A stretch of 63,653 nucleotides of DNA, the filler included, from Reclinomonas americana ATCC 50394 (lineage: Eukaryota), in assembly GCA_048213135.1 (NCBI GenBank). It is 15 parts of 15 records of this genome, joined end to end, with 100 filler letters (N's around TTAATTAATTAA, not from the genome) between each part and the next. Parts side by side here need not be neighbours in the genome. Positions count along the whole stretch, not along the records: positions 38,182 to 47,472 come from AFZH01020016.1; 14 more parts are not named here. One strand, written 5' to 3'. The translations under genes and the position numbers were made by a program. The notes below the pieces were generated by a model. That model was given only the letters and a program-made list of their open reading frames with translations. It was not told where the DNA came from and made no database searches. Positions 1 to 63,653 of the stretch are shown here, one piece after another (within the stretch, counting starts at the first letter, position 1; each line of letters starts with the position of its first letter).

Positions 1-574
1 TTCTATTCTTATTGTTTACATTTACACCATTGCTGCTGTTGCCTGTCTCTTTCTACCCTCGCATCATTCACGCTCTTCTCCTGCGTCACCTCTCATTGTG
101 TAACCCTGTTCCATTTTCTCACCCGCATTGCCAGATCTGTGTGTTTCCCTATATCTCATCATTCCTTACCCTTCTCTCCACTTTTCTTCCCCTCACTTCT
201 TCTTCTTCTCAACCATCTGCCTTATCTATCCCTGCTCCGTTCCCTACTCCTTCCATAGATATCTCCTCCTCCTACCTCTCAAATCCTTCGCTTCGCCCTC
301 CCTTTCTTAGGCCTTCTTCACCTCGCTCCCCTTTCCCTTCCCTTTTGTACTGTACTTTTTCCCCCCGTCCCTTCTCCTCTTTTCCTTCCTCTTCCCGTCC
401 CGTCTCCTGTTTCCCTTCCCCTCGTTCCCTTTCTCTTTCCCTTCCCTCATATCCCTTCCCCTAATATCCCTCCCCCTCATATCCCTTTCCCTCATATCCC
501 TTCCCTTCATATCCCCTTCCTAACCCTTCTCCTCTTCCTTCCCTTTTCCTCACCTCCCTTCTCCTTCTTCGCAG

Positions 575-1140
575 ACGCCGCCCCTCAGGCCGTGTGGGAC
601 CGCTGCGGCGACTTCTACAGCGTCAGCTTCCTGCCGCACCTGATCAGCTGCGACAAGCTGCACACTGGCGAGCGCAAGATTGTGCTCGGCAACCCGGCTT
701 CGGTTCGTCCCTCCCTTTTCCTCTCTCCCTCTCTTTCCCCTCAGAATTCTCACCGCGCACACCATTGCAGCCGTCGATCATCTACGAGCGCCAGGACCGA
801 CCTCTGGCTCGCACTGCCGAGCTGCCGTGGAAGTTTGCGTACGGCTGGACGATCACCAATGTTGCGTGCGCTGGCACTTTTGTGTGTCACCCTCCTTCCT
901 TTTGCTCACACAACCCCGCAGGACCCTGACCCACGCGTCAAGCCCGGCACATTCAAGGGCAACGTGCTGCTGTTCGAGCACGCCGGTGGCAAGACCATGG
1001 TGGTGGTCGATGTGACCTGGGTGGCACCAACGGCGGAGGACGGCGAGGCGGTGAAGACGGCAAACAAGAAGTTCTACGAGGATGCCATTGTGAACGTGCA
1101 GCGTCTGTTCCGCGCTGGCGGCTCAGGCCCCGCTCGCTAA
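575..1140 (+). CDS. SRPBCC/START (polyketide cyclase/Bet v1-like) protein, 5'-partial, 3 exons seen
   Basis: GT-AG splicing (exons ~575-701, 771-860, 922-1140) gives DAAPQAVWDRCGDFYSVSFLPHLISC...FAYGWTITN-DPDPRVKPGTFKGNVLLFEHAGGKTMVVVDVTW...FYEDAIVNVQRLF*. This fits the 'AxxxVWxxxxDF' start, beta-strands and C-terminal helix of SRPBCC folds. The upstream intron runs off the window. Confidence 0.65.
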
Positions 1141-1467
1141 ACGCGTCGCTTCTCCTGTTTTCCCCCCTCCTTACTTCTTGCGCGTCCGCTGGCGACATTT
1201 TTCTGCTTCTGTTGTGTTTTTTTCTCTTTATATGTGTGTCAACAACTTATGTATGTGGTGGCGCGAAACGGTCTGTGCGTGTAGGTGTGTGTGTTTTGTT
1301 GCCACGGCCGTCGCGCTTGCGTGGTCCTTTTTTGTGTGTGTGTGTTGTCAGGAGTCTGGTGACAGCGGGGCGCAAGCTCGTGTGCAAGTCTCGCCCCCGC
1401 GCGCAGCATTTCGTCCGGTTGTATGTGTGCGTATGTGTGTGTGCTGAACCCAAAATTATGTATCGCT

Positions 1468-4400
1468 TCATTCGTCTTCATCGTCGTCGTCCTCCTCGTC
1501 ATTATCCATGGCGCAAAACATGGCATCCAACTCGTCCAACATCTGCGCGCCACACATGAGCATCACAACTTGTAGGGGGACTTCCAACAAGAGATTACCT
1601 CTTCTTCGGCCCCATTCGCCGCGGTGCCACCGTCGCCGTCCACGGCAGTGCCCTTGGCCTGCTTCATGTCGTCCAATTCCATGAGTTCTGCCAGCAATGC
1701 CTCCTCGTCGGCCGAGTTGTCCTCATCGTCTTCATCGTCGCCACCTTCCTTTACCTCGTCCTTGCCACCATCTTCATCCGCTTTCTTCTCTTCCTCATCC
1801 TCATCTTCGTCCTCCTCCTCATCATCCTCCTCCTCCTCCTCATCGTCGTCGTCGTCATCGCTAGAGTCCTCATCGTCCTTGTCGTCTGCGGCACTCGGTA
1901 CAGCGTCTGCGGCGACTGCTGGAGCCGCTTCCACTGGCACCGGTGCTGGTGCTGGCGCAGCTGGCCGTGGTTCAGCGCCGACTTTGTATTTGGATTCCGG
2001 CTGCCGGCTCCACCGTCGCAGGCTATCAATCAACCACTGCAGCGACACGGTGCGCACATGCAGTCGTCGTCGAGCATCGCGAGCCTTGTCGGTGCCCAAC
2101 TGCATGTGGAGAAGAAAGATGTGGCGTCAGCGCGAAGCGGAAGACAGAAAGAAACATGAGCCGACAGCGCAACATTCGCCGCAATGAGGTGCGTGGTGTT
2201 GTCGGTGATCTTCAGCTCGCATCGTGCGCCAAACTCGGTGGCCATGCGCCAAATATCCGATCTGCACACGCGAAAAAAACAAGTGAGTTGCGCGATGGTG
2301 GCGACGTCGGTGACAAGACGCGAACCTCGTGGGATCTTGATTGGTCGGCAGAATTCCACTAAACACAATCACCAGGTCCTGCAACACGGCTCTCCGTGCC
2401 TTGGACAGCAGGCGCTGTGCACCAACGCGTCAACAAACAAAAGGAGAATACATAGTGACCGAGAAAGAGAGACGCACTGCGGCCGAGACGGAGGCCAGAT
2501 CCGCACCGGCGTCCAGCTGTTGATAGAGGCGATTGTGCACGCCCTCAATCACCCGATGCACCGTCGCCAGCTGCTCGTCCTTCTCGTCGACGAACGGCGT
2601 GAATGGCGAAAGCCAGCAGTTGCCCATGGGGTTGTTGAGTTCGCTGACAGAGTTCCAGAAGCGGTCTGTTGCCGAAGTGAGCACACAAAGGGCAGTGCAG
2701 ACGCAGAGCACATGAAAAAAACGCAACAGGGGGGAATGCCAATCACGTTCGGCGCATACTTCCATACGTCCGGCCGATCGTCAACGACAACGACCAACGC
2801 ATCGGAGATGGGGAAGAGGCGACGGATTTCTTTCGAGCGCTTGTCTGTCACAGAGAAAGAAAAGGAAGTCAGGTAAAAGAAGAAGGGATGAGCAAATGGG
2901 GAAGAGGTGGCGGATTTCTTTCAAGCGCTTGTCTGTCAAAGAGAGAGGAATCGTTGGCAAAAGAAGAAGGGATGCAAATGGGGAAGAGGCGGTGGATTTC
3001 TATCGACAACTAGTCTGTCACAGAGAAAGGAAAGGAAGCCAGGCAAAAGAAGCACATGGGAAGAGGCGGTGGACTTCTTTCAAGCGCTTGTCTGTCACAG
3101 AGAAAGAAAAGGAAGTCAGGCAAAAGAAGCAAAAGGGGGACGGTGGATTACTTTTGAGCGCTTATCTGTCAAACGAGAAAGACGAGGAAGTGTTGGCAAA
3201 AGATGAAGGGATGAGTGTCTTGTGCAAATGGGGAAGAGGCTTTCGACCAATAGTCTGTCAAAGAAGTGTTGCAAAAGAACAAGGGATGAGTGTCTTGCGC
3301 AACTCGGACACTCTGTCGCCGAGAGTACTCGATCGTGGAACACGACATGGTGGGGATCCAAAACCTGTCAACAGAGTCAGCTCGATAGCCACCAACAATC
3401 AAATTGGCAGAGTGCGCTCACCTGGGTGACTTTGTCGGCGTACTCGCGAGTGCCAAACGTGTACGCGTGCATCTCGCACAGACGGCCACACTTGGCGAAA
3501 AAGTCTGCCACGCCAGGCCTGCATGGTGGTGTATGAGATGAGGGAGGAAGCAGAAGACTAATCACCAAATACACACTCACCGCAGTTTCACCAGGTACGT
3601 GCGACCCAGCAGCTCAAACTCGTGCACATCGGAAGAGAAGTCACTACACCACCCATTCAAAGGTATGAGCACCATCGCATAACACTGCGTATCGCGTCTG
3701 CATGTCTCACCGTTTCACTGCATCCAGATCCACTGGAGTGGCGAACTCGCGAGAGGTGGTGGTGTGGATGAGAGTGGCGTCCAGATCAAGAATGAGGCAC
3801 AGCTGTCGACACGAGAATGTGAGGTCGTTGACGAACATCAACGACACAGAGCGTTGAGCGAGAATGCACCTTGCGAGCTGACATGATGCGCCGCTGTTCA
3901 GCCATTGACAGGTCTCGTGCAGCCTGTGACCCGCAAATGAGAACACTGAAAGGCAAAGTGCAAACACGGTGCACTCACATCGACAGCCACCATCAGGTTG
4001 GCGGTGCTGTGGCCCACGCGATGCATTTTGCCCGATTCCTCCAGCGCGATGGTCAGCCTAAGGAATGGGAGGGTGAGGGAGAGGGCCAGATAAGAAGGGG
4101 GGAGGAGGGAAGGGAGGGAGGAAAGGAGGGGGGATGGACAATCAAAGAAACACGCAAGTGAGAAGGAAGACGGGAAGACAGAGAGGCAGAGAGAGAAAGA
4201 AAGAGCGAGATAAGGGGAACACGACAGCGAGGAAGAAACAGGCCGACAGAGGAAAAGGTAGAGATGGACATAGAAGAGAGAGAGAGAGAGAGCATCCGAC
4301 AATGAGAAGGACTGACAAAGAATGTCGTAATATCTGTGAGTGAGCAAGTGCGGGAACGGGAGATAGGCAGCCTTTGTGCAACCTTCAGTGACCAATCGAA

Positions 4401-6631
4401 ATGCACAGAATACGAGAAACAGAAGAACAGTGCATATTCTCGGAGATACAAATCACGAGAATCAGCCAGGTATCACGCAAGCGACATACACAGTAAGAGT
4501 ATAGAAGAAATGCATGAAAGACAAAGGTGTTACGAGAGAGATAGAGAGAATGTGAAAGTGACAGCAACAAGCAGCGAGGACTAGGGAGCAGGAGAGAGAC
4601 GGAACGCAACAGTGCGCAGAACAGAGGTAGGCAGGGAGAGAGAGAGAAAGTGACAAAAATTACTGCAAGAGTGAGGAAGTAATCAGAGAGAAAGAATATC
4701 AAGAAAGAGAGATAAATCAACAGTGGACATGAGAGAGAGAGAGAGAGAAAGAGACATCATCGACAGAAACACAGCCGACCTTTTCCCCATCAACGCAACT
4801 TGCTGACATCCCGACCACACGCAATACACATGCCGCCAAACACCGTGACATGCGGACACACGTCCACCTCGTACAACGCCGTGTCGCCATCACGTGCAAT
4901 CTGCATCGGTTCCTTTGCCTGCGGCAGCAACGACTTGACAGAGCCGCTCACCAACGCTGCATAGTCAGAGAGAAGGAACCCAGTCAGAATCTTGCCCAAT
5001 GCGAGCGACACCTTCACGCCAGCGTCCACGCAACAGCGCAGTGGAATCACGGCCAGGTCGGCACCATGCTGTACGGCGGTCTGCGTGTGGCGGGGGTGGT
5101 AGCCGACCAAATCGCCCAGGTATGTGTCCATTTGAATGAGATCGTCGACGGTCACGCGCCACGGTCCCAGCTTCCACAGCATGTCCATGGGATGAATGTC
5201 GCAGTCGGATGGCAACACGCCACTGCGGCCACGATGACGTCAGCACAAGGAAGACTACCTCTTTCTCGAGCCACAAGACGCAACTCAATGGACTGCGGGT
5301 GACGAGCCTCGCGCATCTTTTGCTCGGCCGACTTTTTCCTCTCCTCCTCTCGCTGCTCCTCGGCACGCTCCAACATTAGCTCCTTGCGCCGCTGGTTCTT
5401 GCTAATAATGTCTTCCGCGTGCTCCTCGACAATCTGCCGCAGTGTACGTATGTGCGAGTTTGCCTCGTTTCGCCGCTGAGTAGCAGCAGCCGCAGAGTTC
5501 GTCTTGGACGACGTCATGAGTCGTCTTCTGGCAGGCGGTCGTGCGCTGGCCACGGGCGCGCTCTTCTCGCGAGAGCGGTCGACCACAGCTCGCAGTGACG
5601 CATCCAGTTGCGACGCGGTGCTCAACATGGAGACGCCAGCGCCGTGTACACCGAGAGGCAGGCGTGCAGCGGAGGCTGGAAGCGTGCGCTCATCAAGCAG
5701 CAAACACTGCAGCTGCGTGCGCGGTTTGGCGGCACCACCGTCGCCAGTGAGAACCGCTTGCAGACGCTGCGAGTGCCAGTCCAACATGGCCTCCGAGGAG
5801 AACGACAAGCATTGCAGGTGAGAGTTCTCCTCGAGTGCGTCAATGATGGCCGACGTGCCGGACGAGCCATGCGAACCTACGCGACATGGTGAAAATGAGT
5901 GTTATCGTGGAGGACAAGCGCACAATCTGCGAGACACCCACCGGCGAGAATGAGCACTCGCAAAGGCGGATCCTTGCGCAGAGCCTCGGCCAGCGCAAAT
6001 ACGCCCTCGTCGACAAGCCGCGGATTGCCGGCCAGATTGAGATTAAGCACTTTCGATCGCGGGAGAGCGGTGGCCAGCACTTGCGCCACCGCATGCGTCA
6101 GGTTGCACTCTGTGTGCGGGTGCACTGCATGAGATAACAGGCAGTTGCGCGAGCACTCCAGTCACCCCTCACCCGCAAGTGACAGGCTCGAGGCCGCCGA
6201 CAATAACCGCTCGGCCAGCGCGGCCGACAGAGGGGACCCCTGAAAGAGTGCCGGATTGCGCGACAGGTCCAACATCGCGCCACCTGTGGCACTGCTGCAC
6301 GACGACCACGCCTGCAGCACGCCTTGCACATCGCTCAGCCGCGGATTGCCTGCCACCGACAGCCGCACAATGCGCGTGCACTTGGCCTCTGGCAGAACTC
6401 TGCTGCCCAGCTCCTCGACATCGCTGTCGACGAGATCGGCATCTGCAAGAATCACTGAGTCTCGACGCCGTGCTTATCACAGAGACCGGATCCATTCACG
6501 AACCAGACAAGTCAATGTCGCGCACACTGGGGAACACGTGCAAGGCGCAGGCGAGAAGCTCGGCTACGCTGGAATCGGGTCGTCGCTGGCGTGCCACGGT
6601 GAGGAAACCAGGAGGTAGGTGTTGGAGGTGC
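1468..6631 (-). CDS. FCP1: RNA polymerase II CTD phosphatase FCP1/CTDP1 with N-terminal LRR and coiled-coil extension (5'-partial, ~17 exons)
   Basis: The spliced product contains CPHVTVFGGMCIACGRD, HAD motif LCLILDLDATLIHT, VKLRPGVADFF, YTFGTREYA, LDPHHVVFHDRVLS and RRLFP..VVVVDDRPDVW..NVIGIPPYRFW. It then has a BRCT domain (IVFSGILP..FGARC..TTHLIAAN-LGTDKA..VSLQWL) and an acidic tail ending MLDELDAMFCAMDNDEEDDDDEDE* (stop 1468-1470). Upstream exons 5285-6631 encode RI-like LRRs in frame. Confidence 0.92.
2808..3303. repeat. Degenerate ~60-90 bp tandem repeat (about 6 units) spanning an FCP1 intron and the start of the next exon
   Basis: Recurring ATGGGGAAGAGGC..GGATTTCTTTC.AGCGCTTGTCTGTCA.AGAGA..GGAAG...GGCAAAAGAAG. 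The GTCTGTCA core occurs near 2843, 2931, 3013, 3090, 3165 and 3253. Confidence 0.85.
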
Positions 6632-6719
6632 CTGGGGGGAGGGAAAGGGGGTGAGGGGGAGGAGGGAGAAGGGGAGGGTGAGGGTGAGTGTGAGGGTGAG
6701 TGTGAGTGTGAGGGTGAGT

Positions 6720-6762
<43 letters not shown>

Positions 6763-6912
6763 AGAGGGGAGAGGGGAGAGGGGGGAAGGGTGAGGGTGAG
6801 GGAGAGGGTGAGGGGTGAGGGTGAGGGGAGAAGGGAGAGGGGAGAGGGGAGAGGGAGAGGGAGAGGGAGAGGGAGAGGGAGAGGGAGAGGAGAGGAGAGG
6901 AGAGGAGAGGAG

Positions 6913-7012
6913 NNNNNNNNNNNNNNNNNNNNNNNNNNNNNNNNNNNNNNNNNNNNTTAATTAATTAANNNNNNNNNNNNNNNNNNNNNNNNNNNNNNNN
7001 NNNNNNNNNNNN
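6913..7012. other. Artificial contig spacer (N44-TTAATTAATTAA-N44), first of 14
   Basis: Identical six-frame-stop spacers start at 6913, 9295, 11700, 13518, 15400, 19293, 26609, 34837, 38082, 47473, 51062, 53704, 56119 and 62228, nearly always next to microsatellite or low-complexity sequence. Confidence 0.98.
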
Positions 7013-7123
7013 GTACGACGTCGTACGACGACGGACGACGGCGACGACGTACGTCGTACGTACGTACGGACGGACGGACGGACGGACGTACGTACGTACG
7101 ACGAGAGAGAGAGAGAGATGTGA

Positions 7124-7161
<38 letters not shown>

Positions 7162-7189
7162 AGAGCGCGATGGGTGAGAGAAGGAAACC

Positions 7190-8000
7190 TCGAAAGCGGG
7201 AGAAGGCAAGAGGAGAACGAGTGAGTGAGCGTGAGTACGCATGAAAGTCGCCGTGTTTGGAGAGAGAAGGTGCGCGTGTTGTGTAGTAGGGGATAAAGCG
7301 CGAGGTGGACCGACTTCTCAAGCGGGAGAAGGCAAGTGGAGAACACGTGAGAGTCTTTGTGTGTGTATCAGCGAGTGAGTGAGTGTGAGTATGCATGAAA
7401 GTCGCCGTGTTTGGAGAGAGATAGTACGCGTGTGTGCACATGTGGGTGCGTGAGTGAGAGAAGGGGATAAAGCGCGAGTTGGCAAACTTCTCAAGCGGGA
7501 GAAGGCAAGGGGAGAACACGTGGGAGTGATTGTGCGTGTATTCGCGAGTGAGTGAGTGTGAGTACGCATGAAAGTCGCCGTGTTTGGGAGAGAAAGTGCG
7601 CGTGTATGTGTACGTGGGAGAGAGAAGGGATAGAGTGCGAGTTGGGCCGACTTCTCAAGCGGGAGAAGGCAAGAGAAGAACACGTGTGTGCGTGCGTGTG
7701 TATGTATGTGTGCGTGTGCGTGTGTGTACCAGCGAGTGAGTGAGTGCGAGTACGCATGAAAGTCGCCGTGTTTTGGAGAGAGATAATGTGCGTGTGTGCG
7801 TGGGAGAGAGAAGGGGATAAAGCGCGAGGTGGACCGACTTCTCAAGCGCGAGAAGGCAAGGGGAGAACACGTGAGAGTGATTGTGCGTGTATTCGCGAGT
7901 GAGTGAGTGTGAGTATGCATGAAAGTCGCCGTGTTTTGGGAGAGAAAGTGCGCGTGTATGTGAACGTGGGAGAGAGAAGGGATACGGTGCGAGTTGGGCC
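7190..8000. repeat. Intronic minisatellite, ~5 units of 155-190 bp
   Basis: CATGAAAGTCGCCGTGTTT at ~7240, 7395, 7567, 7755 and 7918, alternating with CTTCTCAAGCG(G)GAGAAGGCAAG. Confidence 0.9.
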
Positions 8001-8093
8001 AACTCCACCGGCGAGTGAAGTTAAGAGACCAGAACACACGCTCGAGAGAGCGAGGAAGCAGGCACACACATGACTGACGGAGAGAAAACGCAC

Positions 8094-8393
8094 CGGAGAA
8101 CTCCCCAAATGGACGGGGCGTTGATGGAGGCCGAGGAGCCGTCGACACGCAGCGAGTACGACTCGTCGACGCCGAGCTGGAGGTTGTCGTCGTACGAGTT
8201 GACGGTGACGCTGACGGAGTTGACGGCGCCGACGACTGACAAGGTAAAGGGGAAGAGAGGAGGGGAGAGGAGGGGTAAGCGAGAGGGATGGAGAGGAGAG
8301 AGAGAGAGAGAACGAGAGAACGAGAGGGAGAAGAGAAAGGAAGCTCGTTTGTGAAACACGGCGAGATTTTGGCACGGCATGTATTCGACGTGA

Positions 8394-8434
<41 letters not shown>

Positions 8435-8506
8435 TACTACGTACGTACGTACTACGTACGTACGTAACGTACGTAACGGTACGGTACGGTACGTACGTAC
8501 GTCGTC

Positions 8507-8567
<61 letters not shown>

Positions 8568-9531
8568 CGAAGGCGGAACTCCGCTTCTACTTTCATCCCT
8601 CAATGTCAGAAACTCGCCGTGTTACTCACTCTCTTGTTCTCCTATCTGCTACTTTCTCCTACAACGGAGCAAATGACTCGCAGCAGGAGAGCAGAGAGTG
8701 GAAGGAGAAGAAAAGCGAGAGTGAGCGTGAGTCATTGAAAGCATGAAGATCCAAACACGGCAGTTCGAATCAAAGACACCCATAACGAATACTACGCATA
8801 GAGAGAGAGAGAGAGCAGTGTGTGCGTGTGAGAAGAGAAAGTGAGAGAAAGAGAAGAGATTCAGACACGCGAGGTCACGCTCAATTCGCATCAATGACCC
8901 CCACTCAACACAAACCACAAGAGAGAGCACCAAACAACAAGCAAACAGACAACGACCCCCAAACACAAAAACACTCACACTCACCATCAACACGATCCGT
9001 CTTGCTGCGTCCATAACCCGGCCGGAAAATAATGTCATGATAGCTGAACACAACACAAGACACAAATCATCATGAGTGTGTGAGTGAGAGAGTGAGTGAG
9101 TGTGTGTGTGTGTATGAGTGAGTGTGTGTGAGAGAGAGTGTGTGTGTGTGCTGAGTGAGTCAGTAAGTGTGTGTTTGTGTGTGAGAGAGAGTGTGTGTGT
9201 GTGCTGAGCGAGTCAGTAAGTGTGTTTGTGTGCTTGTGTGTATGTGTGTGCGTGTGTGTGTGAGAGAGAGGACACACATATGAGAGACAGAGGGNNNNNN
9301 NNNNNNNNNNNNNNNNNNNNNNNNNNNNNNNNNNNNNNTTAATTAATTAANNNNNNNNNNNNNNNNNNNNNNNNNNNNNNNNNNNNNNNNNNNNGAGGAA
9401 GAAGAAGAGTGGAGGAGAGAGGAGTCATCACTGTCTCCGCGCAGGTGAGGCTTGCCATTGACAGTGAGCGTGCATGCAATGATAATGAGCAGCAGCACGA
9501 TCGAGAAGAGAAGTGGTGTGCGCGGCATCAT
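8094..9531 (-). CDS. Beta-N-acetylhexosaminidase (GH20, HEXA/HEXB-like), N-terminal exons only
   Basis: Signal peptide MMPRTPLLFSIVLLLIIIACTLTVNG from 9531. Exon 9043-8985 reads YHDIIFRPGYGRSKTDRVD. Exon 8235-8094 reads VVGAVNSVSVTVNSYDDNLQLGVDESYSLRVDGSSASINAPSIWGVLR, matching the GH20 domain-2 'DESYxL..A..WGxxR' motif. The catalytic exons are not present in the window. Confidence 0.8.
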
Positions 9532-9618
9532 TATGAGAGAAGGAAAAACAAGAAAATCACGATCGGGACAAACAACTGACGTGCTTCTTTCTTCTCTCTC
9601 TTCTCTCTCTTTGGCTTC

Positions 9619-9853
9619 GGTGCTCGTACTCGTGGGAAGAGGCCACAGCGAGTGAGCGCCACTCAGCAGCTCATGAGAAGAGTGGAGGAGAGATCTAGAG
9701 GAGTCATATCGCATTGTCACAGTTTCGCGATCGAGCGTGCAGATGATCATGAGGCTTGCCTCTGACAGTGAGCGTGCATGCAATGAAGATGATGATAAGC
9801 AGTAGCGCGATCGAGAGGAGAGGTGCAGAAGGGGACGGGATGCAAGTGCGCAT
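9619..9853 (-). pseudogene. Frameshifted upstream duplicate of the hexosaminidase first exon
   Basis: MRTCIPSPSAPLLSIALLLIIIFIACTLTVRGKPH... is near-identical to the 9531 signal peptide. It hits a stop, then continues in another frame as DSSRSLLHSSHELLSGAHSLWPLPTS, containing the GH20 N-terminal LWPxP motif. Confidence 0.65.
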
Positions 9854-10207
9854 GCTGGGCTTTGAATTCGAATTCGAATTGGGGATCGATATCAATATCG
9901 CCCGGAATGCAAGGGTTTCTTGAATTCCGCTTGCAAACTCACCTCTGTCACTCGCTCACATTGTTGATCACCGTTTATCTCCATTGCAAGCCGCTCTGCA
10001 TTCACTTGTCACCATTTGCAACTTCGAACGTCGAGGTCACCACCGATCAATTCCCTCACCTCCGCTGCACCACACGCGCACCACCATCCATCTCACACAC
10101 GCACAACACACCATCCACTCATCGCCCCACACACACAAAAAACACACAAAAAAGTGCATAAAAAACCACACAACTGCCCATTGTCCACACTCTTCTTGCA
10201 AGAAAGC

Positions 10208-11578
10208 ATGTCAGCAGCGCGCGAGTCATCGCCCGGCTGGCACACGCACCCTCACCCTCACACCACCACCACTGCCACCGCAACAGCAGCTCCTTCTGCA
10301 ACCGCGCCTGCGCCCGAAAAGACGCGCGCATCTCGCCGCAACAATGTTGGCGGGAAGAGTGCCTCGCGCGTAACAGCAACCGCAACAGGAGGCGGAGGAG
10401 GAGTGAGGCGAGGAAGAGGAGGCGCAGGACAAGCTCGTGCGCAAGGTGAGAGATAACAAGAGAGAGTGTGTGAATGATCTTTGCGCGCGCGCGTGCTCTC
10501 TGCCTCTTTACTCACACACTCACTCACACTCACTCTTGCACACTGTCGCACACTCCCACACACTCACGCACACTCTCACACACTCACACGCACTTCACAC
10601 ACTCACACACACTTCACACTCACTCCTGTCTCTTTCTCTCTCTCTCACACACTCTCGTGCACTCTCACACACTTCCACACACTCTCACACACTTCCACAC
10701 ACTCTCACACACTTTCACACACTCCCACACACTCTCGCACACTTTCACACACTCTCGCACACTCTCACACGCTCCCACACACTCTGTCACACATTCCCAC
10801 ACACTCCCACACTTTCTCACACTCATCCTTTCATTCACCCTCTCTCCTCCTCTCTCCTCCTCTCCCCCACCATCAGTTGTCCCAATTTTTCATCAGGGCT
10901 CACTCTCTCTCTCCCTCTTCATCCCTCCTCTGCAGAACCCGTCCGCGACCGCCGCCCGTCCGCCACCAGCGTGACCGCCGTCGACATTGCCTCCATCAAC
11001 GAGCAGGACGACGTCGACCATCAAGCCGCCGCCACACAGCCGCAAGAGGAGGACATCGGCGGCGGCGGCAGCAGCACCTACCTCGACGTCGCCAGTCACA
11101 TTCGCAGTGAGGGACGCGACGCCAAACCGCTCGTTTCGTGGCGTGTTCCGCACGATACCTCGCCTACCTCGGCCAGGCGTCCGCCTACAACGGCGGCGGG
11201 AAAGGCGGCGCTGAGTGAGGCGCGAGCGCGGGCGTTGCCGCCGCCGCCGCCGCCAACGGCGAGTGCGGTGCGCAAGTCGGCGCGAGGCACGGGGCATCAT
11301 AGTAGTGCGGATGAGCGGATGATGGAGGGAGCGGCGCGAAGGAGGTTTGTAGGGCAAGAGATGGTCGGGTTGCTGCATTGTTGCATCACACACCTGTGAT
11401 CTGTCATTGAGGCGTACTCTCTCTCTCTCTCTCACGCTCCCTTGCAAGCCACTCCTCTTATCTACGCTCACTTTCTCTTCTCTTTCTTCCTGTTGCCGCG
11501 CTGACATTGTTTCTTGTCATCTCTGTCGAACTCTAGCGCTGCAAGAGCACTCCTTCTGTGGCAAATCTTTTCTCCTTG

Positions 11579-11633
<55 letters not shown>

Positions 11634-11895
11634 GTACGTACGTCTCCGTCGTCGTCGTACGACGCAGAGAGAAGTAGAGAGAAGAAGAGAAGAGTAGACN
11701 NNNNNNNNNNNNNNNNNNNNNNNNNNNNNNNNNNNNNNNNNNNTTAATTAATTAANNNNNNNNNNNNNNNNNNNNNNNNNNNNNNNNNNNNNNNNNNNNC
11801 TACCTCTCCTCTTCTCTCTCTCTCTCTTCTTCTCGTTCTCTCGTCGTCGTCGTCTCGTCTCGTTCGTTCGTCTCTACTCTCTCGTACGTACGTCG

Positions 11896-11968
<73 letters not shown>

Positions 11969-12635
11969 TTCTCTCTCTTTCTCTCTATGATCCTATTTCT
12001 GCCTCCACTTTCTCTCTCAATCCGTCCCTGCAACTACTCTTCGTACTGTGCTTTATTCTCGTTTCTGTCGATCTCTCAGGCTCTCGCTGCGAGCGCATAC
12101 CTTCTTAGTCTGTTGTTTCTTTTCCACCCTCTCTTCCTTTCTCTCTTCGTGCCTGCTGCCGCTTTCGAACTGTGTCTCACTCTCGTATCAGTCAGTCTCT
12201 TGTGCTGCGAGCGCATGCGTTCTGTGTGATCCGTCTCTTTCTCTCTTCTCTATTCTCCCTCCACATTGTTTCTCTCTTCTTGCCAGCAACCGCGTTTCGA
12301 ACTGTGTTCCACTCCTGTCTCAGTCGGTCGGTCGCTCTTGCTGCGAGCGCGTTTCTTCTATGTCTGTTGTCTCTTTTCTGCCTCCACTTTCTCCCGGTTG
12401 CGAACTGTTCTCCACTCTCATCTCAGCCAGTCACTCGTGCTGCGCGCACATTCCATTCGAGACAAGTCTTCGCTTGTTCTCCCTCTGTCCTTCTCGCTGT
12501 ATCGGCTCCCAGTTTCTCTCCTCACTTCTACATGCCTTTTCTCTCTCTCACACACACATTTTTACGCCTTCTCTCTTCTGCCTGCTGCTTCCACTACACT
12601 CTTCTCACTCGATCGCTCAGTTGCAAGCGAACACG

Positions 12636-12667
<32 letters not shown>

Positions 12668-15600
12668 CTCTCGTTCTCCAGTCACCTCTTGCTTTCTCTC
12701 CCCAGGATGCCCGTCCTCTGCTCTATGATCGTCACCGTTCTTAGTCTTTCACTCTCTGCACTTCGCGTATCCTCGATTCTCATCCAGTTCTCTTCACGTG
12801 TAACTCACCTCACGTTGCCTCATCTCTCCCCTTCATCCCTCATCCCTCCCTTCCCTCTTCCCCCCTTCCCCCTTCCCCCCTTCTGCCCTCCCTCACCCCT
12901 CCCCTCTCATCTCGACAGCGCCGCCGCCGCCTCCGAAATGTCCCCCACACCTCAACAACGCGCCCAATGGCGCCTATGGACCGTGCTCGTGCACAACCTG
13001 CACCGCGCCGTCGACGACATTTACGCCTCGTGCGAACTCGACGCCAACATTGACGGCTGCCGCGAAGTGATGCACACGCTCGATCAGTGCCACACCGACT
13101 TTTCGAATGTTGAGCGCCAGCATCCCCTCTTGTGATTGTAGCATGAGGTCTAATCGTTGGCGATGCTTGCACAGCTCATCAAGCAAATCGAGATCCAGGC
13201 CCAGTTCAACCCGCAGGCCGACAAGGGCGTGGCGTGGGACATTCGCAAGGCGTCACCGCCCGTGGTGGCGCCTCCCGCTGCGCTGCCCGTGTCGGCTGCT
13301 GGTGGATCGGGTGCGTTGATACTGGTGCGGTGATTGTTGCGAAGAGAAGCTCACTCTCAGCGTGCGCAGTGAATCTGCTGGTGCCCGGATCGCCCAACAT
13401 TCCCTCGTCGCCGACCAAGGTGCGTTTGTCGATCGGGTTCTCTTTTGGTGTTGCGTGCACGCCTCTCCTTCTGCCTCTCCCTCTTTCTCTCTCTCACTCC
13501 CTCTCTCTCTCTCTCTCNNNNNNNNNNNNNNNNNNNNNNNNNNNNNNNNNNNNNNNNNNNNTTAATTAATTAANNNNNNNNNNNNNNNNNNNNNNNNNNN
13601 NNNNNNNNNNNNNNNNNCACTCTCCTCTCTCTCCCCACTCTCTCTCTCTCTCTCTCTCCTCTCTCCCTCTCCTTCTCCTCTCCTCTCCTCCTCCTCTCTC
13701 TCTCCTCTTCTCTCTCTCCTCTCTCCCCTCTCTCCCCCTCTCCCTTTCTCCTCTCCTCTCTCCTTTTACCCTCTCTCCCCTCTCTCCTCCTCTCTCCCCC
13801 TCTCCCTTTCTCCTTCCCCTCTTTTCCCTCCCTTCTTCTCACCCTTCCCCTCCCTCCCTCCTCTTTCTCCCGCAGCCCCTTTCCCGCGCTTCCGGCAGCT
13901 ACGCGCAAGCCACCGTGTCCTCCTCTCGCAAGACCACCATCAAGAAGCTGGAGGTCGACAAGACAGGTGCGTTTCCTTCCCCTCTTCTGTCCATTTGCGT
14001 GCCTGTCCTCATCGTACCTCAGACTCGGCCACTGCTGCGGCCCCACCGCGCCCACCGCGCAAGGCGTGGGGAGCCACGTCATCGAATGCAGGCTCAGATG
14101 CCGACTCGGCATCGGCGACCGAAAGCGGCGCAGAAGCCGGCGCAGAGTCCGCGGCAACGGCGACAACGGCGACGGGTGCGAACGGCAACGCAGAGACCGC
14201 TGCCGCTGCTGCCGCCTCGTCAGGCGCTGCGTCGGGCACCGCTGCACCAGCTCCCGAGGCGACTGGCGAGAAACGTGCGTCGTCTCCACTTGTTCTTCTC
14301 CTTCGTTCATTTGCTCATCCATGCATTGCACAGCGGCGACCAAGAAGCGCGACTATGGAGAGGCAGCGCGGCGCAAGTCGGTGGGATCGCAGGCTGCCAA
14401 GGACCCCTCTGCGGCAGTCAAGGCTGGATTGGCCGCGCGGTCCGAGGAAGGTGGGAAGCAGAGGAGAAGTGACTCTGGTGTGATGTGTTGTTGACTCTGT
14501 CGTTGTGCAGACATGGAGGTCCAGTCGCTCAACTCCACCGATGGCCCACTGCCGAGTCTGGATGATGTGTTTGGCGGTCCGTCGGGCGATGGCCACTCGT
14601 GGAGTGAAATGTTGCGCATCGTGCGGAGGGGAAGAGAGTCATAACAATGCAGCCTGTCCTCGCTTTCATACTTCTCTTCTTCTCTGTACTCACCGCCCTC
14701 CCCCCTCCTTCTCCTTCTCCTCCCCCTCCTCAGGATGGCCATCACGGAGCCTAGCCCACCGCGCCACCGTCAACGCAAGCTCCACGAGCGCCTGTCGTCC
14801 CCTGAGCGGTCGCGGAAGCAGCCCGAGAACATTGAGCAAGTGCTGGCTGAGAAGCAGGTTTGCTCTGTTCCCCCGTTCTCTTCTTTCCACCATTCCTCAA
14901 CTTTGATGCCACGCCACAGAAAAAGGCCGAAGCCAATCGCAGCCGCCTGGTCAGCGAAAAGCAAGCCCGCCTGCAAGTGCAGTCGTCGAGGGTTCGTCAA
15001 CCCCACTCAGTCGCTGTTTATCTTCTCTGTCTCACATGTGCTTGCATGTCAGGTGCGTGACGTGCAGGAAAAGAACTCGACAACCGTCAAGAAGCTGCAA
15101 CAGGAGGTGGAGGAGAAACTGAGCCGGGCGGAGGAGGTATGTGATGATGATACTCTCCGTTCCTCCCTCTCTATTCATCCTTTTCGTTCCTCCCTTTCCG
15201 TTCTCCCTCTCCGTTCCTCCTTCCTCCTCCCCGTTCCTCCTTCCTCCTCTCCATTCCCCTCTCCATTCCCCCTCTCTGTCTTCCTTCCTTCTCTCCGCTC
15301 CCCCCTCTCCGCTCCCCCCTCTCCATTCCCCCCTCTCCATTCCCCCCTCTCCATTCCCCCCTCTCCATTCCCCCTCTCCATTCCCCCCTCTCCATTCCCN
15401 NNNNNNNNNNNNNNNNNNNNNNNNNNNNNNNNNNNNNNNNNNNTTAATTAATTAANNNNNNNNNNNNNNNNNNNNNNNNNNNNNNNNNNNNNNNNNNNNG
15501 TTCCCTCCTCTCCGTTCCCTCCTCTCCGTTCCCTCCTCCATTCCCTCCTCTCCCTACTTGCGCTTCGCTCACCTCCCATTCCCCCTCTCCGTACCCCCTC

Positions 15601-18600
15601 TCCGTACCCCCTCTCCATTCCCCCCTCTCCATTCCCACCTCTCCATTCCCCCCTCTCCCTCCGTTCCTCTCTCTCTCTCCTCTCCTTTCCTCCTTCCTCT
15701 TCTCCCGCTTGCCTCACCTCTTGTCCCCATCCCGCCCAGATTCACGAAGCCCACCTGCAAGCCATCCAAGACAAGGCCAGCTTGGAGAACTTGAAAGTCA
15801 ACGAGATTCAGTTCATCCAGACCCTCAGGTTTGAAACCACTCCCAATCGTTCGCGTGGTTGTCTTTCCATCCCGCTCATCTCTCTCTCTCAGCGAGGCCA
15901 ACCGGCGAGCGGAGCTTCTGCAGAGTCTCGAAGAAAAGGACGCGAGGATACAGGAAATGTTGCGTGATCGTTTGGAATCTTGTGGTTGTCAGGCTCTTGT
16001 CGTCTCATTTCCGTCGCAGTCGCGAGAGCAAGCGCCCGCGCTCTTCATTTGGCGGCACAGAAGGTATTCGTGCATTCACTTGATGTATCCTCGCCAGAAG
16101 CTGACCCTCCACTTTTTGTGCAGCGCCCGCGTCCAGCGAAACCCCGCCACCCAGTGGCGGAGATGGCGCAGGATCTTCGTCAAACAGCACCACCACCACT
16201 GCCACCTCCACCACAGCTGCCGCGAACGCCAACGCAGGCACAGCCGCTTCTGCGGCTGCTGGTGCTGGTTCGGCCGCTGGTAGCGCACCGGCAACTGCCG
16301 CTGCTGGAGCCTCGGCTGGCGGCAGCTCAGCGAATGCAGGTGCCAATGGCGATTCCTCGTCCGAATTCGGTGGCGCCGACGGTGGCGACAATGAGGGTCT
16401 GTGCAAGGAGATGCGTCGGAATAGTTTGTGTCACGCACTTACCAGTGATGTGGCAGGTCCATCGGAGAAGAAGAGATCGAAGGGCGCTGCGCGCCGCGTC
16501 AAGAAACTGCGCATGGTTGGCTATTACTCTCTTGCTCTCTTCTCTCCTCACTTTGGCTGACTCTGCCTGCACGCAGCGCATCCAAACCTATGCTCGGGAG
16601 TTCATGGAGTTTTTGTCCACAGACCTGGCGGCCTCCACTGTCCCGGCGATCGATACGTCGGTCAATGGTACGTCTCATTCTGCCACTCCTCAATTCATTG
16701 TGGACTCACATGTTCTGCTTACAGAGAGCGCCAGCGAGGAACCGTCAGAGGTTCATCTGCTTCATTGTCTTCTTTTTTTCGTCACGTCGTCTCACTTTTT
16801 CTTCGACAGGCATCATCGTCATCTGCTGCCGCTCCACCGACTTCTCTGTCGCCCACCTCTTCGGCATCGGCCACCAAAGCAGCCAAGGGCGGTCCACACA
16901 ACCCGCGCATCACTCGCATTCTTGGTGCGTCACGAGTGCGTAACACTATCTGATTTTTCTGCTCACTCGTGCTTCTTTCGCAGGCGAGCTGCAGAGCCAG
17001 CTGACTGCCAAGTGCGTCAATGACACGCGGCCATTGTTGCAGGATCTCCTCAAGTTCCTGGATCACAAGGTGAGCGCGAGAGAGGAGCAGGGAAGGGAGG
17101 GAAGAATTGAAGATAATGGGGTGAGACGTGCGGGGGCGACAGGAGAAGAGAGAAAGAGAATGGACTGACACTTGCATGAGCGCGAAGTCAGGAGTGGAGA
17201 CGATTGGGGAGGGGAATAGTAGAAACAGAGGACAGGTGTATAAAGGGACAAGAAAGACGTGCATGGACGGGAAAAGAAGAGAGGCGAGGGGAAGCAGAAG
17301 AGAAGTGTGAAGTGCACTGATATCTGGGAAAGCGAAAAGAGGAGAATTGTAGCCAGGGAAGGAGATGAAGGGAGGCAAGAACCTATAGTGACAAGAATAG
17401 ATTGGTAGAGAAAACTGAGCATACGAAGAATGTTGATTATCGTCTGATCACTTCCATGCAGCGCGACATTGACCTGCACTCGATTCGCACGAGTGGCGGT
17501 ATCGATCTGCTCTTCCAGATGATTGCTGTCGTCACGCCGACCACATCCTCCTTGTTGCGTTCGCCCTCCACATACCTCCCTTGACCTCTTCGTGCTCACT
17601 CGCTTCATCCCCGCAGGGTGCTGCGCTTGCTCGGCCAGGTGCTGTCTGTGGTGCTCAGCTTGAAGACCAACGCCGTCTACGTGCTCCACTCCGGCAAGGT
17701 GGTGAAGTTGATTGCGTGGCTCATCAATGTGCTTGACAAGGACGAGTTGTACGTGGCCGCGTTTGTGTCGACCCTCATCCATATTCTGTCGGAGGGATTC
17801 GATCGGCAGGCGTGGACGCCGTCCATTCACCAGCTCAAGGATGATGTGTTGGGGTGAGGAAGGGGAAGGGAAAGGGAGAAGGGAGGAGAAGGGGAAGAAA
17901 GAGAGAGTGGGAGGGATTTGTTAACGAAGGGAGCATGATGGGAGAGGGTGCGAGAGCGGCTACAAATGAGGGAAAAGAGAATGGAGGAGAAGTGAAAGGG
18001 GGGAGAGGAGGAGACGCACAGACTGAGATGAACTGAGTAAGGAACGTGCGCAGAGAGAATTTCTGTTCATTTCCCTCACTTCCATCTCGCAGACTGTTCC
18101 TCGTCTCTGGCGGCGACGCACAAGTCAAGGATCGCCTGTGCCTGCCCAAGGGAGCCTTCGATCCCACCGCTGTCTCCACGGCCATTGTGCATCGCTGCTT
18201 GCTGCTGTTGGAAGTCATGACGTCGTACACGGAGAGGAGGTGTGCTTCATCGCCGTGAAGAGCTCTGAGCTCGACGTTGACTCACCGTTCGTGACGCAGA
18301 CTCGTCTCCAAGCCTCTGTTCCAGCCGCCGACACCAGTGACCGCCAGTGACAGCACGCAGCAGGCGTTGTGTGAGCTGGCGTTGACGAGTTGCGCAAGTG
18401 GCACGAAGTCCCGCTCGTGTGTGATAATGCTCATTTTCTTTGGTTCAGGTGTCATTGATCTGCTCGGTGGTCTGCTGGTTCAGGCCTCTGCTGGCCCATC
18501 TCGCGGATCACTCGCCGCTTCTGCGCTCTCACCCACCGCGTGCAACATGGTGTGCGTGGCAGTGCGCATTCTCAACAATGTGGCGCGCTTGAATCTGCCC

Positions 18601-20740
18601 ATGCTGCAAGTGAGTTCCATTCACGCGCTGCATTCGCTCTCGTCGTCTCTATGTCTCTCTCATCCTCATTTCACGCAAGTCCGATGTTTGCCATGCTCTT
18701 CTGTCCAAAGACATCTATTGCTCTCAGCGTCTGCTCTCCCTCTCTGTCTGTGCCTTACCTCTCACTCTTAAGGCTTCTCTTTTCTCTCTCTCTCTCTCTC
18801 TCGCTCTCTCGCTCTCTCTCTCACTTCTCTTTTCCCTTCACATCTCCTCTTCCTCACTCTTCTCCCCTCCCAGGACTTCCTCGGCGCGCGCCACCAGGCC
18901 GAATTCTCCCAGATCCTCTCCCACTTGATGGCCTTCTGCTGCACGCACCCCGAAGTCGCCTCTGGCGCCCACCTCGGCACCGTGATTGAGCTGTCGGATG
19001 AGGACGGCGATGTGCTGCAGCGCAAGTTCGAGATCAAGGACATTCTGCACGAGTTGATATTGTTGACGGTGAGAAATGACAAGGATGATGGTGACATCCG
19101 CAGTGCGTTTCTCACCGACTCTCGATCGTTAGGGTGCCGTGTGCTTGGACAACCCCAAAACGCAAGAGATGCTGCAGTGGAGTCTCACGCCGAGCACGTT
19201 GCATCGACTGTGCACGCTGCCGATTGTGTATTACACCAATCCGAGGTGAGTGTGAGGGAGAAGGAGAGGGAGAAGGCGAAGGAAAGGGGAGANNNNNNNN
19301 NNNNNNNNNNNNNNNNNNNNNNNNNNNNNNNNNNNNTTAATTAATTAANNNNNNNNNNNNNNNNNNNNNNNNNNNNNNNNNNNNNNNNNNNNGGGGAGAG
19401 GGGAGAGGGAGAGAGAGAGGGGAGAGGGGAAAGGGGAGAGGAAGAGGGAGGAAAAGAGTGCTCCGCGAAAGGACAGACAGATAGAGAGAGAAACAGAGAG
19501 AGACAGAGAGAAGACAAGGAGAGACAAGGAGAGACAAGGAGAGACAGAGAGGGAGAGAAAGAGAGAGAGATAACCAAGATAGAGTGGATCGCTTCTGCTG
19601 CTTACAGTTTCAACGTTGGCTCTGCCTGCTGTCCACTTGTTCACAGGTTAATACCTGTCTTTCATTCACTCGCTTTTGTCCTTCCACGGTTCTCCCCCCT
19701 TTGTTCCTCTCTTGTTTCACATTTCACTAACTGTCTCAATCCGCATTCCCATTCCTTCCTCTTCAAATGCAATGCGGTGCTCTGTTTTACCCAATAATGC
19801 TTGTCCTTGTTGTTTCTTGCTCCGCTCCTTCCCTGCTATCGAGACGAACATTCTTCTGATGCATGTGAGAACGCATGTCACTCTATTGAGTGATCTGTTC
19901 TCCCAGCTTCCTCCGTTCTCTCCCTTTTTTAATCTCACTTTTGCTTCACATTTCTCTAACCGTCTCAATCCGCATTCTCATTCTTTCCACTTCAATGCAC
20001 ACGCACATGCAACTGCCCTGACTCTCACTGTCTCAGTCCTCATCACCGTTGTCAATTGTTTCTGCTTCATCCTTCTTCGATCACCGTGTTAGCCTTTCCG
20101 CTCCTCCGCTCCTTCTTCCATTCGTCCTTTCCCTCTTTCATTTCCCACTCCCCCTTTCCCTTTTCCCCCTTCCCCTTTCCCTTTTCCCCCTTTCCCCTTT
20201 CCCTCTTTCCCTTTCCCCTTTCCCTTTCCCCCTTTCCCCTTTCCCATTTCCCCCTTTCCCTTGTCCCCCATTCCCCTTCCCCCTTTCCCTTCCCGCCCCT
20301 TCCCCTTTCCCCCTTTCCCTTTCCCCTCATTTCCCCCTTCCCGGCGCAGGCTCAAAATGGTCCTCTTCCCCACCCTCCTGGCCGTCATCCACAACAACCC
20401 CACCAACCGCGCCCTCGTCAGCCAAGAACTCTCCCTCGCCATGCTCTGCTCGTTCACCCGCGAGCCGCCACCCGAGGCACTGCAAGTCAGCCCCAAGTTC
20501 CTCCTGCAGCTGCGCGTACCGCCGTCGCATCTGACACTCACCGAAGACGACACGGTGGCTGCTGCTGCTCCGCCGCCACCGCCACCACCACCACCACCAC
20601 CACCAACAGCGCCTGTCGACGGAGAAGTCGCTGCAGCAGCAGCAGCAGCAGAAGCACCGCCAGTGGCGAGCGACGCTCCGCCAGCGGCAGCGGTTGTCGA
20701 CAGCGAGAGCGCACCCGCAGCACCACCCACAGAATCGTAG
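10208..20740 (+). CDS. SCAPER: SCAPER (S-phase cyclin A-associated protein in the ER) homolog, ~25 exons spanning four spacers
   Basis: SCAPER_N-like WTVLVHNLHRAVDDIYASCELDANIDGCREVMHTLDQCHTDFSN-LIKQI..VAWDIRK, then KLHERLSSPER and coiled coils (ENLKVNEIQFI). The C-terminus reads ILHELILLTGAVCLDNP..LHRLCTLPIVYYTNPRLKMVLFPTLLAVIHNNPTNRALVSQELSLAML. Linking the first two exons (10208-10445, 10936-11344) is inferred from compatible intron phase. Confidence 0.85.
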
Positions 20741-20807
20741 TAGTCCTCTATATCCGCTTAAAAAAATTGGGCACATTTCATTTTCGCTTTCCTCCTTTAT
20801 CATCATT

Positions 20808-22764
20808 TTATCGTACATATTCATCTTCGTCGCCACTGTCGACGTGCATTGGCATCATAATGCAGTCGTCGTCGGACCAGTGCAAGAAGCTGGTGATTAT
20901 GGCGCACTCGCTCATGCCCAGACGCAGCGACTCGTCGTTGGAGCCCTGCAGGCAGATGCGCAAAATTCGAGCCTGCGCGTAACCCCACAGTGGCACGCGG
21001 CAGAGCGGGGTAAGGAGCTCGTTGACGTAGGTGCGGAATGACTCGCCGCCTTCCCACTTGGGTGGTGCCTGATTGGACACGGAGAAGAATGAGTTCTCTG
21101 AAAGGGGTGAGGCTTGAGCGCATCTTGGCACGCAACGACACCCGACGGCATCTGGCACGGAACGCCACGCAATCTCTCGTCCTCACGGATAATGGCGCGC
21201 ACATCACGGACGAGTTCCAGGGGCAAGCAGTCAATCAGCCCGAGGAATACGCGACTGCGGGGCACCTTCTGCACAGGCACGAGGGGTAAGAGAGGGCGTT
21301 GACTTTGCTCAAAGATGGGGGGGGTGAACGGACCTGCGGCTCCTGCAGCAACCGCTGCCAGTACACGTACAGATTGGAGAAGCGCTCCAGGCATGTAGCG
21401 ATCCGCGTATTGAGTGTCGGGTGGAAACCAGGGAAGCAGTAGCTGGCCAGTGTGGTTGGCAGCCCGGTCCGGTAGGATCGGAAGCGAAGACCAAGAGCTG
21501 TGTGGAAGGACAAGAGATGAGCATTCACATAGAGAACGGCACGCTCTTTGTTTGAGAAGGAGACAAACCAGTCATCTCGCTCTTGGATCGAAGCAATTCG
21601 CGGCCATAGACTGTAGAGAGAGCGCGGGTAAGTGGCGTGTCTCTCACAAGTGGGGGTCAGCAAGCTTCACAACTTCGTTCATAATCGTCCACCGTGCCCA
21701 GCGAATTTCCTGCGCACCAACATGAGCACACAAGCGAGAGAGCACACAGAACTTTGCTCCGCGTCGCAACTCTTTCGCATTTGCGCCTCGGGTGAGAACG
21801 CTGCACGACGACTGCCCGCTGATGAGGGAGTCTGTGGAGCGCCGCCGGCAGCGGGCGAGGTCGGAGTGGCGATGGGCGATGGCGCCATGCGGTGCTTCAT
21901 GGCCGACTTGGTGGGCGTGGTGGCCGAGGCTGGCGACAGCGCGGCGTGCGAGGCCGCCGTGGCCGCTGGACTGAGAGGCAGAGACGGCGTGGCCACAGCC
22001 AACGCCACGCTGCCGCGACGAGCACCAATCGCCGACTGCTTCACCTCGCGCTCGGCCACGGCCGCAAACAGCTGCTTGCGGAACTCCGGGTTGCGCTCAA
22101 AGTACACCTCCAGGCGCTCCCAGCACTCGTCCTCGTCGGCGTCGCGGAAATTAGCAAAGTCCTCTGTGTCACAAGACGGTGAGAGAGATGCGAGTGGGAG
22201 GAAGAGCATAGTTTTGTGACGCACCCGCCACACCCGACACCATCATGTCGAACGCCTGTTTGCGCTGCGCTGCGGTGCTGTCCTCGTCCTCCAGCAGGCC
22301 CATGATGTAGTCAAAGGTGACGGTGGAGACGGCCAGGGAACCGCGGCGAGCGAGTGCGAGGGAGGCCGTGCTGAGCGCCGTCAGCGGGATGAGCGGTGTG
22401 CACTTGGTGGCTGTGTGTGTGGGTGAGAAGGAGAGGGGAGAAGTAGAAGTTATATGCTCGTCGGAATCACCTTTCAGCACGTCCTCCACGCCGGTGCGCA
22501 GCTTTGGCTTCATCTTGAGCAGGGTGTCGAGGCGCTCCCAGAACTGCGCCTCCGTCATGTCGTTGAAGTCCACGAATCGTCCTGGGAAGGGGGAAGGGGA
22601 AAAGGGAAAGGGGAAAGGAAAGGTGAGTAGAGGCAAAGGAGAGGGCGGGGGAAAGGGAGGGTGAGTAGAGAGAGAAGGGGAGGAGAGAAAGAGTGAGGGC
22701 AAATTGCATGGGGTGAGAAAAAACATGACAAGAACAAGTGAGAACAAGTAAGCGAGAGGCAGAT

Positions 22765-22796
<32 letters not shown>

Positions 22797-25700
22797 GGAG
22801 AAGCATGGGTGAGAGACAGGGCAGACAGCAAAGGCGAGAGAGTGTGAGAGTGAGAGACAGCGAGAACGCAAATAACTGAGGGCGGAAGTCAGATAAAGTT
22901 GGTGAGAATAAGAGCGAGAGCCAGCAAGAGCGAGAGACGGTAAGAGCGAGAGACGGAAAGAGCGAAAGACAGCTAGAGAAAACAGGGGCGAGAATTACCG
23001 AGAGGGAGAGGGTGAGTGCAAGAGAGAGTGAGGCAGAGAGAGAGAGAGAAGCAAGCGATTGGAAGGGCGCGAGACAAGGAGGCAAGAGACGGAGAGACAA
23101 AAAGGGCAAGAGATAGAGCGAGAGAGAGGCGCTGATGAAATACATAACTAGAATGAGAGTGTGAGGGCAGGAGACAGCAACTGCGAAAGAGAGAGAGAGT
23201 GCGAGAGAGAGAGCGCGAGAACGGAGAGAAAGACATGCAAGGAGAGGACTGCGAGAGGTAGAGAGACTGAGAGGCAGAGAGCGAGACAGAGACAGCAAGG
23301 GCAAGAGACAGAGAGAGAGAGAGAGAGAAAGAGAGAGCGCTGATGAAATACAGCAACTAGAATGAGAGTGTGAGGGCAAGAGACAGAGGAGGGTTAGAGT
23401 AAGGGCGAGAAAGGATGAGCGCAAGAGAGACAGAGACGGCAAGAAAGTGAGAGCGGACAAGAGATACAGTATAAACAAAAGATGACGAGGGCCATGAAGT
23501 ATGCGCAACTCTCAATCGAGGCCGCCAGTGTGTCAAAACCACTCTCCACCACCACCTGTGCCGCTGAATCGAGCATGCGCAACAGGCGGGCATACGTGTT
23601 GCGTGCCAGCGATTCTGTGAGAAGGCGACACTGCCATTCAGCAAACAAGGACATGAGCACTGAGGTTTCAGCACTCGCACCTCTTCTTGAGTACAGGCGG
23701 TCATTGACACTGCGTCGGCGTTTGCGGGGGGTGAACAGCTCCGGGTCGATCACGGCTGCAAAGTTGAGCGATTTCTTCGAGGAGGCTTGGTCGGGACCTG
23801 TGCGGAAAAGAGAGATCAGAGAGGGGGAAGGAGAAGGGGGAAAAGAGAGCAAAGTCGGACGCACTTAGTGCCAATGCGAGCGGGCTCTTGCCAAACATCA
23901 TCTCCGTGCCAGCCAGGGTGGCGCGACGGTGTCTCGAGTCACTCGTTTTTCTCATTTCTGTGAGGCAAGAGAGTGTGAGAGTCAAACACAAGAAGAAACA
24001 GGGAGACAGAGAAGGAGAGGGACATAGAGAGAAGAGAGAATTAAAAAGAGCGCTCCATAAAACGCGCGAAATGCACAGCATGCTCATCTGCTTGCAGAAC
24101 AGCAACTGACTGCAAGCATTGACAACTGGCAAGACTATGCGAAAAGTGAACGAGAGAGAAAAAGACTGTTATAGAGACAGAAAATAAGAGAAAGAAAGAG
24201 ACAAGTGAAGTAGAACGCTTAGAGGGGGCAACAGAAACTGCGAAAACTGATGGCGAGGGAGAAAACGAAATAGCGAGAAAGAGAGAAAGACAGAAAAGGA
24301 GGCAAAGAGTGAGAGAAGAGGGAGAAATGCACGGGGAGGAAGAATGAATGAGCTGAATGAAAGACATAAGAAGGGGAATGTCACAGAAGAGAAACAAAGA
24401 ATCATGCAAGCGGAAAGACTACAGACTCTGAAGAAGAAGTCGCACTGAGAGAGTTACACAGCGATATGTATTAAGGCAGGCCTCCTCCCTCCTCCTGCTC
24501 TACCACTGAGAGAGCGAGAGCGGAAGCGAATGAGACTTGAAGACGCAGTATAGAAACTGAGAATAACTCTGCAGGGACGAAGAAACCGCACTGAGAGAGT
24601 TACACAGCGAGATGCATTGAAGCAGGCTCTTCCCTTTTTCTGCCCTTCCCTGTACTCACTCCCGAGAGAATACTGAGAAAGCAAGAGCGGAAGCGAATGA
24701 GACATGAAGACACAGAAGAGAAACAGAGAATCGCTCATCGGAAATATTCACAGAGCGAGTTAGAATAGACCTCTCCCCTTCTCTCTCCCCTCCCTCCCCT
24801 TCTCCCTTCCCCATCCTCCCTTCCCCTCCCTTCCCCTTCGCCAAACCCACCTGACTCATCCTGCAGTTCGGCATCAATCTCACTCAACAACCGCGCCAGT
24901 TCGGAATCGGCGTCCACCACCATCGCCTTGCTGCCCGACGGTGTGGCGGGCGGCAGCATGGAAGATGGTGACCTCGACGGCGAGCGACCCATCTTGGACT
25001 TGCCGTCGAACGAGCCTTGAGAGGCTGTGTGTGTGACTCGCGGTGGTGAGCAACCCAGACGCTTCTCTCTCCCTTGCTCTCACAGCTCACCTTGCCGTCT
25101 CATGATCTCGCGCTTGTCGTGCACCCATTTGAGGAGATTCCAGAACGAGTTCACCGCCTTGAAGGTGGACCACAAAGCGGGGGTCAGTCGCGAATATCCA
25201 CACGCCACACTCTCCATTCTCTCTCTCCTTCTTTCCAACTGCACATACTCTGTTTGGCACAATTGTCCACGCACCTTGAACAGATCAATGTTGCGCTCGC
25301 TGGTGCGCGGCTCAATAGCCCCGCACGCAATCAGCGGTTCCATCAAATCCAAAAACTGCATGCGCATCGCCACATCCAACAACGTCTCGCCCGTCGTGGC
25401 GTCCACACAGTCGAGCCAGCACCCGGTTTCGGCCAGCATTCGCGCTCCCTGTTCTCACCATTCCAGTGAGAAAAATGAAAAGAAAAGGACACTTGCCCTC
25501 CTCACGCAACATCGACATTCTCCATCAGCAGCGCCTGGTGCAGCGGGTTGGACTGCTCGGGCGCATTGACCTTGGCGCCGTGCGACACGAGATTTTCGAG
25601 AACATTCACTGGCGCACCGGCACGCAGCGCCAGCAGCAGCGGTGTGTGGGTGGCCGGTGTGCCTGGCGGGTTGAGATCGGCGCCCGACTCCACCAACAGC

Positions 25701-28700
25701 TCCAGCATCGGCATGTCCTGGAACATGATGGCAATCATGACGCACGTGTGCAGTCCGTACGACAGGCGAATCGGCTTGTCGGGGTCGGCGCCGGCCTGCA
25801 GGAGGGCGCGCGCGAATTCCAGCTGGCCCTTGTAGGTGGCGATGAACAGGGCGCTGCACGAAGAAGTGAGTGTGAGGAGGTAGGGATAGAGGGGAGGCGG
25901 GGTGGGGGTGGCGCAACTGCTGCTCCGGCACCGGCTCCGACTCGTCGAGGTCTATCAAGAACATGGGTCGCGTGCACATGACGTTGGGGTCGGCGCCAAT
26001 GGCCAGCAGTTCTTGCAGCACCTCAAAGTGGCCGCGGACGCAGGCCTCGTAGACGGGGGTCGAGCAGCATTTGGATTGTGCGTCGGGATTGGCACCGTAC
26101 CTGGAAGTGTGTGAGAGATGGGCAAAGGGGGAGAAGGAGGGGGTGGGAGGGGCTCGCAACTCGAGGAGCATCTTGACGACTTGGACGTGGCCGTTTTCGA
26201 CGGCGGATTGGAGGGGGGTTTTGCCGTATTCCTTTTCCCAGACGTTGACTTTGCACTCTGCCATTTAGGGAAAGGGGGTGGAGAGAGAGAAGGGGTTGTG
26301 AGGGGAAGGGAGACAGGGGGAGAGGGAGAGGGGGTAGGGGAAGGGGATGTGAGAAGAAGGGAGAAGGAGAGGGGAAGGATAGGGAGAAAGAGGGAGAAGG
26401 AGAGAGAAGGAGAGTGAAGGAGAGAGAGGAGAGAGAAGGAGAGAGAAGGAGAGAGAAGGAGAGAGAAAGAGAGAGAAAGAGAGAGATGGAGAGAGAGAGG
26501 GAAAGGGAAAGGGAGAGGGAGAAAGAGGAGAAAGAGAAGGAGAGAAGGAGAGAAGGAGAGAAAAGGAGAGAGAAGGAGAGGAGAAGAGAAGGAGAGAGAA
26601 GAGAGAGANNNNNNNNNNNNNNNNNNNNNNNNNNNNNNNNNNNNNNNNNNNNTTAATTAATTAANNNNNNNNNNNNNNNNNNNNNNNNNNNNNNNNNNNN
26701 NNNNNNNNGAGAGAAAGAGAGAGAAAGAGAGAAGGAGAGAGAAAGAGAGAGAAAGAAAGAGACGGAGAGAAGGAGAGAGAAGAGAGAAAGGAGAGAGAAG
26801 GAGAGAGAGGGAGAGACAAGGAGAGACAAGGAGAGAAGGAGAGACAGGGAGAGAGAAGGAGAGAGAAGGAGAGAGAAGGAGAGAGAAGGAGAGAAGGAGA
26901 GAAGGAGAGAAGGAGACAAGGAGACAAGGAGACAAGGAGAGAGAAGGAGAGAGAAGGAGAGAGAACAGGGAGAGAAGAGGGAGAAGAGGAGAGAGCAGAG
27001 GTGGGAGAAAGAGAGAAATGGAGTGAGAAAAAGACAGAGAATGGAGGAAGGGAAGAAGAGGAGAGAGAAACGAGAGGAGAAGAAAAGAGAGAAGAAAGAG
27101 AAAGAGGCAAGAAATGCAAGAGAGGCAACAGAAGCAAGAAAGACAACAGAGGCAAGACATACAACAGAGGCAAGAAAGACTAGAGACGCAAGAACGACAA
27201 GAAGGACAATAGAGACAATAAACACGAGAGCGACAAGAGAGGCAAGAGAGACGAAAGAGAAGCAGAAACCACAGAGACAACTAGACCAACAAAAGAGACA
27301 AGAGAGGCAAGAAAATGACAAAACACACGAATTGAGACAACAGAGACAACAGTGACAAAAAGGAGAAGGAGAGAGACTAGTGCAGCCCTCTCTTTTGCCG
27401 TGCTCCCTTCTCTCAATCCCTTCCCCTTCTCCCTCCTTTCCCTCTCTTCCCCTTTCCCCACTCCCTTTTCCCGATTTCACGCAACTCGCACTCAGCAACA
27501 CATCCACCATCTCCACATCGCCTCGCGCACACGGAATGTGCATCACACTCAATCCCTTCTTGGTCTGGATGCGCACCTTGGCGCCATGACTCAGCAGCAA
27601 GCGCGCCAGCTCGTGCTGCCCGCGTGCACACGCAAAGAACAGCGGGGTCTGATTGTCGTTGTTGACCGTGTTGACGGCGGCGCCGCGGTGAATGAGTGCG
27701 CGCGCCAGTGCCACATCGTGCGACGGGTGCTTGCAGGCCAGGATGAGGAGCGTGTCGCCCAGCGAGTTGCGCGACTCGACGAGATCCGACGAGAAGAACG
27801 AGTGCTTGTTGAGAATGGCCTCCACCAGCTCCAGATCGCCGTCCGAGACTGCATTGCGCAGTGCTGTTGGCAAAGAAGTGAGTGATCTTTCTTCTCCACG
27901 CCTTTTTCTCCTTCTTAAACGCACAAACTGCTGCGGCCTCCAACTCCCGCTCATCATCGACCTCCACAATGCCGCTGACTTGCCCATTGTCGCTGTCACC
28001 GTCCTCGCTACCTACTCCACTACCCGCCTTCCCGCCTGACGCCGCCGTGCCGTCCGTCACCATTTCGCGACCCTCCTGAATGCGCGTGCGCTGGTCGGCC
28101 GTGGCCAGCAGGTGCGCCGTCACGGCGAGGAACATTTCCGATACGGCCTGGCCGGAGCGGGCGCTGGTCTCCGAGATCCACAGCATGTCGTGGCGGTCGC
28201 AGAAATCGCGAATGGTGCTGGTGGGGATGACGCGGTCGCCGAGGTCGCATTTGCAGGAGATGAGGAAGGAGACGCAGTGGGGTGGGGCGGAGCGGGTGCG
28301 CATTTCCACGAACTGCGAAGAGGGGGAAGGGTGAGGAGAAGGGAGATGAAGGGGGAAGAAAGGGGGAAGGGAGAGGAAGGAAAATGAGAAACTTGTGAAT
28401 GAAAAAGGGGAACAAACGGAGCGACTGAATGCGATGGAACGAATACAAGGAGAGGAAGGCCAGGACGTTTGTTATCTATTGCAAACCTGCTCCAGTGCCT
28501 GGAACGAGGCCTCGTTGCACTGATCAAACACAAAGAGGAGGGCGTCGGCCACGCGAATGTACTCCTCGTTCATGTGGCGATATCGTTCGTGGCCGGCGGA
28601 GTCGAGGATGTAGAGTTTACATTGGGAGGTGCCGATCTCCAGGCTCTTGGACTGCGTGGCGGGGGGAAAGGGTGAGGTGGGGCTAATAAAGAGAACGAGA

Positions 28701-30527
28701 AGAGGACGAGAGGTGATTCTCGGCGAGGGAAAACAAAGAGAGTTTCAGAGTTGTGGCAAGAAAGGACTGCACTGAATTAGAGTAGTCTAGTGGATTGCCT
28801 CTTGCGTCACATCAAAGACTTGCTTGTTGTTGTGATTAAGATAAAAGACTGACGGCCGCGAAGCGGCTGTCAGAAGCAAATGGTCGTGTCACATGGCAAT
28901 ATCTATCAAACTCAAACTCGCTTTCCTCTGACAAGGACAAAGAGCAGGAAGACGAGACACCTTGACAAGCTGATTAGTGCAACTGGCATTAAGACTTGCT
29001 GGTCTATCAAGTTCCGCGCAACTCACTCTCTGCACAATGCACAGGGCGAAAGCAAGAGACTTGACTGTTGTATCTTCTAACTAACGCCTCTCGCACAGAA
29101 GGGGGGAATGTGCCAGAACTGACACGACAAGCAGCTGACATGAAGACTTACTAATCATTCAAGTTCCGCACAACTTGCTCTCTGAATTGACGAGCACAGC
29201 GCATACGAGAACAGGCAACAGGCAAGAAGACTGGCTGTTGTATCTTCTGAATACGCACTCAGCGAGTCGAGGAAACGCGAAAGAACTGACAGGAGAAGTA
29301 AGTGACACGATATGGTGGTCTTTCAGTCTCCAGTCAACTTGCTGACAAGTACAAAACACGAAAGAGAGAGACAGCTGGCACGAGTTGGCACACAAGTCTC
29401 TCGCTCTCGCCACACAGCAACTGAAATGAAGACTTGCTGGTCTTTCTGTCAGCTGCAAGCTCCGCGCATCTCACTCTCTGGATTGCAACCACAACGAACA
29501 AGAACAGGCAAGAGAACTGGCTGTTGAATCTCACGCCCCGATGTTCAGAAGTCAAGCGAACGCCACAGAAGTGGCACTTGCATCCCCCACTCTCACCACC
29601 ATCGAGGCAACTGACGAGAAGCCTCGCTGGTCTTTCAGTCGGTTGCCAGTCTCTGTGTAAGTCTCCTATCTCTCGCCCAATTGAATAGGCAAGAGATCTG
29701 GCTGTCGAATCTCCTCTATAGCACGCCTTCACGTTTAGATCTCAAGCGAAGGCGAAAGAAGTGACATTTGAATCCCGCAAACCGACACGAGTACTTGCTG
29801 GTCCCAGCTAGTTGCCAGTCTCTACTCGACTCGTTCCTTGATTTAAAAAGCATAGAGCACAAGAGGGAAAGAAAACAGAAAGAGAACTGGTACTTGCATC
29901 TCTCACTCTCACCACTATCAAGGCAACTGAAACAAAGACATGCTGGCCTTTCAGTTAGTAGCGAGTCACACGCAACTCTCCTCTCTCTCTCTCCCTCTAG
30001 GACGCACTCACGGACACTTTTGGCGAGCAGGGTGAGACAAGAAGAGGCAAGAGAGAGAGAGAGAGAGACTGCAGGGAGGCAAGAGAGAGCGAGGGAAAGA
30101 GAGAGACTCAGAGAGAGACACACAAACAAGCTCACGAAGAGTACAAAGAATCGACGATGACTGACCTGCTGTTGTCTCTCTCTCTTCTCCCTCTCCTCCC
30201 CTCCCTTCCCCCTCCTCCCTCCTTCTCCTCCCTCCTCACCTTATACTCCATTCCCACTGTGCGCGAGTACGGCGCATCCACAAACGTGCCCTCACAGAAT
30301 CGCTGCAGCAGACTGCTCTTGCCCGCCGCCGCATCGCCTACAATCACCACTTTAAAGAGAAAGTCGTAGCAACTCGACGCAGTTGTCTGTTGTGCTTGTT
30401 GTTGTGACTTGGAGGCACTTGTCGGCTTGCTGTGTGAGGCAGGTGCGGCCATGCTGACGGCCTCGGCAAACATTACACTGCTGTTGCGACGCATGCCGCT
30501 GCTTGATGAGGCTCCCGCGCGCAACAT
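20808..30527 (-). CDS. Atypical Rab-like small GTPase fused to ankyrin repeats and an unknown C-terminal region (~20 exons)
   Basis: The Rab domain reads YDFLFKVVIVGDAAAGKSSLLQRF..YSRTVGMEYK / KLYILDSAGHERY..ADALLFVFD / LISCKCDL..ETSAR. It splices in frame to ankyrins (GDTLLILAC, NQTPLFFACARG, GKTPLQSAVENGH, STPVYEACVRGH, HTPLLLAL, GETLLDVAM), then low-complexity and repeated helical segments up to the stop at 20808. The last few exon junctions are less certain. Confidence 0.8.
28960..29960. repeat. Degenerate intronic tandem repeat (~150-200 bp units) in the Rab gene first intron
   Basis: Recurring AACTG..ATGAAGACTTGCTGGTCTTTC / CAAG(T/C)TCCGC(G/A)CA.CT near 28981, 29134 and 29419. GCAAGAG.ACTGGCTGTTG(T/A)ATCT recurs near 29052, 29222, 29508 and 29689. 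Confidence 0.75.
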
Positions 30528-31185
30528 CTTCTTTCACTCTCAGTCTCACACTGTCAGTGCCGGTGTCACTCGTGTCACGGGGTGATGATGATTGCGTTTT
30601 CTCGTTTTTCGGTGCAATTGATTTTGGACAAATGCGTCAACGGTCACTTTTTTCAGGACTTCGATGCACGGCGGAGAGTGGAGGAGCAGATGCGTAGAAT
30701 GGTGGTGCGTCTGAAGTGGTATTATGTGTTGCTTTTCTATGGTTCTTTTTCTTGGGGCCAATTTTATATTGACGTCGAAGTCGACGAGATCGACGTTCTG
30801 ACGAATTCGAAATGCTTCGTCAACACGGCTTTTGCGATTCTGAAGTACAGGCTCATTGCTCATTCTCTAATCAGCCTCGTTTAGTCTGTGTTCTTGTGAG
30901 AACGAGGCCCTCTCTTTCTTGCAAGAATTCGAAAGAACGCGCAAAATTCATGCGCATGCGCGGCGCCTGTACCTGTAGCTGCTGCTTCTCCATGTGTGGC
31001 ACCATGTAACGAGCACGGCAAAGAGTGCATCAGCACTCAGCATTCACAAAAAGCAATATTTCGAAAGGGTGCGCGCGAATTCGAAGTCGACGGGATCGCT
31101 CGCAGCGCGCATGCTATCTGCTTTCTCCTCTCTTGGTGCCTCTCTCTCTGTGTGTGCATTTGTGTATGTGCGGCGCTCTTCCCTC

Positions 31186-31232
<47 letters not shown>

Positions 31233-31885
31233 TCTCTCGTTCACGAGCTCACAGATCTGTTCGAAAATTTGTTTTCTCCGATTCCACCCTGCCCGCTCTC
31301 CACCGCCTCTGATCACAAGCTGGATACAACACACCCTGCTTCTAACTCGAAGTACACAACTCAGCTCACAGAATCACGCACGCTGCACCAAGAAAGATCT
31401 TTTCTTGAAAATGCTTGTGTCCTGTTCAGAAGGCGCGCGCGTCAACACGCGCAGAGCACGCTTCTTTGTCGTTCTGAGTGCGAGAACACTGCAAACATGT
31501 TGCCAGTGCACTTGGGAAGCATCCTCACGCTTTCCGCGAGCGCAATGCATCGCCAGTCGCGATTACTCACAAGTGGCAAATTTTTTCACCAGTGGCAACG
31601 GGGCTTGCCTCTGGAATACTCACTTGCAACTGATCGAATAGATCGTCAGTGCACCGGCGGCCTGCTGGTTTGCATTCTCTCTGTTGCGCCAAGTGCATCG
31701 TGCTTCGCCGCACACACACACGACACAACGCAAGTGTGCGCACGCGAGGAGTGTGGGAACTGTTCAACACAGCACGCTGTTGCGTTTTTCTCTCGTGCGC
31801 GCAATGTCTCGCACTCACACACACACGCGCACGCGCGTGATGGGAAGAGGCATGCACCACTGTTCACTCATTCCTTCACAGACAA

Positions 31886-34800
31886 ATGTCCGCAGTCGAC
31901 GAGCAGCTGGAGACAATGCACTCTGCGGTGATGAGAAGCGACGAGGCCGGCGTGGGCGGCAGCAACACGGTGGAGCTCATTTGCCCGTTCTGTCTGGACC
32001 TCATTGAAGACAGCAAGGCGGGTCACCTGCGGCGACACATGACCTCGTGCTATGAATACAGGCGGGTTGTCAGCAGGGACGACTTGCACGTGCTGTGCCC
32101 GCACGTTTCTCATGTGCATGATCAAGGTACACTGGCGAGAGATAACACAGGCGCGAATTCCCTCACTCATGTCAGTCACGCAGGCGACAATGGAGTGTTT
32201 GTGCATGACCACGAAGGCATCGCGGACTTTATAACGCACTGGATTCGACGACACGTGCGGGCTGACCGCGCCAAAGTCTTGGGCCCAGTGGTTCTTGGCG
32301 GACGAAAACGCAAGCGAGAGGAGCCGGAGGCCGAGGCGGATGGCGGCGGCCACACAGTGGGTATCGTTGGCGCTGCTGTCGCAGTCGAGCAGCCAATGGC
32401 GGTTGACGTGGTCCAGGCCGCTCACGTGGTCAATGCTGTACACGTTGACGCACCCGCCGAGGCCGCTGGAGACGGAGGCGGAGACATTGACCAGGCTGGC
32501 GGCGGTGTGCATGCTGCTGCGGCGGACGACTCAATGGTCCAAGACGAAGAGGACGAAGAAGAAGACGAAGAGGACGAAGAAGACGAAGAAGGAGAAGAAG
32601 ACGAGCCGGAAGAGTCAGAGGAGGAGTTTATGGACAAGGCTGAAGCGCGACTTACCGACTTTCTGCACCCGGACGACAGAATTGTGGTTGGCGGCAACGG
32701 GTATCAAGGTGGTGGAGGACTTGATGCAGTGGCCGACGACGGCGGATCAGACTGTTGGTCTCTGGACGCGGATTTTTACGAGCGAGGATTGGAGCTCGGC
32801 GCTGACATTGCCGCCCTGGACCGGCCAGACAGTGACGACGAGGACGAAGACGAGGATGTCGGAGACGACTTGTCGAGTGATTTGGAGGAAGCCGAAGGTT
32901 TGTGCCACGTAAGGGAGAGAGAGCAAGAGAGCTAGGCTCCACCACTGTGCCAATGACATGCAGCGGTGAAGAATCGGTGACTCTTTCCTCTACACCCTAT
33001 CACACACACGCACACATATACACACACACACACTCTCTCTCTCTCCCGCCCTCTGCAAGCAAGAGTCTGCCTCACGCGTATGTGTCTGCACAGAAGACGC
33101 ACACGACGGTGTTGTCGTGGGAGCTGCGGTCGCCGCCGCCGCCGCCGCCGAACCACCGTCATCGAGCCAGCAAGCGCAGACCTCTGTGTGGCTGAAGCCC
33201 AAGCATGCCTATTCAGGACTCTTTGCACGACTGCGGCGGTGTGCAGGCGGCTCTGCCCGGCTCATGCCTTTCAACATACCTGTTGGTGTACGTCGCTTTG
33301 GCCGTGTTGCGTCGGATTGTGGGCCCCCACTTAAGTCGGGTGTTGCAGATTTTTGATCCAACAATGGCGGAGCGGCTCCTTCGAAATCCTGAGTTGGTCT
33401 TCAACGCTGAGGTGCTAGTGGACGCATTCGACAACAACGTTGCGTGTGTTTACATTGTATGCACTCGGTGCGAGTCTCCTGCTGATTCGCAAACCGCTTC
33501 GCAGACTACGTTTGCTGCTTTTCGCTACCTTCCGCGACTGTACAAGCAAATAACGCGGATGGCCGAGCGCAAATTCAAGGAGCCCCGCACTGGTCAGAGG
33601 AGAAAGTACGATCAGCGCATCTTGCCAGCGTCGATGAAGACCTTGCTAAGACGCTTTCAGACGCTTCTGCACGACTATATTGAGGTCCGGCATGGTTTCA
33701 GAAATTCGTGTGTGTTTCATTTTGGCTCCTGACCCACGTGGTGGTGGACAGATCCGCGATATTCGACCGGCTGCAGTGCCCGGACCACCCATTCCATGGG
33801 CCAGTCTGGTCGCCTGGATTCGGTCGGTGATGGCGTCGGAGGAGTTGTCGAGTGCCGTCTTGAAGAGTTGCGATGCGTGTGCGATTTTGCGATTATGAGT
33901 GTGACAGCACAGCTCAGCTCCCAATGCAGAACAAGCGTTTCGCGTGCGGCCAGAGGGAATGCCACGAGCTTACGCGGGTCCTGAGACGGGCAGTCGGTGG
34001 TACAAGTGCATCGAATACCTTCAGCAGCACAAGGGTGTTAATATCAATGGTATGTGATGCTTCCCACTGCGTGCGCGCAGCACAGATTGCGCCGCTCATG
34101 CCTCTGTGCAGATCCGCGTATTGTGATTTTGCACATCCACTGCCAGACGGACGGATTCGAGAGCAGAGAGGTGGACAACGACAGCACCTACACATTTGCT
34201 TACACGTTGGAAGAGTTCGATCTGCCGTACCGCTCCGATAACCAACTGTGCACGGTTCACGTTGCGAGCATCGTGCGTGCGGCGGTGGTGAATGAGGCGG
34301 ATGTCGGCGTCGATTGTCTGTTGGGCGCGCAGAACGCTGATCTCACGGAGCTGAGTAATGGTTGGTGAGGGAGAAGAAGGGAGGGCTGAGGGGAAGGGAG
34401 GGCATAGGGGAAGGGAGGGAGAAAGGGGAGAGAGAGTGATAGAGGGCGTGAGTAGAGAAAGAGAGGGGGAAAGGGAAGGAGGGAGGGAGCGGGTGAGTGC
34501 AGTGAGTAAGTGAGTGAGTGAGAGAGCGTGAGAGAAAGACAGTGAGTGTGTGAGTGAGTGAGTGAGTGAGCGAGTGGGGAGTGAGAAAGTGAGAGAGAGG
34601 GGGGGAGGGAAGGAGGGAAGGGTGATAGAGAGAGAGGGTCAGTCTCGTGCAGGAGGTGAGAGAGAGAGGGAAGGGAGAGTGAGGGAAGAAGGGAGTGAGT
34701 GAGTGAGTGAGTGAGTGAGTGAGTGAGTGAGTGAGTGAGTGAGTGAGTGAGTGAGTGAGTGAGTGAGTGAGTGAGTGAGTGAGTGAGTGAGTGAGTGAGT

Positions 34801-36912
34801 GAGTGAGTGAGTGAGTGAGTGAGAGTGAGTGAGTGANNNNNNNNNNNNNNNNNNNNNNNNNNNNNNNNNNNNNNNNNNNNTTAATTAATTAANNNNNNNN
34901 NNNNNNNNNNNNNNNNNNNNNNNNNNNNNNNNNNNNATGAAGGAGTGAATGCAACTCAAGAGTGAGAGAACAGAAATATGCAGGGTTGGAGAGTATCTCA
35001 TGCCGTGCAGAAGAGAGATAAAGAGAGAGAGAGACACACACACACACAGAGAGAGAGAGAGAAGAGAGAGAGAGAGAAAGACAAGAGGGACTGAGGAAAC
35101 TGAGACAAAAGGGGGAACAGACTGGGAGACGGCGCGAACTCTATCACCTGCACATAGGGAAGATTGGAGTCTAGTGCGAGGGCGAGGAGGTACAAAGTAG
35201 GGGACACGAGCAAACGAGAGTGAGTGTGAGTGAGAAAGCAACAGAAAGAAAGAGGGAGTGAACAAGGTGGAAAAGACTGGGAGACTGCGCGAAACTCAGC
35301 CTTAGCAAAAGGGGGTGTGAGTGCAGTCAAGAGGGAGGAGGTACAAACACGGGGACAAAAGTCAGCAGGGTCGGAGAGGACCTCATGCCATGCAGAAGAG
35401 AAAAAGAGGAAAGGAGGATTAGAGAGTGAAACAGAAAGCAACGGGGACAGAATGAAGGATACTGAGAGAGACTTGGAAAAATAAGAAACCAGCATGTGTG
35501 AAGGGAGGTACATAAAAGGGGAACTAAGTGAATCTCACTTGACGTCGTTCGCTGCAGAGTCTCCTAGAGGGAGAGAGAGAGATAGAGATAGATCTGCTGC
35601 CTCTCACTTCCTCATCTGCACAATCCAGATACGCTTCCTCGCCTGTACTGCCGCTCAGTTTCGGAGCCGAGCACCCGGCAGGCTGTCGAAGTTCTCGTCA
35701 TTGTCACACATGGCCGAGCATTATGTGTACTTCATCAAGCGCTTTGGCTCCCTCAGGTACGTTTGATGACGCGCACCTCACGTGCGCTTTATGTTTTTCA
35801 TGTATTTTTCTTGCACATCGCACAGAAACTACTTGTGCCACCCGTTCGAGCCCACTGTCAAGCTCCTCGAGAAACTGGTGCATTGCAACTCGAATGGCAG
35901 ACAGACAGTGCGTTGATGCGTGCCGTGCACTTGTCGCACGTGTCCATGCACCAATTTTGTCCTGCTGCAACATTTGTCAGGCGATGCAGGCTATCAAGTA
36001 CTACACCGTTCGTCGCCTTGTCTACCAGTTTGCGCTCTCTGATCAAGTCACTCTTCCGTGCAATCTGACCCCACTGCCTCCGGTTTGTTGCCTCGTGCTC
36101 TTCACTTCCATGTGCGCGCGCGCGGCACATTGGTGACGATCGCATGCTTTTTGAGCGCAGAGCCCTGACAACCGGCACGAAGTCTATCAGCAGAGTGTCG
36201 CTGTGCCGGCTCCGAGGGGCCGGAACGTGTTGTTCAGCACGCTGGAGAGTGGGTGGGCGCACTTGCAGGAGCTCGTTGGCCATGCCGAATCGGTCGATGA
36301 GTTTGAGCGGCGACTCAGTGTTGGCGCACCGATTGTGGGTCTGCGGTTCTTTTCTAGCTGCATCGTGTGCTACAATGAGGTGTGTGAGAGATAAGAGAGT
36401 GAGAAAGAGATTCTTATTGACATGCCTGGCAGGTGAATCCGGGGCAGTACCTTGCGTTCACAAGCGAAGACGGGCCCCCTGTCGACGACCTGGACGACGA
36501 TGCCTACGCCGACATGGGTGGCGCACCTGTGGGGGCGGTGGTGGTCTTTGTGGAGGTGCTCGTGAGGCAGCAGCTGTCGCACGACAGCGTACGTGGTCGG
36601 CGGTCATCGCTGTGCCCCGACGAAGGTCGGCGTATATTCGCCCTGGTCGATCTCCTCGAACCGCTGGCGTTGCACCAGCCGCCCGCCAAGGGCAACAAGC
36701 TGCTTGTCGACCCCACTTGCGCCGGTGTGTTGTACCACAAGAAGAAGGAGCGGCGTGTGCTGGTCGCACTCTCGCTAGTGCAAGGCGTGGTGGAGCTCGC
36801 GCCAGCGTGTACCGACTGGGCACGTTGTGTGTGCGAGCGGGAGGAGGAAGCTGGGTTGCCGAGCGGTGCGTTGGCGCAGGGCGATTTGTTTGTGTTTTCG
36901 AGGATGCTGTGA
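31886..36912 (+). mobile_element. Intron-containing CACTA/En-Spm- or Plavaka-like (CMC-type DDE) transposase gene; middle part lost in a gap
   Basis: The spliced product starts with a Zn finger (CPFC..HLRRHMTSC), an NLS (GRKRKRE) and an acidic tract. It continues with RAYAGPETGSRW and IVILHIHCQTDGFES..STYTFAYTLEEFDLPYRS..LLGAQNADLTELSNG (first catalytic D at ~34150). After the gap come LSHMAEHYVYFIKRFGSLRNYLCHPFEPTVKLL (putative catalytic E at ~35848) and a beta-rich C-terminus. No TIRs were identified. Confidence 0.7.
34693..34836. repeat. (TGAG)n microsatellite at a contig end; similar array at ~37957-38081
   Basis: More than 30 near-perfect GAGT units, directly visible. Confidence 0.95.
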
Positions 36913-38657
36913 GTGGGAAAGGGAGAAGGCGACTGTTGGACAGAGTACTCTGTGCTGTGGTGAATGAAGCACGTTGTTTTACTCGAAGTCGGCTTTCTCT
37001 GATATCGTGGACGAGAGGAGGTCCATGAGAAGCGAAGTCGGTGTCGATAGGTGCAATGCTTTGCTTCCTTCAGTCAGAGTCACATGCAGCATTCGTCAAA
37101 GGCATCGACAACATGCAGTTTTCACCATGCTTTCTCTGATTTGAAGAGAGAAGGCCTCGAGGAGACAGCAAGGTGAAATCCTCTCGAGGCCAACATGTTA
37201 ACACGCGTTTGATTGGCTTAATTTAAATTAAGCTTTGTCTCCTGAAAGGGAAGATGACTGTTGGAGAAGTAATTATGTGTTTGTATATTGTTGGTGTGCC
37301 AAGGTCATTGTCGGCAAGGGATTTGTGGGCGTTTATCGCATTATCGGAGTGTGGTGAATGAGACGTGAATGGTGTTTTGTTTTCGTCAATTCGAAACCGG
37401 CCTCCGAAGTCAATATCGGAAGTTGCAATGCTGTGCTGCTTTCTTGGGTCAGTGCCAAAAGCAACACAGGCCTAAGACATCGACAGCATGCAGTCTCCCA
37501 CCTTGCTTTCTCTGGTTTGAAGAGGGAAGGCCAATAAAAGCTGTTTGTCCTGCATCACTTTTCTCAGGGATGCTATCTGAGGGCAATGACCCTCACGGCT
37601 ACCACCGTGCGCATCACCAACCACTGAGCGAGGTGCGCGCGACGCAACTGCGCGCAATGCGGCATGCGAGGGCCGGAAAAAACATTCCGTTTCGTGGTCA
37701 TCGCTCGGGTGTGTTTTTGGTGGTGTTTTGCTGATGTTTGTGTGCGCAGGAACTTGCCTCCGTTGCGTGGAAGTGTGTGGGAGAGAGAGGAAGGGGGGGG
37801 GGGAGGGGGAAGGGAGGGAAGGGGTGAGAGAGTGAATGAGTGAGTGCTGTGAGTGTGAGAGTGAGTGAGGGAGAGTGTGAGAGTGAGAGTGAGTGAGTGA
37901 GTGAGAGAGTGGGTGAGTGAGTGAAGGAGAGAGTGAGCGAGTGAGTGTGTGTGTGTGAGTGAGTGAGTGAGTGAGTGAGTGAGTGAGTGAGTGAGTGAGT
38001 GAGTGAGTGAGTGAGTGGGTGAGTGAGAGTGAGTGAGGTGAGTGAGTGAGTGAGTGAGTGAGTGAGTGAGTGAGTGAGTGGNNNNNNNNNNNNNNNNNNN
38101 NNNNNNNNNNNNNNNNNNNNNNNNNTTAATTAATTAANNNNNNNNNNNNNNNNNNNNNNNNNNNNNNNNNNNNNNNNNNNNGAGAGAGAGAGAGAGAGAG
38201 AGAGAGAAGAGAGAGAAAGCGCGCACAGTGGAAATTTCGACAAACGCAGATGATCCCCAGCTGGAGGGAAGGAAACGATGGATCACGGAGAGAGACAGAC
38301 TGACAAACTGTAAGTCCGACAGACAGGCAGCAAGACAGAGAAAGAGACAGAACAGGAGAGAGTAAGGTAAGAGAGGATGACCCAGCGGACGCGCTGTAGG
38401 CTGCTTGTTAGAGAGGGGTGATCAACACCTGGAAGAGTGCGAGATACGACAGGCGAGAGAGCGAGTGAGAGAGCGAGTGTGAGTGAGATAGAGCAGCGCT
38501 GAGATCAGGCGCACAACAGACACTCTCTCTGTATGTGGCACTCCAACAGTTATCGCATTCCGTCGCACACTGTTACTCGCTCGCATGTCGTCCTGCTCCT
38601 AGTTTCTCACTTCCTTCCCCCTTCCTTTCCCCTGCCTCCCCCCTACCCCCCATACAG

Positions 38658-39141
38658 CCCCAAGACATCATCGCCGCAGAGGACTCGGTGCGTCGCGCCA
38701 ACCGCAACGTCGGCATCATGGTGTCGATCACCGACAAGAAGCGCGCGGAGACGCGGAGACGGCTGGAGAGTTGCGATGTCGGATCCCTTTGTTTTTGCTG
38801 AGCGCCTGTCTCATGCGTGTGATGCAGGGGCGGAGGACACCGAGGACCACATTCAGTTCCTCAAGTCGCAGCTCCTGCGACTGCAGGACCAGCGGTGGCG
38901 ACTGACGCGGCAGATTAGTGCGGATCAGGAGTTTGTGGAGGAGTGGGAGGCGATGGAGCCCATACGGCAGGCCATGGAGGCGCACAGGGCGCTGGAGGTG
39001 AGAAGAGCGTGGGGAGGGGTGAAGGGAGGAAGGGGTGGGCAGGTTGTTGACTTCTGGTTGTGCTGCGTGCAGGAGGAGCAAACTGCGCAGATTGTGCGGC
39101 TGCTGGGGGCGTTGGAGGATGCTGGTGTTGTGGTAGTATAA
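38658..39141 (+). CDS. Hypothetical coiled-coil protein, 3' exons only
   Basis: Three exons joined by GT-AG introns give PQDIIAAEDSVRRANRNVGIMVSITDKKRAETRRRLE-RAEDTEDHIQFLKSQLLRLQDQRWRLTRQ...RALE-EEQTAQIVRLLGALEDAGVVVV*. Confidence 0.55.
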
Positions 39142-39887
39142 GTCGCATGTACTTTTATCACTGTATGGCGGTTTCTGGAGAAGTCGCTCGTGAGATGGGT
39201 GCGTGCGACAGTTCTGTGACTTGTCGTCATGTTGTTCGTGATGCGTTCTTTTGCATTGACCCACTTCTGTGAGAATGAGTGCCGGGGATTGATTTGCATC
39301 ACGACTTCACACTGCTTGTTTAACTCATGTGTGCCATCTCTTCTTCACATGGGCGATGACCTCTGTTGTTGTCGCCATGGACGCGTCAGCATGCGCAGGG
39401 GCATGTTTTTCGTCTCCTCCCTCTGTCCCTCTCCTTCTCCTGGCAAGCAGCTCCCCATCTGGCTCCTCCTACACTCACGCATAATTCTGGTGTTGTTACT
39501 TCTCCTCCACTCCGCCGTTGCTTCCTCCGCTGCGTGATCTTTTTTTCGAACAAGATCAGCGCGCAGTTGGTGCTTGCTCTCGTCGTGCATGCTTGACTCC
39601 GGCGCACAGACACCTTGCCACAGAGAGTCAAACTGTGCGATGATGCGTTTGCGGTACCGGTGGGTTCCTCTGGTAATAAATCGGAGGAAGAAGGGGTGTC
39701 GAGTGCTGACGCATGTCGTCTTGTATGCGTTGACAGGTTCTTTGATGGGCTTGTCGGATATATGAATGTAGTGACTGCACTTGGCGGTGCAGCGGGGTGT
39801 GGTGACAAGGGTGCTTGACGGAAGAACCCGACAAACCCGACGACAGATGACGAGTTTCAGTTCATCGCACGTCAAATCGCACGCACA

Positions 39888-39924
39888 ATGTCGGTGCGTC
39901 GTTGTCACTCTACACACTTGCGCG

Positions 39925-39959
<35 letters not shown>

Positions 39960-42900
39960 GCTCTTTCTATTCATGCATGTTCCCTCGCATCATTCTTTTG
40001 CGTTATCTTGTTTGATCGCTTCCCTCCTCTCACGCCCCACTCTGTCACCTCTCACACGCCGCTCACTCTCCCGCCCTCTTTTCTCGTGCAGTTCTCTGTG
40101 AATGTGAGTGCGGCGCATGAGTCGTCGCTGTCGGTGGTGGTGGAGGGCATGTCGGCCATGTCCACTCTCGCGGACTTGCTGTGCGAGGCCACACGCCTGC
40201 TGCGTGAGAAGAGTGGAGATGGGGAGATGGAGATCGTGGGGGTGGAGAAGCCGATGCCATTTGACTTGGAGGACATGAGCGGAGCAAAGTTGAAATCACT
40301 CGGCATCAACTCATCCACTCACCTTGTTGTCCGTCTGACGCTTGGCGTGGCGCCACAGTCGAAGGGAGGGAGTGAGAGTGGGAGTGGAAGGTTTGTGTGT
40401 GTGGGATGTGTTTGTGAAACATATCTGTGCAATAGATGCATCTAACTCTCAGGTCTCACAGCAACTCGGAGCGAGTGACTCGGTTTGTTTTCCTTGCCTT
40501 CGTCACCCTCCCTGTTTGTTCTCCACTTGGTTTGAGTCTTTGCTTAATGTGTTTGTGTGCACGGACAGCATGATCGACTCGCAGCGCATCAACATGGCCT
40601 TTGAGGTGGTGGAAGAGGCGATGCGTCTGCGCTGTCAACACGCACTGGCACAGTTCAGCCGCGATCATGCCGACTTTGATGTGCGGTCGTGGGCAGCAGA
40701 TCTGTGGTCCCCACGAATGCACCATGGCGACATCAAAATATGGCGTGATCGCCATGCTCCACTCCGCCCTGGGCGAGTCAAGTTGTTTGAGGAGAAGCAG
40801 CCGGAAGCGTTAGCCTGGCGAGCGGCTTTTGATGCCGATCCTACGTCCGACCCTCCGTGCGACGGTTTCGACCCAACGGCTCTCGTTTCCATCATGCTAT
40901 ATGGTGGATTTGTTCTGGATGACGGTCGCAGGCTGCTACTAGTTGGCGACACTGATGAGCGTGATGCCGTGGTAGAGCTGCGTGATGTGAGGAATGAGTT
41001 GGCACACTGTAAGCCCGAGTGGACAGATGCCAAAATTAGTCGGCATCTTGGTGACGGCGGCGTCTTCCTCTCCATTCTCTCACGCCTTTGGTTGACAGTT
41101 GACGAATTTGTGCGACTCAGTGCTCGCATACTCGAGGCACGTCACGCTCGACTCGTCGTTGATACATTCGAGGAGCGACTGAATCGACTGGCCATGCGTG
41201 AGCTGTCTTTCTACCAGCGCGACGAGAGTGTGCGCAAGGACATGCAGCTGTATGTGCCGCTGTCGTGCTCACGAGATCGTGACATCTCATCGAAAGACAA
41301 GATGATGGATCTGTTGACGGAGGTGGATGTTTTCCTCCTCGATTCAAACACCACGCAGCGAGTGCTGGTGCTCTTTGGCGACAGTGGAGCCGGCAAAACC
41401 ACCACCATGTCGATGCTCGCTGAGAGAGCATGGCGGCAGTGGCAGACGAGAGAAAGCAGACGATTGCCTGTGCGTGTTCCACTTGGTGCTCTGCGCAATG
41501 CCGATGAGCGACTGTTGGAGGAGGCATTGGAGCGACTGTCACCCGAATTGGGATTGGAATCGGATGTGCGACGGTTGAAGGAGGAACCATTGCTGCTGTT
41601 GCTTGACGGGTACGACGAGTTGTATCGTGGTGTGAATCTGTTTGTCAAGAACCAGCTGGATGTGTGTCGAGATGTGAAAGTGATAATCACCTGTCGTGGC
41701 GATTACGCACTGACGGCACTGGGTGGAGTAACGCAGTATCCACAATACTTTTCCCCAACAGATGCACGCGGACAGTTGTGCCCGCAGGAGCTGACTGAAC
41801 GACACATTGCGCCGTTTAACACGGAGCAGGTTGACGAGTACTTTTCTCGCTTAGTGCAAGTGGGTGGTGACGATGGCGGAAAAGTGCGATGGTCGACTGC
41901 CGAGGAGTACATTCGTGCACTGAAGGGTGTGCATGGACTGGATGCACTGGTGTCGAATCCGTTCATGCTTTCAGTGGTGGCTCGTGTGTTGCCAGAGTTG
42001 GTGGCGAGTGGTGTGCAGCGACCAACTCGGTGTGATGTGTTTGACAGATTCGTTCGACAGTGGACTGACAGGGAGCGCTTGAGGCAAGCACGACTCGGTG
42101 CAGAGCGAGTGCCGAGTGAGGAGACGTGTCTCTCGTTCTGTGAGGGACTGGCGCGGTTGATGCATGAGAGGAATGTGGTGCGTGTCTCTGAGACGGAGAA
42201 TCGGTCACATGATAGTGAAGTGGAGGGAGATGATTTCAGAGGCGCGCCGCGAGCCTTGCGACCAGCTGAAGAGGGACCGTTTGACAAGTTCCTCGGTCAC
42301 AAGAATCAACATGTGCGAGTGTGTTGTCCGATCGTACGACGGTTTGGGACGGATGAGTGGGGTTTTGTGCATCTGTCGTTGTTGGAGCACTGTGTGGCTC
42401 GACATGTGTTTGCGTGGGAGACGTGGGATGAGGAGAGGAAATTGACAATGCAAGATGTGCAGCAGCATGTGTTGGCAGTGCGGCTGCTGAACGATCGACC
42501 TTCGTTGGTGGAGCAGATGGCCGAGGTGGTGCGACGGTCTCCTGCACTGCAAGCGAGACTGTGGGAGGTGATTGAGCTGTCACGTAAAGTAGATAGTCGG
42601 CGATTGTCGATGGCCGCAGCGAATGCAGCAACGGTGTTATGTTTGGCTGAAGTGTCGTTTAGTGGGCGAGATCTATCTGGTGTGCGAGTGAGAGATGCGG
42701 ATTTGAGGGATGCGGTGATGCACAGGACGGTGTGGAGGGGAGCGGATTTGCGAGGGGTGAACATGTGCATGGCATATGTAGAGGAGGCGGATTTCATGGG
42801 GGCAGATGTGACGGGTGTAAAGTGGCCGAGGAAGCCGATGGTGGGGCATACTGGTGCAGTGTTATCCATTGCTGTTACGCCTGACTGTAAGCACATTGTT

Positions 42901-44838
42901 AGTGCCAGTGACGACAGCACAGTGCGCGTGTGGTCTGTGGTGACTGGAGAGGAAGTGCGGCAGTTGGTTGGACATTGTGGAAGGGTGTGGTCTGTCGCCG
43001 TTACTCCCGATGGTCAGCATGTAGTGAGTGGTGGCGAGGACATGACAGTTCGTGTGTGGTCACTCGCGGGTGCAGAGGAGTTGCGACGGCTTCTGGGGCA
43101 CATTGGATGGGTTTTGGCGGTAGTTGTCACGCCTGACGGGCAGCAGATTGTGAGTGGCAGTTATGACAAAACTGTTCGTGTGTGGTCGCCGGCGAGTGGA
43201 GAACAGTTACGATTATTAGAGGGCCACTCTTCATCAGTTCGATGTGTCGCTGTTACTGCAGATGGTCTGCATATCGTATCTGGGAGTTCGGACAGAACCA
43301 TTCGATTGTGGTCGCTCGTGAGCGGTGAAGTAGTGCGACAACTTACAGGACACACAGGAGGTGTACGAGCTGTCGCTCTCGCTTCTAATGGGCAGTATAT
43401 CGTGAGTGGGAGTATGGATAACACTGTTCGGATATGGTCACTTGTAACTGGACAAGAAGTGAGACGGCTGGAGGGGCATTCTGGGGCTGTGCGATCTGTT
43501 GCAGTCACCCTTGATGGCCAACACATTGTGAGCGGAAGTGAGGATAAGACTGCGAGGAAGTGGTCCCTCGCGAGCGGGCGAGAAGTCAGACAATTGCATT
43601 GGCAGTTTGGCGAGTTATATTCTGTCGCCGTTACCCCCGATGATCAGCAGGTTGTAAGCGGTGGTCAAGACTGCACCGTACGAATGTGGTCACTTGGGGA
43701 TGCTGACGATGTTCGTCGACTCGCCGGGCATGCTGGCCCTGTCACGTCTATCGCCGTGTTTCCTGGCAGTCAGTACATTGCAAGTGGGGGCATTGACATG
43801 ACGGTGAGAGTGTGGTCGCTGGCGAGTGGAGAAGAACTTCGAAGGCTGCAAGGGCATTTTGGAAAGGTGAACTGCATCGTCGTCTCTTTCGATGGTACAT
43901 ACATTGTAAGTGGGAGTGAGGACGAAACAGTGCGTGTGTGGTCACTAGCGAGTGGGAAACAAGTGCTACTGTGGATGGAACCTCATACTGTGAAGGCTGT
44001 CGCGATCACTACCGATGGCCAGTTCATTGTAACTGGTGGGGGGGTAAAAGTGCGAGTGTGGTCGCTGTCAAGCGGACAACTAGTCCGAGAGCTAGAGGGA
44101 CACGAAGGACTTGTGAACTCGGTCGCCTTCATTCCCGATCTCATTCCCGATTGTCAGCACATTGTCAGTGGGGGCGCGGACAACACTGTGCGATTGTGGT
44201 CACTGGCAAGTGGAGTAGAAGTGCAGCGGTTCAAGGAGCACACTGATTCGGTGATATTTGTCTCTGTCACTCCCGATGGTCACTACGTTATCAGTGCTGG
44301 TGTGGACAACATCGTTCGACTGTGGTCACTGTCGAATGGACAATGTCTGAAACAGTGGACTGGGTGTGCTAGCCAAGAACATTCTATTTCATTAGCTCCT
44401 GACGGCCAGCATGTTGTGAAGGGCAGCGACACAGCGACTGTTCGTGTGTGGCAGGACATGGTGGATAAGAGCAGTGGCAAGTCCGTGCGCGTATCACTTC
44501 TTGCCGCTGCTGCGTCTGCGTCTGTCCATGCTGTGGACGATGTCGCCACGCCTGAGCTGTTGATTCGCCCATTCAATGACGCGATTCACATTCTGAGACG
44601 AAATCGTGATGGAGAGGTTGTGGTGAAGGTTCTTGGTCTTAAATCTAGGGTTAACGAACCGTGGCGCACCGTTTCCAGTGTCAGAAAACCCAGTGTCTAC
44701 ATTGCTAGCCGTGACGAACTGGGCTGCCTGTCAGATACCGTCCCTCAACGTCCCATTCGCCAAATCTTCAACCTAGATGAGGTAGCTGTGTCTGCAGTCG
44801 TCCGCATGGGAACAATGACTCAAGGTGTGCTTGTGTGA
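39888..44838 (+). CDS. NLR-like STAND protein: ubiquitin-like domain - HEPN-like domain - NACHT - pentapeptide repeats - ~13 WD40
   Basis: Exons 39888-39893, 40092-40390 and 40569-44838. Ubl-like FSVNVS..STLADLL..LKSLGINSSTHLVVRL. HEPN-like FDPTALVSIM..ELRDVRNELAH. Walker A LFGDSGAGKTT (41377-41400), Walker B LLLLLDGYDE, then KVIITCR and LVSNPFML. Pentapeptide AAANAATVL..FSGRDLSGVRVRDADLRDA..GADLRGVN. GH..V.SVAVTPDG..IVSG..D.TVRVWS repeats span ~42844-44450. Confidence 0.92.
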
Positions 44839-44962
44839 ATGACAGATTGACCGAGAGCCACGTGAGATATATGGTATGCTTGACGATCTGTGACAGTACA
44901 TGCGTATGGTTGGCGAATCAGGGCAGCGTCCACTCACTATCCAACTCCTCCAACTCTCCCTG

Positions 44963-46075
44963 CTACTCTTCCACACTTTCCTCGTCCTCATCACCACCGT
45001 CATCAATCACCATCGGTCTGTGAAACGTCAACCTCGTCGCCGCCGCCGCCACCGCCTTCTCCGTCGACCATCGCACCTCGATCGACAACCGCACAAACTC
45101 GGTCTCATTCGGCTGCGTGGCATGCACGAGATGTGGACCAAACACCGCCACGTCCCCCACACCGAAATCTGCGACAACAAAGCCAAGTGAACGATGAGCG
45201 ATTCTGGGCTCAACCTCACAACACTCACTTGTGGACTGCCACTCGCCCCCCACTGTCCGTGAAAATTCATCCATATCGGTACCCCACCACCCGCTGCGGT
45301 CGCCGTCGTCACCAAGCCGCTGCGTGGTGGAAGAGGGAGGGAGAGTAAGCAGTCAGTGACAACGTAACCTCTCCCTCATCTCCCGACGCACCGTCTTCCC
45401 ATACGACTCATGCAACTCGGCAAACGTAGAGCCACTTGCGCACACATGCGAACCCGGTACAAATGCCAGCGCACCCATCTCCTGAGTGACAGCACCTGCA
45501 CAGGACATGAACATGACGCGTCGCAAGAGATTTCCACAACACCGCTCACCCAGCGGAATCCACGTGGTTAGAAGTGGCTCCACTTGGCCGACGTAGATCT
45601 TGTCCATGTGAATGCCCTGCACTCACGCAAGCGCAGTCAGCTAACGAGAATCCATGGTTGAGGCTAGAAGAAAAGCGAACCGTGAACTCTCCTCGTCGCA
45701 CGCCACGCAACCACCGAAAGTCGGTGACGACGAGGTGGTCATCGTCATCATCGTCACCAACGTGAAGTAAGCGGCTCATGAGGTCGACCTGAACAAAACA
45801 AGGATAAGTGAGAAGGATGAGGCGAAGGGAAATGAATCGAGTGTTTCAGTAAGAGAGAGAGAGAGAGAGAGAGAGAGAAGAATGAGAAAGAGCATTTGAA
45901 AGAAGAAAAGTTTTAAGAGGAGCAGTGCAAGGATGGGAAGGTGGGAGACAGACAGATTGATAGATAGACAGCAGACAGACAACAGACAGACAGACAGACA
46001 GACACATGCAGACAGACAGACAGGCAGACACACAGAGAGGGAGAGAGACAGACATGCAGAAAAAGAGAAACGAAC

Positions 46076-46106
<31 letters not shown>

Positions 46107-46790
46107 TGACAGACAGAAAGACAGACAGAGAAAGAGCAAGAGAGACAGACAGGCAGACAGGCAGAAAGACAGACAGACAGATAGACAGGCAGACAGACAG
46201 ACACACAGACACACAGACAGAGAAATTGAGAGTGAGATAGAATTGAAGATAAAAAGGCAGATGCAAAGCAGGGAGAAAGAAGGACAAAAGTTAACGAATG
46301 AGTGAGAGAGCGAGTGAAATCATGCACAAGATGTCCGACCTTTGGTGTCACCACTCACCAATCGCTGAGACTCCACCACCCGCTGCAAAGCGGGATCATA
46401 TGCTAATCTTTGCTGCGACAGCAGGCTCACCGAGCGAGATGAGGCTGCGAGGAATAGTGGCAAGTGAACACAGAGACAGCTGGGTGTAGAGTGGGATAAT
46501 GAGTGATAGCAATGAGAAAGACCAGAGAGAGGTAAAGCGAACGAAGAGCGAAAGAGAAAAGAGGACGAGAGAACATGCGCAATATAGAACGTAGAATGCA
46601 CGTGTGTGCTTGTGGGTAGCTTTGAGCAAGGTCTCTTCTCCTTCCCCCTCAAGCACGCAACTGACATCATAGCGCCCACTCTCAACATCAACCACCGCGT
46701 CGTGCTCCTGCAGGAAGCGCATCACAACTTGACGTGCCTGCAGCACGCGGTCGACGGGGAGCAGCTGGCGCACAACCGCGAAGCCGTGAT
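44963..46790 (-). CDS. Phytanoyl-CoA dioxygenase (PhyH)-family 2OG-Fe(II) oxygenase, 5'-partial
   Basis: HGFAVVRQLL; WLRGVRRGEFT-GIHMDKIY (HxD motif); LTTWIPLG; GALAFVPGSH; GDVAVFGPHLVHAT (distal His); RLSIEVRW. Confidence 0.85.
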
Positions 46791-47247
46791 CTGTGGCGAC
46801 AACGGGAAAGAGAGTGTCAACAACGGTACAGGGTCACAGGTTCTTTCTTGCAGCTCTTCTCTTGCAACGGGGAGAATGTAAGATGGAGGAGAGCGGGAAC
46901 AGTCAGAGGGAGCATTAGCAAGAGACGAGTCTGCAAAGCATGCATGCGAATGCCGGCGAGTCGTGCGTAATGAGTGAGTGACTGAGAGAGCTCTCTAGAG
47001 AGAGGGAGAGAGGGAGAGAGAGAGAGAGAGAGAGGAGAAGAAGGAGAAGGAGAAGAAGGAGAATAAGAGTGACAGAGAGAAAGGATGAGTGACAGAACAA
47101 GATTGACTCTGACTGCAATTATTGTATGCATGTGGTGTGTGCGTGAGAGAGAGGAGGGGGAGGAGAAGGAGGAGGAGAAAGAAGAGTGACAGAGAGAAGG
47201 AGGGTGACGGAATAAGATTGACTCTGACAGCAATTGTTGCATGCATT

Positions 47248-47279
<32 letters not shown>

Positions 47280-47394
47280 CGAGGGGAAGAGCGGTTAAAG
47301 AGAGAGAATGAGATCGACTCCGACAGCAATCATGGAGTGTGCGAGAGAGAGAGAGGAGAGAGAGCAAAAGAGAAGGGCGAGATAGGGCGAGAGA

Positions 47395-47438
<44 letters not shown>

Positions 47439-47800
47439 GAAGGAGAGAGGAGGGCGGAGAGAGAGAGAGACGNNNNNNNNNNNNNNNNNNNNNNNNNNNN
47501 NNNNNNNNNNNNNNNNTTAATTAATTAANNNNNNNNNNNNNNNNNNNNNNNNNNNNNNNNNNNNNNNNNNNNCACTCACTCCCTCCCTCCTTCCCTCCCC
47601 CTCTCTCATTCACTCACTCACTCACTCACTCACCCGCTCACTCACCCACTCACTCAACCACTCACTCTCTCTCTCTCACTCACTCACTCTCTCTCTCTCA
47701 CTCACTCACTCACCCCTCTCCGTCCCTCCTCTCTCTCACTCACTCACTCACTTCACTCCCTCACCCGCTCCCTCTCTCCTCCCTCCCTCCCTCAATCAGC

Positions 47801-50800
47801 ATGGCCTCCTCTTCCCCCTCCCCCTCCCCCTCCTCCACCTCCTCCTCCGGAGGCATCATCTACCGTCTCGCCCCCGAAGTCGTCAACCGCATTGCCGCCG
47901 GCGAGGTCATTCAGCGCCCTTCCTCCGCCGTCAAGGAGATGCTCGAGAACTCGCTGGATGCGCGCTCCACGGCGGTCTGTGTTCTTGTTGTCACACTCCC
48001 CCCTTCTCCTCTCATGCTGCTCGTGCTCTTCGCAACTCTTCTGTCTTGTCTGTCTCCTTCATTGCTTCAAAGTTTCTGCGTGGTCTGTTGTTCCTCAGTC
48101 CCTCTCTCTTCCCTGTTCTGCGTCCACCTTGTTACCCTTTCGCGAACTTGAATGTCGATTCTCTCTCTTTCTCTCTCATCTCCTCTTTGGTGTCCACGTT
48201 GCCTCATTTCCCGTTTGCGTTCTCATTCTCCTTGTGCAAGTCCGCGACTGCTGTATGTGTCGCCTTCTTTGCCTCTCTCTGCGTCGCTCTGTCAGTCAGC
48301 GATCTCGATGGTGTTCCGCTCTCGCAAATGCAGCTCTGTCCTCTGTCGCCTGTTGTACCCTCACTCTTGTGCAACACCTCACTCCTTCGTTGAAGAAGTG
48401 TTGACTTCAACATCGACTCACTGTTTCTTTCATTGTCAGTCTCTTGTCTCATTCGAATTCGGACTCCACGATGTCACTTTGCGTGAACCTCCCTCGACCT
48501 TCCTTCCACACCTCGCTCCGTCCCTTTGCAGTTGCTGAACTCATCGTAGTCTCTATCAACCTCCTTCCCCTCCTTCCCCTCCTTCCCCCTCCTTCCCTTC
48601 CCCTCCTTCCCCCTTCCCTCCTCCTCCTCCCCCCCCCCCTTTCCCCCCGCCCCTTCCCCTCAATTCCCCCTCCCCTCTTCCCCAGATCACCGTCACCTGC
48701 AAACAAGGCGGCATCGACCTCCTCCAAATCCAAGACGACGGCCACGGCATCCGCGTGCGTCTCTTTCCCTGCCTCCCTTCCCATTTACCCCTCACACCCC
48801 CTTTCCCTCTACGCAGCGCGACGACATGCCCATCGTCGCCGAACGCTTCACCACCTCCAAACTCCGCCAATTCGAAGACCTCCAAAAGATCGCCACCTTT
48901 GGCTTCCGCGGCGAAGCCCTGGCCTCCATCAGCCACGTCGCCCGACTCACCATCACCTCCATGACCCGCGACTCCCCCGTGGCCTACCGCGCCGCCTACA
49001 CGGACGGCAAGCTGGTGCCGGCGCGCCCCGGCGACGCCCCGGAAGCCAAGCCGTGCGCCAGTGTGCCGGGCACGATCATCTGCGTGGAGGATCTCTTCTT
49101 CAACGTGCCGCAGCGGCGACGCGCGCTGCGCAGTGCCAGCGAGGAGTACAACAAGATTCTCGAGGTGGTGTCGCGGTATGCCGTTCATTATGCGGGTGTG
49201 GCGTTTGTGTGCAAGAAGGTGGGTAAAAGGGGAAGGGAGGAGGGAAGGGGAGGGAGGGGAAAGGGGAAAGGGATGGAGGATGCACGTTCTCTCCTGTTCT
49301 GCAGTCTCTTCACTCTCTGATCCCCCAACCCTTGCGTATTTCTGTGTCTGTAAAGCCATAATTACCTCCCTGGCTTGTCAACTCGACAGTTCATTTGATA
49401 CCATCCCCCCACTTTCTCTCCTGTTTCATTCACTTCTCCGTTTCCTTCTTTCACACCGCGTCTCTCATCCCTTCCCTTGCTTGTATCTCTAAATCCCTGG
49501 CTTGTCAACTGGACAGTCCATTTGATACCGCCTCCCACTTTCTCTCCTCTTCACTCACTTCACCCTCGCTATCATTCATCCCTTGCCCTATCCTGTTTCT
49601 CTCCTTGCGTTTGTGAACTCGACAGTTCATTTGATACCGTCTCCTCACTTTCTCTCCTGTTCTTCACTCACTTCACCCTTTCCTTTTTCTCTCCCCGTCT
49701 CTCATTCCTGCCCTTGCCTGTTTCTCTAAATCACGCATTCGACAGTTCATTTTCTCTCCTATTCTCGATTCATTTCACCCTCACTATCATTCATCCCTTG
49801 CCCTTTCCTGTTTCTCTAAATCCCTGACTTGTCAACTCGACAGTTCATTTGATACCATCCCCCCACGTTCTCTCCTGTTCTTCAGTCCCTTCACCCTTTC
49901 CTTCTTTCAAACCCCTTCCCTCATCCCTTGCCCTTGCCTGTTTCTCTAAATCACGCATTCGACAGTTCATTTTCTCTCCTATTCTCGATTCATTTCACCC
50001 TCGCTATCATTCATCCCTTGCCCTTTCCTGTTTCTCTCCTTGGCTTTTGTGAACTCGTTATTTCTTTTGACCGCAATCCCACTCTTTTCCTGTTATTTAG
50101 TCGCTTCACCCTCTCCTTCTCCTCACGTCCCTTCTCCCCTCTTTTCCTTTCCTGCTTCTCTAATTTGCATTCCCTCTTTGGTTTGTGAACTCGGCCTTTC
50201 ATTTCGATAATGCCCACGTTCTTTCCTGTTCTTCACCCTGTCCTTCTCCTCACACCTCTGTTCCTCAAAATCACATATTCCCTGTTCTTTAGTCCCCTCA
50301 GCCTTGTTCCTCCTCTCACTCCCCGTCCCCCTTCCTCCTTCATCTCATCATCCCTTCCCCTCTAACCCCTTTCCCTCATCTCCCTTTCCCCTCATAGCCC
50401 TTTCCCTTATACCCCTTCCCCCTCTTACCCCTTCCCCTTCTTCACAGCACGGCTCAAACATCGCCGACGTCCACACCCAAAAGCTCGCCACCACCGTCGA
50501 CAACATCCGCGCCATTTTCGGCGCCGCCGTCGCCCGCGAACTCCTTCCCGTCGACTTTGAGGACGCCACACTGAAACTGCGCGTGCGCGGCCAGATCTCC
50601 AACCCCAACTATTCGCACAAAAAGGTTTCTTCTTCTTCTCGCACCTTCTTCTCCCCAGCTCTCTCTCTCACACACTTAACCCTTCCCCCTCACAGGGCAT
50701 TCTCATCCTCTTCATCAACGGCCGCCTGGTGGAGAGCACCAACCTGAAGCGCTCGTTGGAGACGCTGTACGCCAACTTCCTCCCGAAGAACGGCAAACCG

Positions 50801-53800
50801 TTCCTGTACCTGGCCCTCGACCTGGCGCCCGACACGGTCGACGTCAACGTGCACCCGACCAAGCGCGAAGTGCACTTTCTCAACGAGGACGAGATTGTCG
50901 AGCAGATCCAGTCGGCCGTCGAGTCGACCCTGCTCAGCTGCGACTCGTCGCGCTCGTTCTACACGCAGACGCTGCTGCCAGGGGCGTCGGGGGTGATGGT
51001 GGAGGCGGGGGAGGAGGCGGTAGGAGGAGGCGGTGGTGGTGCGGCGCCGCTAAAGAAGCGCNNNNNNNNNNNNNNNNNNNNNNNNNNNNNNNNNNNNNNN
51101 NNNNNTTAATTAATTAANNNNNNNNNNNNNNNNNNNNNNNNNNNNNNNNNNNNNNNNNNNNGGGTCGACGGTGCTGGCGCCGGGCGAGTCGACGGTGGGT
51201 GTGACGTATCCGAGTCAGATGGTGCGGGTGAATGAGCAGTCGCAGCATGGGCAGATGGAGGTGAGCGGAGTGGGGGGGAAGGGAGGGGAGGGACGGGGAA
51301 GGGGGCGGAAGGGGGAGGGAGGAAGGGGGGACAGGGGGAGAGAGAAGTATTGCGCGCAGAGTCGTCAGCGACTTCGTATTCTCACTTTCATGCCCTCTCT
51401 CCGCTCATTTCGTTCTCGCATACCCACATCTGTCAGTGATCTCTTGAGGTCTTTGTTTGCTGCTGAGACAGTTTTCCGCGCTTCTTTTCTTATCGTCTGT
51501 GACCGCATGGAAAGCTGCTTTCCTGATCTCCTTCGAAGAGAGAGAGAGTCGGAGAGATAGAGAGAAGGTGAGATCGAGAATATTTGCGACTGTGCATATG
51601 TATGTGCAGTCCCGCCCCTTTCTTCTCGGTGCATTCTCGCACGTGGTTGCTTGTATCTCTTCTTTTGTTTGAACTTTTTTCTTTCTTCTTGTCATCGTCA
51701 GCGGCCGCTTGCAAGGCTGCTCTCTGGTCTTCTGCCAAGAGAGAGAGAGGAGGAGACAAAGAGAGATAAAGAAAGATAATTGTGCTGCATTCTGCGCTCT
51801 CCACTGTCTCTACATCTACCAGTGGTCCCTTGAGGCAGTTGTTGCTACGCTGCTTGCTTCTTTGTCTTCCTTTCCCTTCTCATTTCTTCTCCTCTCATCT
51901 CTTCTCTCTCCATTCCCCTCTTCTCTTCTCCTCTCCTATCTTCTCCACTCTTCTCCTATCATCTCTTCTCTCTCCTCTCTTCTCTTTGCTGCACCCATCG
52001 TCTCTTCTCTTCACTTTTCATTTCTCTTCCACTCTTTTCTTCTCCTCTCTTCTCCTCTCTTCTCCTCTCTTCTCCTCTCTTCTCTTTTCTCCTCTTTCTC
52101 TACTCTTCACGTCTCCTCTCTTCTCCTCTCTTCTCTTCTCCTCTCCTCTCTTTTCCTCTCCTCTCTTTTCCTCTCCTCTCTTCTTCTCTCTCTTCATCGT
52201 CGGTGGTTGATTACAATGCTGCTTCTTATTCTCCTGCTGAGAAAGGGAGAGATGACTTGCGAGGCGTGCAGAGTGATCAGCGACTGCATGCTCTCTCAGT
52301 TGTGCGTGCATTCTCTCTCCTTCTTCCCTCCCCTCTCTTTGCTCATTAGCGCGCGCACATTTCCCTGTGTCTCCGCTGCCTTTGCATCTCTATTCACTAT
52401 TTCTTCTCCTGTGGGCTGCTGCCGTAGTCTCCTGCACGTGTGAGAGAGAGAGAGCGTGCTGCTAACACTCTCGCAGTTGTACACGACGGCTGGGTCGAAA
52501 AGACCAGCAACGCAGCCGGTGTCGGCAGTGCCGGTGCCGTCCAGGTGCGGATCTTGTGTCTGCTGAATGTGCGCACTGTGATGTCTCACTTGCCTGTGCA
52601 GGAAAATGCGCCGACTTGACAGCGGCGCCAGCACGGCCTCGGCATCGTCGGCTGGCAAGGAGGATGACTTGGAGAGTGTGCGCGGGATACTACAGTCGAT
52701 TGCCGAGGCGACGCACCCTGGTTCGTTATCTCACGAAAATCAATCATCTCGTGACGCGTACGGTTGCTTGCGTATCATCTGCGCTTGTGGTCTCTCCGTC
52801 ACATCTTGCTCACTTCCATCCATTCTCCCGTGGAACACCATCTTAGTTGCATCCCGTTGTCGACATCTTCCTCACCACATGTGCTGTCTCTCTCTGTCTC
52901 TCTTGCTCTCCGCTCTGCTTCAATCCTCTGTTGGATCACCGTCTGCACTTGCATCTTGTTGGCGACGTCTTCGTCACTCACAAACGTGCTGTCTCTCTTT
53001 CTTTCTCTCTCTTTCTCTCTCTGTCTCTCTTGCTCTCTGCTCTGCCTCATTCCCCTGTTGGATCGCCGTCTGCACTTGCATCTCGTTCACAACGTCATTC
53101 TCGCCGTCTGTTCTGTTTTCACTCTCACATGTGTTCTCTCTCTATCTCTCTTGCTCTCCGCTCTGTTTCGTTCCTCTGGTTGATCGCCGTCTGCACTTGC
53201 ATCTTGTTGGCGACGTCATTCTTGCCGCTGTTCTATTTTCTACTCTCACATGTGCACTCTCTCTCTCTCTCTCCCTCTCTTGCTTACCTACTCGTCTCTT
53301 TTTTTTCCTGTGGAACGCCGTCTGGATTTATGCTCACTTCTGTCTCTGGCACGACAATCTGATTCCTCTATCTTGAGCTCTCCATTTCTTTCTTGCAAGC
53401 TGTGTCGCGCCAGTGGCTCCCAGAACAATCATGTGTTGCTTCTTCTCGTTTGCAGTCTGTGCATTTTCATCTTCCTCTCGCATGCGTGTGATTATTAGGA
53501 GACTAGCAAATTTTGAGGGTTGCATCAAGTGTGTTTGACTCATTGCCGGAGCTGCATTGCTCGTTAGTCGTCTCCCTTCTCCTCCCTCACCTCCCTTCTC
53601 TCCCTCACCTCCCTTCTCCTCCCTCACCTCCCTTCTCCTCCCTTTTCCTCCCTTCTCCTCCCTTCTCCTCCCTTCTCCTCCCTTCTCCTCCCTTCTCCTC
53701 CCTNNNNNNNNNNNNNNNNNNNNNNNNNNNNNNNNNNNNNNNNNNNNTTAATTAATTAANNNNNNNNNNNNNNNNNNNNNNNNNNNNNNNNNNNNNNNNN

Positions 53801-55031
53801 NNNCACCTCCCTTCTCCTCCCTCACCTCCCTTCTCCTCCCTCACCTCCCTTACCCTTCCCCCCTTGCCGCAGAGATTCAAGAACTCTTCCGCCGCCACGT
53901 CTTCGTCGGCTGGATCAACAGCCAACTATCCGCCATCCAGTATCAGACTCGACTGTACGTGGTAAACATGTGTGCCGTGAGGTGCGTGGTTAAACGCTGC
54001 TGCTCTTCCCTTTGCCATCATTAGTCTCACCCCCACCCCCAGCAAACACCTCTTCTATCAGCTGGTATTCCGCAAGTTTGGCGAGTTTTCACCGATTGAG
54101 TTCGCCAAGCCGGTGCCGATTGACGAGCTGATCGACATGGCGCTCGACGTGCCGTCGGTTGGCTTCTCGGTGGCGCAGTTTGGTGATCGAGTGGCTGTTG
54201 TCAAGGTGTCTAAGAATTTACTTTCAATCATCTTCCTTTCTCTCTCTCCCTCTGACCCCTTTGCCCCCTTTTGCTCACCTACGCTCTACGTAGTACATGG
54301 GCGACCAGCTGATGGCCCAGCGCGAGCTGCTGGCCGAGCACTTTCGCATCTGCATCAACGAGTCGCGCGAGTTGGTATCCATTCCGCAACTGGTGGACAA
54401 GTACGTGCCACCGCTCCGCCGCCTGCCATTGTTCGTCTTGCGCTTGGTGACAGAGGTGTGCATGCCACGTGCCTCTGGCAAGGGAGATCGCCTTCTGTCT
54501 GACACTTGTGTGCAGGTGGAATGGGGCTACGAGCAGGACTGCTTCGAGAACATTGCGAGGGAGATTGCCGATTTCTACGCCATTCCTGCGTCGCTGGAGG
54601 CGGGTGATGGTGGGGCGCCGTCGTCGTCGTCGTCGTCGACAACAACGACAACCACGACCGCGACTACGACGACAGCTGCAGCAGCAGCGGGTGAGGCGGC
54701 GGAGGAGCCAGTGGATGTGGATGCGATGGAAGAGGATGAGAGTGTGCAGCCTGGTGAGTGTGTGAGGGGGTGGGTAGAGAAGGAGAGTAGCGATGAGGGA
54801 AGTCTCACTTCTGCGCCCTCAGTGCTCACCCAATCGACGGTCTTCCAACAACACTCGCTGCTGACGGGCGGCGGCGAAGGGGGCGAGCGGGCACTGCGCT
54901 TTCTCACCCAGCACGTGATTCTGCCATCGTGTCGACTGTCGTTGCAGCCGCCAAAGCAGATGAGCACGGATGGGTCGTTGCTGGAGGTGGCGCGGTTAGA
55001 GAACTTGTACAAGGTGTTTGAGAGGTGTTGA
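47801..55031 (+). CDS. MLH1: DNA mismatch repair protein MLH1 (multi-exon, spans two spacers)
   Basis: [81 protein letters not shown], and the diagnostic C-terminus [11 protein letters not shown]. Confidence 0.98.
49340..50050. repeat. Intronic tandem repeat (~110-125 bp units) in MLH1
   Basis: GT(C/G)AACT(C/G)GACAGT(T/C)CATTTGATACC near 49376, 49504, 49613 and 49831. TCTAAATCACGCATTCGACAGTTCATTTTCTCTCCTATTCTCGATTCATTTCACCCTC is duplicated near 49725 and 49945. Confidence 0.85.
52900..53230. repeat. Intronic tandem repeat (3 units, ~125 bp) in MLH1
   Basis: GATC(A/G)CCGTCTGCACTTGCATCT near 52934, 53061 and 53182. Confidence 0.85.
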
Positions 55032-55210
55032 TAATGCAGTGGAATGAGATAAGGAAGGTTGTGGGAGAAGAAGTTGTGTTAAGGTGGAATTAGAGGGTGG
55101 GCTTCTTCACTCTCCTGTTTCTTCTGTTAGCCTTCTCACTGTTGCGTGTGCGAGTGTTTTTAGTCAGCGGCCACGTGGTTTTATCGGGTTGTATCCCTTC
55201 AGTTGCGGCA

Positions 55211-55370
55211 TTGACCCTTGGCCTGTAACCCTTGTAGTTTGACCCTCCACCCTCAACCCTTGAGTGTCGACCCTCGACCCTCGACCCTCAACCCTCGACT
55301 GTCAACCCTTGGCTCTCGACCCTCAACCCTCAACCCTCAACGCGTGACCCTTGGCCGTCGACTGACCCTG
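55211..55370. repeat. Degenerate heptamer array (AACCCTC/GACCCTC), telomere-like
   Basis: ...GACCCTCCACCCTCAACCCTT...GACCCTCGACCCTCGACCCTCAACCCTC...GACCCTCAACCCTCAACCCTCAAC, just 3' of MLH1. Confidence 0.7.
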
Positions 55371-56006
55371 CGATTTGGTCTGCTGAGCTGACCACTGCCG
55401 CCCACTCAGCAACGTTACGGATCGAGGTGAACGTCAGCTACACGTAATACGGAACCAGTTGCAGGGCTGCTTGGTGCTTCCTCCTTGTGTACTGCCCAAC
55501 TCTGTACGCTCTGCAGCCTGATACCTAGACCCGGAGGAAGGCATCGACGTCAAGAGTATGCGTCTTCTGGAGGTCACTGCTGACAAATTCTTCTCCCTGG
55601 CCTGGTGACCGTGTGTCCTGAATAGGGCTTTTGCTCAGCATCTCTAACACACTTGTAGCAGGAGAGAACAAGACTTGATGGCGATGCTTGTGGAGGATAA
55701 CAAGTGAAGTTTCTTATCATGAGGTCAAAACGGCCGCTGGAAATACAGTATTGGTGAGGCGCAAGGTGCCCCGAGTTGCCATAATGGCAAGGTTGAACAA
55801 CAGAACACGTTCAGCGCACACTTCACGTGCCACTCGAGGCACAACTTCCGGTCCCAGTGCATGTGCAGGACACGCTTTGTGACGCAACACACCAGCGAGG
55901 CACTCTTCAGTTGTCTTCTCTCTGCCTTTGCCTTGCTCCTCCTCCTCTTCACCTTGTGCATCACTGAGCAAACAAGTGCGTGCGTGTAAAGGACATTGCG
56001 CAAGAC

Positions 56007-59000
56007 ATGGACGGGTGCGTCACACTCACTCACTTGTTGTCTCTCTCTCTCTCTCTCTTTCTCCTCTCTTACACTATGGTGACTCAGACGACCACCTCCG
56101 CCTCCTCCTCCGCATATGNNNNNNNNNNNNNNNNNNNNNNNNNNNNNNNNNNNNNNNNNNNNTTAATTAATTAANNNNNNNNNNNNNNNNNNNNNNNNNN
56201 NNNNNNNNNNNNNNNNNNGCTCTCTCATTGCCTTTCTTTTCTGCCCTCTCGCACTGACTCCTCTCCTCCCTTCCTCCTTCCCATTGCTTGCCTCTTGCTC
56301 TCCTGTTCACTTCGTCTCTCTCTCGCATACTTTCCCTTGCGCTCACCCATTCCGCACATCCACATCACTCCATCGATGTGGTTTTCTCTTTCCTCCTCTC
56401 CCTCCACCGCTCACTCCTTGTTCTCCCTTCTCTCTTTCCCCCTCATATGCTCTCTCTCCCTTGCCCTCCCCTCTCCTTCTCATAGGTCACGCCTTGTCTC
56501 TCCCTCGGTCGCCCTTCCATCCATTTTTCTTCGCTCTTTCCTTCTGTGCTCTCTCACTCACTTCTCCTCTCCATCTTTCCCTTCTTCCCTCCCTCCACCG
56601 CACACTGTTTGTTCTCTTTTTTTCTCCCTTCTTCCCATCTCTTACTCTCTCCCCCTTCTTCTTCTCCTCTCCCCCCACAGCCACCCATGGTCGCCGCACC
56701 ATACGGCATGCAACCCATGATGGGCGGCCCTGGCGGCATGCTTCCCGCTCCACCAATGCATAGACCACCCCCGCCCCCGCCTCCTGCTGCTGCTGCTGCT
56801 GCTGCTAATGCTGGTCCCACTGGTGCGCCTCCCGGTCACATGTATGGTGCGTATGTCGTGAACTGTGAGCGGTGACTGCGCGCTGTTGTTCATTGTGTTG
56901 CGCAGGGTGCGTGCGAGGAAGAGGAGAAGAGAGAATAGTCCTCTGTGAGAGAGAGAGAGAGAGAGAGACAGAGACTCTGTGTGCATGTCTGTCAGAGTTT
57001 GTGCCCGTGTTGCCCCCACTTCTCATTTGCGTCCATTTCCGTGTTGCAGAGCAATGCCCATGATGCCGCAAGGTTTGACTCTCTGTTCGTGTTTGTCCTC
57101 TCGCTTGAGCTGACTGTTGTGTGGATGGCAGGCTTCCCGCCAGCAATGGGCATGGTGCGACTGTGCGTATCAATTGTCACTGTTTGTGCATTCTCCTGGC
57201 TAACGTGTTGCACAGGCGGCTGGTCGTGGCGACGGTTTGCTGCCTGCACCGACTCATCCGGCAGGATCGGTGTGTGAGGGGGGAGGAGAATGGGAGGAGG
57301 AGAAAGAGGGATGATAAGGATGCAAGGAACAGTCTGAAAGCAGGAAGGGAATGGGAAAGGCAACGAGAATTGGAGGAGGCATGTGGATGCGATTGAAGGA
57401 GTTGAGATAGGAGCAGTGGGAGAACAGGAAGTGAGAAGACAGAGGAACAGTGTGCAGGGCAAGAGCAGGGGAACGGCAGGAATTTGCTTCCCCTCTGTCC
57501 TCCCGACTTTCGCCCTCTTGTTCCCTTCGCATCTCTTTCACCTTCTCTTCTCTCTTCCCCTCTCCCTTCCCCTCTCTCTTCTCCTCTCCCTTCCCCTCTC
57601 CCTTCCCCTTCCTTTCTTCTCTTTCTCTCCTCATGCGGACAATACGCGCTTTCTGTTACTCTCTTCTATTCCCTTCGTCGCCGTTCTTTCGATTCGCTCT
57701 CTTTCCGTTCCCCCTCCTCTTCCTTTCTTTACCTTTCTTGGCCTGCTCTCCCCTCTCTTTTCCCCGTTGCTCCCCCCTCTCTTTTCCCCGTCTCACCCCT
57801 CACCCCTCCCTCCCCCTTCCTTTCTCCCTCTTCCTTCCCCTTTTTTTCCTTTGCTTCCTTCCCTCGCCCATCTCCTTCCCCCTTTCCCCCCCTCCTCCCC
57901 CGTCTCACCCCTTCCCCCTCCCTCCCCCCTCTCCCTTCCCTCCCCCCTCGCAGTCCCGACCACCACCCCCTCCCACACCCCCTCCACCCTCCATGCCCCA
58001 CGGCGCTGGCGGCCCCATGATGATGATGCCCGTCGATCCCATCCAGCAGCAGATTCGCATGGCCCACGAAGCCTACCAACAGCGCGCCGCCGCTCACCAC
58101 GCGGAATCGTTGCGTTCTGCGGCTTGCCGTGCGAGCGATATTGCCATTTTCCTCATTGCTGGTTCCTACAGCGCCGACCCAGCAACCGCGTGGACCAAGC
58201 ACAGCGCCGGCGAGAATGTGTTTTACTTCTTCAACACAGTGACGAGGGAGTCACGATGGGACAGACCGGAGGGTTATCGGGAGGTTTGTGCAAGTGGGTG
58301 AGGGAGAGGGAGAGAGAGAGGGAGAGGAAGAGAGAAACCCGGCCAATCTATTATGTTTTCGCCCGCCTTGTGCTCTTCGTTTCTCTTTTACTTTCCTGTC
58401 GCATCCTTTCCCCACCATTTCCCATGTCCCCTCATTCCCACGGCATGTGTGGGGATTGCAAGAAGAATAGGACGGCCAGCAAAAAGGGACCCTTGGCATT
58501 GTCCATGTGCCTCGTCTCAATTGCGTGATATCTTGTGGCCCGTTGCGAGTCACATGCAAATCTGTCTTGTCTGTCCCTCTCCCTTAATTTTCCCTTGTTT
58601 ACCGCTTTCTCGCTATGTATCTGGGGATTCTACGAGGAAGAAGTCGGGCAGCAGAGACAGAAGCTTGGAATTGTTCAGCCTGAGAAGTGCAGCTGTGTAT
58701 GTCTTCTGGCTAGTTGGGGGATGTACAAATCTGTCACGCATTTTCTCCATTCTGGTGTTTTCTGCCAGTTCCTGTTACTGCCGTGCCATTCCCCTCACCG
58801 TTTCCCATGTTGCTCCTTTCTCGCGCGGTGTTTGGAGATCGTAGTAGAAAGTCCAGCAGCAGAGAGATACGCTGCCAATCTGCTACTCTTGGCGACTTCT
58901 TTCCTTCCTTGTGTACTATTCTCCCTTCCCCTCTCCCATTCTTTCCTTGTTCACCTCTTCTCCTGCACTTGTGCGGGATTGGAATGGGAAGTGGTCGCGC

Positions 59001-62000
59001 AGCAGAAACAGAGAGACCTTGCCAGTCAATCATTCACATCCTCCTTCCTTGTTTTCTTGCCTTTCCTCTCCCTTTCCTCTCCCTCTCCTCTCCCTTCCCC
59101 TCTCCCTCCCCTCCCTCTTCTCTTCTCCCTTCCCCTTACTCTTCCTTCCCTCTCCTCTCCCTCCATTCACCTCCCTCCCTCCCTATTCAGCCTGGAACCG
59201 CCGCCGCCCCCGCCACCACCGCCGCCCCCTCCCCCTCCAAATCCAAAAAGAAAAAGCCAAAGCCCATCGCCTCGTTTCGTCCCTCCTCCTACCCTCTCTC
59301 TCTCGCCTCTTTGCTCCTCACCCACCCTTTACCCCTCTTGGCAGCGACAAGATCGACGGCACCGACTGGCTCCTCATCACCCTCGACGACGGCCGCAAGT
59401 ACTACTACAACAAGATCACCAAGCTGCCGTCGTGGGAGGTGCCCGACGAGGTGGCCATGGTGCAGGCCTCGATGCTCATGGACGAGGAGCCGCCTGGTGA
59501 GGGGTTGTAGAGAAGGGCGATTGTGGTGATTCGCATGCTCATTACCACGCAGCGAGCGACGCAGCTGTCGTGTCCCACAAGCGAGCGGCAGAGGCCGGTG
59601 ACGACGGTGACGGTGCCCCGCCGCAAAAGAAACGGAAGACCAGGTGTGTGTCGAGGGTTTGAGATCTGAGTCTCACTTTTCTTCTCCTGGTTTCCTCTGC
59701 GTCTCTTCCGCGTTTCTCTCTTTTTGTCCTCGTGAGTTCCTCCGCAATTCTCTTCTTCTCCGTATCACTCTCACGTTTCTTCTCTTCTCCCTCATCTTCT
59801 TTTCTGCTTCGCAGTGGCGACGGCTCGGATAGTGAGGGACGCGAGGAAGGCGAGGATGATGAAGAGGAGGGCGCCGTGCACGAACCGGGTGAGCGCGCCG
59901 ACTCGCTCACGCTGGAGGAGCGCAAGGAGATCTTTAGGGTATGTCCGGATCGACCTCTCTCGAATCTCCTTTCCTCTCTCACCCCCTTCTCCTCCAATCG
60001 CAGGGTCTGCTGCGCGACAAGAAAGTGCTGCCTTTCTCGGAATACAACAAGGAGCTGCCGAAATTCATCTACGATCCGCGCTACAAGAGTTGCGGCAGCA
60101 TAGAGTGCATGCCCCTCCTTCAGCCCTTCTGCACACTCACGCGCACGCAGTCCTGCCCAAGCAATCCGACCGCACGGCCGTCTTCGAGGCCTTTGTCAAG
60201 ACGCGCGCGCTCGATCTGGAAAAAGAGGACGCCGAGCGTCGCAAGGCCGCCTCCAGCGAGTTCGAGGAGCTGCTGCGTGGCGCGCAACTGACCGGCAGCT
60301 CGCAGTACGGCGAGTTTTGTGACGTGCATCGCAATGATCCGCGTTTCCAGTCGGTGTCGTCGAGGAAGCGCGAGCAGTTGTTTGCCGAGTTTGTCGATGC
60401 CCTGGCCAAGGAGGAGGAGAAGAGTGCGGAGAAGGGGAAGGGAAGAAGAGGGGAAGGGGTATGGGGGAGGGGAGGGAGGGAGGGAGAGAGAGAGAGAGAG
60501 AGCAGAGAAAAGAGAAAAGAGATGTCGCATTGAGAGGCTTCATGTTTCGACTCGATTGGGTAGCAATCGACGACTCGTGTCGACTGTGGGATGGTTGCGC
60601 TCTTTGTTGTGTAGAAGTGTTGAACTGATTGGTTGCATGTCGCTTCTCGATTGAGAAGCGAACGTGTCAACGTTAGGACCCTTCGTATTCTTCGTTGTGT
60701 AGAGGTGTAGAGATGAGCAGCTGCACGATGCCTCCCGAGTGAGAGGCAACATAGGAGTTTTATCACTATTGTGCCTTTTGTTGTGAAGCAGTGTTGGGCT
60801 GCATCTCGCTTCGTGAGTGCGAAAGCGCGATTTGTATCAACGCTGCTGCTTTTTGTACTTCGCTCTCGGCTCTGTTGTTTTTTCGTGTCCGTCTGGCTGT
60901 TTCTCAACTCTCACAATGCGTGCCTTAAAGTCCTCGCAGATATCTTTCCAGTTCTGTCTCTCCCATTCTCTTGTCTACGATTTGTTGTTCTCGCTGCATT
61001 CTGGTCAGCTAGTTGTTCTGTCTCTCCATACTTTCGTCATTGTTTCTTCCTCTTGCGATCAGTGCCAGTTCTGTCCACTAAGGTCTGTGCATGGATTAAT
61101 TGTGTTAGTGCACGCGTCTAAGTCTCCCCATGTCGATTTTGCCTTTCCGTTTCATTCAAGTGCTACGCGTGGTTGTCACTCCCTGTTCACTCTGTTGCTG
61201 TATTTGCATCTGTCTTTTCGTCTTCACCATTAACACCCTCTTCCCCCCTTCCTCCCCTTCCCCTTTCCCCCTTCTCTCCCTTCTCCCTATTCACAGAGAG
61301 AAAGAAGGAGCTCGAAAAAGGCAAGGCCCCCTTCCTCGACCTCCTGCGCGAAAAGGGCAAGGTGCAGTACGACTCGCGCTGGTCCCACGTCAAGGAACGC
61401 ATCCGCGACGACCGTCGCTACGAGCTGCTCTCCAAGACCACACGGGAGATGGTATTCGACGAGTTCATCAAGCACCTCCGCATGAGGAGAGAGGAGGAGA
61501 AGAAGTCGCTGCAGAGGTGAGTCTCCGAAGAGTGGCAAGCTGCTCTTGGTGGTGGCTAAATATCTTCTTGTGCTTTACAGACTAAAGGATCGCGAAGACT
61601 CGATCCGCAGTCAGAAAGAGCAGGACATGGTGGAGAAGGAGCGGGCGCTGGAGGATCAGCGGAAGAAGAGTGCCGAGTCGGATTTCATTGCCCTGCTTAA
61701 GGAGAAGGTGCAGGTGGACACGGTGCGTAAGGGGCGAAGGGGGGAAAAGGGGGAAGGGATCCTTCTCTCTTCTCTGCATTCATTCGCTTCCCCTTTATTC
61801 CCCTTCTCCCAGAAACCATGGGAGGAATGGCGCCCGGTGCTCCAGCGCGACTCCCGCTTCCGGAACGAGCACTTGGGCACCGATCGCGACAAGGAGGCGC
61901 TGTTTGACCTGCATGTCACCGAGCTACGCGAGTTGTGGGAGACAATCTTTGCCAAGTTGGTGGGCACGGTGGATTTGCACTTGGACAGCAAGTGGTCCGA

Positions 62001-62030
62001 GGTGCGCCAGCAGATTGAGAGTGATGAAAG
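56007..62030 (+). CDS. TCERG1: TCERG1/CA150 (PRP40C-like) WW- and FF-domain splicing/transcription factor, 3'-partial
   Basis: Pro/Met/Gly-rich N-terminus (start MDG-RPPPP is inferred). WW domains AWTKHSAGENVFYFFNTVTRESRWDRP and IDGTDWLLITLDDGRKYYYNKITKLPSWEVP. FF1 reads LEERKEIFRGLLRDKKVLPFSEYNKELPKFIYDPRYKILPKQSDRTAVFEAFV, followed by further FF repeats. Confidence 0.88.
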
Positions 62031-62075
62031 GTGAGGGCGCTGGAAGGGAAGGGGTATTTGGAGATGGGAGAGAGA

Positions 62076-62136
<61 letters not shown>

Positions 62137-62327
62137 GAGACGGACGGACGACGTACGTCGTTCGTTCGTTCGTTCGTACGTACGTACGTAGTACGTACGT
62201 ACGTAAGTAAGGTGGTACGGTAGGTACNNNNNNNNNNNNNNNNNNNNNNNNNNNNNNNNNNNNNNNNNNNNTTAATTAATTAANNNNNNNNNNNNNNNNN
62301 NNNNNNNNNNNNNNNNNNNNNNNNNNN

Positions 62328-62432
62328 GACGAGGCCGAGGGCTGCGGCTCGGCACCCGACTTTCGGCTTTCCTGGCAGGAGTTTCGTCTCCTGCGGGCCG
62401 AGCTCCGTCGTCTGAAAGGTTCCGCGGCGTGA
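62328..62432 (+). CDS. 3' end of a bacterial/phage ORF whose stop overlaps the transposase start (GTGA)
   Basis: DEAEGCGSAPDFRLSWQEFRLLRAELRRLKGSAA*. Its TGA overlaps the GTG at 62429, as in translational coupling. Confidence 0.5.
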   Translation, partial: DEAEGCGSAPDFRLSWQEFRLLRAELRRLKGSAA

Positions 62433-63653
62433 AGCTCTGGCTGACCTCTTCCGAAATCGCTGATCTCGCCCTGCCGGGCCTGCCGACCTCGCGCAAGAAC
62501 GTCCTCGCTCTCGCCGAGCGCGAGGATTGGGGCGCGGTTCGCCAGCCTCTGCCGGCAACGTGACGGCCGGGGCGGTGGTCTGGAGTACCACGTCTCCCTG
62601 CTGCCAGCGACGGCGCGTGCGGAGTACTTTGGACGGGCTAGTGGCGTACGGCCGGAAGAGGCGGCGTCTCTGGCCCTGCAGGCCGCACCGGACCTGGATA
62701 TCGCCGGTCCGGCGGCCGGCGAGCAGCTCGACGCGCGCATCGCCGTCCTCGGGGCGCTGCGCGCCTTCCAGCGCACTGCCGAGTTGCAGCAAACCGTCGC
62801 GATCGCCCTCTTCGTTGATCTCTATAACCTCGGCAGGGCCGACGTGCCCGGCTGGGTGCGCGAACGGGTCCGGCGCCTGTCGACCCGCACGCTGCTGCGT
62901 TGGATCACGGCCACGCGCGAGGGCGAAACCCAGCGTCTGGCGGTCGACCGTGGCGCCTCCCGCCGCGGCAAAGGCGTGCTGGAGGCCGGCGCCGATGGCC
63001 AGCTCAAGGCCTTCATGCTCGCGCTCGTCGCGCAGAACCCGCTCTACACCGCCCGGCAGATCTACGAGGCCTGCCTCGGCCGCTATCCGCAGGGCGTTGC
63101 GCTAGAAGGCGAGATGCGGTCGCTTCCCGGCCAGCGCGCCTTTGAAATCGCGTTGAAGCGCTGGAAATCCGAGCTTCAGACCGAGCTCCTGGCGCTGACG
63201 AACCCCGACGCCTTCGTCTCGAAGACCCGCATTGCCGGCTCCTACACGCATCTGACCACGGCGCTGAACGAGCTCTGGCAGATCGACGCCTCGCCGGTCG
63301 ATGCGCTTTGCCTCGACGGCCGTCATTCCGTCTATGCCTGCATCGATATCTTCTCGCGTCGGCTGATCCTGCACGTCTCGAAGACGCCGCGGTCTGAGGC
63401 GGTGCAACTGCTGATGCGCAAGGCCTTGGTCGCCTGGGGCGTGCCGGACAAGGTCAAGACGGACAACGGTTCGGACTTCGTCGCGAAGGCGACCCGCCGC
63501 CTGTTCGCCGCCCTGCAGATCGAGCACATCACCTCCGCGGCGTTCTCGCCCTGGCAGAAGGGGCCGGTCGAACGTGTGATCCGCACCTTCCAGACCGATC
63601 TCGGCCGCACGCTGCCGGGCTTCATCGGCCACAGCGTCAGCGATCGCAAGGTG
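62429..63653 (+). mobile_element. Mu-like phage transposase A (Mu-type DNA-binding domain + DDE integrase core), 3'-partial, with a one-base frameshift near 62530
   Basis: The N-terminus VKLWLTSSEIADLALPGLPTSRKNV..RDGRGGGLEYHVSLLP is Mu repressor/transposase-like. The catalytic core reads NELWQIDASP..IDIFSRR..WGVPDKVKTDNGSDF..SPWQKGPVERVIRT..LPGFIGHSV. The contig has no introns or microsatellites and shows bacterial high-GC codon usage. Confidence 0.9.

Follow-up and report, generated by a model that had tools for sequence, protein, structure and literature searches.

A second class of putative 5′ splice site, opened by the hexamer GTTGCG, is abundant in a 63,653-nt stretch of DNA from Reclinomonas americana ATCC 50394 (GCA_048213135.1; filler included; hereafter the window), and it places the core of the ordinary donor one nucleotide further into the intron while lacking the exon-final G. 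Choice of the cleavage site by the spliceosome is generally taken to depend on a constant distance from GU to the bases paired first by U1 and later by U6, and human sites that break this spacing are rare and have been proven one by one. The GTTGCG class is abundant here, whereas in humans a like pattern has been described only as an uncommon exception. Our analysis confirms, at the level of sequence, that the displaced signal is real; a U1/U6 pairing register shifted by one base fits it best, a reading we hold to be somewhat likelier right than wrong, and its snRNA part we infer.

The sample is this one 63.7-kb window, for which an initial annotation had listed 25 sites (n=25). The listed motif lies at every claimed coordinate (25/25), as GTTGCG in 22 cases, GTTGAG at 13109+, GTTTCG at 59274+ and GTTGTG at 21673- (strand given after the coordinate), and the base at -1 is A, T or C in 25/25 and G in 0/25. 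Both strands together hold 62 copies of GTTGCG, against 31.4 +/- 6.0 expected from 100 dinucleotide shuffles, none of which reached 62 (0/100). Predicted or claimed donors account for 27 of the 62, and the other 35 are about the number due to chance; the excess is located at intron starts.

Donor use was examined with a gene finder run donor-blind, with an equal donor score for every GT and with GT-AG ends imposed. GTTGCG was the commonest donor hexamer, opening 18 of 105 kept introns where background predicts 0.92 (from 62 of 7099 GT sites; binomial p = 3.4e-18), and it already shared the top rank (7/99) on the initial pass, when introns, acceptors and donors had not yet been trained. The annotation's estimate of one intron in five is close to the 17% found here, a figure that is probably too low, since the 30 donors with neither +5G nor a GTTG start include several gene-finder errors; three MLH1 junctions, for instance, were wrong at non-consensus donors. 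The kept introns reproduced the exact position of 17 of the 25 claimed sites, and the non-kept predictions supplied two more (15959+ and 3303-), a donor-blind total of 19/25, with 33439+ added after donor training. Five (2173-, 5034-, 18389+, 21770- and 58109+) were not recovered and are left as candidates because in-frame alternatives exist: 18389+, 58109+ and 5034- are stop-free in-frame candidate introns, and 2173- and 21770- have an alternative in-frame GT 18 nt downstream. The introns are as follows, with the last three exon bases in lower case before the GT.

861..921, +: GTTGCG intron, 61 nt, aat/GT; donor-blind finder; frame-shifting; acceptor at 61 nt scores beyond the 95th percentile of the null
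2100..2173, -: candidate GTTGCG intron, 74 nt, aat/GT; finder preferred an in-frame GT 18 nt downstream
2666..2727, -: GTTGCG intron, 62 nt, cct/GT, in the FCP1 phosphatase domain; donor-blind finder, frame check
3255..3303, -: claimed GTTGCG donor, cga/GT; acceptor uncertain, repeat-rich intron; donor-blind run, non-kept only
4058..4799, -: GTTGCG intron, about 742 nt, caa/GT, acceptor less certain; donor-blind finder, frame check
4957..5034, -: candidate GTTGCG intron, 78 nt, in-frame, stop-free; finder reads through; acceptor score 4.6 at 78 nt
5223..5284, -: GTTGCG intron, 62 nt, tga/GT; donor-blind finder, frame check; one poor alternative donor, GTCCAT
13109..13174, +: GTTGAG intron, 66 nt, aat/GT, in the SCAPER_N domain; Pfam profile, homologue alignments
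14611..14733, +: GTTGCG intron, 123 nt, aat/GT, SCAPER; donor-blind finder, frame check; 4/9 homologue alignments gap-free
15959..16019, +: GTTGCG intron, 61 nt, aat/GT, SCAPER coiled coil; predicted but non-kept; homologue alignments
17554..17616, +: GTTGCG intron, 63 nt, ctt/GT, SCAPER; donor-blind finder, frame check, acceptor scoring
18389..18448, +: doubtful claimed GTTGCG intron, 60 nt, in-frame; finder reads through
21069..21136, -: GTTGCG intron, 68 nt, gtc/GT, new (not in the initial list); donor-blind finder, frame check
21611..21673, -: GTTGTG intron, 63 nt, gaa/GT; donor-blind finder, frame check; alternative in-frame GTGAAG 3 nt downstream
21710..21770, -: candidate GTTGCG intron, 61 nt; finder preferred in-frame GTTCTG 18 nt downstream; acceptor score 3.6 at 61 nt
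22582..23509, -: GTTGCG intron, about 928 nt, aga/GT; donor-blind finder, frame check
25449..25510, -: GTTGCG intron, 62 nt, gat/GT, ankyrin region; donor-blind finder, frame check; 11/21 ankyrin alignments gap-free
25854..25917, -: GTTGCG intron, 64 nt, gca/GT, variable ankyrin loop; donor-blind finder, frame check; 29/102 alignments gap-free
26101..26160, -: GTTGCG intron, 60 nt, cga/GT, at ankyrin LLE-YGA; ankyrin alignments
26258..27485, -: GTTGCG intron, cga/GT, length uncertain (assembly gap inside); donor-blind finder, ankyrin alignments
33306..33348, +: weak predicted GTTGCG intron, only 43 nt, cgt/GT, new, no clear branch motif; donor-blind finder
33439..33504, +: GTTGCG intron, 66 nt, aac/GT; donor-trained run; acceptor score 4.9 at 66 nt
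33867..33929, +: GTTGCG intron, 63 nt, aga/GT; donor-blind finder, frame check
38770..38827, +: GTTGCG intron, 58 nt, aga/GT; donor-blind finder, frame check
46445..46661, -: GTTGCG intron, 217 nt, tca/GT, in a PhyH-like gene, new; donor-blind finder, frame check
58109..58171, +: candidate GTTGCG intron, 63 nt, in-frame, before TCERG1 WW1; finder reads through; acceptor score 4.5 at 63 nt
59274..59344, +: GTTTCG intron, 71 nt, ctc/GT, a shifted form of GTTCGT; donor-blind finder; no frame-compatible alternative within +/-36 nt
60089..60150, +: GTTGCG intron, 62 nt, aga/GT, TCERG1 FF1; no frame-compatible alternative

Cutting before the GT had been said to restore the reading frame and conserved residues. 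Of the 18 GTTGCG introns, 17 shift the frame or contain an in-frame stop, so that splicing is needed, and homology supports the exact predicted junctions at 13109, 15959, 26160, 27485 and 2727, while 18389+ leans the opposite way. At 13109+, positions 8-58 of the Pfam SCAPER_N profile run up to the exon end and positions 59-91 resume at residue 1 of the next exon, and all homologue alignments cross the junction gap-free (42/42), as do 8/10 at 15959+ and, among ankyrin alignments, 265/292 at 26160- and 132/283 at 27485-. The sequence of the Fcp1 structure 3ef0 aligns through the last residue of the exon upstream of 2727-. At the candidate 2173-, Pfam BRCT matches end at the codon preceding GTTGCG and the S. 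pombe Fcp1 alignment begins at residue 3 of the following exon. Residues 670-694 of human TCERG1 align ahead of the 60089+ junction and the alignment resumes at 700 beyond it; the loop differs in length by one residue, so homology places this junction to within one loop residue only. At 18389+, SCAPER homologues carry a Gly present only in the unspliced reading, and in 4/6 homologue alignments the alignment starts at, or one residue before, the Gly that splicing would remove, which is mild evidence against this intron.

PDB look-ups gave no match for the exon after 2727, the BRCT exon before 2173 or the two exons flanking 46661, and a protein search with the SCAPER exon 17618-17851 likewise gave no match. 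The ankyrin exon matched generic ankyrin proteins only (<=52% identity), and the MLH1 exon matched, at <=70% identity, proteins most of which bear fungal names; duplicated chimeric records took the two highest scores. A metagenome scan with a 931-aa exon returned generic WD40 loci only (L001-L040), and these were set aside.

Judged by their sequence, the GTTGCG introns appear to be U2-type GT-AG introns of ordinary aspect: they are short, carry a CTNAY branch motif and end in a CAG acceptor. Their median length is 63 nt against 69 nt for ordinary introns; CTNAY occurs in the last 45 nt of 13/18 (median distance 17 nt) versus 34/51 ordinary introns (19.5 nt); and the acceptors of the 18 donor-blind introns are CAG in 17 and TAG in one, with GT-AG imposed by the finder. 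U12-type introns have the donor RTATCCTT and an inflexible branch site resembling TCCTTAAC, and this identity is ruled out by the GTTGCG donors and by the branch motifs, whose CTNAY type is shared with ordinary introns. An intron boundary shifted by one, to TT...GG, was also rejected: it would leave the mRNA unchanged only if exon 2 begins with G (9/18), and would do without the catalytic G.

On the intron side, the core of the donor lies at +1 from its ordinary place, as the initial annotation had described, the ordinary TGCG, TGAG and TTCG being seen shifted as GTTGCG, GTTGAG and GTTTCG. Among ordinary donors, +3 is G in 30/51 and +4 is C or T in 39/51. T occupies +7 in 10/18 GTTGCG donors, like +6 T in 31/51 ordinary donors, and is found at +7 in 15/26 donor versus 9/35 non-donor copies of the hexamer. 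Over +7..+9 the shifted model has a log-likelihood of -72.8 versus -77.0 for the same register, better by 4.2 units. Paired with a generic U1 5′ end, which may differ from the organism's own, GTTGCG sites would form on average 5.39 pairs per site in the +1 register and 3.92 in the canonical one, with the shifted register better in 13/18; only 2/51 ordinary donors are better paired when shifted. Sense-strand copies are predicted donors in 18/36 cases for GTTGCG, 1/17 for GTTGCT, 1/15 for GTTGCA, 0/12 for GTTGCC and 1/7 for GTTGAG.

On the exon side, -1G is present at 1/18 GTTGCG donors versus 36/51 ordinary donors (Fisher p = 2.3e-6). The sole exception, 60594+, belongs to a questionable series of mini-exons replaceable by one frame-compatible 873-nt intron and is probably spurious; the union set of donors has no -1G (0/26), in keeping with the original statement that G never precedes these sites. 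Active avoidance relative to background is modest (0/26 versus 16-20% expected, p = 0.003-0.009). The -1G fraction falls from 0.92 at GTHNGT through 0.61 at GTGNGT to 0.06 at GTTGCG. For exon positions -3..-1, log-likelihood is -74.3 under background, -79.8 under the shifted ordinary profile and -86.5 in the same register; since background fits best, there is no positive sign of pairing at -1 like that at the ordinary -2, and shifted-register -1:U10 pairing leaves no clear trace in the exon positions. A strong intron side is thus coupled with a weak exon side, which fits an intron-side, 'right-handed', U6-type class, and part of the -1G loss appears to match the published split between exon-side and intron-side 5′ splice sites (PMC11732430, PMC11842720).

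In the shifted-register reading, the site would be defined from the intron side. The block after GT, the normal pairing partner of U1 and U6, lies one nucleotide further downstream as GCG-T (rarely GAG or TCG-T), behind an extra U (GU-U-GCG-U), and the -1G on which ordinary donors here rely is absent. U1 would bind with its register moved downstream by one base, with +1G opposite C9 and UGCGU opposite A7 to A3; U5 and U6 would then select GU for cleavage, U6 tolerating one extra nucleotide between GU and the G-U pairing with its ACAGAGA box. Each of +4G, +5C and +6G would be required. Standard U1 alone leaves the strict TGCG unexplained, because in the shifted register G and C pair poorly with the two pseudouridines opposite +4/+5, and GUUAAG would be expected to be best. 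The annotation's proposal of a shifted U1/U6 register holds in part: the displaced core, the +7 T and the -1G loss favour it, but exon positions -3..-1 fit background better than the shifted profile. Its fuller form, in which one-fifth of introns are spliced one base out of register by both U1 and U6, or by a second U1/U6 variant dedicated to GUUGCG, is possible yet rather doubtful.

Alternatively, U1 and later U6 could keep their normal register with +1/+2 while the extra U at +3 (or +2) is bulged and GCGU is paired, an arrangement already published as the bulge +2/+3 scheme. Generic-U1 pairing at this arrangement equals that of the shifted register (5.44 versus 5.39 pairs; better at 8/18 sites), the +7 T displacement is predicted equally well, and among the non-canonical registers of human those with a bulge are the more frequent (PMC4856993). 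A bulge, however, keeps -1 facing C9 of U1, and a preference for -1G no weaker than that of ordinary donors would be expected at weak sites; the strong -1G loss (1/18, or 0/26 in the union set, versus 36/51) argues against a simple bulge that retains exon pairing, and of the three models for -3..-1 that with the unshifted register fits least well, so we regard this arrangement as unlikely. The snRNAs themselves might differ, with G and C replacing the two pseudouridines at the 5′ end of U1 (or of a second U1/U6), or with a dedicated GUUGCG-pairing variant. GUGCGU, and shifted UGCGU, would then be Watson-Crick matches, and both the strict need for +4G/+5C and the ordinary preferences for +3G and +4 C/T would fit the selection made by such a U1; precedents are ACAAAC with GUUUGU in Entamoeba and ACGUAC with GUGCGC in Mastigamoeba (bioRxiv 10.1101/2022.06.08.495308). 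Against this, Thecamonas trahens and Micromonas pusilla have a standard U1 despite +4C or GYGCGY donors (same preprint), so a GC-rich donor does not imply a changed U1, and an Rfam scan at gathering thresholds gave no match and no snRNA gene in the window; we rate such variants as improbable.

That GTTGCG is no donor at all, its boundaries having been misplaced both by hand and by the gene finder, is very improbable. The junctions are predictions, the finder errs at some non-consensus donors, and five claimed sites have in-frame alternatives; yet with every GT scored equally one hexamer was chosen 18 times against 0.92 expected, the frame-keeping alternative donors near these sites share no common motif, several junctions are fixed by residue-level homology, and the remaining 35 copies in the window are at chance level. 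An introner or transposon origin, with GTTGCG as the end of a mobile element that made the introns, would account for an identical hexamer opening many short introns that are much alike in length. When the 105 introns were compared all against all by blastn, however, there were 8 matches at E < 1e-3 (15-67 nt), none joining two GTTGCG introns, and there is no sequence relation beyond +8, which makes this origin scarcely credible.

The shifted human sites reportedly carry AAG as their displaced block. Those sites (Roca & Krainer 2009, via PMC4856993 and PMC11162779) resemble the present class in an intron start of GUU, a U1-pairing block one base downstream and cleavage at GU, predicted here; unlike those rare sites, one fixed hexamer here opens about 17% of introns, with GCG instead of AAG and with -1G absent. 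All validated non-canonical registers in human together make up an estimated 1.5% of 201,541 sites (PMC4856993). Bulge +2/+3 registers (Tan et al. 2016, PMC4856993; also Roca et al. 2012, Genes Dev) likewise resemble the consensus with an additional nucleotide somewhere from +2 to +5, but the model keeps exon pairing, unlike the -1G pattern here (1/18 versus 36/51). The STAT3 tandem donor uses a non-canonical U6 register proven by suppressor U6 (Kramarek et al. 2024, PMC11162779); as we would propose here, its G-U for U6 C42/A41 lies one position off relative to the cleavage site, but it is one site with an upstream shift (+4/+5), whereas here there are many, downstream (+6/+7), known from sequence alone. 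Two 5′ splice-site classes have been distinguished, U5-loop-1 or 'left-handed' AG//GU and U6-ACAGA or 'right-handed' //GURAG (PMC9803359, PMC11732430, PMC11842720), and the anti-correlation of exon-side and intron-side strength recurs here in the -1G gradient; in contrast to that scheme, with its G at +5, the intron-side class here has G at +6. Ordinary donors here (GTGCGT; +4 C/T) resemble those of Thecamonas, Mamiellales and Mastigamoeba, and the portion of that study drawn on makes no mention of a displaced second class, present here, for +4C/GYGCGY lineages (bioRxiv 10.1101/2022.06.08.495308). A literature search for GTTGCG or GUUGCG as a splice site or intron start returned no description of such a donor.

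If true, the fuller form of the reading, by either route, would be a natural, genome-scale case of a flexibility in register that rare sites alone display in humans, and, should U1 and U6 both be shifted, the catalytic core would have to accommodate, as a matter of routine, one more nucleotide from the cleaved GU to the helix with U6 ACAGAGA. In such genomes the GTTGCG class would be smeared out or overlooked by gene predictors that have learnt one donor profile only. A eukaryote with about a fifth of its introns opened by one precise hexamer of displaced spacing would offer a natural system for studying tolerance of U1/U6 register slip, replacement of the exon-end G and snRNA co-evolution.

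When every GT is scored equally, GTTGCG, in which the usual donor core is displaced by one nucleotide (GT-TGCG), emerges as the most frequent donor hexamer of the window. The gene finder, which chains exons on the strength of a three-periodic model of coding sequence, a model of intron composition, an acceptor matrix and a prior for length, was blind to donor sequence and self-trained, and introns were kept where the flanking exons outscored the opposite strand. After self-training, 105 introns were kept (median 68 nt), with GTTGCG ranking first among their donor hexamers (18) and GTGCGT second (11); only 0.92 GTTGCG donors are expected from its 62 copies among 7,099 GT sites (binomial p = 3.4e-18). 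GTTGCG was already joint top (7/99) in an untrained first pass without intron, acceptor or donor training, and the result is therefore not a product of the training loop. A frame shift or in-frame stop is found in 17 of the 18 GTTGCG introns, and frame-compatible alternative donors within ±36 nt of GTTGCG sites share no common motif.

The initial annotation had placed 25 such introns by hand and held that exonic G never precedes them. All 25 carry the hexamer ascribed to them (GTTGCG at 22 sites; GTTGAG, GTTTCG and GTTGTG at one site each), and G at −1 is indeed absent (0/25). Exact recovery in kept introns was obtained for 17 of the 25, while 15959+ and 3303− (donor position and strand) were found in non-kept predictions and 33439+ only after donor training. 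Four further donors were predicted.

New GTTGCG donors
21136, minus strand: donor-blind run
33306, plus strand: donor-blind run, weak, 43 nt
46661, minus strand: donor-blind run
13450, plus strand: donor-trained run

The hexamer is also in excess: the two strands together carry 62 copies, whereas 100 dinucleotide-preserving shuffles give 31.4 ± 6.0 and never reach 62. Predicted or claimed donors account for 27 of these copies, and the remaining 35, approximately the chance number, are distributed over unassigned sequence (13), antisense exon (9), antisense intron (3), sense exon (5) and sense intron (5). Outside confident gene models, the copies at 29022−, 30483+ and 29976− have acceptor scores of 6.3 at 95 nt, 3.7 at 61 nt and −0.2 at 69 nt, respectively, so that the first two combine a good or fair acceptor with a spacing typical of introns; all three are candidates for additional donors, in UTRs or in genes that were not modelled.

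The whole analysis draws on the window sequence and protein homology. The window (63.7 kb, 54% G+C) is intron-dense eukaryotic DNA at draft-assembly stage, and its genes were identified with Pfam on long open frames and predicted exons.

Genes of the window (Pfam)
~1.5-5.3 kb, minus strand: FCP1-like phosphatase with BRCT
minus strand: hexosaminidase
12.2-20.7 kb, plus strand: SCAPER
20.5-29 kb, minus strand: Ras/Roc-ankyrin protein
40.3-44.8 kb, plus strand: 1,499-codon WD40 frame
45-47.6 kb, minus strand: PhyH-like gene
47.8-55 kb, plus strand: MLH1
56.7-62 kb, plus strand: TCERG1 with WW and FF domains
62445-63653, plus strand: open frame with rve integrase core domain (E = 1e-12), running past the right window end

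The rve frame probably belongs to a retroelement or a DNA transposon. Leucine-rich-repeat-like exons at 5285-6631 (minus strand) were linked by the predictor to the FCP1-like gene and upstream hexosaminidase exons, a chain that probably represents separate genes fused by the gene finder. Rfam families gave no match in the whole window, a SCAPER exon gave none in the protein collection, and an MLH1 exon found nothing above ~70% identity in a set of 5.8 billion proteins, the named top matches being mostly fungal. All 1,232 N are accounted for by 14 spacers of 100 bases and identical sequence (44 N, TTAATTAATTAA, 44 N; the first at 6913-7012), and the spacer with TTAATTAATTAA is an all-frame stop linker at assembly gaps. 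Thirteen spacers lie within or beside short-unit simple repeats and the other (51062-51161) breaks the MLH1 coding sequence; reading frames and intron lengths that span spacers are not reliable.

MLH1 provides a measure of gene-finder accuracy. Compared with 113 homologues, its junctions at consensus-like donors (GTGCGT twice, GTGGGT, GTTTCT and GTTCGT) are gap-free in at least 98% of alignments, and that at GTGTCT (54206) in 79/109. Non-consensus donors account for three wrong junctions (1-2/69 gap-free); here the gene finder had put three spurious mini-exons into 47975-48685, where the alignments point to what is probably one ~711-nt intron (plus strand) starting gcg|GTCTGT. Several of the 30 donors lacking both +5G and a GTTG start are thus probably gene-finder errors, and 17% (18/105) should be read as a lower estimate of the GTTGCG share. 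The class is abundant, as initially proposed; the share of roughly one in five introns put forward for it corresponds to 17% here.

Protein homology was examined junction by junction. At 13109+ (GTTGAG), the SCAPER_N profile matches the upstream exon with positions 8-58, right up to its last residue, and resumes with 59-91 at the first residue of the next, and homologue alignments cross the junction without gaps in 42 of 42 cases. The SCAPER GTTGCG junctions at 15959+ and 14611+ are gap-free in 8/10 and 4/9 alignments, compared with 11/15, 13/14, 14/14 and 14/14 at ordinary junctions of the gene. Against 120 ankyrin proteins, gap-free alignments number 265/292 at 26160− (VKMLL-E-YGANPD), 132/283 at 27485−, 11/21 at 25510− and 29/102 at 25917−, which lies in a variable loop. 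The alignment with S. pombe Fcp1 (3ef0) reaches the final residue of the exon at 2727−. At 60089+ every other GT/AG pair breaks the frame, and human TCERG1 matches both flanks with a one-residue loop difference. Five of the claimed introns are candidates: 18389+, 58109+ and 5034− are in-frame and without a stop, and 2173− and 21770− have an alternative in-frame GT 18 nt downstream. In four of six homologue alignments at 18389+ the match opens on a Gly kept only if the sequence is unspliced, or on the residue preceding it, rendering this intron doubtful. In the intron that follows the 3303− donor, a ~100-nt unit ending TTGACAGAC is repeated several times in tandem (~2850-3300, minus strand), and because every copy looks like a branch site with its acceptor, the real acceptor is uncertain. 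Taken together, hexamer excess, the donor-blind count and homology confirm the initial observation of a GTTGCG donor class.

GTTGCG is specific as a donor hexamer. Among sense-strand copies within gene spans it is used in 18 of 36 and GTGCGT in 11 of 33, with near-hexamers at 1/17 (GTTGCT), 1/15 (GTTGCA), 0/12 (GTTGCC), 1/7 (GTTGAG) and 2/21 (GTTGTG). Ordinary +5G donors (n=51) have G at −1 in 36, G or T at +3 in 30 and 12, C, T, A or G at +4 in 22, 17, 10 and 2, and T at +6 in 31. In these, U at +3 is tolerated, a pyrimidine at +4 is favoured and +4G is nearly missing (2/51); homologues uphold junctions at GTTCGT, GTTTGA and GTTTCT. The 18 GTTGCG donors instead have A (10), T (6), C (1) or G (1) at −1 (Fisher p = 2.3e-6 for −1G versus ordinary donors) and T at +7 in 10. 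The sole −1G prediction (60594+) belongs to a string of tiny exons and was rejected, since one frame-compatible 873-nt intron in TCERG1 (GTGCGG...CAG, 60424-61296, plus strand) replaces that string and yields a continuous FF-domain protein. When the 26 GTTGCG sites of the union set are taken together, A stands at −1 in 13, T in 10, C in 3 and G in none, compared with 16-20% G before GT(T) in the background (p = 0.003-0.009), and +7 is T in 15/26 donor versus 9/35 non-donor copies. GTTGCG and ordinary introns are alike in length, branch motif and acceptor, and GTTGCG introns share no common sequence past the hexamer. The first base of the following exon is G in 9/18 GTTGCG versus 10/51 ordinary introns, in small numbers; spliced GTTGCG junctions often read A|G, as if the intron lay one base upstream of the ordinary AG| position.

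The initial annotation had suggested a shifted U1/U6 register. Downstream of the hexamer this reading fits best: the log-likelihood of +7..+9 is −72.8 under the ordinary profile shifted by one, −77.0 in the same register and −77.6 under background. On the exon side, the predicted pairing of −1 with U10 leaves no clear mark, and −3..−1 is best described by background (−74.3; shifted −79.8; same register −86.5). The shifted register is allowed, and the initial interpretation is partly supported. Pair counts against a generic U1 5′ end, which may differ from that of the organism, average 5.39 for shifted pairing, 5.44 with a bulged U and 3.92 in the canonical register. A bulged U would also pair better than the canonical register. 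In this scheme −1 still faces U1 C9 and should be G; the data reject that prediction (0/26), and we regard the scheme as unlikely. In the shifted register, once U1 has left, the pairing of U6 would also have to lie one base more distant from the cleaved GU. With standard U1 in the shifted frame, G and C at +4/+5 form a wobble and a mismatch; explaining the strictness of TGCG would consequently require a contribution from U6, from a protein factor or from an altered U1.

A search of the main texts of non-subscription papers found no description of a GTTGCG/GUUGCG donor; genome papers of candidate lineages may carry donor logos. Human non-canonical registers are estimated at 1.5% of sites (PMC4856993), and pairing of U6 in a non-canonical register has to date been demonstrated at one human site, displaced the opposite way to the class described here (PMC11162779). 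Changed U1 pairing sites are described for Entamoeba (ACAAAC) and for Mastigamoeba, where ACGUAC goes with GUGCGC donors, while Thecamonas and Micromonas favour +4C or GYGCGY donors with U1 still standard (bioRxiv 10.1101/2022.06.08.495308); the ordinary donors here, with their +4 pyrimidine, resemble these +4C lineages. The −1G fraction drops as the intron side becomes stronger (GTHNGT 0.92, GTGNGT 0.61, GTTGCG 0.06), the same trend as in the exon-side and intron-side 5′ splice-site classes outlined in PMC11732430, PMC9803359 and PMC11842720. In those classes the G-U of the intron-side class falls at +5/+6, whereas here it would fall at +6/+7, and the new feature of Reclinomonas americana is a putative intron-side class with its G-U at +6/+7.

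Follow-up and report, generated by a model that had tools for sequence, protein, structure and literature searches.

STAND receptors of the NLR type, whose N-terminal effectors can be exchanged, are now regarded as an immune logic that is common to organisms from bacteria through animals and that has been explored least in unicellular eukaryotes. The HET-E/NWD proteins of Podospora are fungal non-self receptors in which an N-terminal effector is followed by a NACHT domain and many highly homogenised WD40 repeats. For some animal NACHT-WD proteins, a scaffold or housekeeping role outside immunity has been suggested.

According to three sources, HEPN domains have been found on such switches in both animals and bacteria. 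CXorf38-type HEPN domains, which belong to the Swt1 clade, were described as fused to NACHT or DEATH domains in cephalochordates and cnidarians, and the N-terminal HEPN on animal NACHT proteins has been interpreted as supplying the RNase output of a switch for immunity or apoptosis (PMC3710099). Expansions of DZIP3-like HEPN-NACHT proteins, with 17-83 proteins per genome, have been reported in anthozoans (PMC8260672). In bacteria, N-terminal HEPN domains with STAND modules have been described (PMC3710099), and for NACHT proteins the listed enzymatic effectors include HEPN and the listed sensors include beta-propellers and pentapeptide repeats (10.1101/2022.07.19.500537). The same three sources bear out the statement of the initial annotation that HEPN-NACHT fusions occur in animals and HEPN-STAND fusions in bacteria. 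Finally, vertebrate sacsin combines a ubiquitin-like domain (Ubl) and a HEPN domain in one protein (PMC3710099, Table 1).

The locus described here belongs to Reclinomonas americana and lies in a window of 63.7 kb (the whole stretch of DNA analysed, 63,653 nucleotides); all coordinates are positions in this window and refer to the + strand. An open frame of 1498 codons spans 40342-44838, with no ATG in this main frame from 40342 to 40569, and translation from the ATG at 40570 to the end of the frame at 44838 yields a protein of 1422 amino acids (P0001). Judged from its sequence, the locus is best read as a genuine eukaryotic gene, intact and interrupted by introns, that codes for a switch protein of the STAND/NLR type. 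From the N-terminus onwards its product would comprise, perhaps after a short leader and a ubiquitin-like exon, a HEPN-like domain, NACHT, a helical arm, a pentapeptide segment, 13 WD40 repeats and a short tail. With a probability of roughly 0.58, we propose that this is an NLR-like STAND switch in which a divergent Swt1-clade HEPN with an intact catalytic-type motif precedes the NACHT, arm, pentapeptide and WD40 modules, and in which this RNase effector would be switched on by oligomerisation.

The core of the protein agrees with the initial annotation, which had listed a NACHT domain, pentapeptide repeats and about 13 WD40 repeats: all of them score above the Pfam cut-offs. The NACHT NTPase domain (PF05729) was identified at 41359-41850 (E 1.7e-9, 38.2 bits against a cut-off of 26.7), with an intact Walker A (GDSGAGKT, residue 270, 41377-41400) and an intact Walker B (LLLLDGYDE, residue 342). 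It is followed by a helical arm (41851-42636) that is conserved across the NACHT-pentapeptide-WD40 family, as seen from the homology of residues 200-760, and by a pentapeptide-repeat segment between this arm and the WD40 repeats (42637-42837; Pfam Pentapeptide, E 3.5e-7, 30.1 bits against a cut-off of 20.2, in two stretches). The WD40 repeats occupy 42838-44457 (Pfam WD40, E 3.9e-116, 12 stretches) and number 13 by their VRVWS-type motifs, which recur with a period of 42 residues; they probably form two beta-propellers and are presumed to be the sensor. A C-terminal tail of about 125 residues plus the stop codon completes the frame (44458-44838), and its portion at 44515-44835 matched no Pfam family at E<=0.01. 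The order of an N-terminal effector, a NACHT and then many WD40 repeats is shared with HET-E/NWD-type receptors, whereas P0001 differs from HET-E in its pentapeptide segment, in its effector and in the lack of a DNA-level tandem repeat: Tandem Repeats Finder returned 0 arrays for 42600-44838, the WD40 repeats being diverged at the DNA level.

In homology searches, residues 200-760 matched 87 proteins at 24-31% identity, with a coverage of 88-99% for most of them (best match E 8.9e-58, 28% identity, 88% coverage). Most of the named matches come from Mortierellomycotina fungi, Mycoavidus/Glomeribacter endosymbionts and Glomeromycota, with a Legionellaceae MAG in addition; many of the named proteins listed derive from a few species of Mortierellomycotina. 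In Mycoavidus assemblies, 24 loci were located. By this homology, the NACHT-pentapeptide-WD40 core is a member of a known family with many representatives in fungi of the Mortierella type and in the endosymbionts of these fungi. In a midpoint-rooted FastTree phylogeny of 75 NACHT regions, P0001 appears to lie on a long branch outside the fungal/endosymbiont clade, beside unnamed metagenome proteins. The Mortierellomycotina, Mycoavidus and Glomeribacter proteins resemble P0001 in their homology from linker to pentapeptide segment, in domain order and in having a variable N-terminal slot. In family members the Walker A motif begins anywhere between residues 34 and 806, and the slot contains a TIR_2 domain in P0066 (E 1.6e-16) and a PARP catalytic domain in P0042 (E 7.3e-7); the slot thus holds swappable enzymatic effectors. 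In the 87 family members no Swt1-HEPN was detectable, and their N-termini are Arm-like (according to the source name only), TIR, PARP or of no known family.

It may be asked at this point whether the protein is instead a NACHT-WD40 NTPase with a scaffold or housekeeping function rather than an immune one, and with an N-terminal domain that is irrelevant to defence. In the 63.7-kb window the gene has one copy and no paralogue cluster; its WD40 DNA has diverged without the repeat homogenisation of fungal non-self NLRs, and its neighbours are ordinary genes, all of which would suit such a role. However, expansion of the family in few lineages (Mortierellomycotina, and the Mycoavidus loci mentioned above) is a hallmark of conflict systems, and the N-terminal effectors have been swapped, TIR and PARP included, so that only a slim chance is left to the housekeeping role.

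Under the proposed reading as a HEPN-bearing switch, the region of interest is the one preceding the NACHT domain. A helical linker (41095-41358), common to the family homologues according to phmmer, leads into the NACHT domain, and residues ~189-259 align, with weak scores, to the ~70 residues that precede Walker A in several family members. Since residues ~190-262 thus align to the pre-NACHT linker of homologues, the candidate effector corresponds to residues ~1-175 rather than to the whole 200 amino acids. Within it, a divergent Swt1-like HEPN candidate can be delimited at residues ~3-175 (40576-41094) on the basis of a sub-threshold Pfam match, hhalign, our own profile, a comparison of alignment columns and language-model neighbours. 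It carries E15-x3-R19, the helix FDPTALVSIM (residues 100-109, 40867-40896), a poorly modelled insert (residues 52-86) and ELRDVRNELAH (residues 136-146, 40975-41007). The latter includes RNELAH (R141 to H146), an Rx4H motif in which the R is followed by a polar N, at a predicted helix end and loop start, which was located exactly at 40990-41007, as the initial annotation had it. The bare RxxxxH pattern occurs 11 times in P0001, against ~3.8 expected from composition, and eight of these occurrences are the R.L.GH of WD40 repeats; the bare motif is therefore uninformative, and information is carried only by its sequence context.

As to this context, HEPN_Swt1 (PF18731) was the sole Pfam family matching the N-terminal region at E<=10. 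The match (E 0.0014) stays below the gathering cut-off, with 19.3 versus 27.5 bits, and covers ~35 residues (129-163, against positions 74-107 of the 115 in the profile). Using hhalign with a profile of 12 Swt1-HEPN domains, which came from 12 genomes in a sample of 401 Pseudomonadota genomes, we obtained an E-value of 0.0017 over 49 columns in which the FDPTALVSIM and RNELAH motifs are colinear, at a probability of 15.7%. A home-made profile of 132 Swt1 HEPNs gave the domain 11.4 bits, compared to a maximum of 8.4 bits in 2000 shuffles (1397 of which returned a score); when applied to the 87 NACHT-family proteins as a negative control, it gave at most 1.8 bits (4.6 with a smaller profile). 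Twenty-one of 30 language-model neighbours fell within a cluster set labelled PF18731 (top score 0.94), a label that 20% of the proteins in the listed cluster carry. A phmmer search against 1.84 billion representative proteins retrieved no homologue of the N-terminal domain, only one spurious repeat protein, and the PADLOC models gave no match to it at E<=10.

A MAFFT alignment (A2) with 37 Swt1-HEPN rows, ~24 of which are of one alphaproteobacterial type and hence redundant, allowed a comparison of individual positions. R141, A145 and H146, each invariant in 37 of 37 rows, are kept in P0001, as are L26, W46 and L105 (each 36/37), D153 (33/37), R19 (30/37), E15 (24/37) and L137, also one of the family-specific near-invariant core residues. 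E15-E-A-M-R19 pairs with an ENSIR-type motif, an alignment-dependent correspondence of the form Ex3[KR], and R141-N142-E-L-A145-H146 has the Rx4H form with a polar residue given in PMC3710099. Two near-invariant positions have been lost: W113 is replaced by G (W in 36/37) and R157 by S (R in 37/37), with an R at the adjacent position 158; moreover, position 45 is L here versus W in 30 of 37 rows. These losses at W113 and at the exact position of R157, along with the large insert at 52-86, would be compatible with a HEPN fold that is not an active nuclease and serves as an RNA-binding, sensing or docking module, a role proposed for eukaryotic Swt1, in which the HEPN of the protein proper may lack catalytic activity and act in RNA sensing (PMC3710099). 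Against this, the inactive versions described in the same source have lost Rx4-6H, while here the R, the polar N, the A, the H and the upstream Ex3R are intact, and the N-terminal slot of relatives holds enzymes (TIR and PARP); we thus regard the loss of activity as improbable.

Structure prediction agreed with the initial annotation in that the ~200 amino acids between the Ubl-like exon and the NACHT domain are almost wholly helical. The AlphaFold model from the single sequence was useless (pLDDT 38.5). An alignment-guided model reached a pLDDT of 68 and was built on the HEPN alignment, so that its fold is not independent of it; it shows a helix at residues 128-145 followed by a loop, and a low-confidence insert at 52-86. 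This helix, N142, E15-R19 and the insert agree with the published HEPN description, and the structural matches of the model are within the noise range for helical bundles. Taken as a whole, the HEPN reading of the initial annotation stands in part: several weak supports concur on the same family and register, with hhalign reaching the Swt1-HEPN at a low E-value, but the Pfam match is sub-threshold, the hhalign probability is low, two near-invariant positions are lost and the model matches are at noise level.

Part of this evidence would also be expected if the ~175 N-terminal residues were not a HEPN but a helical domain peculiar to the lineage, with an adaptor or regulatory function, in which RNELAH and its surroundings resemble Swt1-HEPN by chance. 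The shortness of the Swt1 match and its low probability, the frequency of RxxxxH in P0001, the loss of the family W113 and R157, and the lack of domain homologues or of structural matches above noise are all in line with this explanation, and a category of "NACHT N-terminal helical" domains is listed for bacterial NACHT proteins (10.1101/2022.07.19.500537). On the other hand, four semi-independent measures agree on the Swt1 family and on the register, the Ex3R and RN..AH motifs align unforced although ~125 residues apart, and the negative controls (shuffles and the 87 proteins) score far lower; a chance resemblance is therefore considered unlikely. With the Swt1-like HEPN as the preferred assignment, the domain best matches bacterial Swt1-family HEPNs. 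Bacterial anti-phage proteins likewise join an N-terminal HEPN to STAND or NACHT; the P0001 gene, in contrast, is eukaryotic, with putative introns and eukaryotic neighbours. Animal HEPN-NACHT proteins share the layout of an N-terminal HEPN on NACHT, although a sequence relation to the P0001 domain was undetectable by phmmer, and, unlike them, P0001 has pentapeptide and WD40 repeats alongside its HEPN-like domain.

In the mechanism that we propose, the WD40 and pentapeptide part would keep the protein off and recognise a ligand, whose binding would lead to nucleotide-dependent oligomerisation of the NACHT domain. Oligomerisation would pair the N-terminal HEPN domains, bringing together two Rx4H motifs into a metal-independent RNase site, and the cutting of cellular or invader RNA would then result in cell arrest or death. 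The sequence itself establishes the core domains, the order in which they follow each other, the intact motifs and the family to which the NACHT-pentapeptide-WD40 part belongs. The HEPN fold, its RNase activity, its activation by proximity and a role in immunity or cell death, like ligand-activated RNase immunity as such, are inferred by analogy; overall, the protein is probably a receptor of the NLR-like type whose effector is an RNase. P0001 can be seen as a novel rearrangement of modules for which animals, fungi and bacteria provide precedents. A more far-reaching and rather unlikely reading is that, in a eukaryotic microbe, the death or defence effector of an NLR is an active HEPN RNase of the Swt1 clade, bacterial in ancestry and preceded by a ubiquitin-like domain. 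If this were true, it would place abortive-infection-style RNase cell suicide, triggered by STAND oligomerisation, outside animals and bacteria, with a HEPN diverged beyond detectable relatives among the 1.84 billion representative proteins and a Ubl-HEPN-NACHT-pentapeptide-WD40 architecture absent from all 87 family members listed. Were an NLR with a HEPN RNase to function outside animals, it would be one more data point both for the shuffling of TIR, PARP and HEPN on one NACHT-pentapeptide-WD40 chassis across kingdoms and for RNA degradation as an NLR output. For now, P0001 is one gene whose HEPN assignment lies below threshold, and its value is that of a candidate for testing.

Upstream of the main exon, the ubiquitin-like domain claimed in the initial annotation was not confirmed. 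The exon in question (40092-40390, 99 codons plus 2 nt) is an open frame preceded by a pyrimidine tract and an acceptor AG (40090-40091), with codon-bias scores of +0.18 in frame and -0.58 and -0.19 out of frame. Neither Pfam nor a PDB sequence search gave a match for it at E<=10; its language-model neighbours include ubiquitin, Rad60-SLD and CLU_N clusters (0.87-0.89, rated as leads), 24 of the 30 being unnamed clusters, and a ubiquitin-like (beta-grasp) domain is thus a weak lead. If real, it would place Ubl and HEPN on one polypeptide as in sacsin, in which, unlike P0001, the HEPN is of the HEPN-T clade and C-terminal, and no NACHT is present. A putative intron (40391-40568), with GT, pyrimidine tract and AG read by eye, would separate this exon from the main one; its donor GT (40391-40392) and acceptor AG (40567-40568) leave compatible phases (2+1), and a weak codon bias favours the putative joining.

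The neighbourhood of the gene is eukaryotic in character, with candidate GT-AG introns, SCAPER_N, ankyrin repeats and a retroelement integrase. Further upstream, a putative first coding exon of 74 codons starts at ATG 38776 (38776-38997, donor GT at 38998-38999, read by eye), and its membership of the receptor gene is uncertain; it had no significant Pfam match (best E 0.052), and its codon-bias score was +0.30 in frame, compared to -0.35 and -0.33 out of frame. A possible and equally uncertain in-frame mini-exon of 60 nt (39073-39132), flanked by AG (39071-39072) and GT (39133-39134) as read from the sequence, had an in-frame codon-bias score of +0.49.

The open frame at 40342-44838 (plus strand, 1498 codons) has its first ATG at 40570, with none earlier, and its product is a protein of 1422 residues (P0001, to which residue numbers refer). 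The motifs FDPTALVSIM and ELRDVRNELAH quoted by the initial annotation were located at 40867-40896 and 40975-41007 respectively, and the R and H of its RxxxxH motif at 40990-41007, in agreement with the annotation. The NACHT, pentapeptide and WD40 regions that it had described likewise held, all three on the plus strand and above curated Pfam cut-offs: NACHT at residues ~264-427 (E 1.7e-9, 38.2 bits against a cut-off of 26.7), pentapeptide repeats at residues ~691-720 and in one further stretch (30.1 bits; cut-off 20.2), and WD40 in 12 stretches (E 3.9e-116), with 13 repeats of a 42-residue period when VRVWS-type motifs are counted. Both the Walker A (GDSGAGKT, residue 270) and the Walker B motif (LLLLDGYDE, residue 342) are intact. 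HET-E-type repeats show tandem repetition at the DNA level, unlike the WD40 repeats of P0001: no tandem repeats were found in the DNA of the WD40 region, and HET-E-like repeat homogenisation was therefore rejected. A C-terminal tail of about 125 residues past the last WD40 repeat (residues 1298-1422; 44461-44835) has no Pfam match; P0003, the best family match to P0001, likewise ends in a long C-terminal extension.

Residues 200-760 of P0001 matched 87 proteins (best E 8.9e-58, 28% identity), and the named ones belong mostly to Mortierellomycotina fungi and their Mycoavidus and Glomeribacter endosymbionts, with a few from Glomeromycota, a Legionellaceae MAG and one EukProt protein. In a quick FastTree tree of 75 NACHT regions, P0001 sits on a long branch outside the fungal/endosymbiont clade, among metagenome proteins. 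Since residues ~190-262 align weakly to the linker that directly precedes Walker A in several family proteins, the variable N-terminal module corresponds to residues ~1-175. Family members have Walker A anywhere between positions 34 and 806, and the N-terminal slot holds a TIR_2 domain in the family protein P0066 (E 1.6e-16) and a PARP catalytic domain in P0042 (E 7.3e-7); different enzymatic effectors can thus occupy this slot interchangeably, and an effector role for a HEPN domain in P0001 would fit that pattern. A non-immune role for such a protein is considered very unlikely. In Mycoavidus cysteinexigens MAG contigs, 24 loci (L001-L024), several of them at contig ends, encode relatives of one NACHT-WD40 protein, so that paralogues have expanded greatly in these genomes of fungal endosymbionts; no Pfam domain was detected in the first 550 residues encoded by one of the loci, L008.

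Comparable fusions are known. The HEPN superfamily description (PMC3710099) reports NACHT fusions of Swt1-clade (CXorf38) and DZIP3-type HEPN domains in cephalochordates, cnidarians and other animals, N-terminal HEPN domains joined to STAND NTPases in bacteria, free-standing active Swt1 HEPNs of the bacterial type in Naegleria, dictyostelids and Daphnia, and a Ubl domain together with a HEPN in sacsin. Anthozoan genomes encode 17-83 DZIP3-HEPN-NACHT proteins each, according to PMC8260672, and a study on bacterial NACHT proteins (10.1101/2022.07.19.500537) names HEPN as one of the effectors and counts pentapeptide repeats and beta-propellers as sensors. Within the literature searched, no description was found of a HEPN on a NACHT-pentapeptide-WD40 chassis. 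The domain combination is new, within a well-known kind of system.

The bare RxxxxH pattern occurs 11 times in P0001 against ~3.8 expected, eight of these being R.L.GH of WD40 repeats; it is not above chance, and the surrounding sequence context is more informative. When the N-terminal piece of 227 residues was compared with all of Pfam, the sole family matched was HEPN_Swt1 (PF18731; E 0.0014), at 19.3 bits and under the 27.5-bit cut-off, with residues 129-163 aligned to profile positions 74-107 of 115. In a language-model atlas, 21 of the 30 nearest clusters fell in the PF18731-labelled set (top score 0.94; the label is carried by 20% of the listed cluster's members), and HEPN_DZIP3 was also among the neighbours, lower down. 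Of 401 Pseudomonadota genomes sampled, 12 contained Swt1-family HEPN domains. In a profile comparison of the kind that the initial annotation proposed, against the alignment of these domains, hhalign aligned 49 columns with both of the annotated motifs in order (E 0.0017), but at a probability of just 15.7%. A profile of 132 sequences, built from the 12 domains and 120 further solo Swt1 HEPN proteins, scored 11.4 bits on the N-terminal domain, compared with a maximum of 8.4 in 2000 shuffles (1397 with a score). On the negative control, a set of 87 long proteins of the NACHT family, the same profile did not exceed 1.8 bits. In five of the 12 HEPN-bearing Pseudomonadota genomes (loci L025, L026, L027, L031 and L032) the Swt1-family HEPN lies within an open frame of 1050-1223 residues, so that presumably multidomain HEPN proteins of bacteria are frequent among the genomes sampled.

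The domain was also compared with 37 family members in a MAFFT alignment, whose counts are not independent because ~24 of the 37 rows are of one alphaproteobacterial type. R141, A145 and H146 are each identical in all 37 rows, L26, W46 and L105 in 36, D153 in 33, L137 in 32, R19 in 30 and E15 in 24. E15-x3-R19 corresponds to the Ex3[KR] hallmark and R141-N142..H146 to the Rx4-6H hallmark, including the polar residue after R; Rx4H stands at a helix end followed by a loop, and an insert separates the early and late helices. The superfamily description agrees on both hallmarks, the polar residue, the helix end/loop placement and the insert (PMC3710099). Two positions are not kept: G113 replaces a W found in 36 of 37 rows, and S157, adjacent to R158, an R found in all 37. 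That the domain is an inactive HEPN is regarded as rather improbable.

AlphaFold prediction from the single sequence was unusable (pLDDT 38.5), while with the MAFFT alignment as input it reached pLDDT 68.1 and pTM 0.59, with core helices at 70-85 and the insert at residues 52-86 below 50. The Foldseek comparison that had been suggested returned nothing from the PDB at E≤0.001, and its first rank was the HEPN protein Csm6 (4rgp, E 0.99). A structure search independent of Foldseek placed seven HEPN structures among the best 50 entries, namely Csm6 4rgp (values 7.0 and 118), AbiF 8vz6 (6.4 and 149), the yeast Swt1 C-terminal domain 4pqz (6.3 and 120), Cas13 6vrc (6.2 and 115) and 7os0 (5.7 and 120), MtlR-like 3c8g (5.7 and 106) and 1wwp (5.6 and 92). 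Helical bundles commonly give values in this range, and the model itself had been built with a HEPN alignment as its guide; these matches represent consistency and no test of the HEPN fold. A homodimer prediction of residues 1-195, in which the alignment was not used, scored 0.28 and 0.30, the mark being 0.32, and weighs neither way.

The main rival is that the N-terminal domain is an unrelated helical domain. The searches detected no relative of this domain. A word-indexed search with residues 1-260 scored 0 of 1880 candidates, a JGI metagenome scan matched a pattern in 90 stretches and confirmed none of them, and neither a PDB sequence search nor comparison with PADLOC and NCBIfam gave a match. 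The sole phmmer match among 1.84 billion representatives (P0090) was judged spurious, being an internally repeated protein of 994 residues matched in 11 stretches. The paralogue survey advocated by the initial annotation yielded no further copy, tblastn within the window matching the gene itself alone. The HEPN-like sequence appears unusually isolated. Set beside the HEPN_Swt1 match and the conserved columns, an unrelated domain seems unlikely, and the alternatives considered here overlap in part. We favour, with a probability of about 0.6, a STAND receptor resembling NLRs, whose effector would be a Swt1-type HEPN activated by oligomerisation; what the initial annotation observed is largely confirmed, and its interpretation is plausible, although unproven.

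Directly upstream of ATG 40570 there is a pyrimidine tract with AG at 40567-68, and translation may simply start at this ATG. The segment annotated as Ubl-like is preceded by a pyrimidine tract and AG (40090-91), is open for 99 codons and reaches GT at 40391-92; its phase fits the main exon, since its two leftover bases and C40569 form a Ser codon. A plausible first exon extends from ATG 38776 to 38997 (donor GTGAGA), followed by an in-frame 60-nt exon at 39073-39132, both on the plus strand. Codon bias, scored after training on the main exon, was +0.30, +0.49 and +0.18 in the proposed frame of the first, 60-nt and Ubl-like exons respectively (+0.29 for the N-terminal domain) and negative in both other frames of each, weakly suggesting that these exons belong to the gene. 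The Ubl assignment itself found no match in Pfam at E≤10 or in a PDB sequence search; ubiquitin, Rad60-SLD and CLU_N clusters appeared among its language-model neighbours at 0.87-0.89, scores below 0.9 being rated as leads, and 24 of the 30 matches were unnamed clusters. By eye, its short hydrophobic strands alternating with one amphipathic helix and ending in THLVVRL would be compatible with a beta-grasp.

Bacterial contamination and a pseudogene were both rejected in view of the frame, which is intact over 1422 codons, the candidate introns upstream and the eukaryotic neighbours. The neighbourhood is eukaryotic, as it includes an ORF with SCAPER_N, a eukaryotic cell-cycle-associated protein family (12266-13135, plus strand, E 6.3e-14), two ankyrin-repeat ORFs (25455-27999, minus strand, E down to 6.2e-17), which are probably exons of a single gene, and an ORF encoding the core domain of a retroelement integrase (rve; 62784-63653, plus strand, open at the window end, E 5.1e-13); the window's 3′ edge holds a transposable element. 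Scans for Rfam families and tRNAs gave no match in the window. On the minus strand, a short ORF that closely follows the gene (44963-45274) resembles the C-terminal end of phytanoyl-CoA dioxygenase below the Pfam threshold (PhyH; E 0.0086, 16.8 bits, cut-off 22 bits); it may represent an exon of an oxygenase gene transcribed convergently. At 39920-39960 and 45776-46354 there are CT/CA microsatellites and extended low-complexity tracts rich in pyrimidines, which yield spurious 'SLSLSL/CLSVCLSV' ORFs on both strands and are typical of intron or intergenic DNA in this genome.
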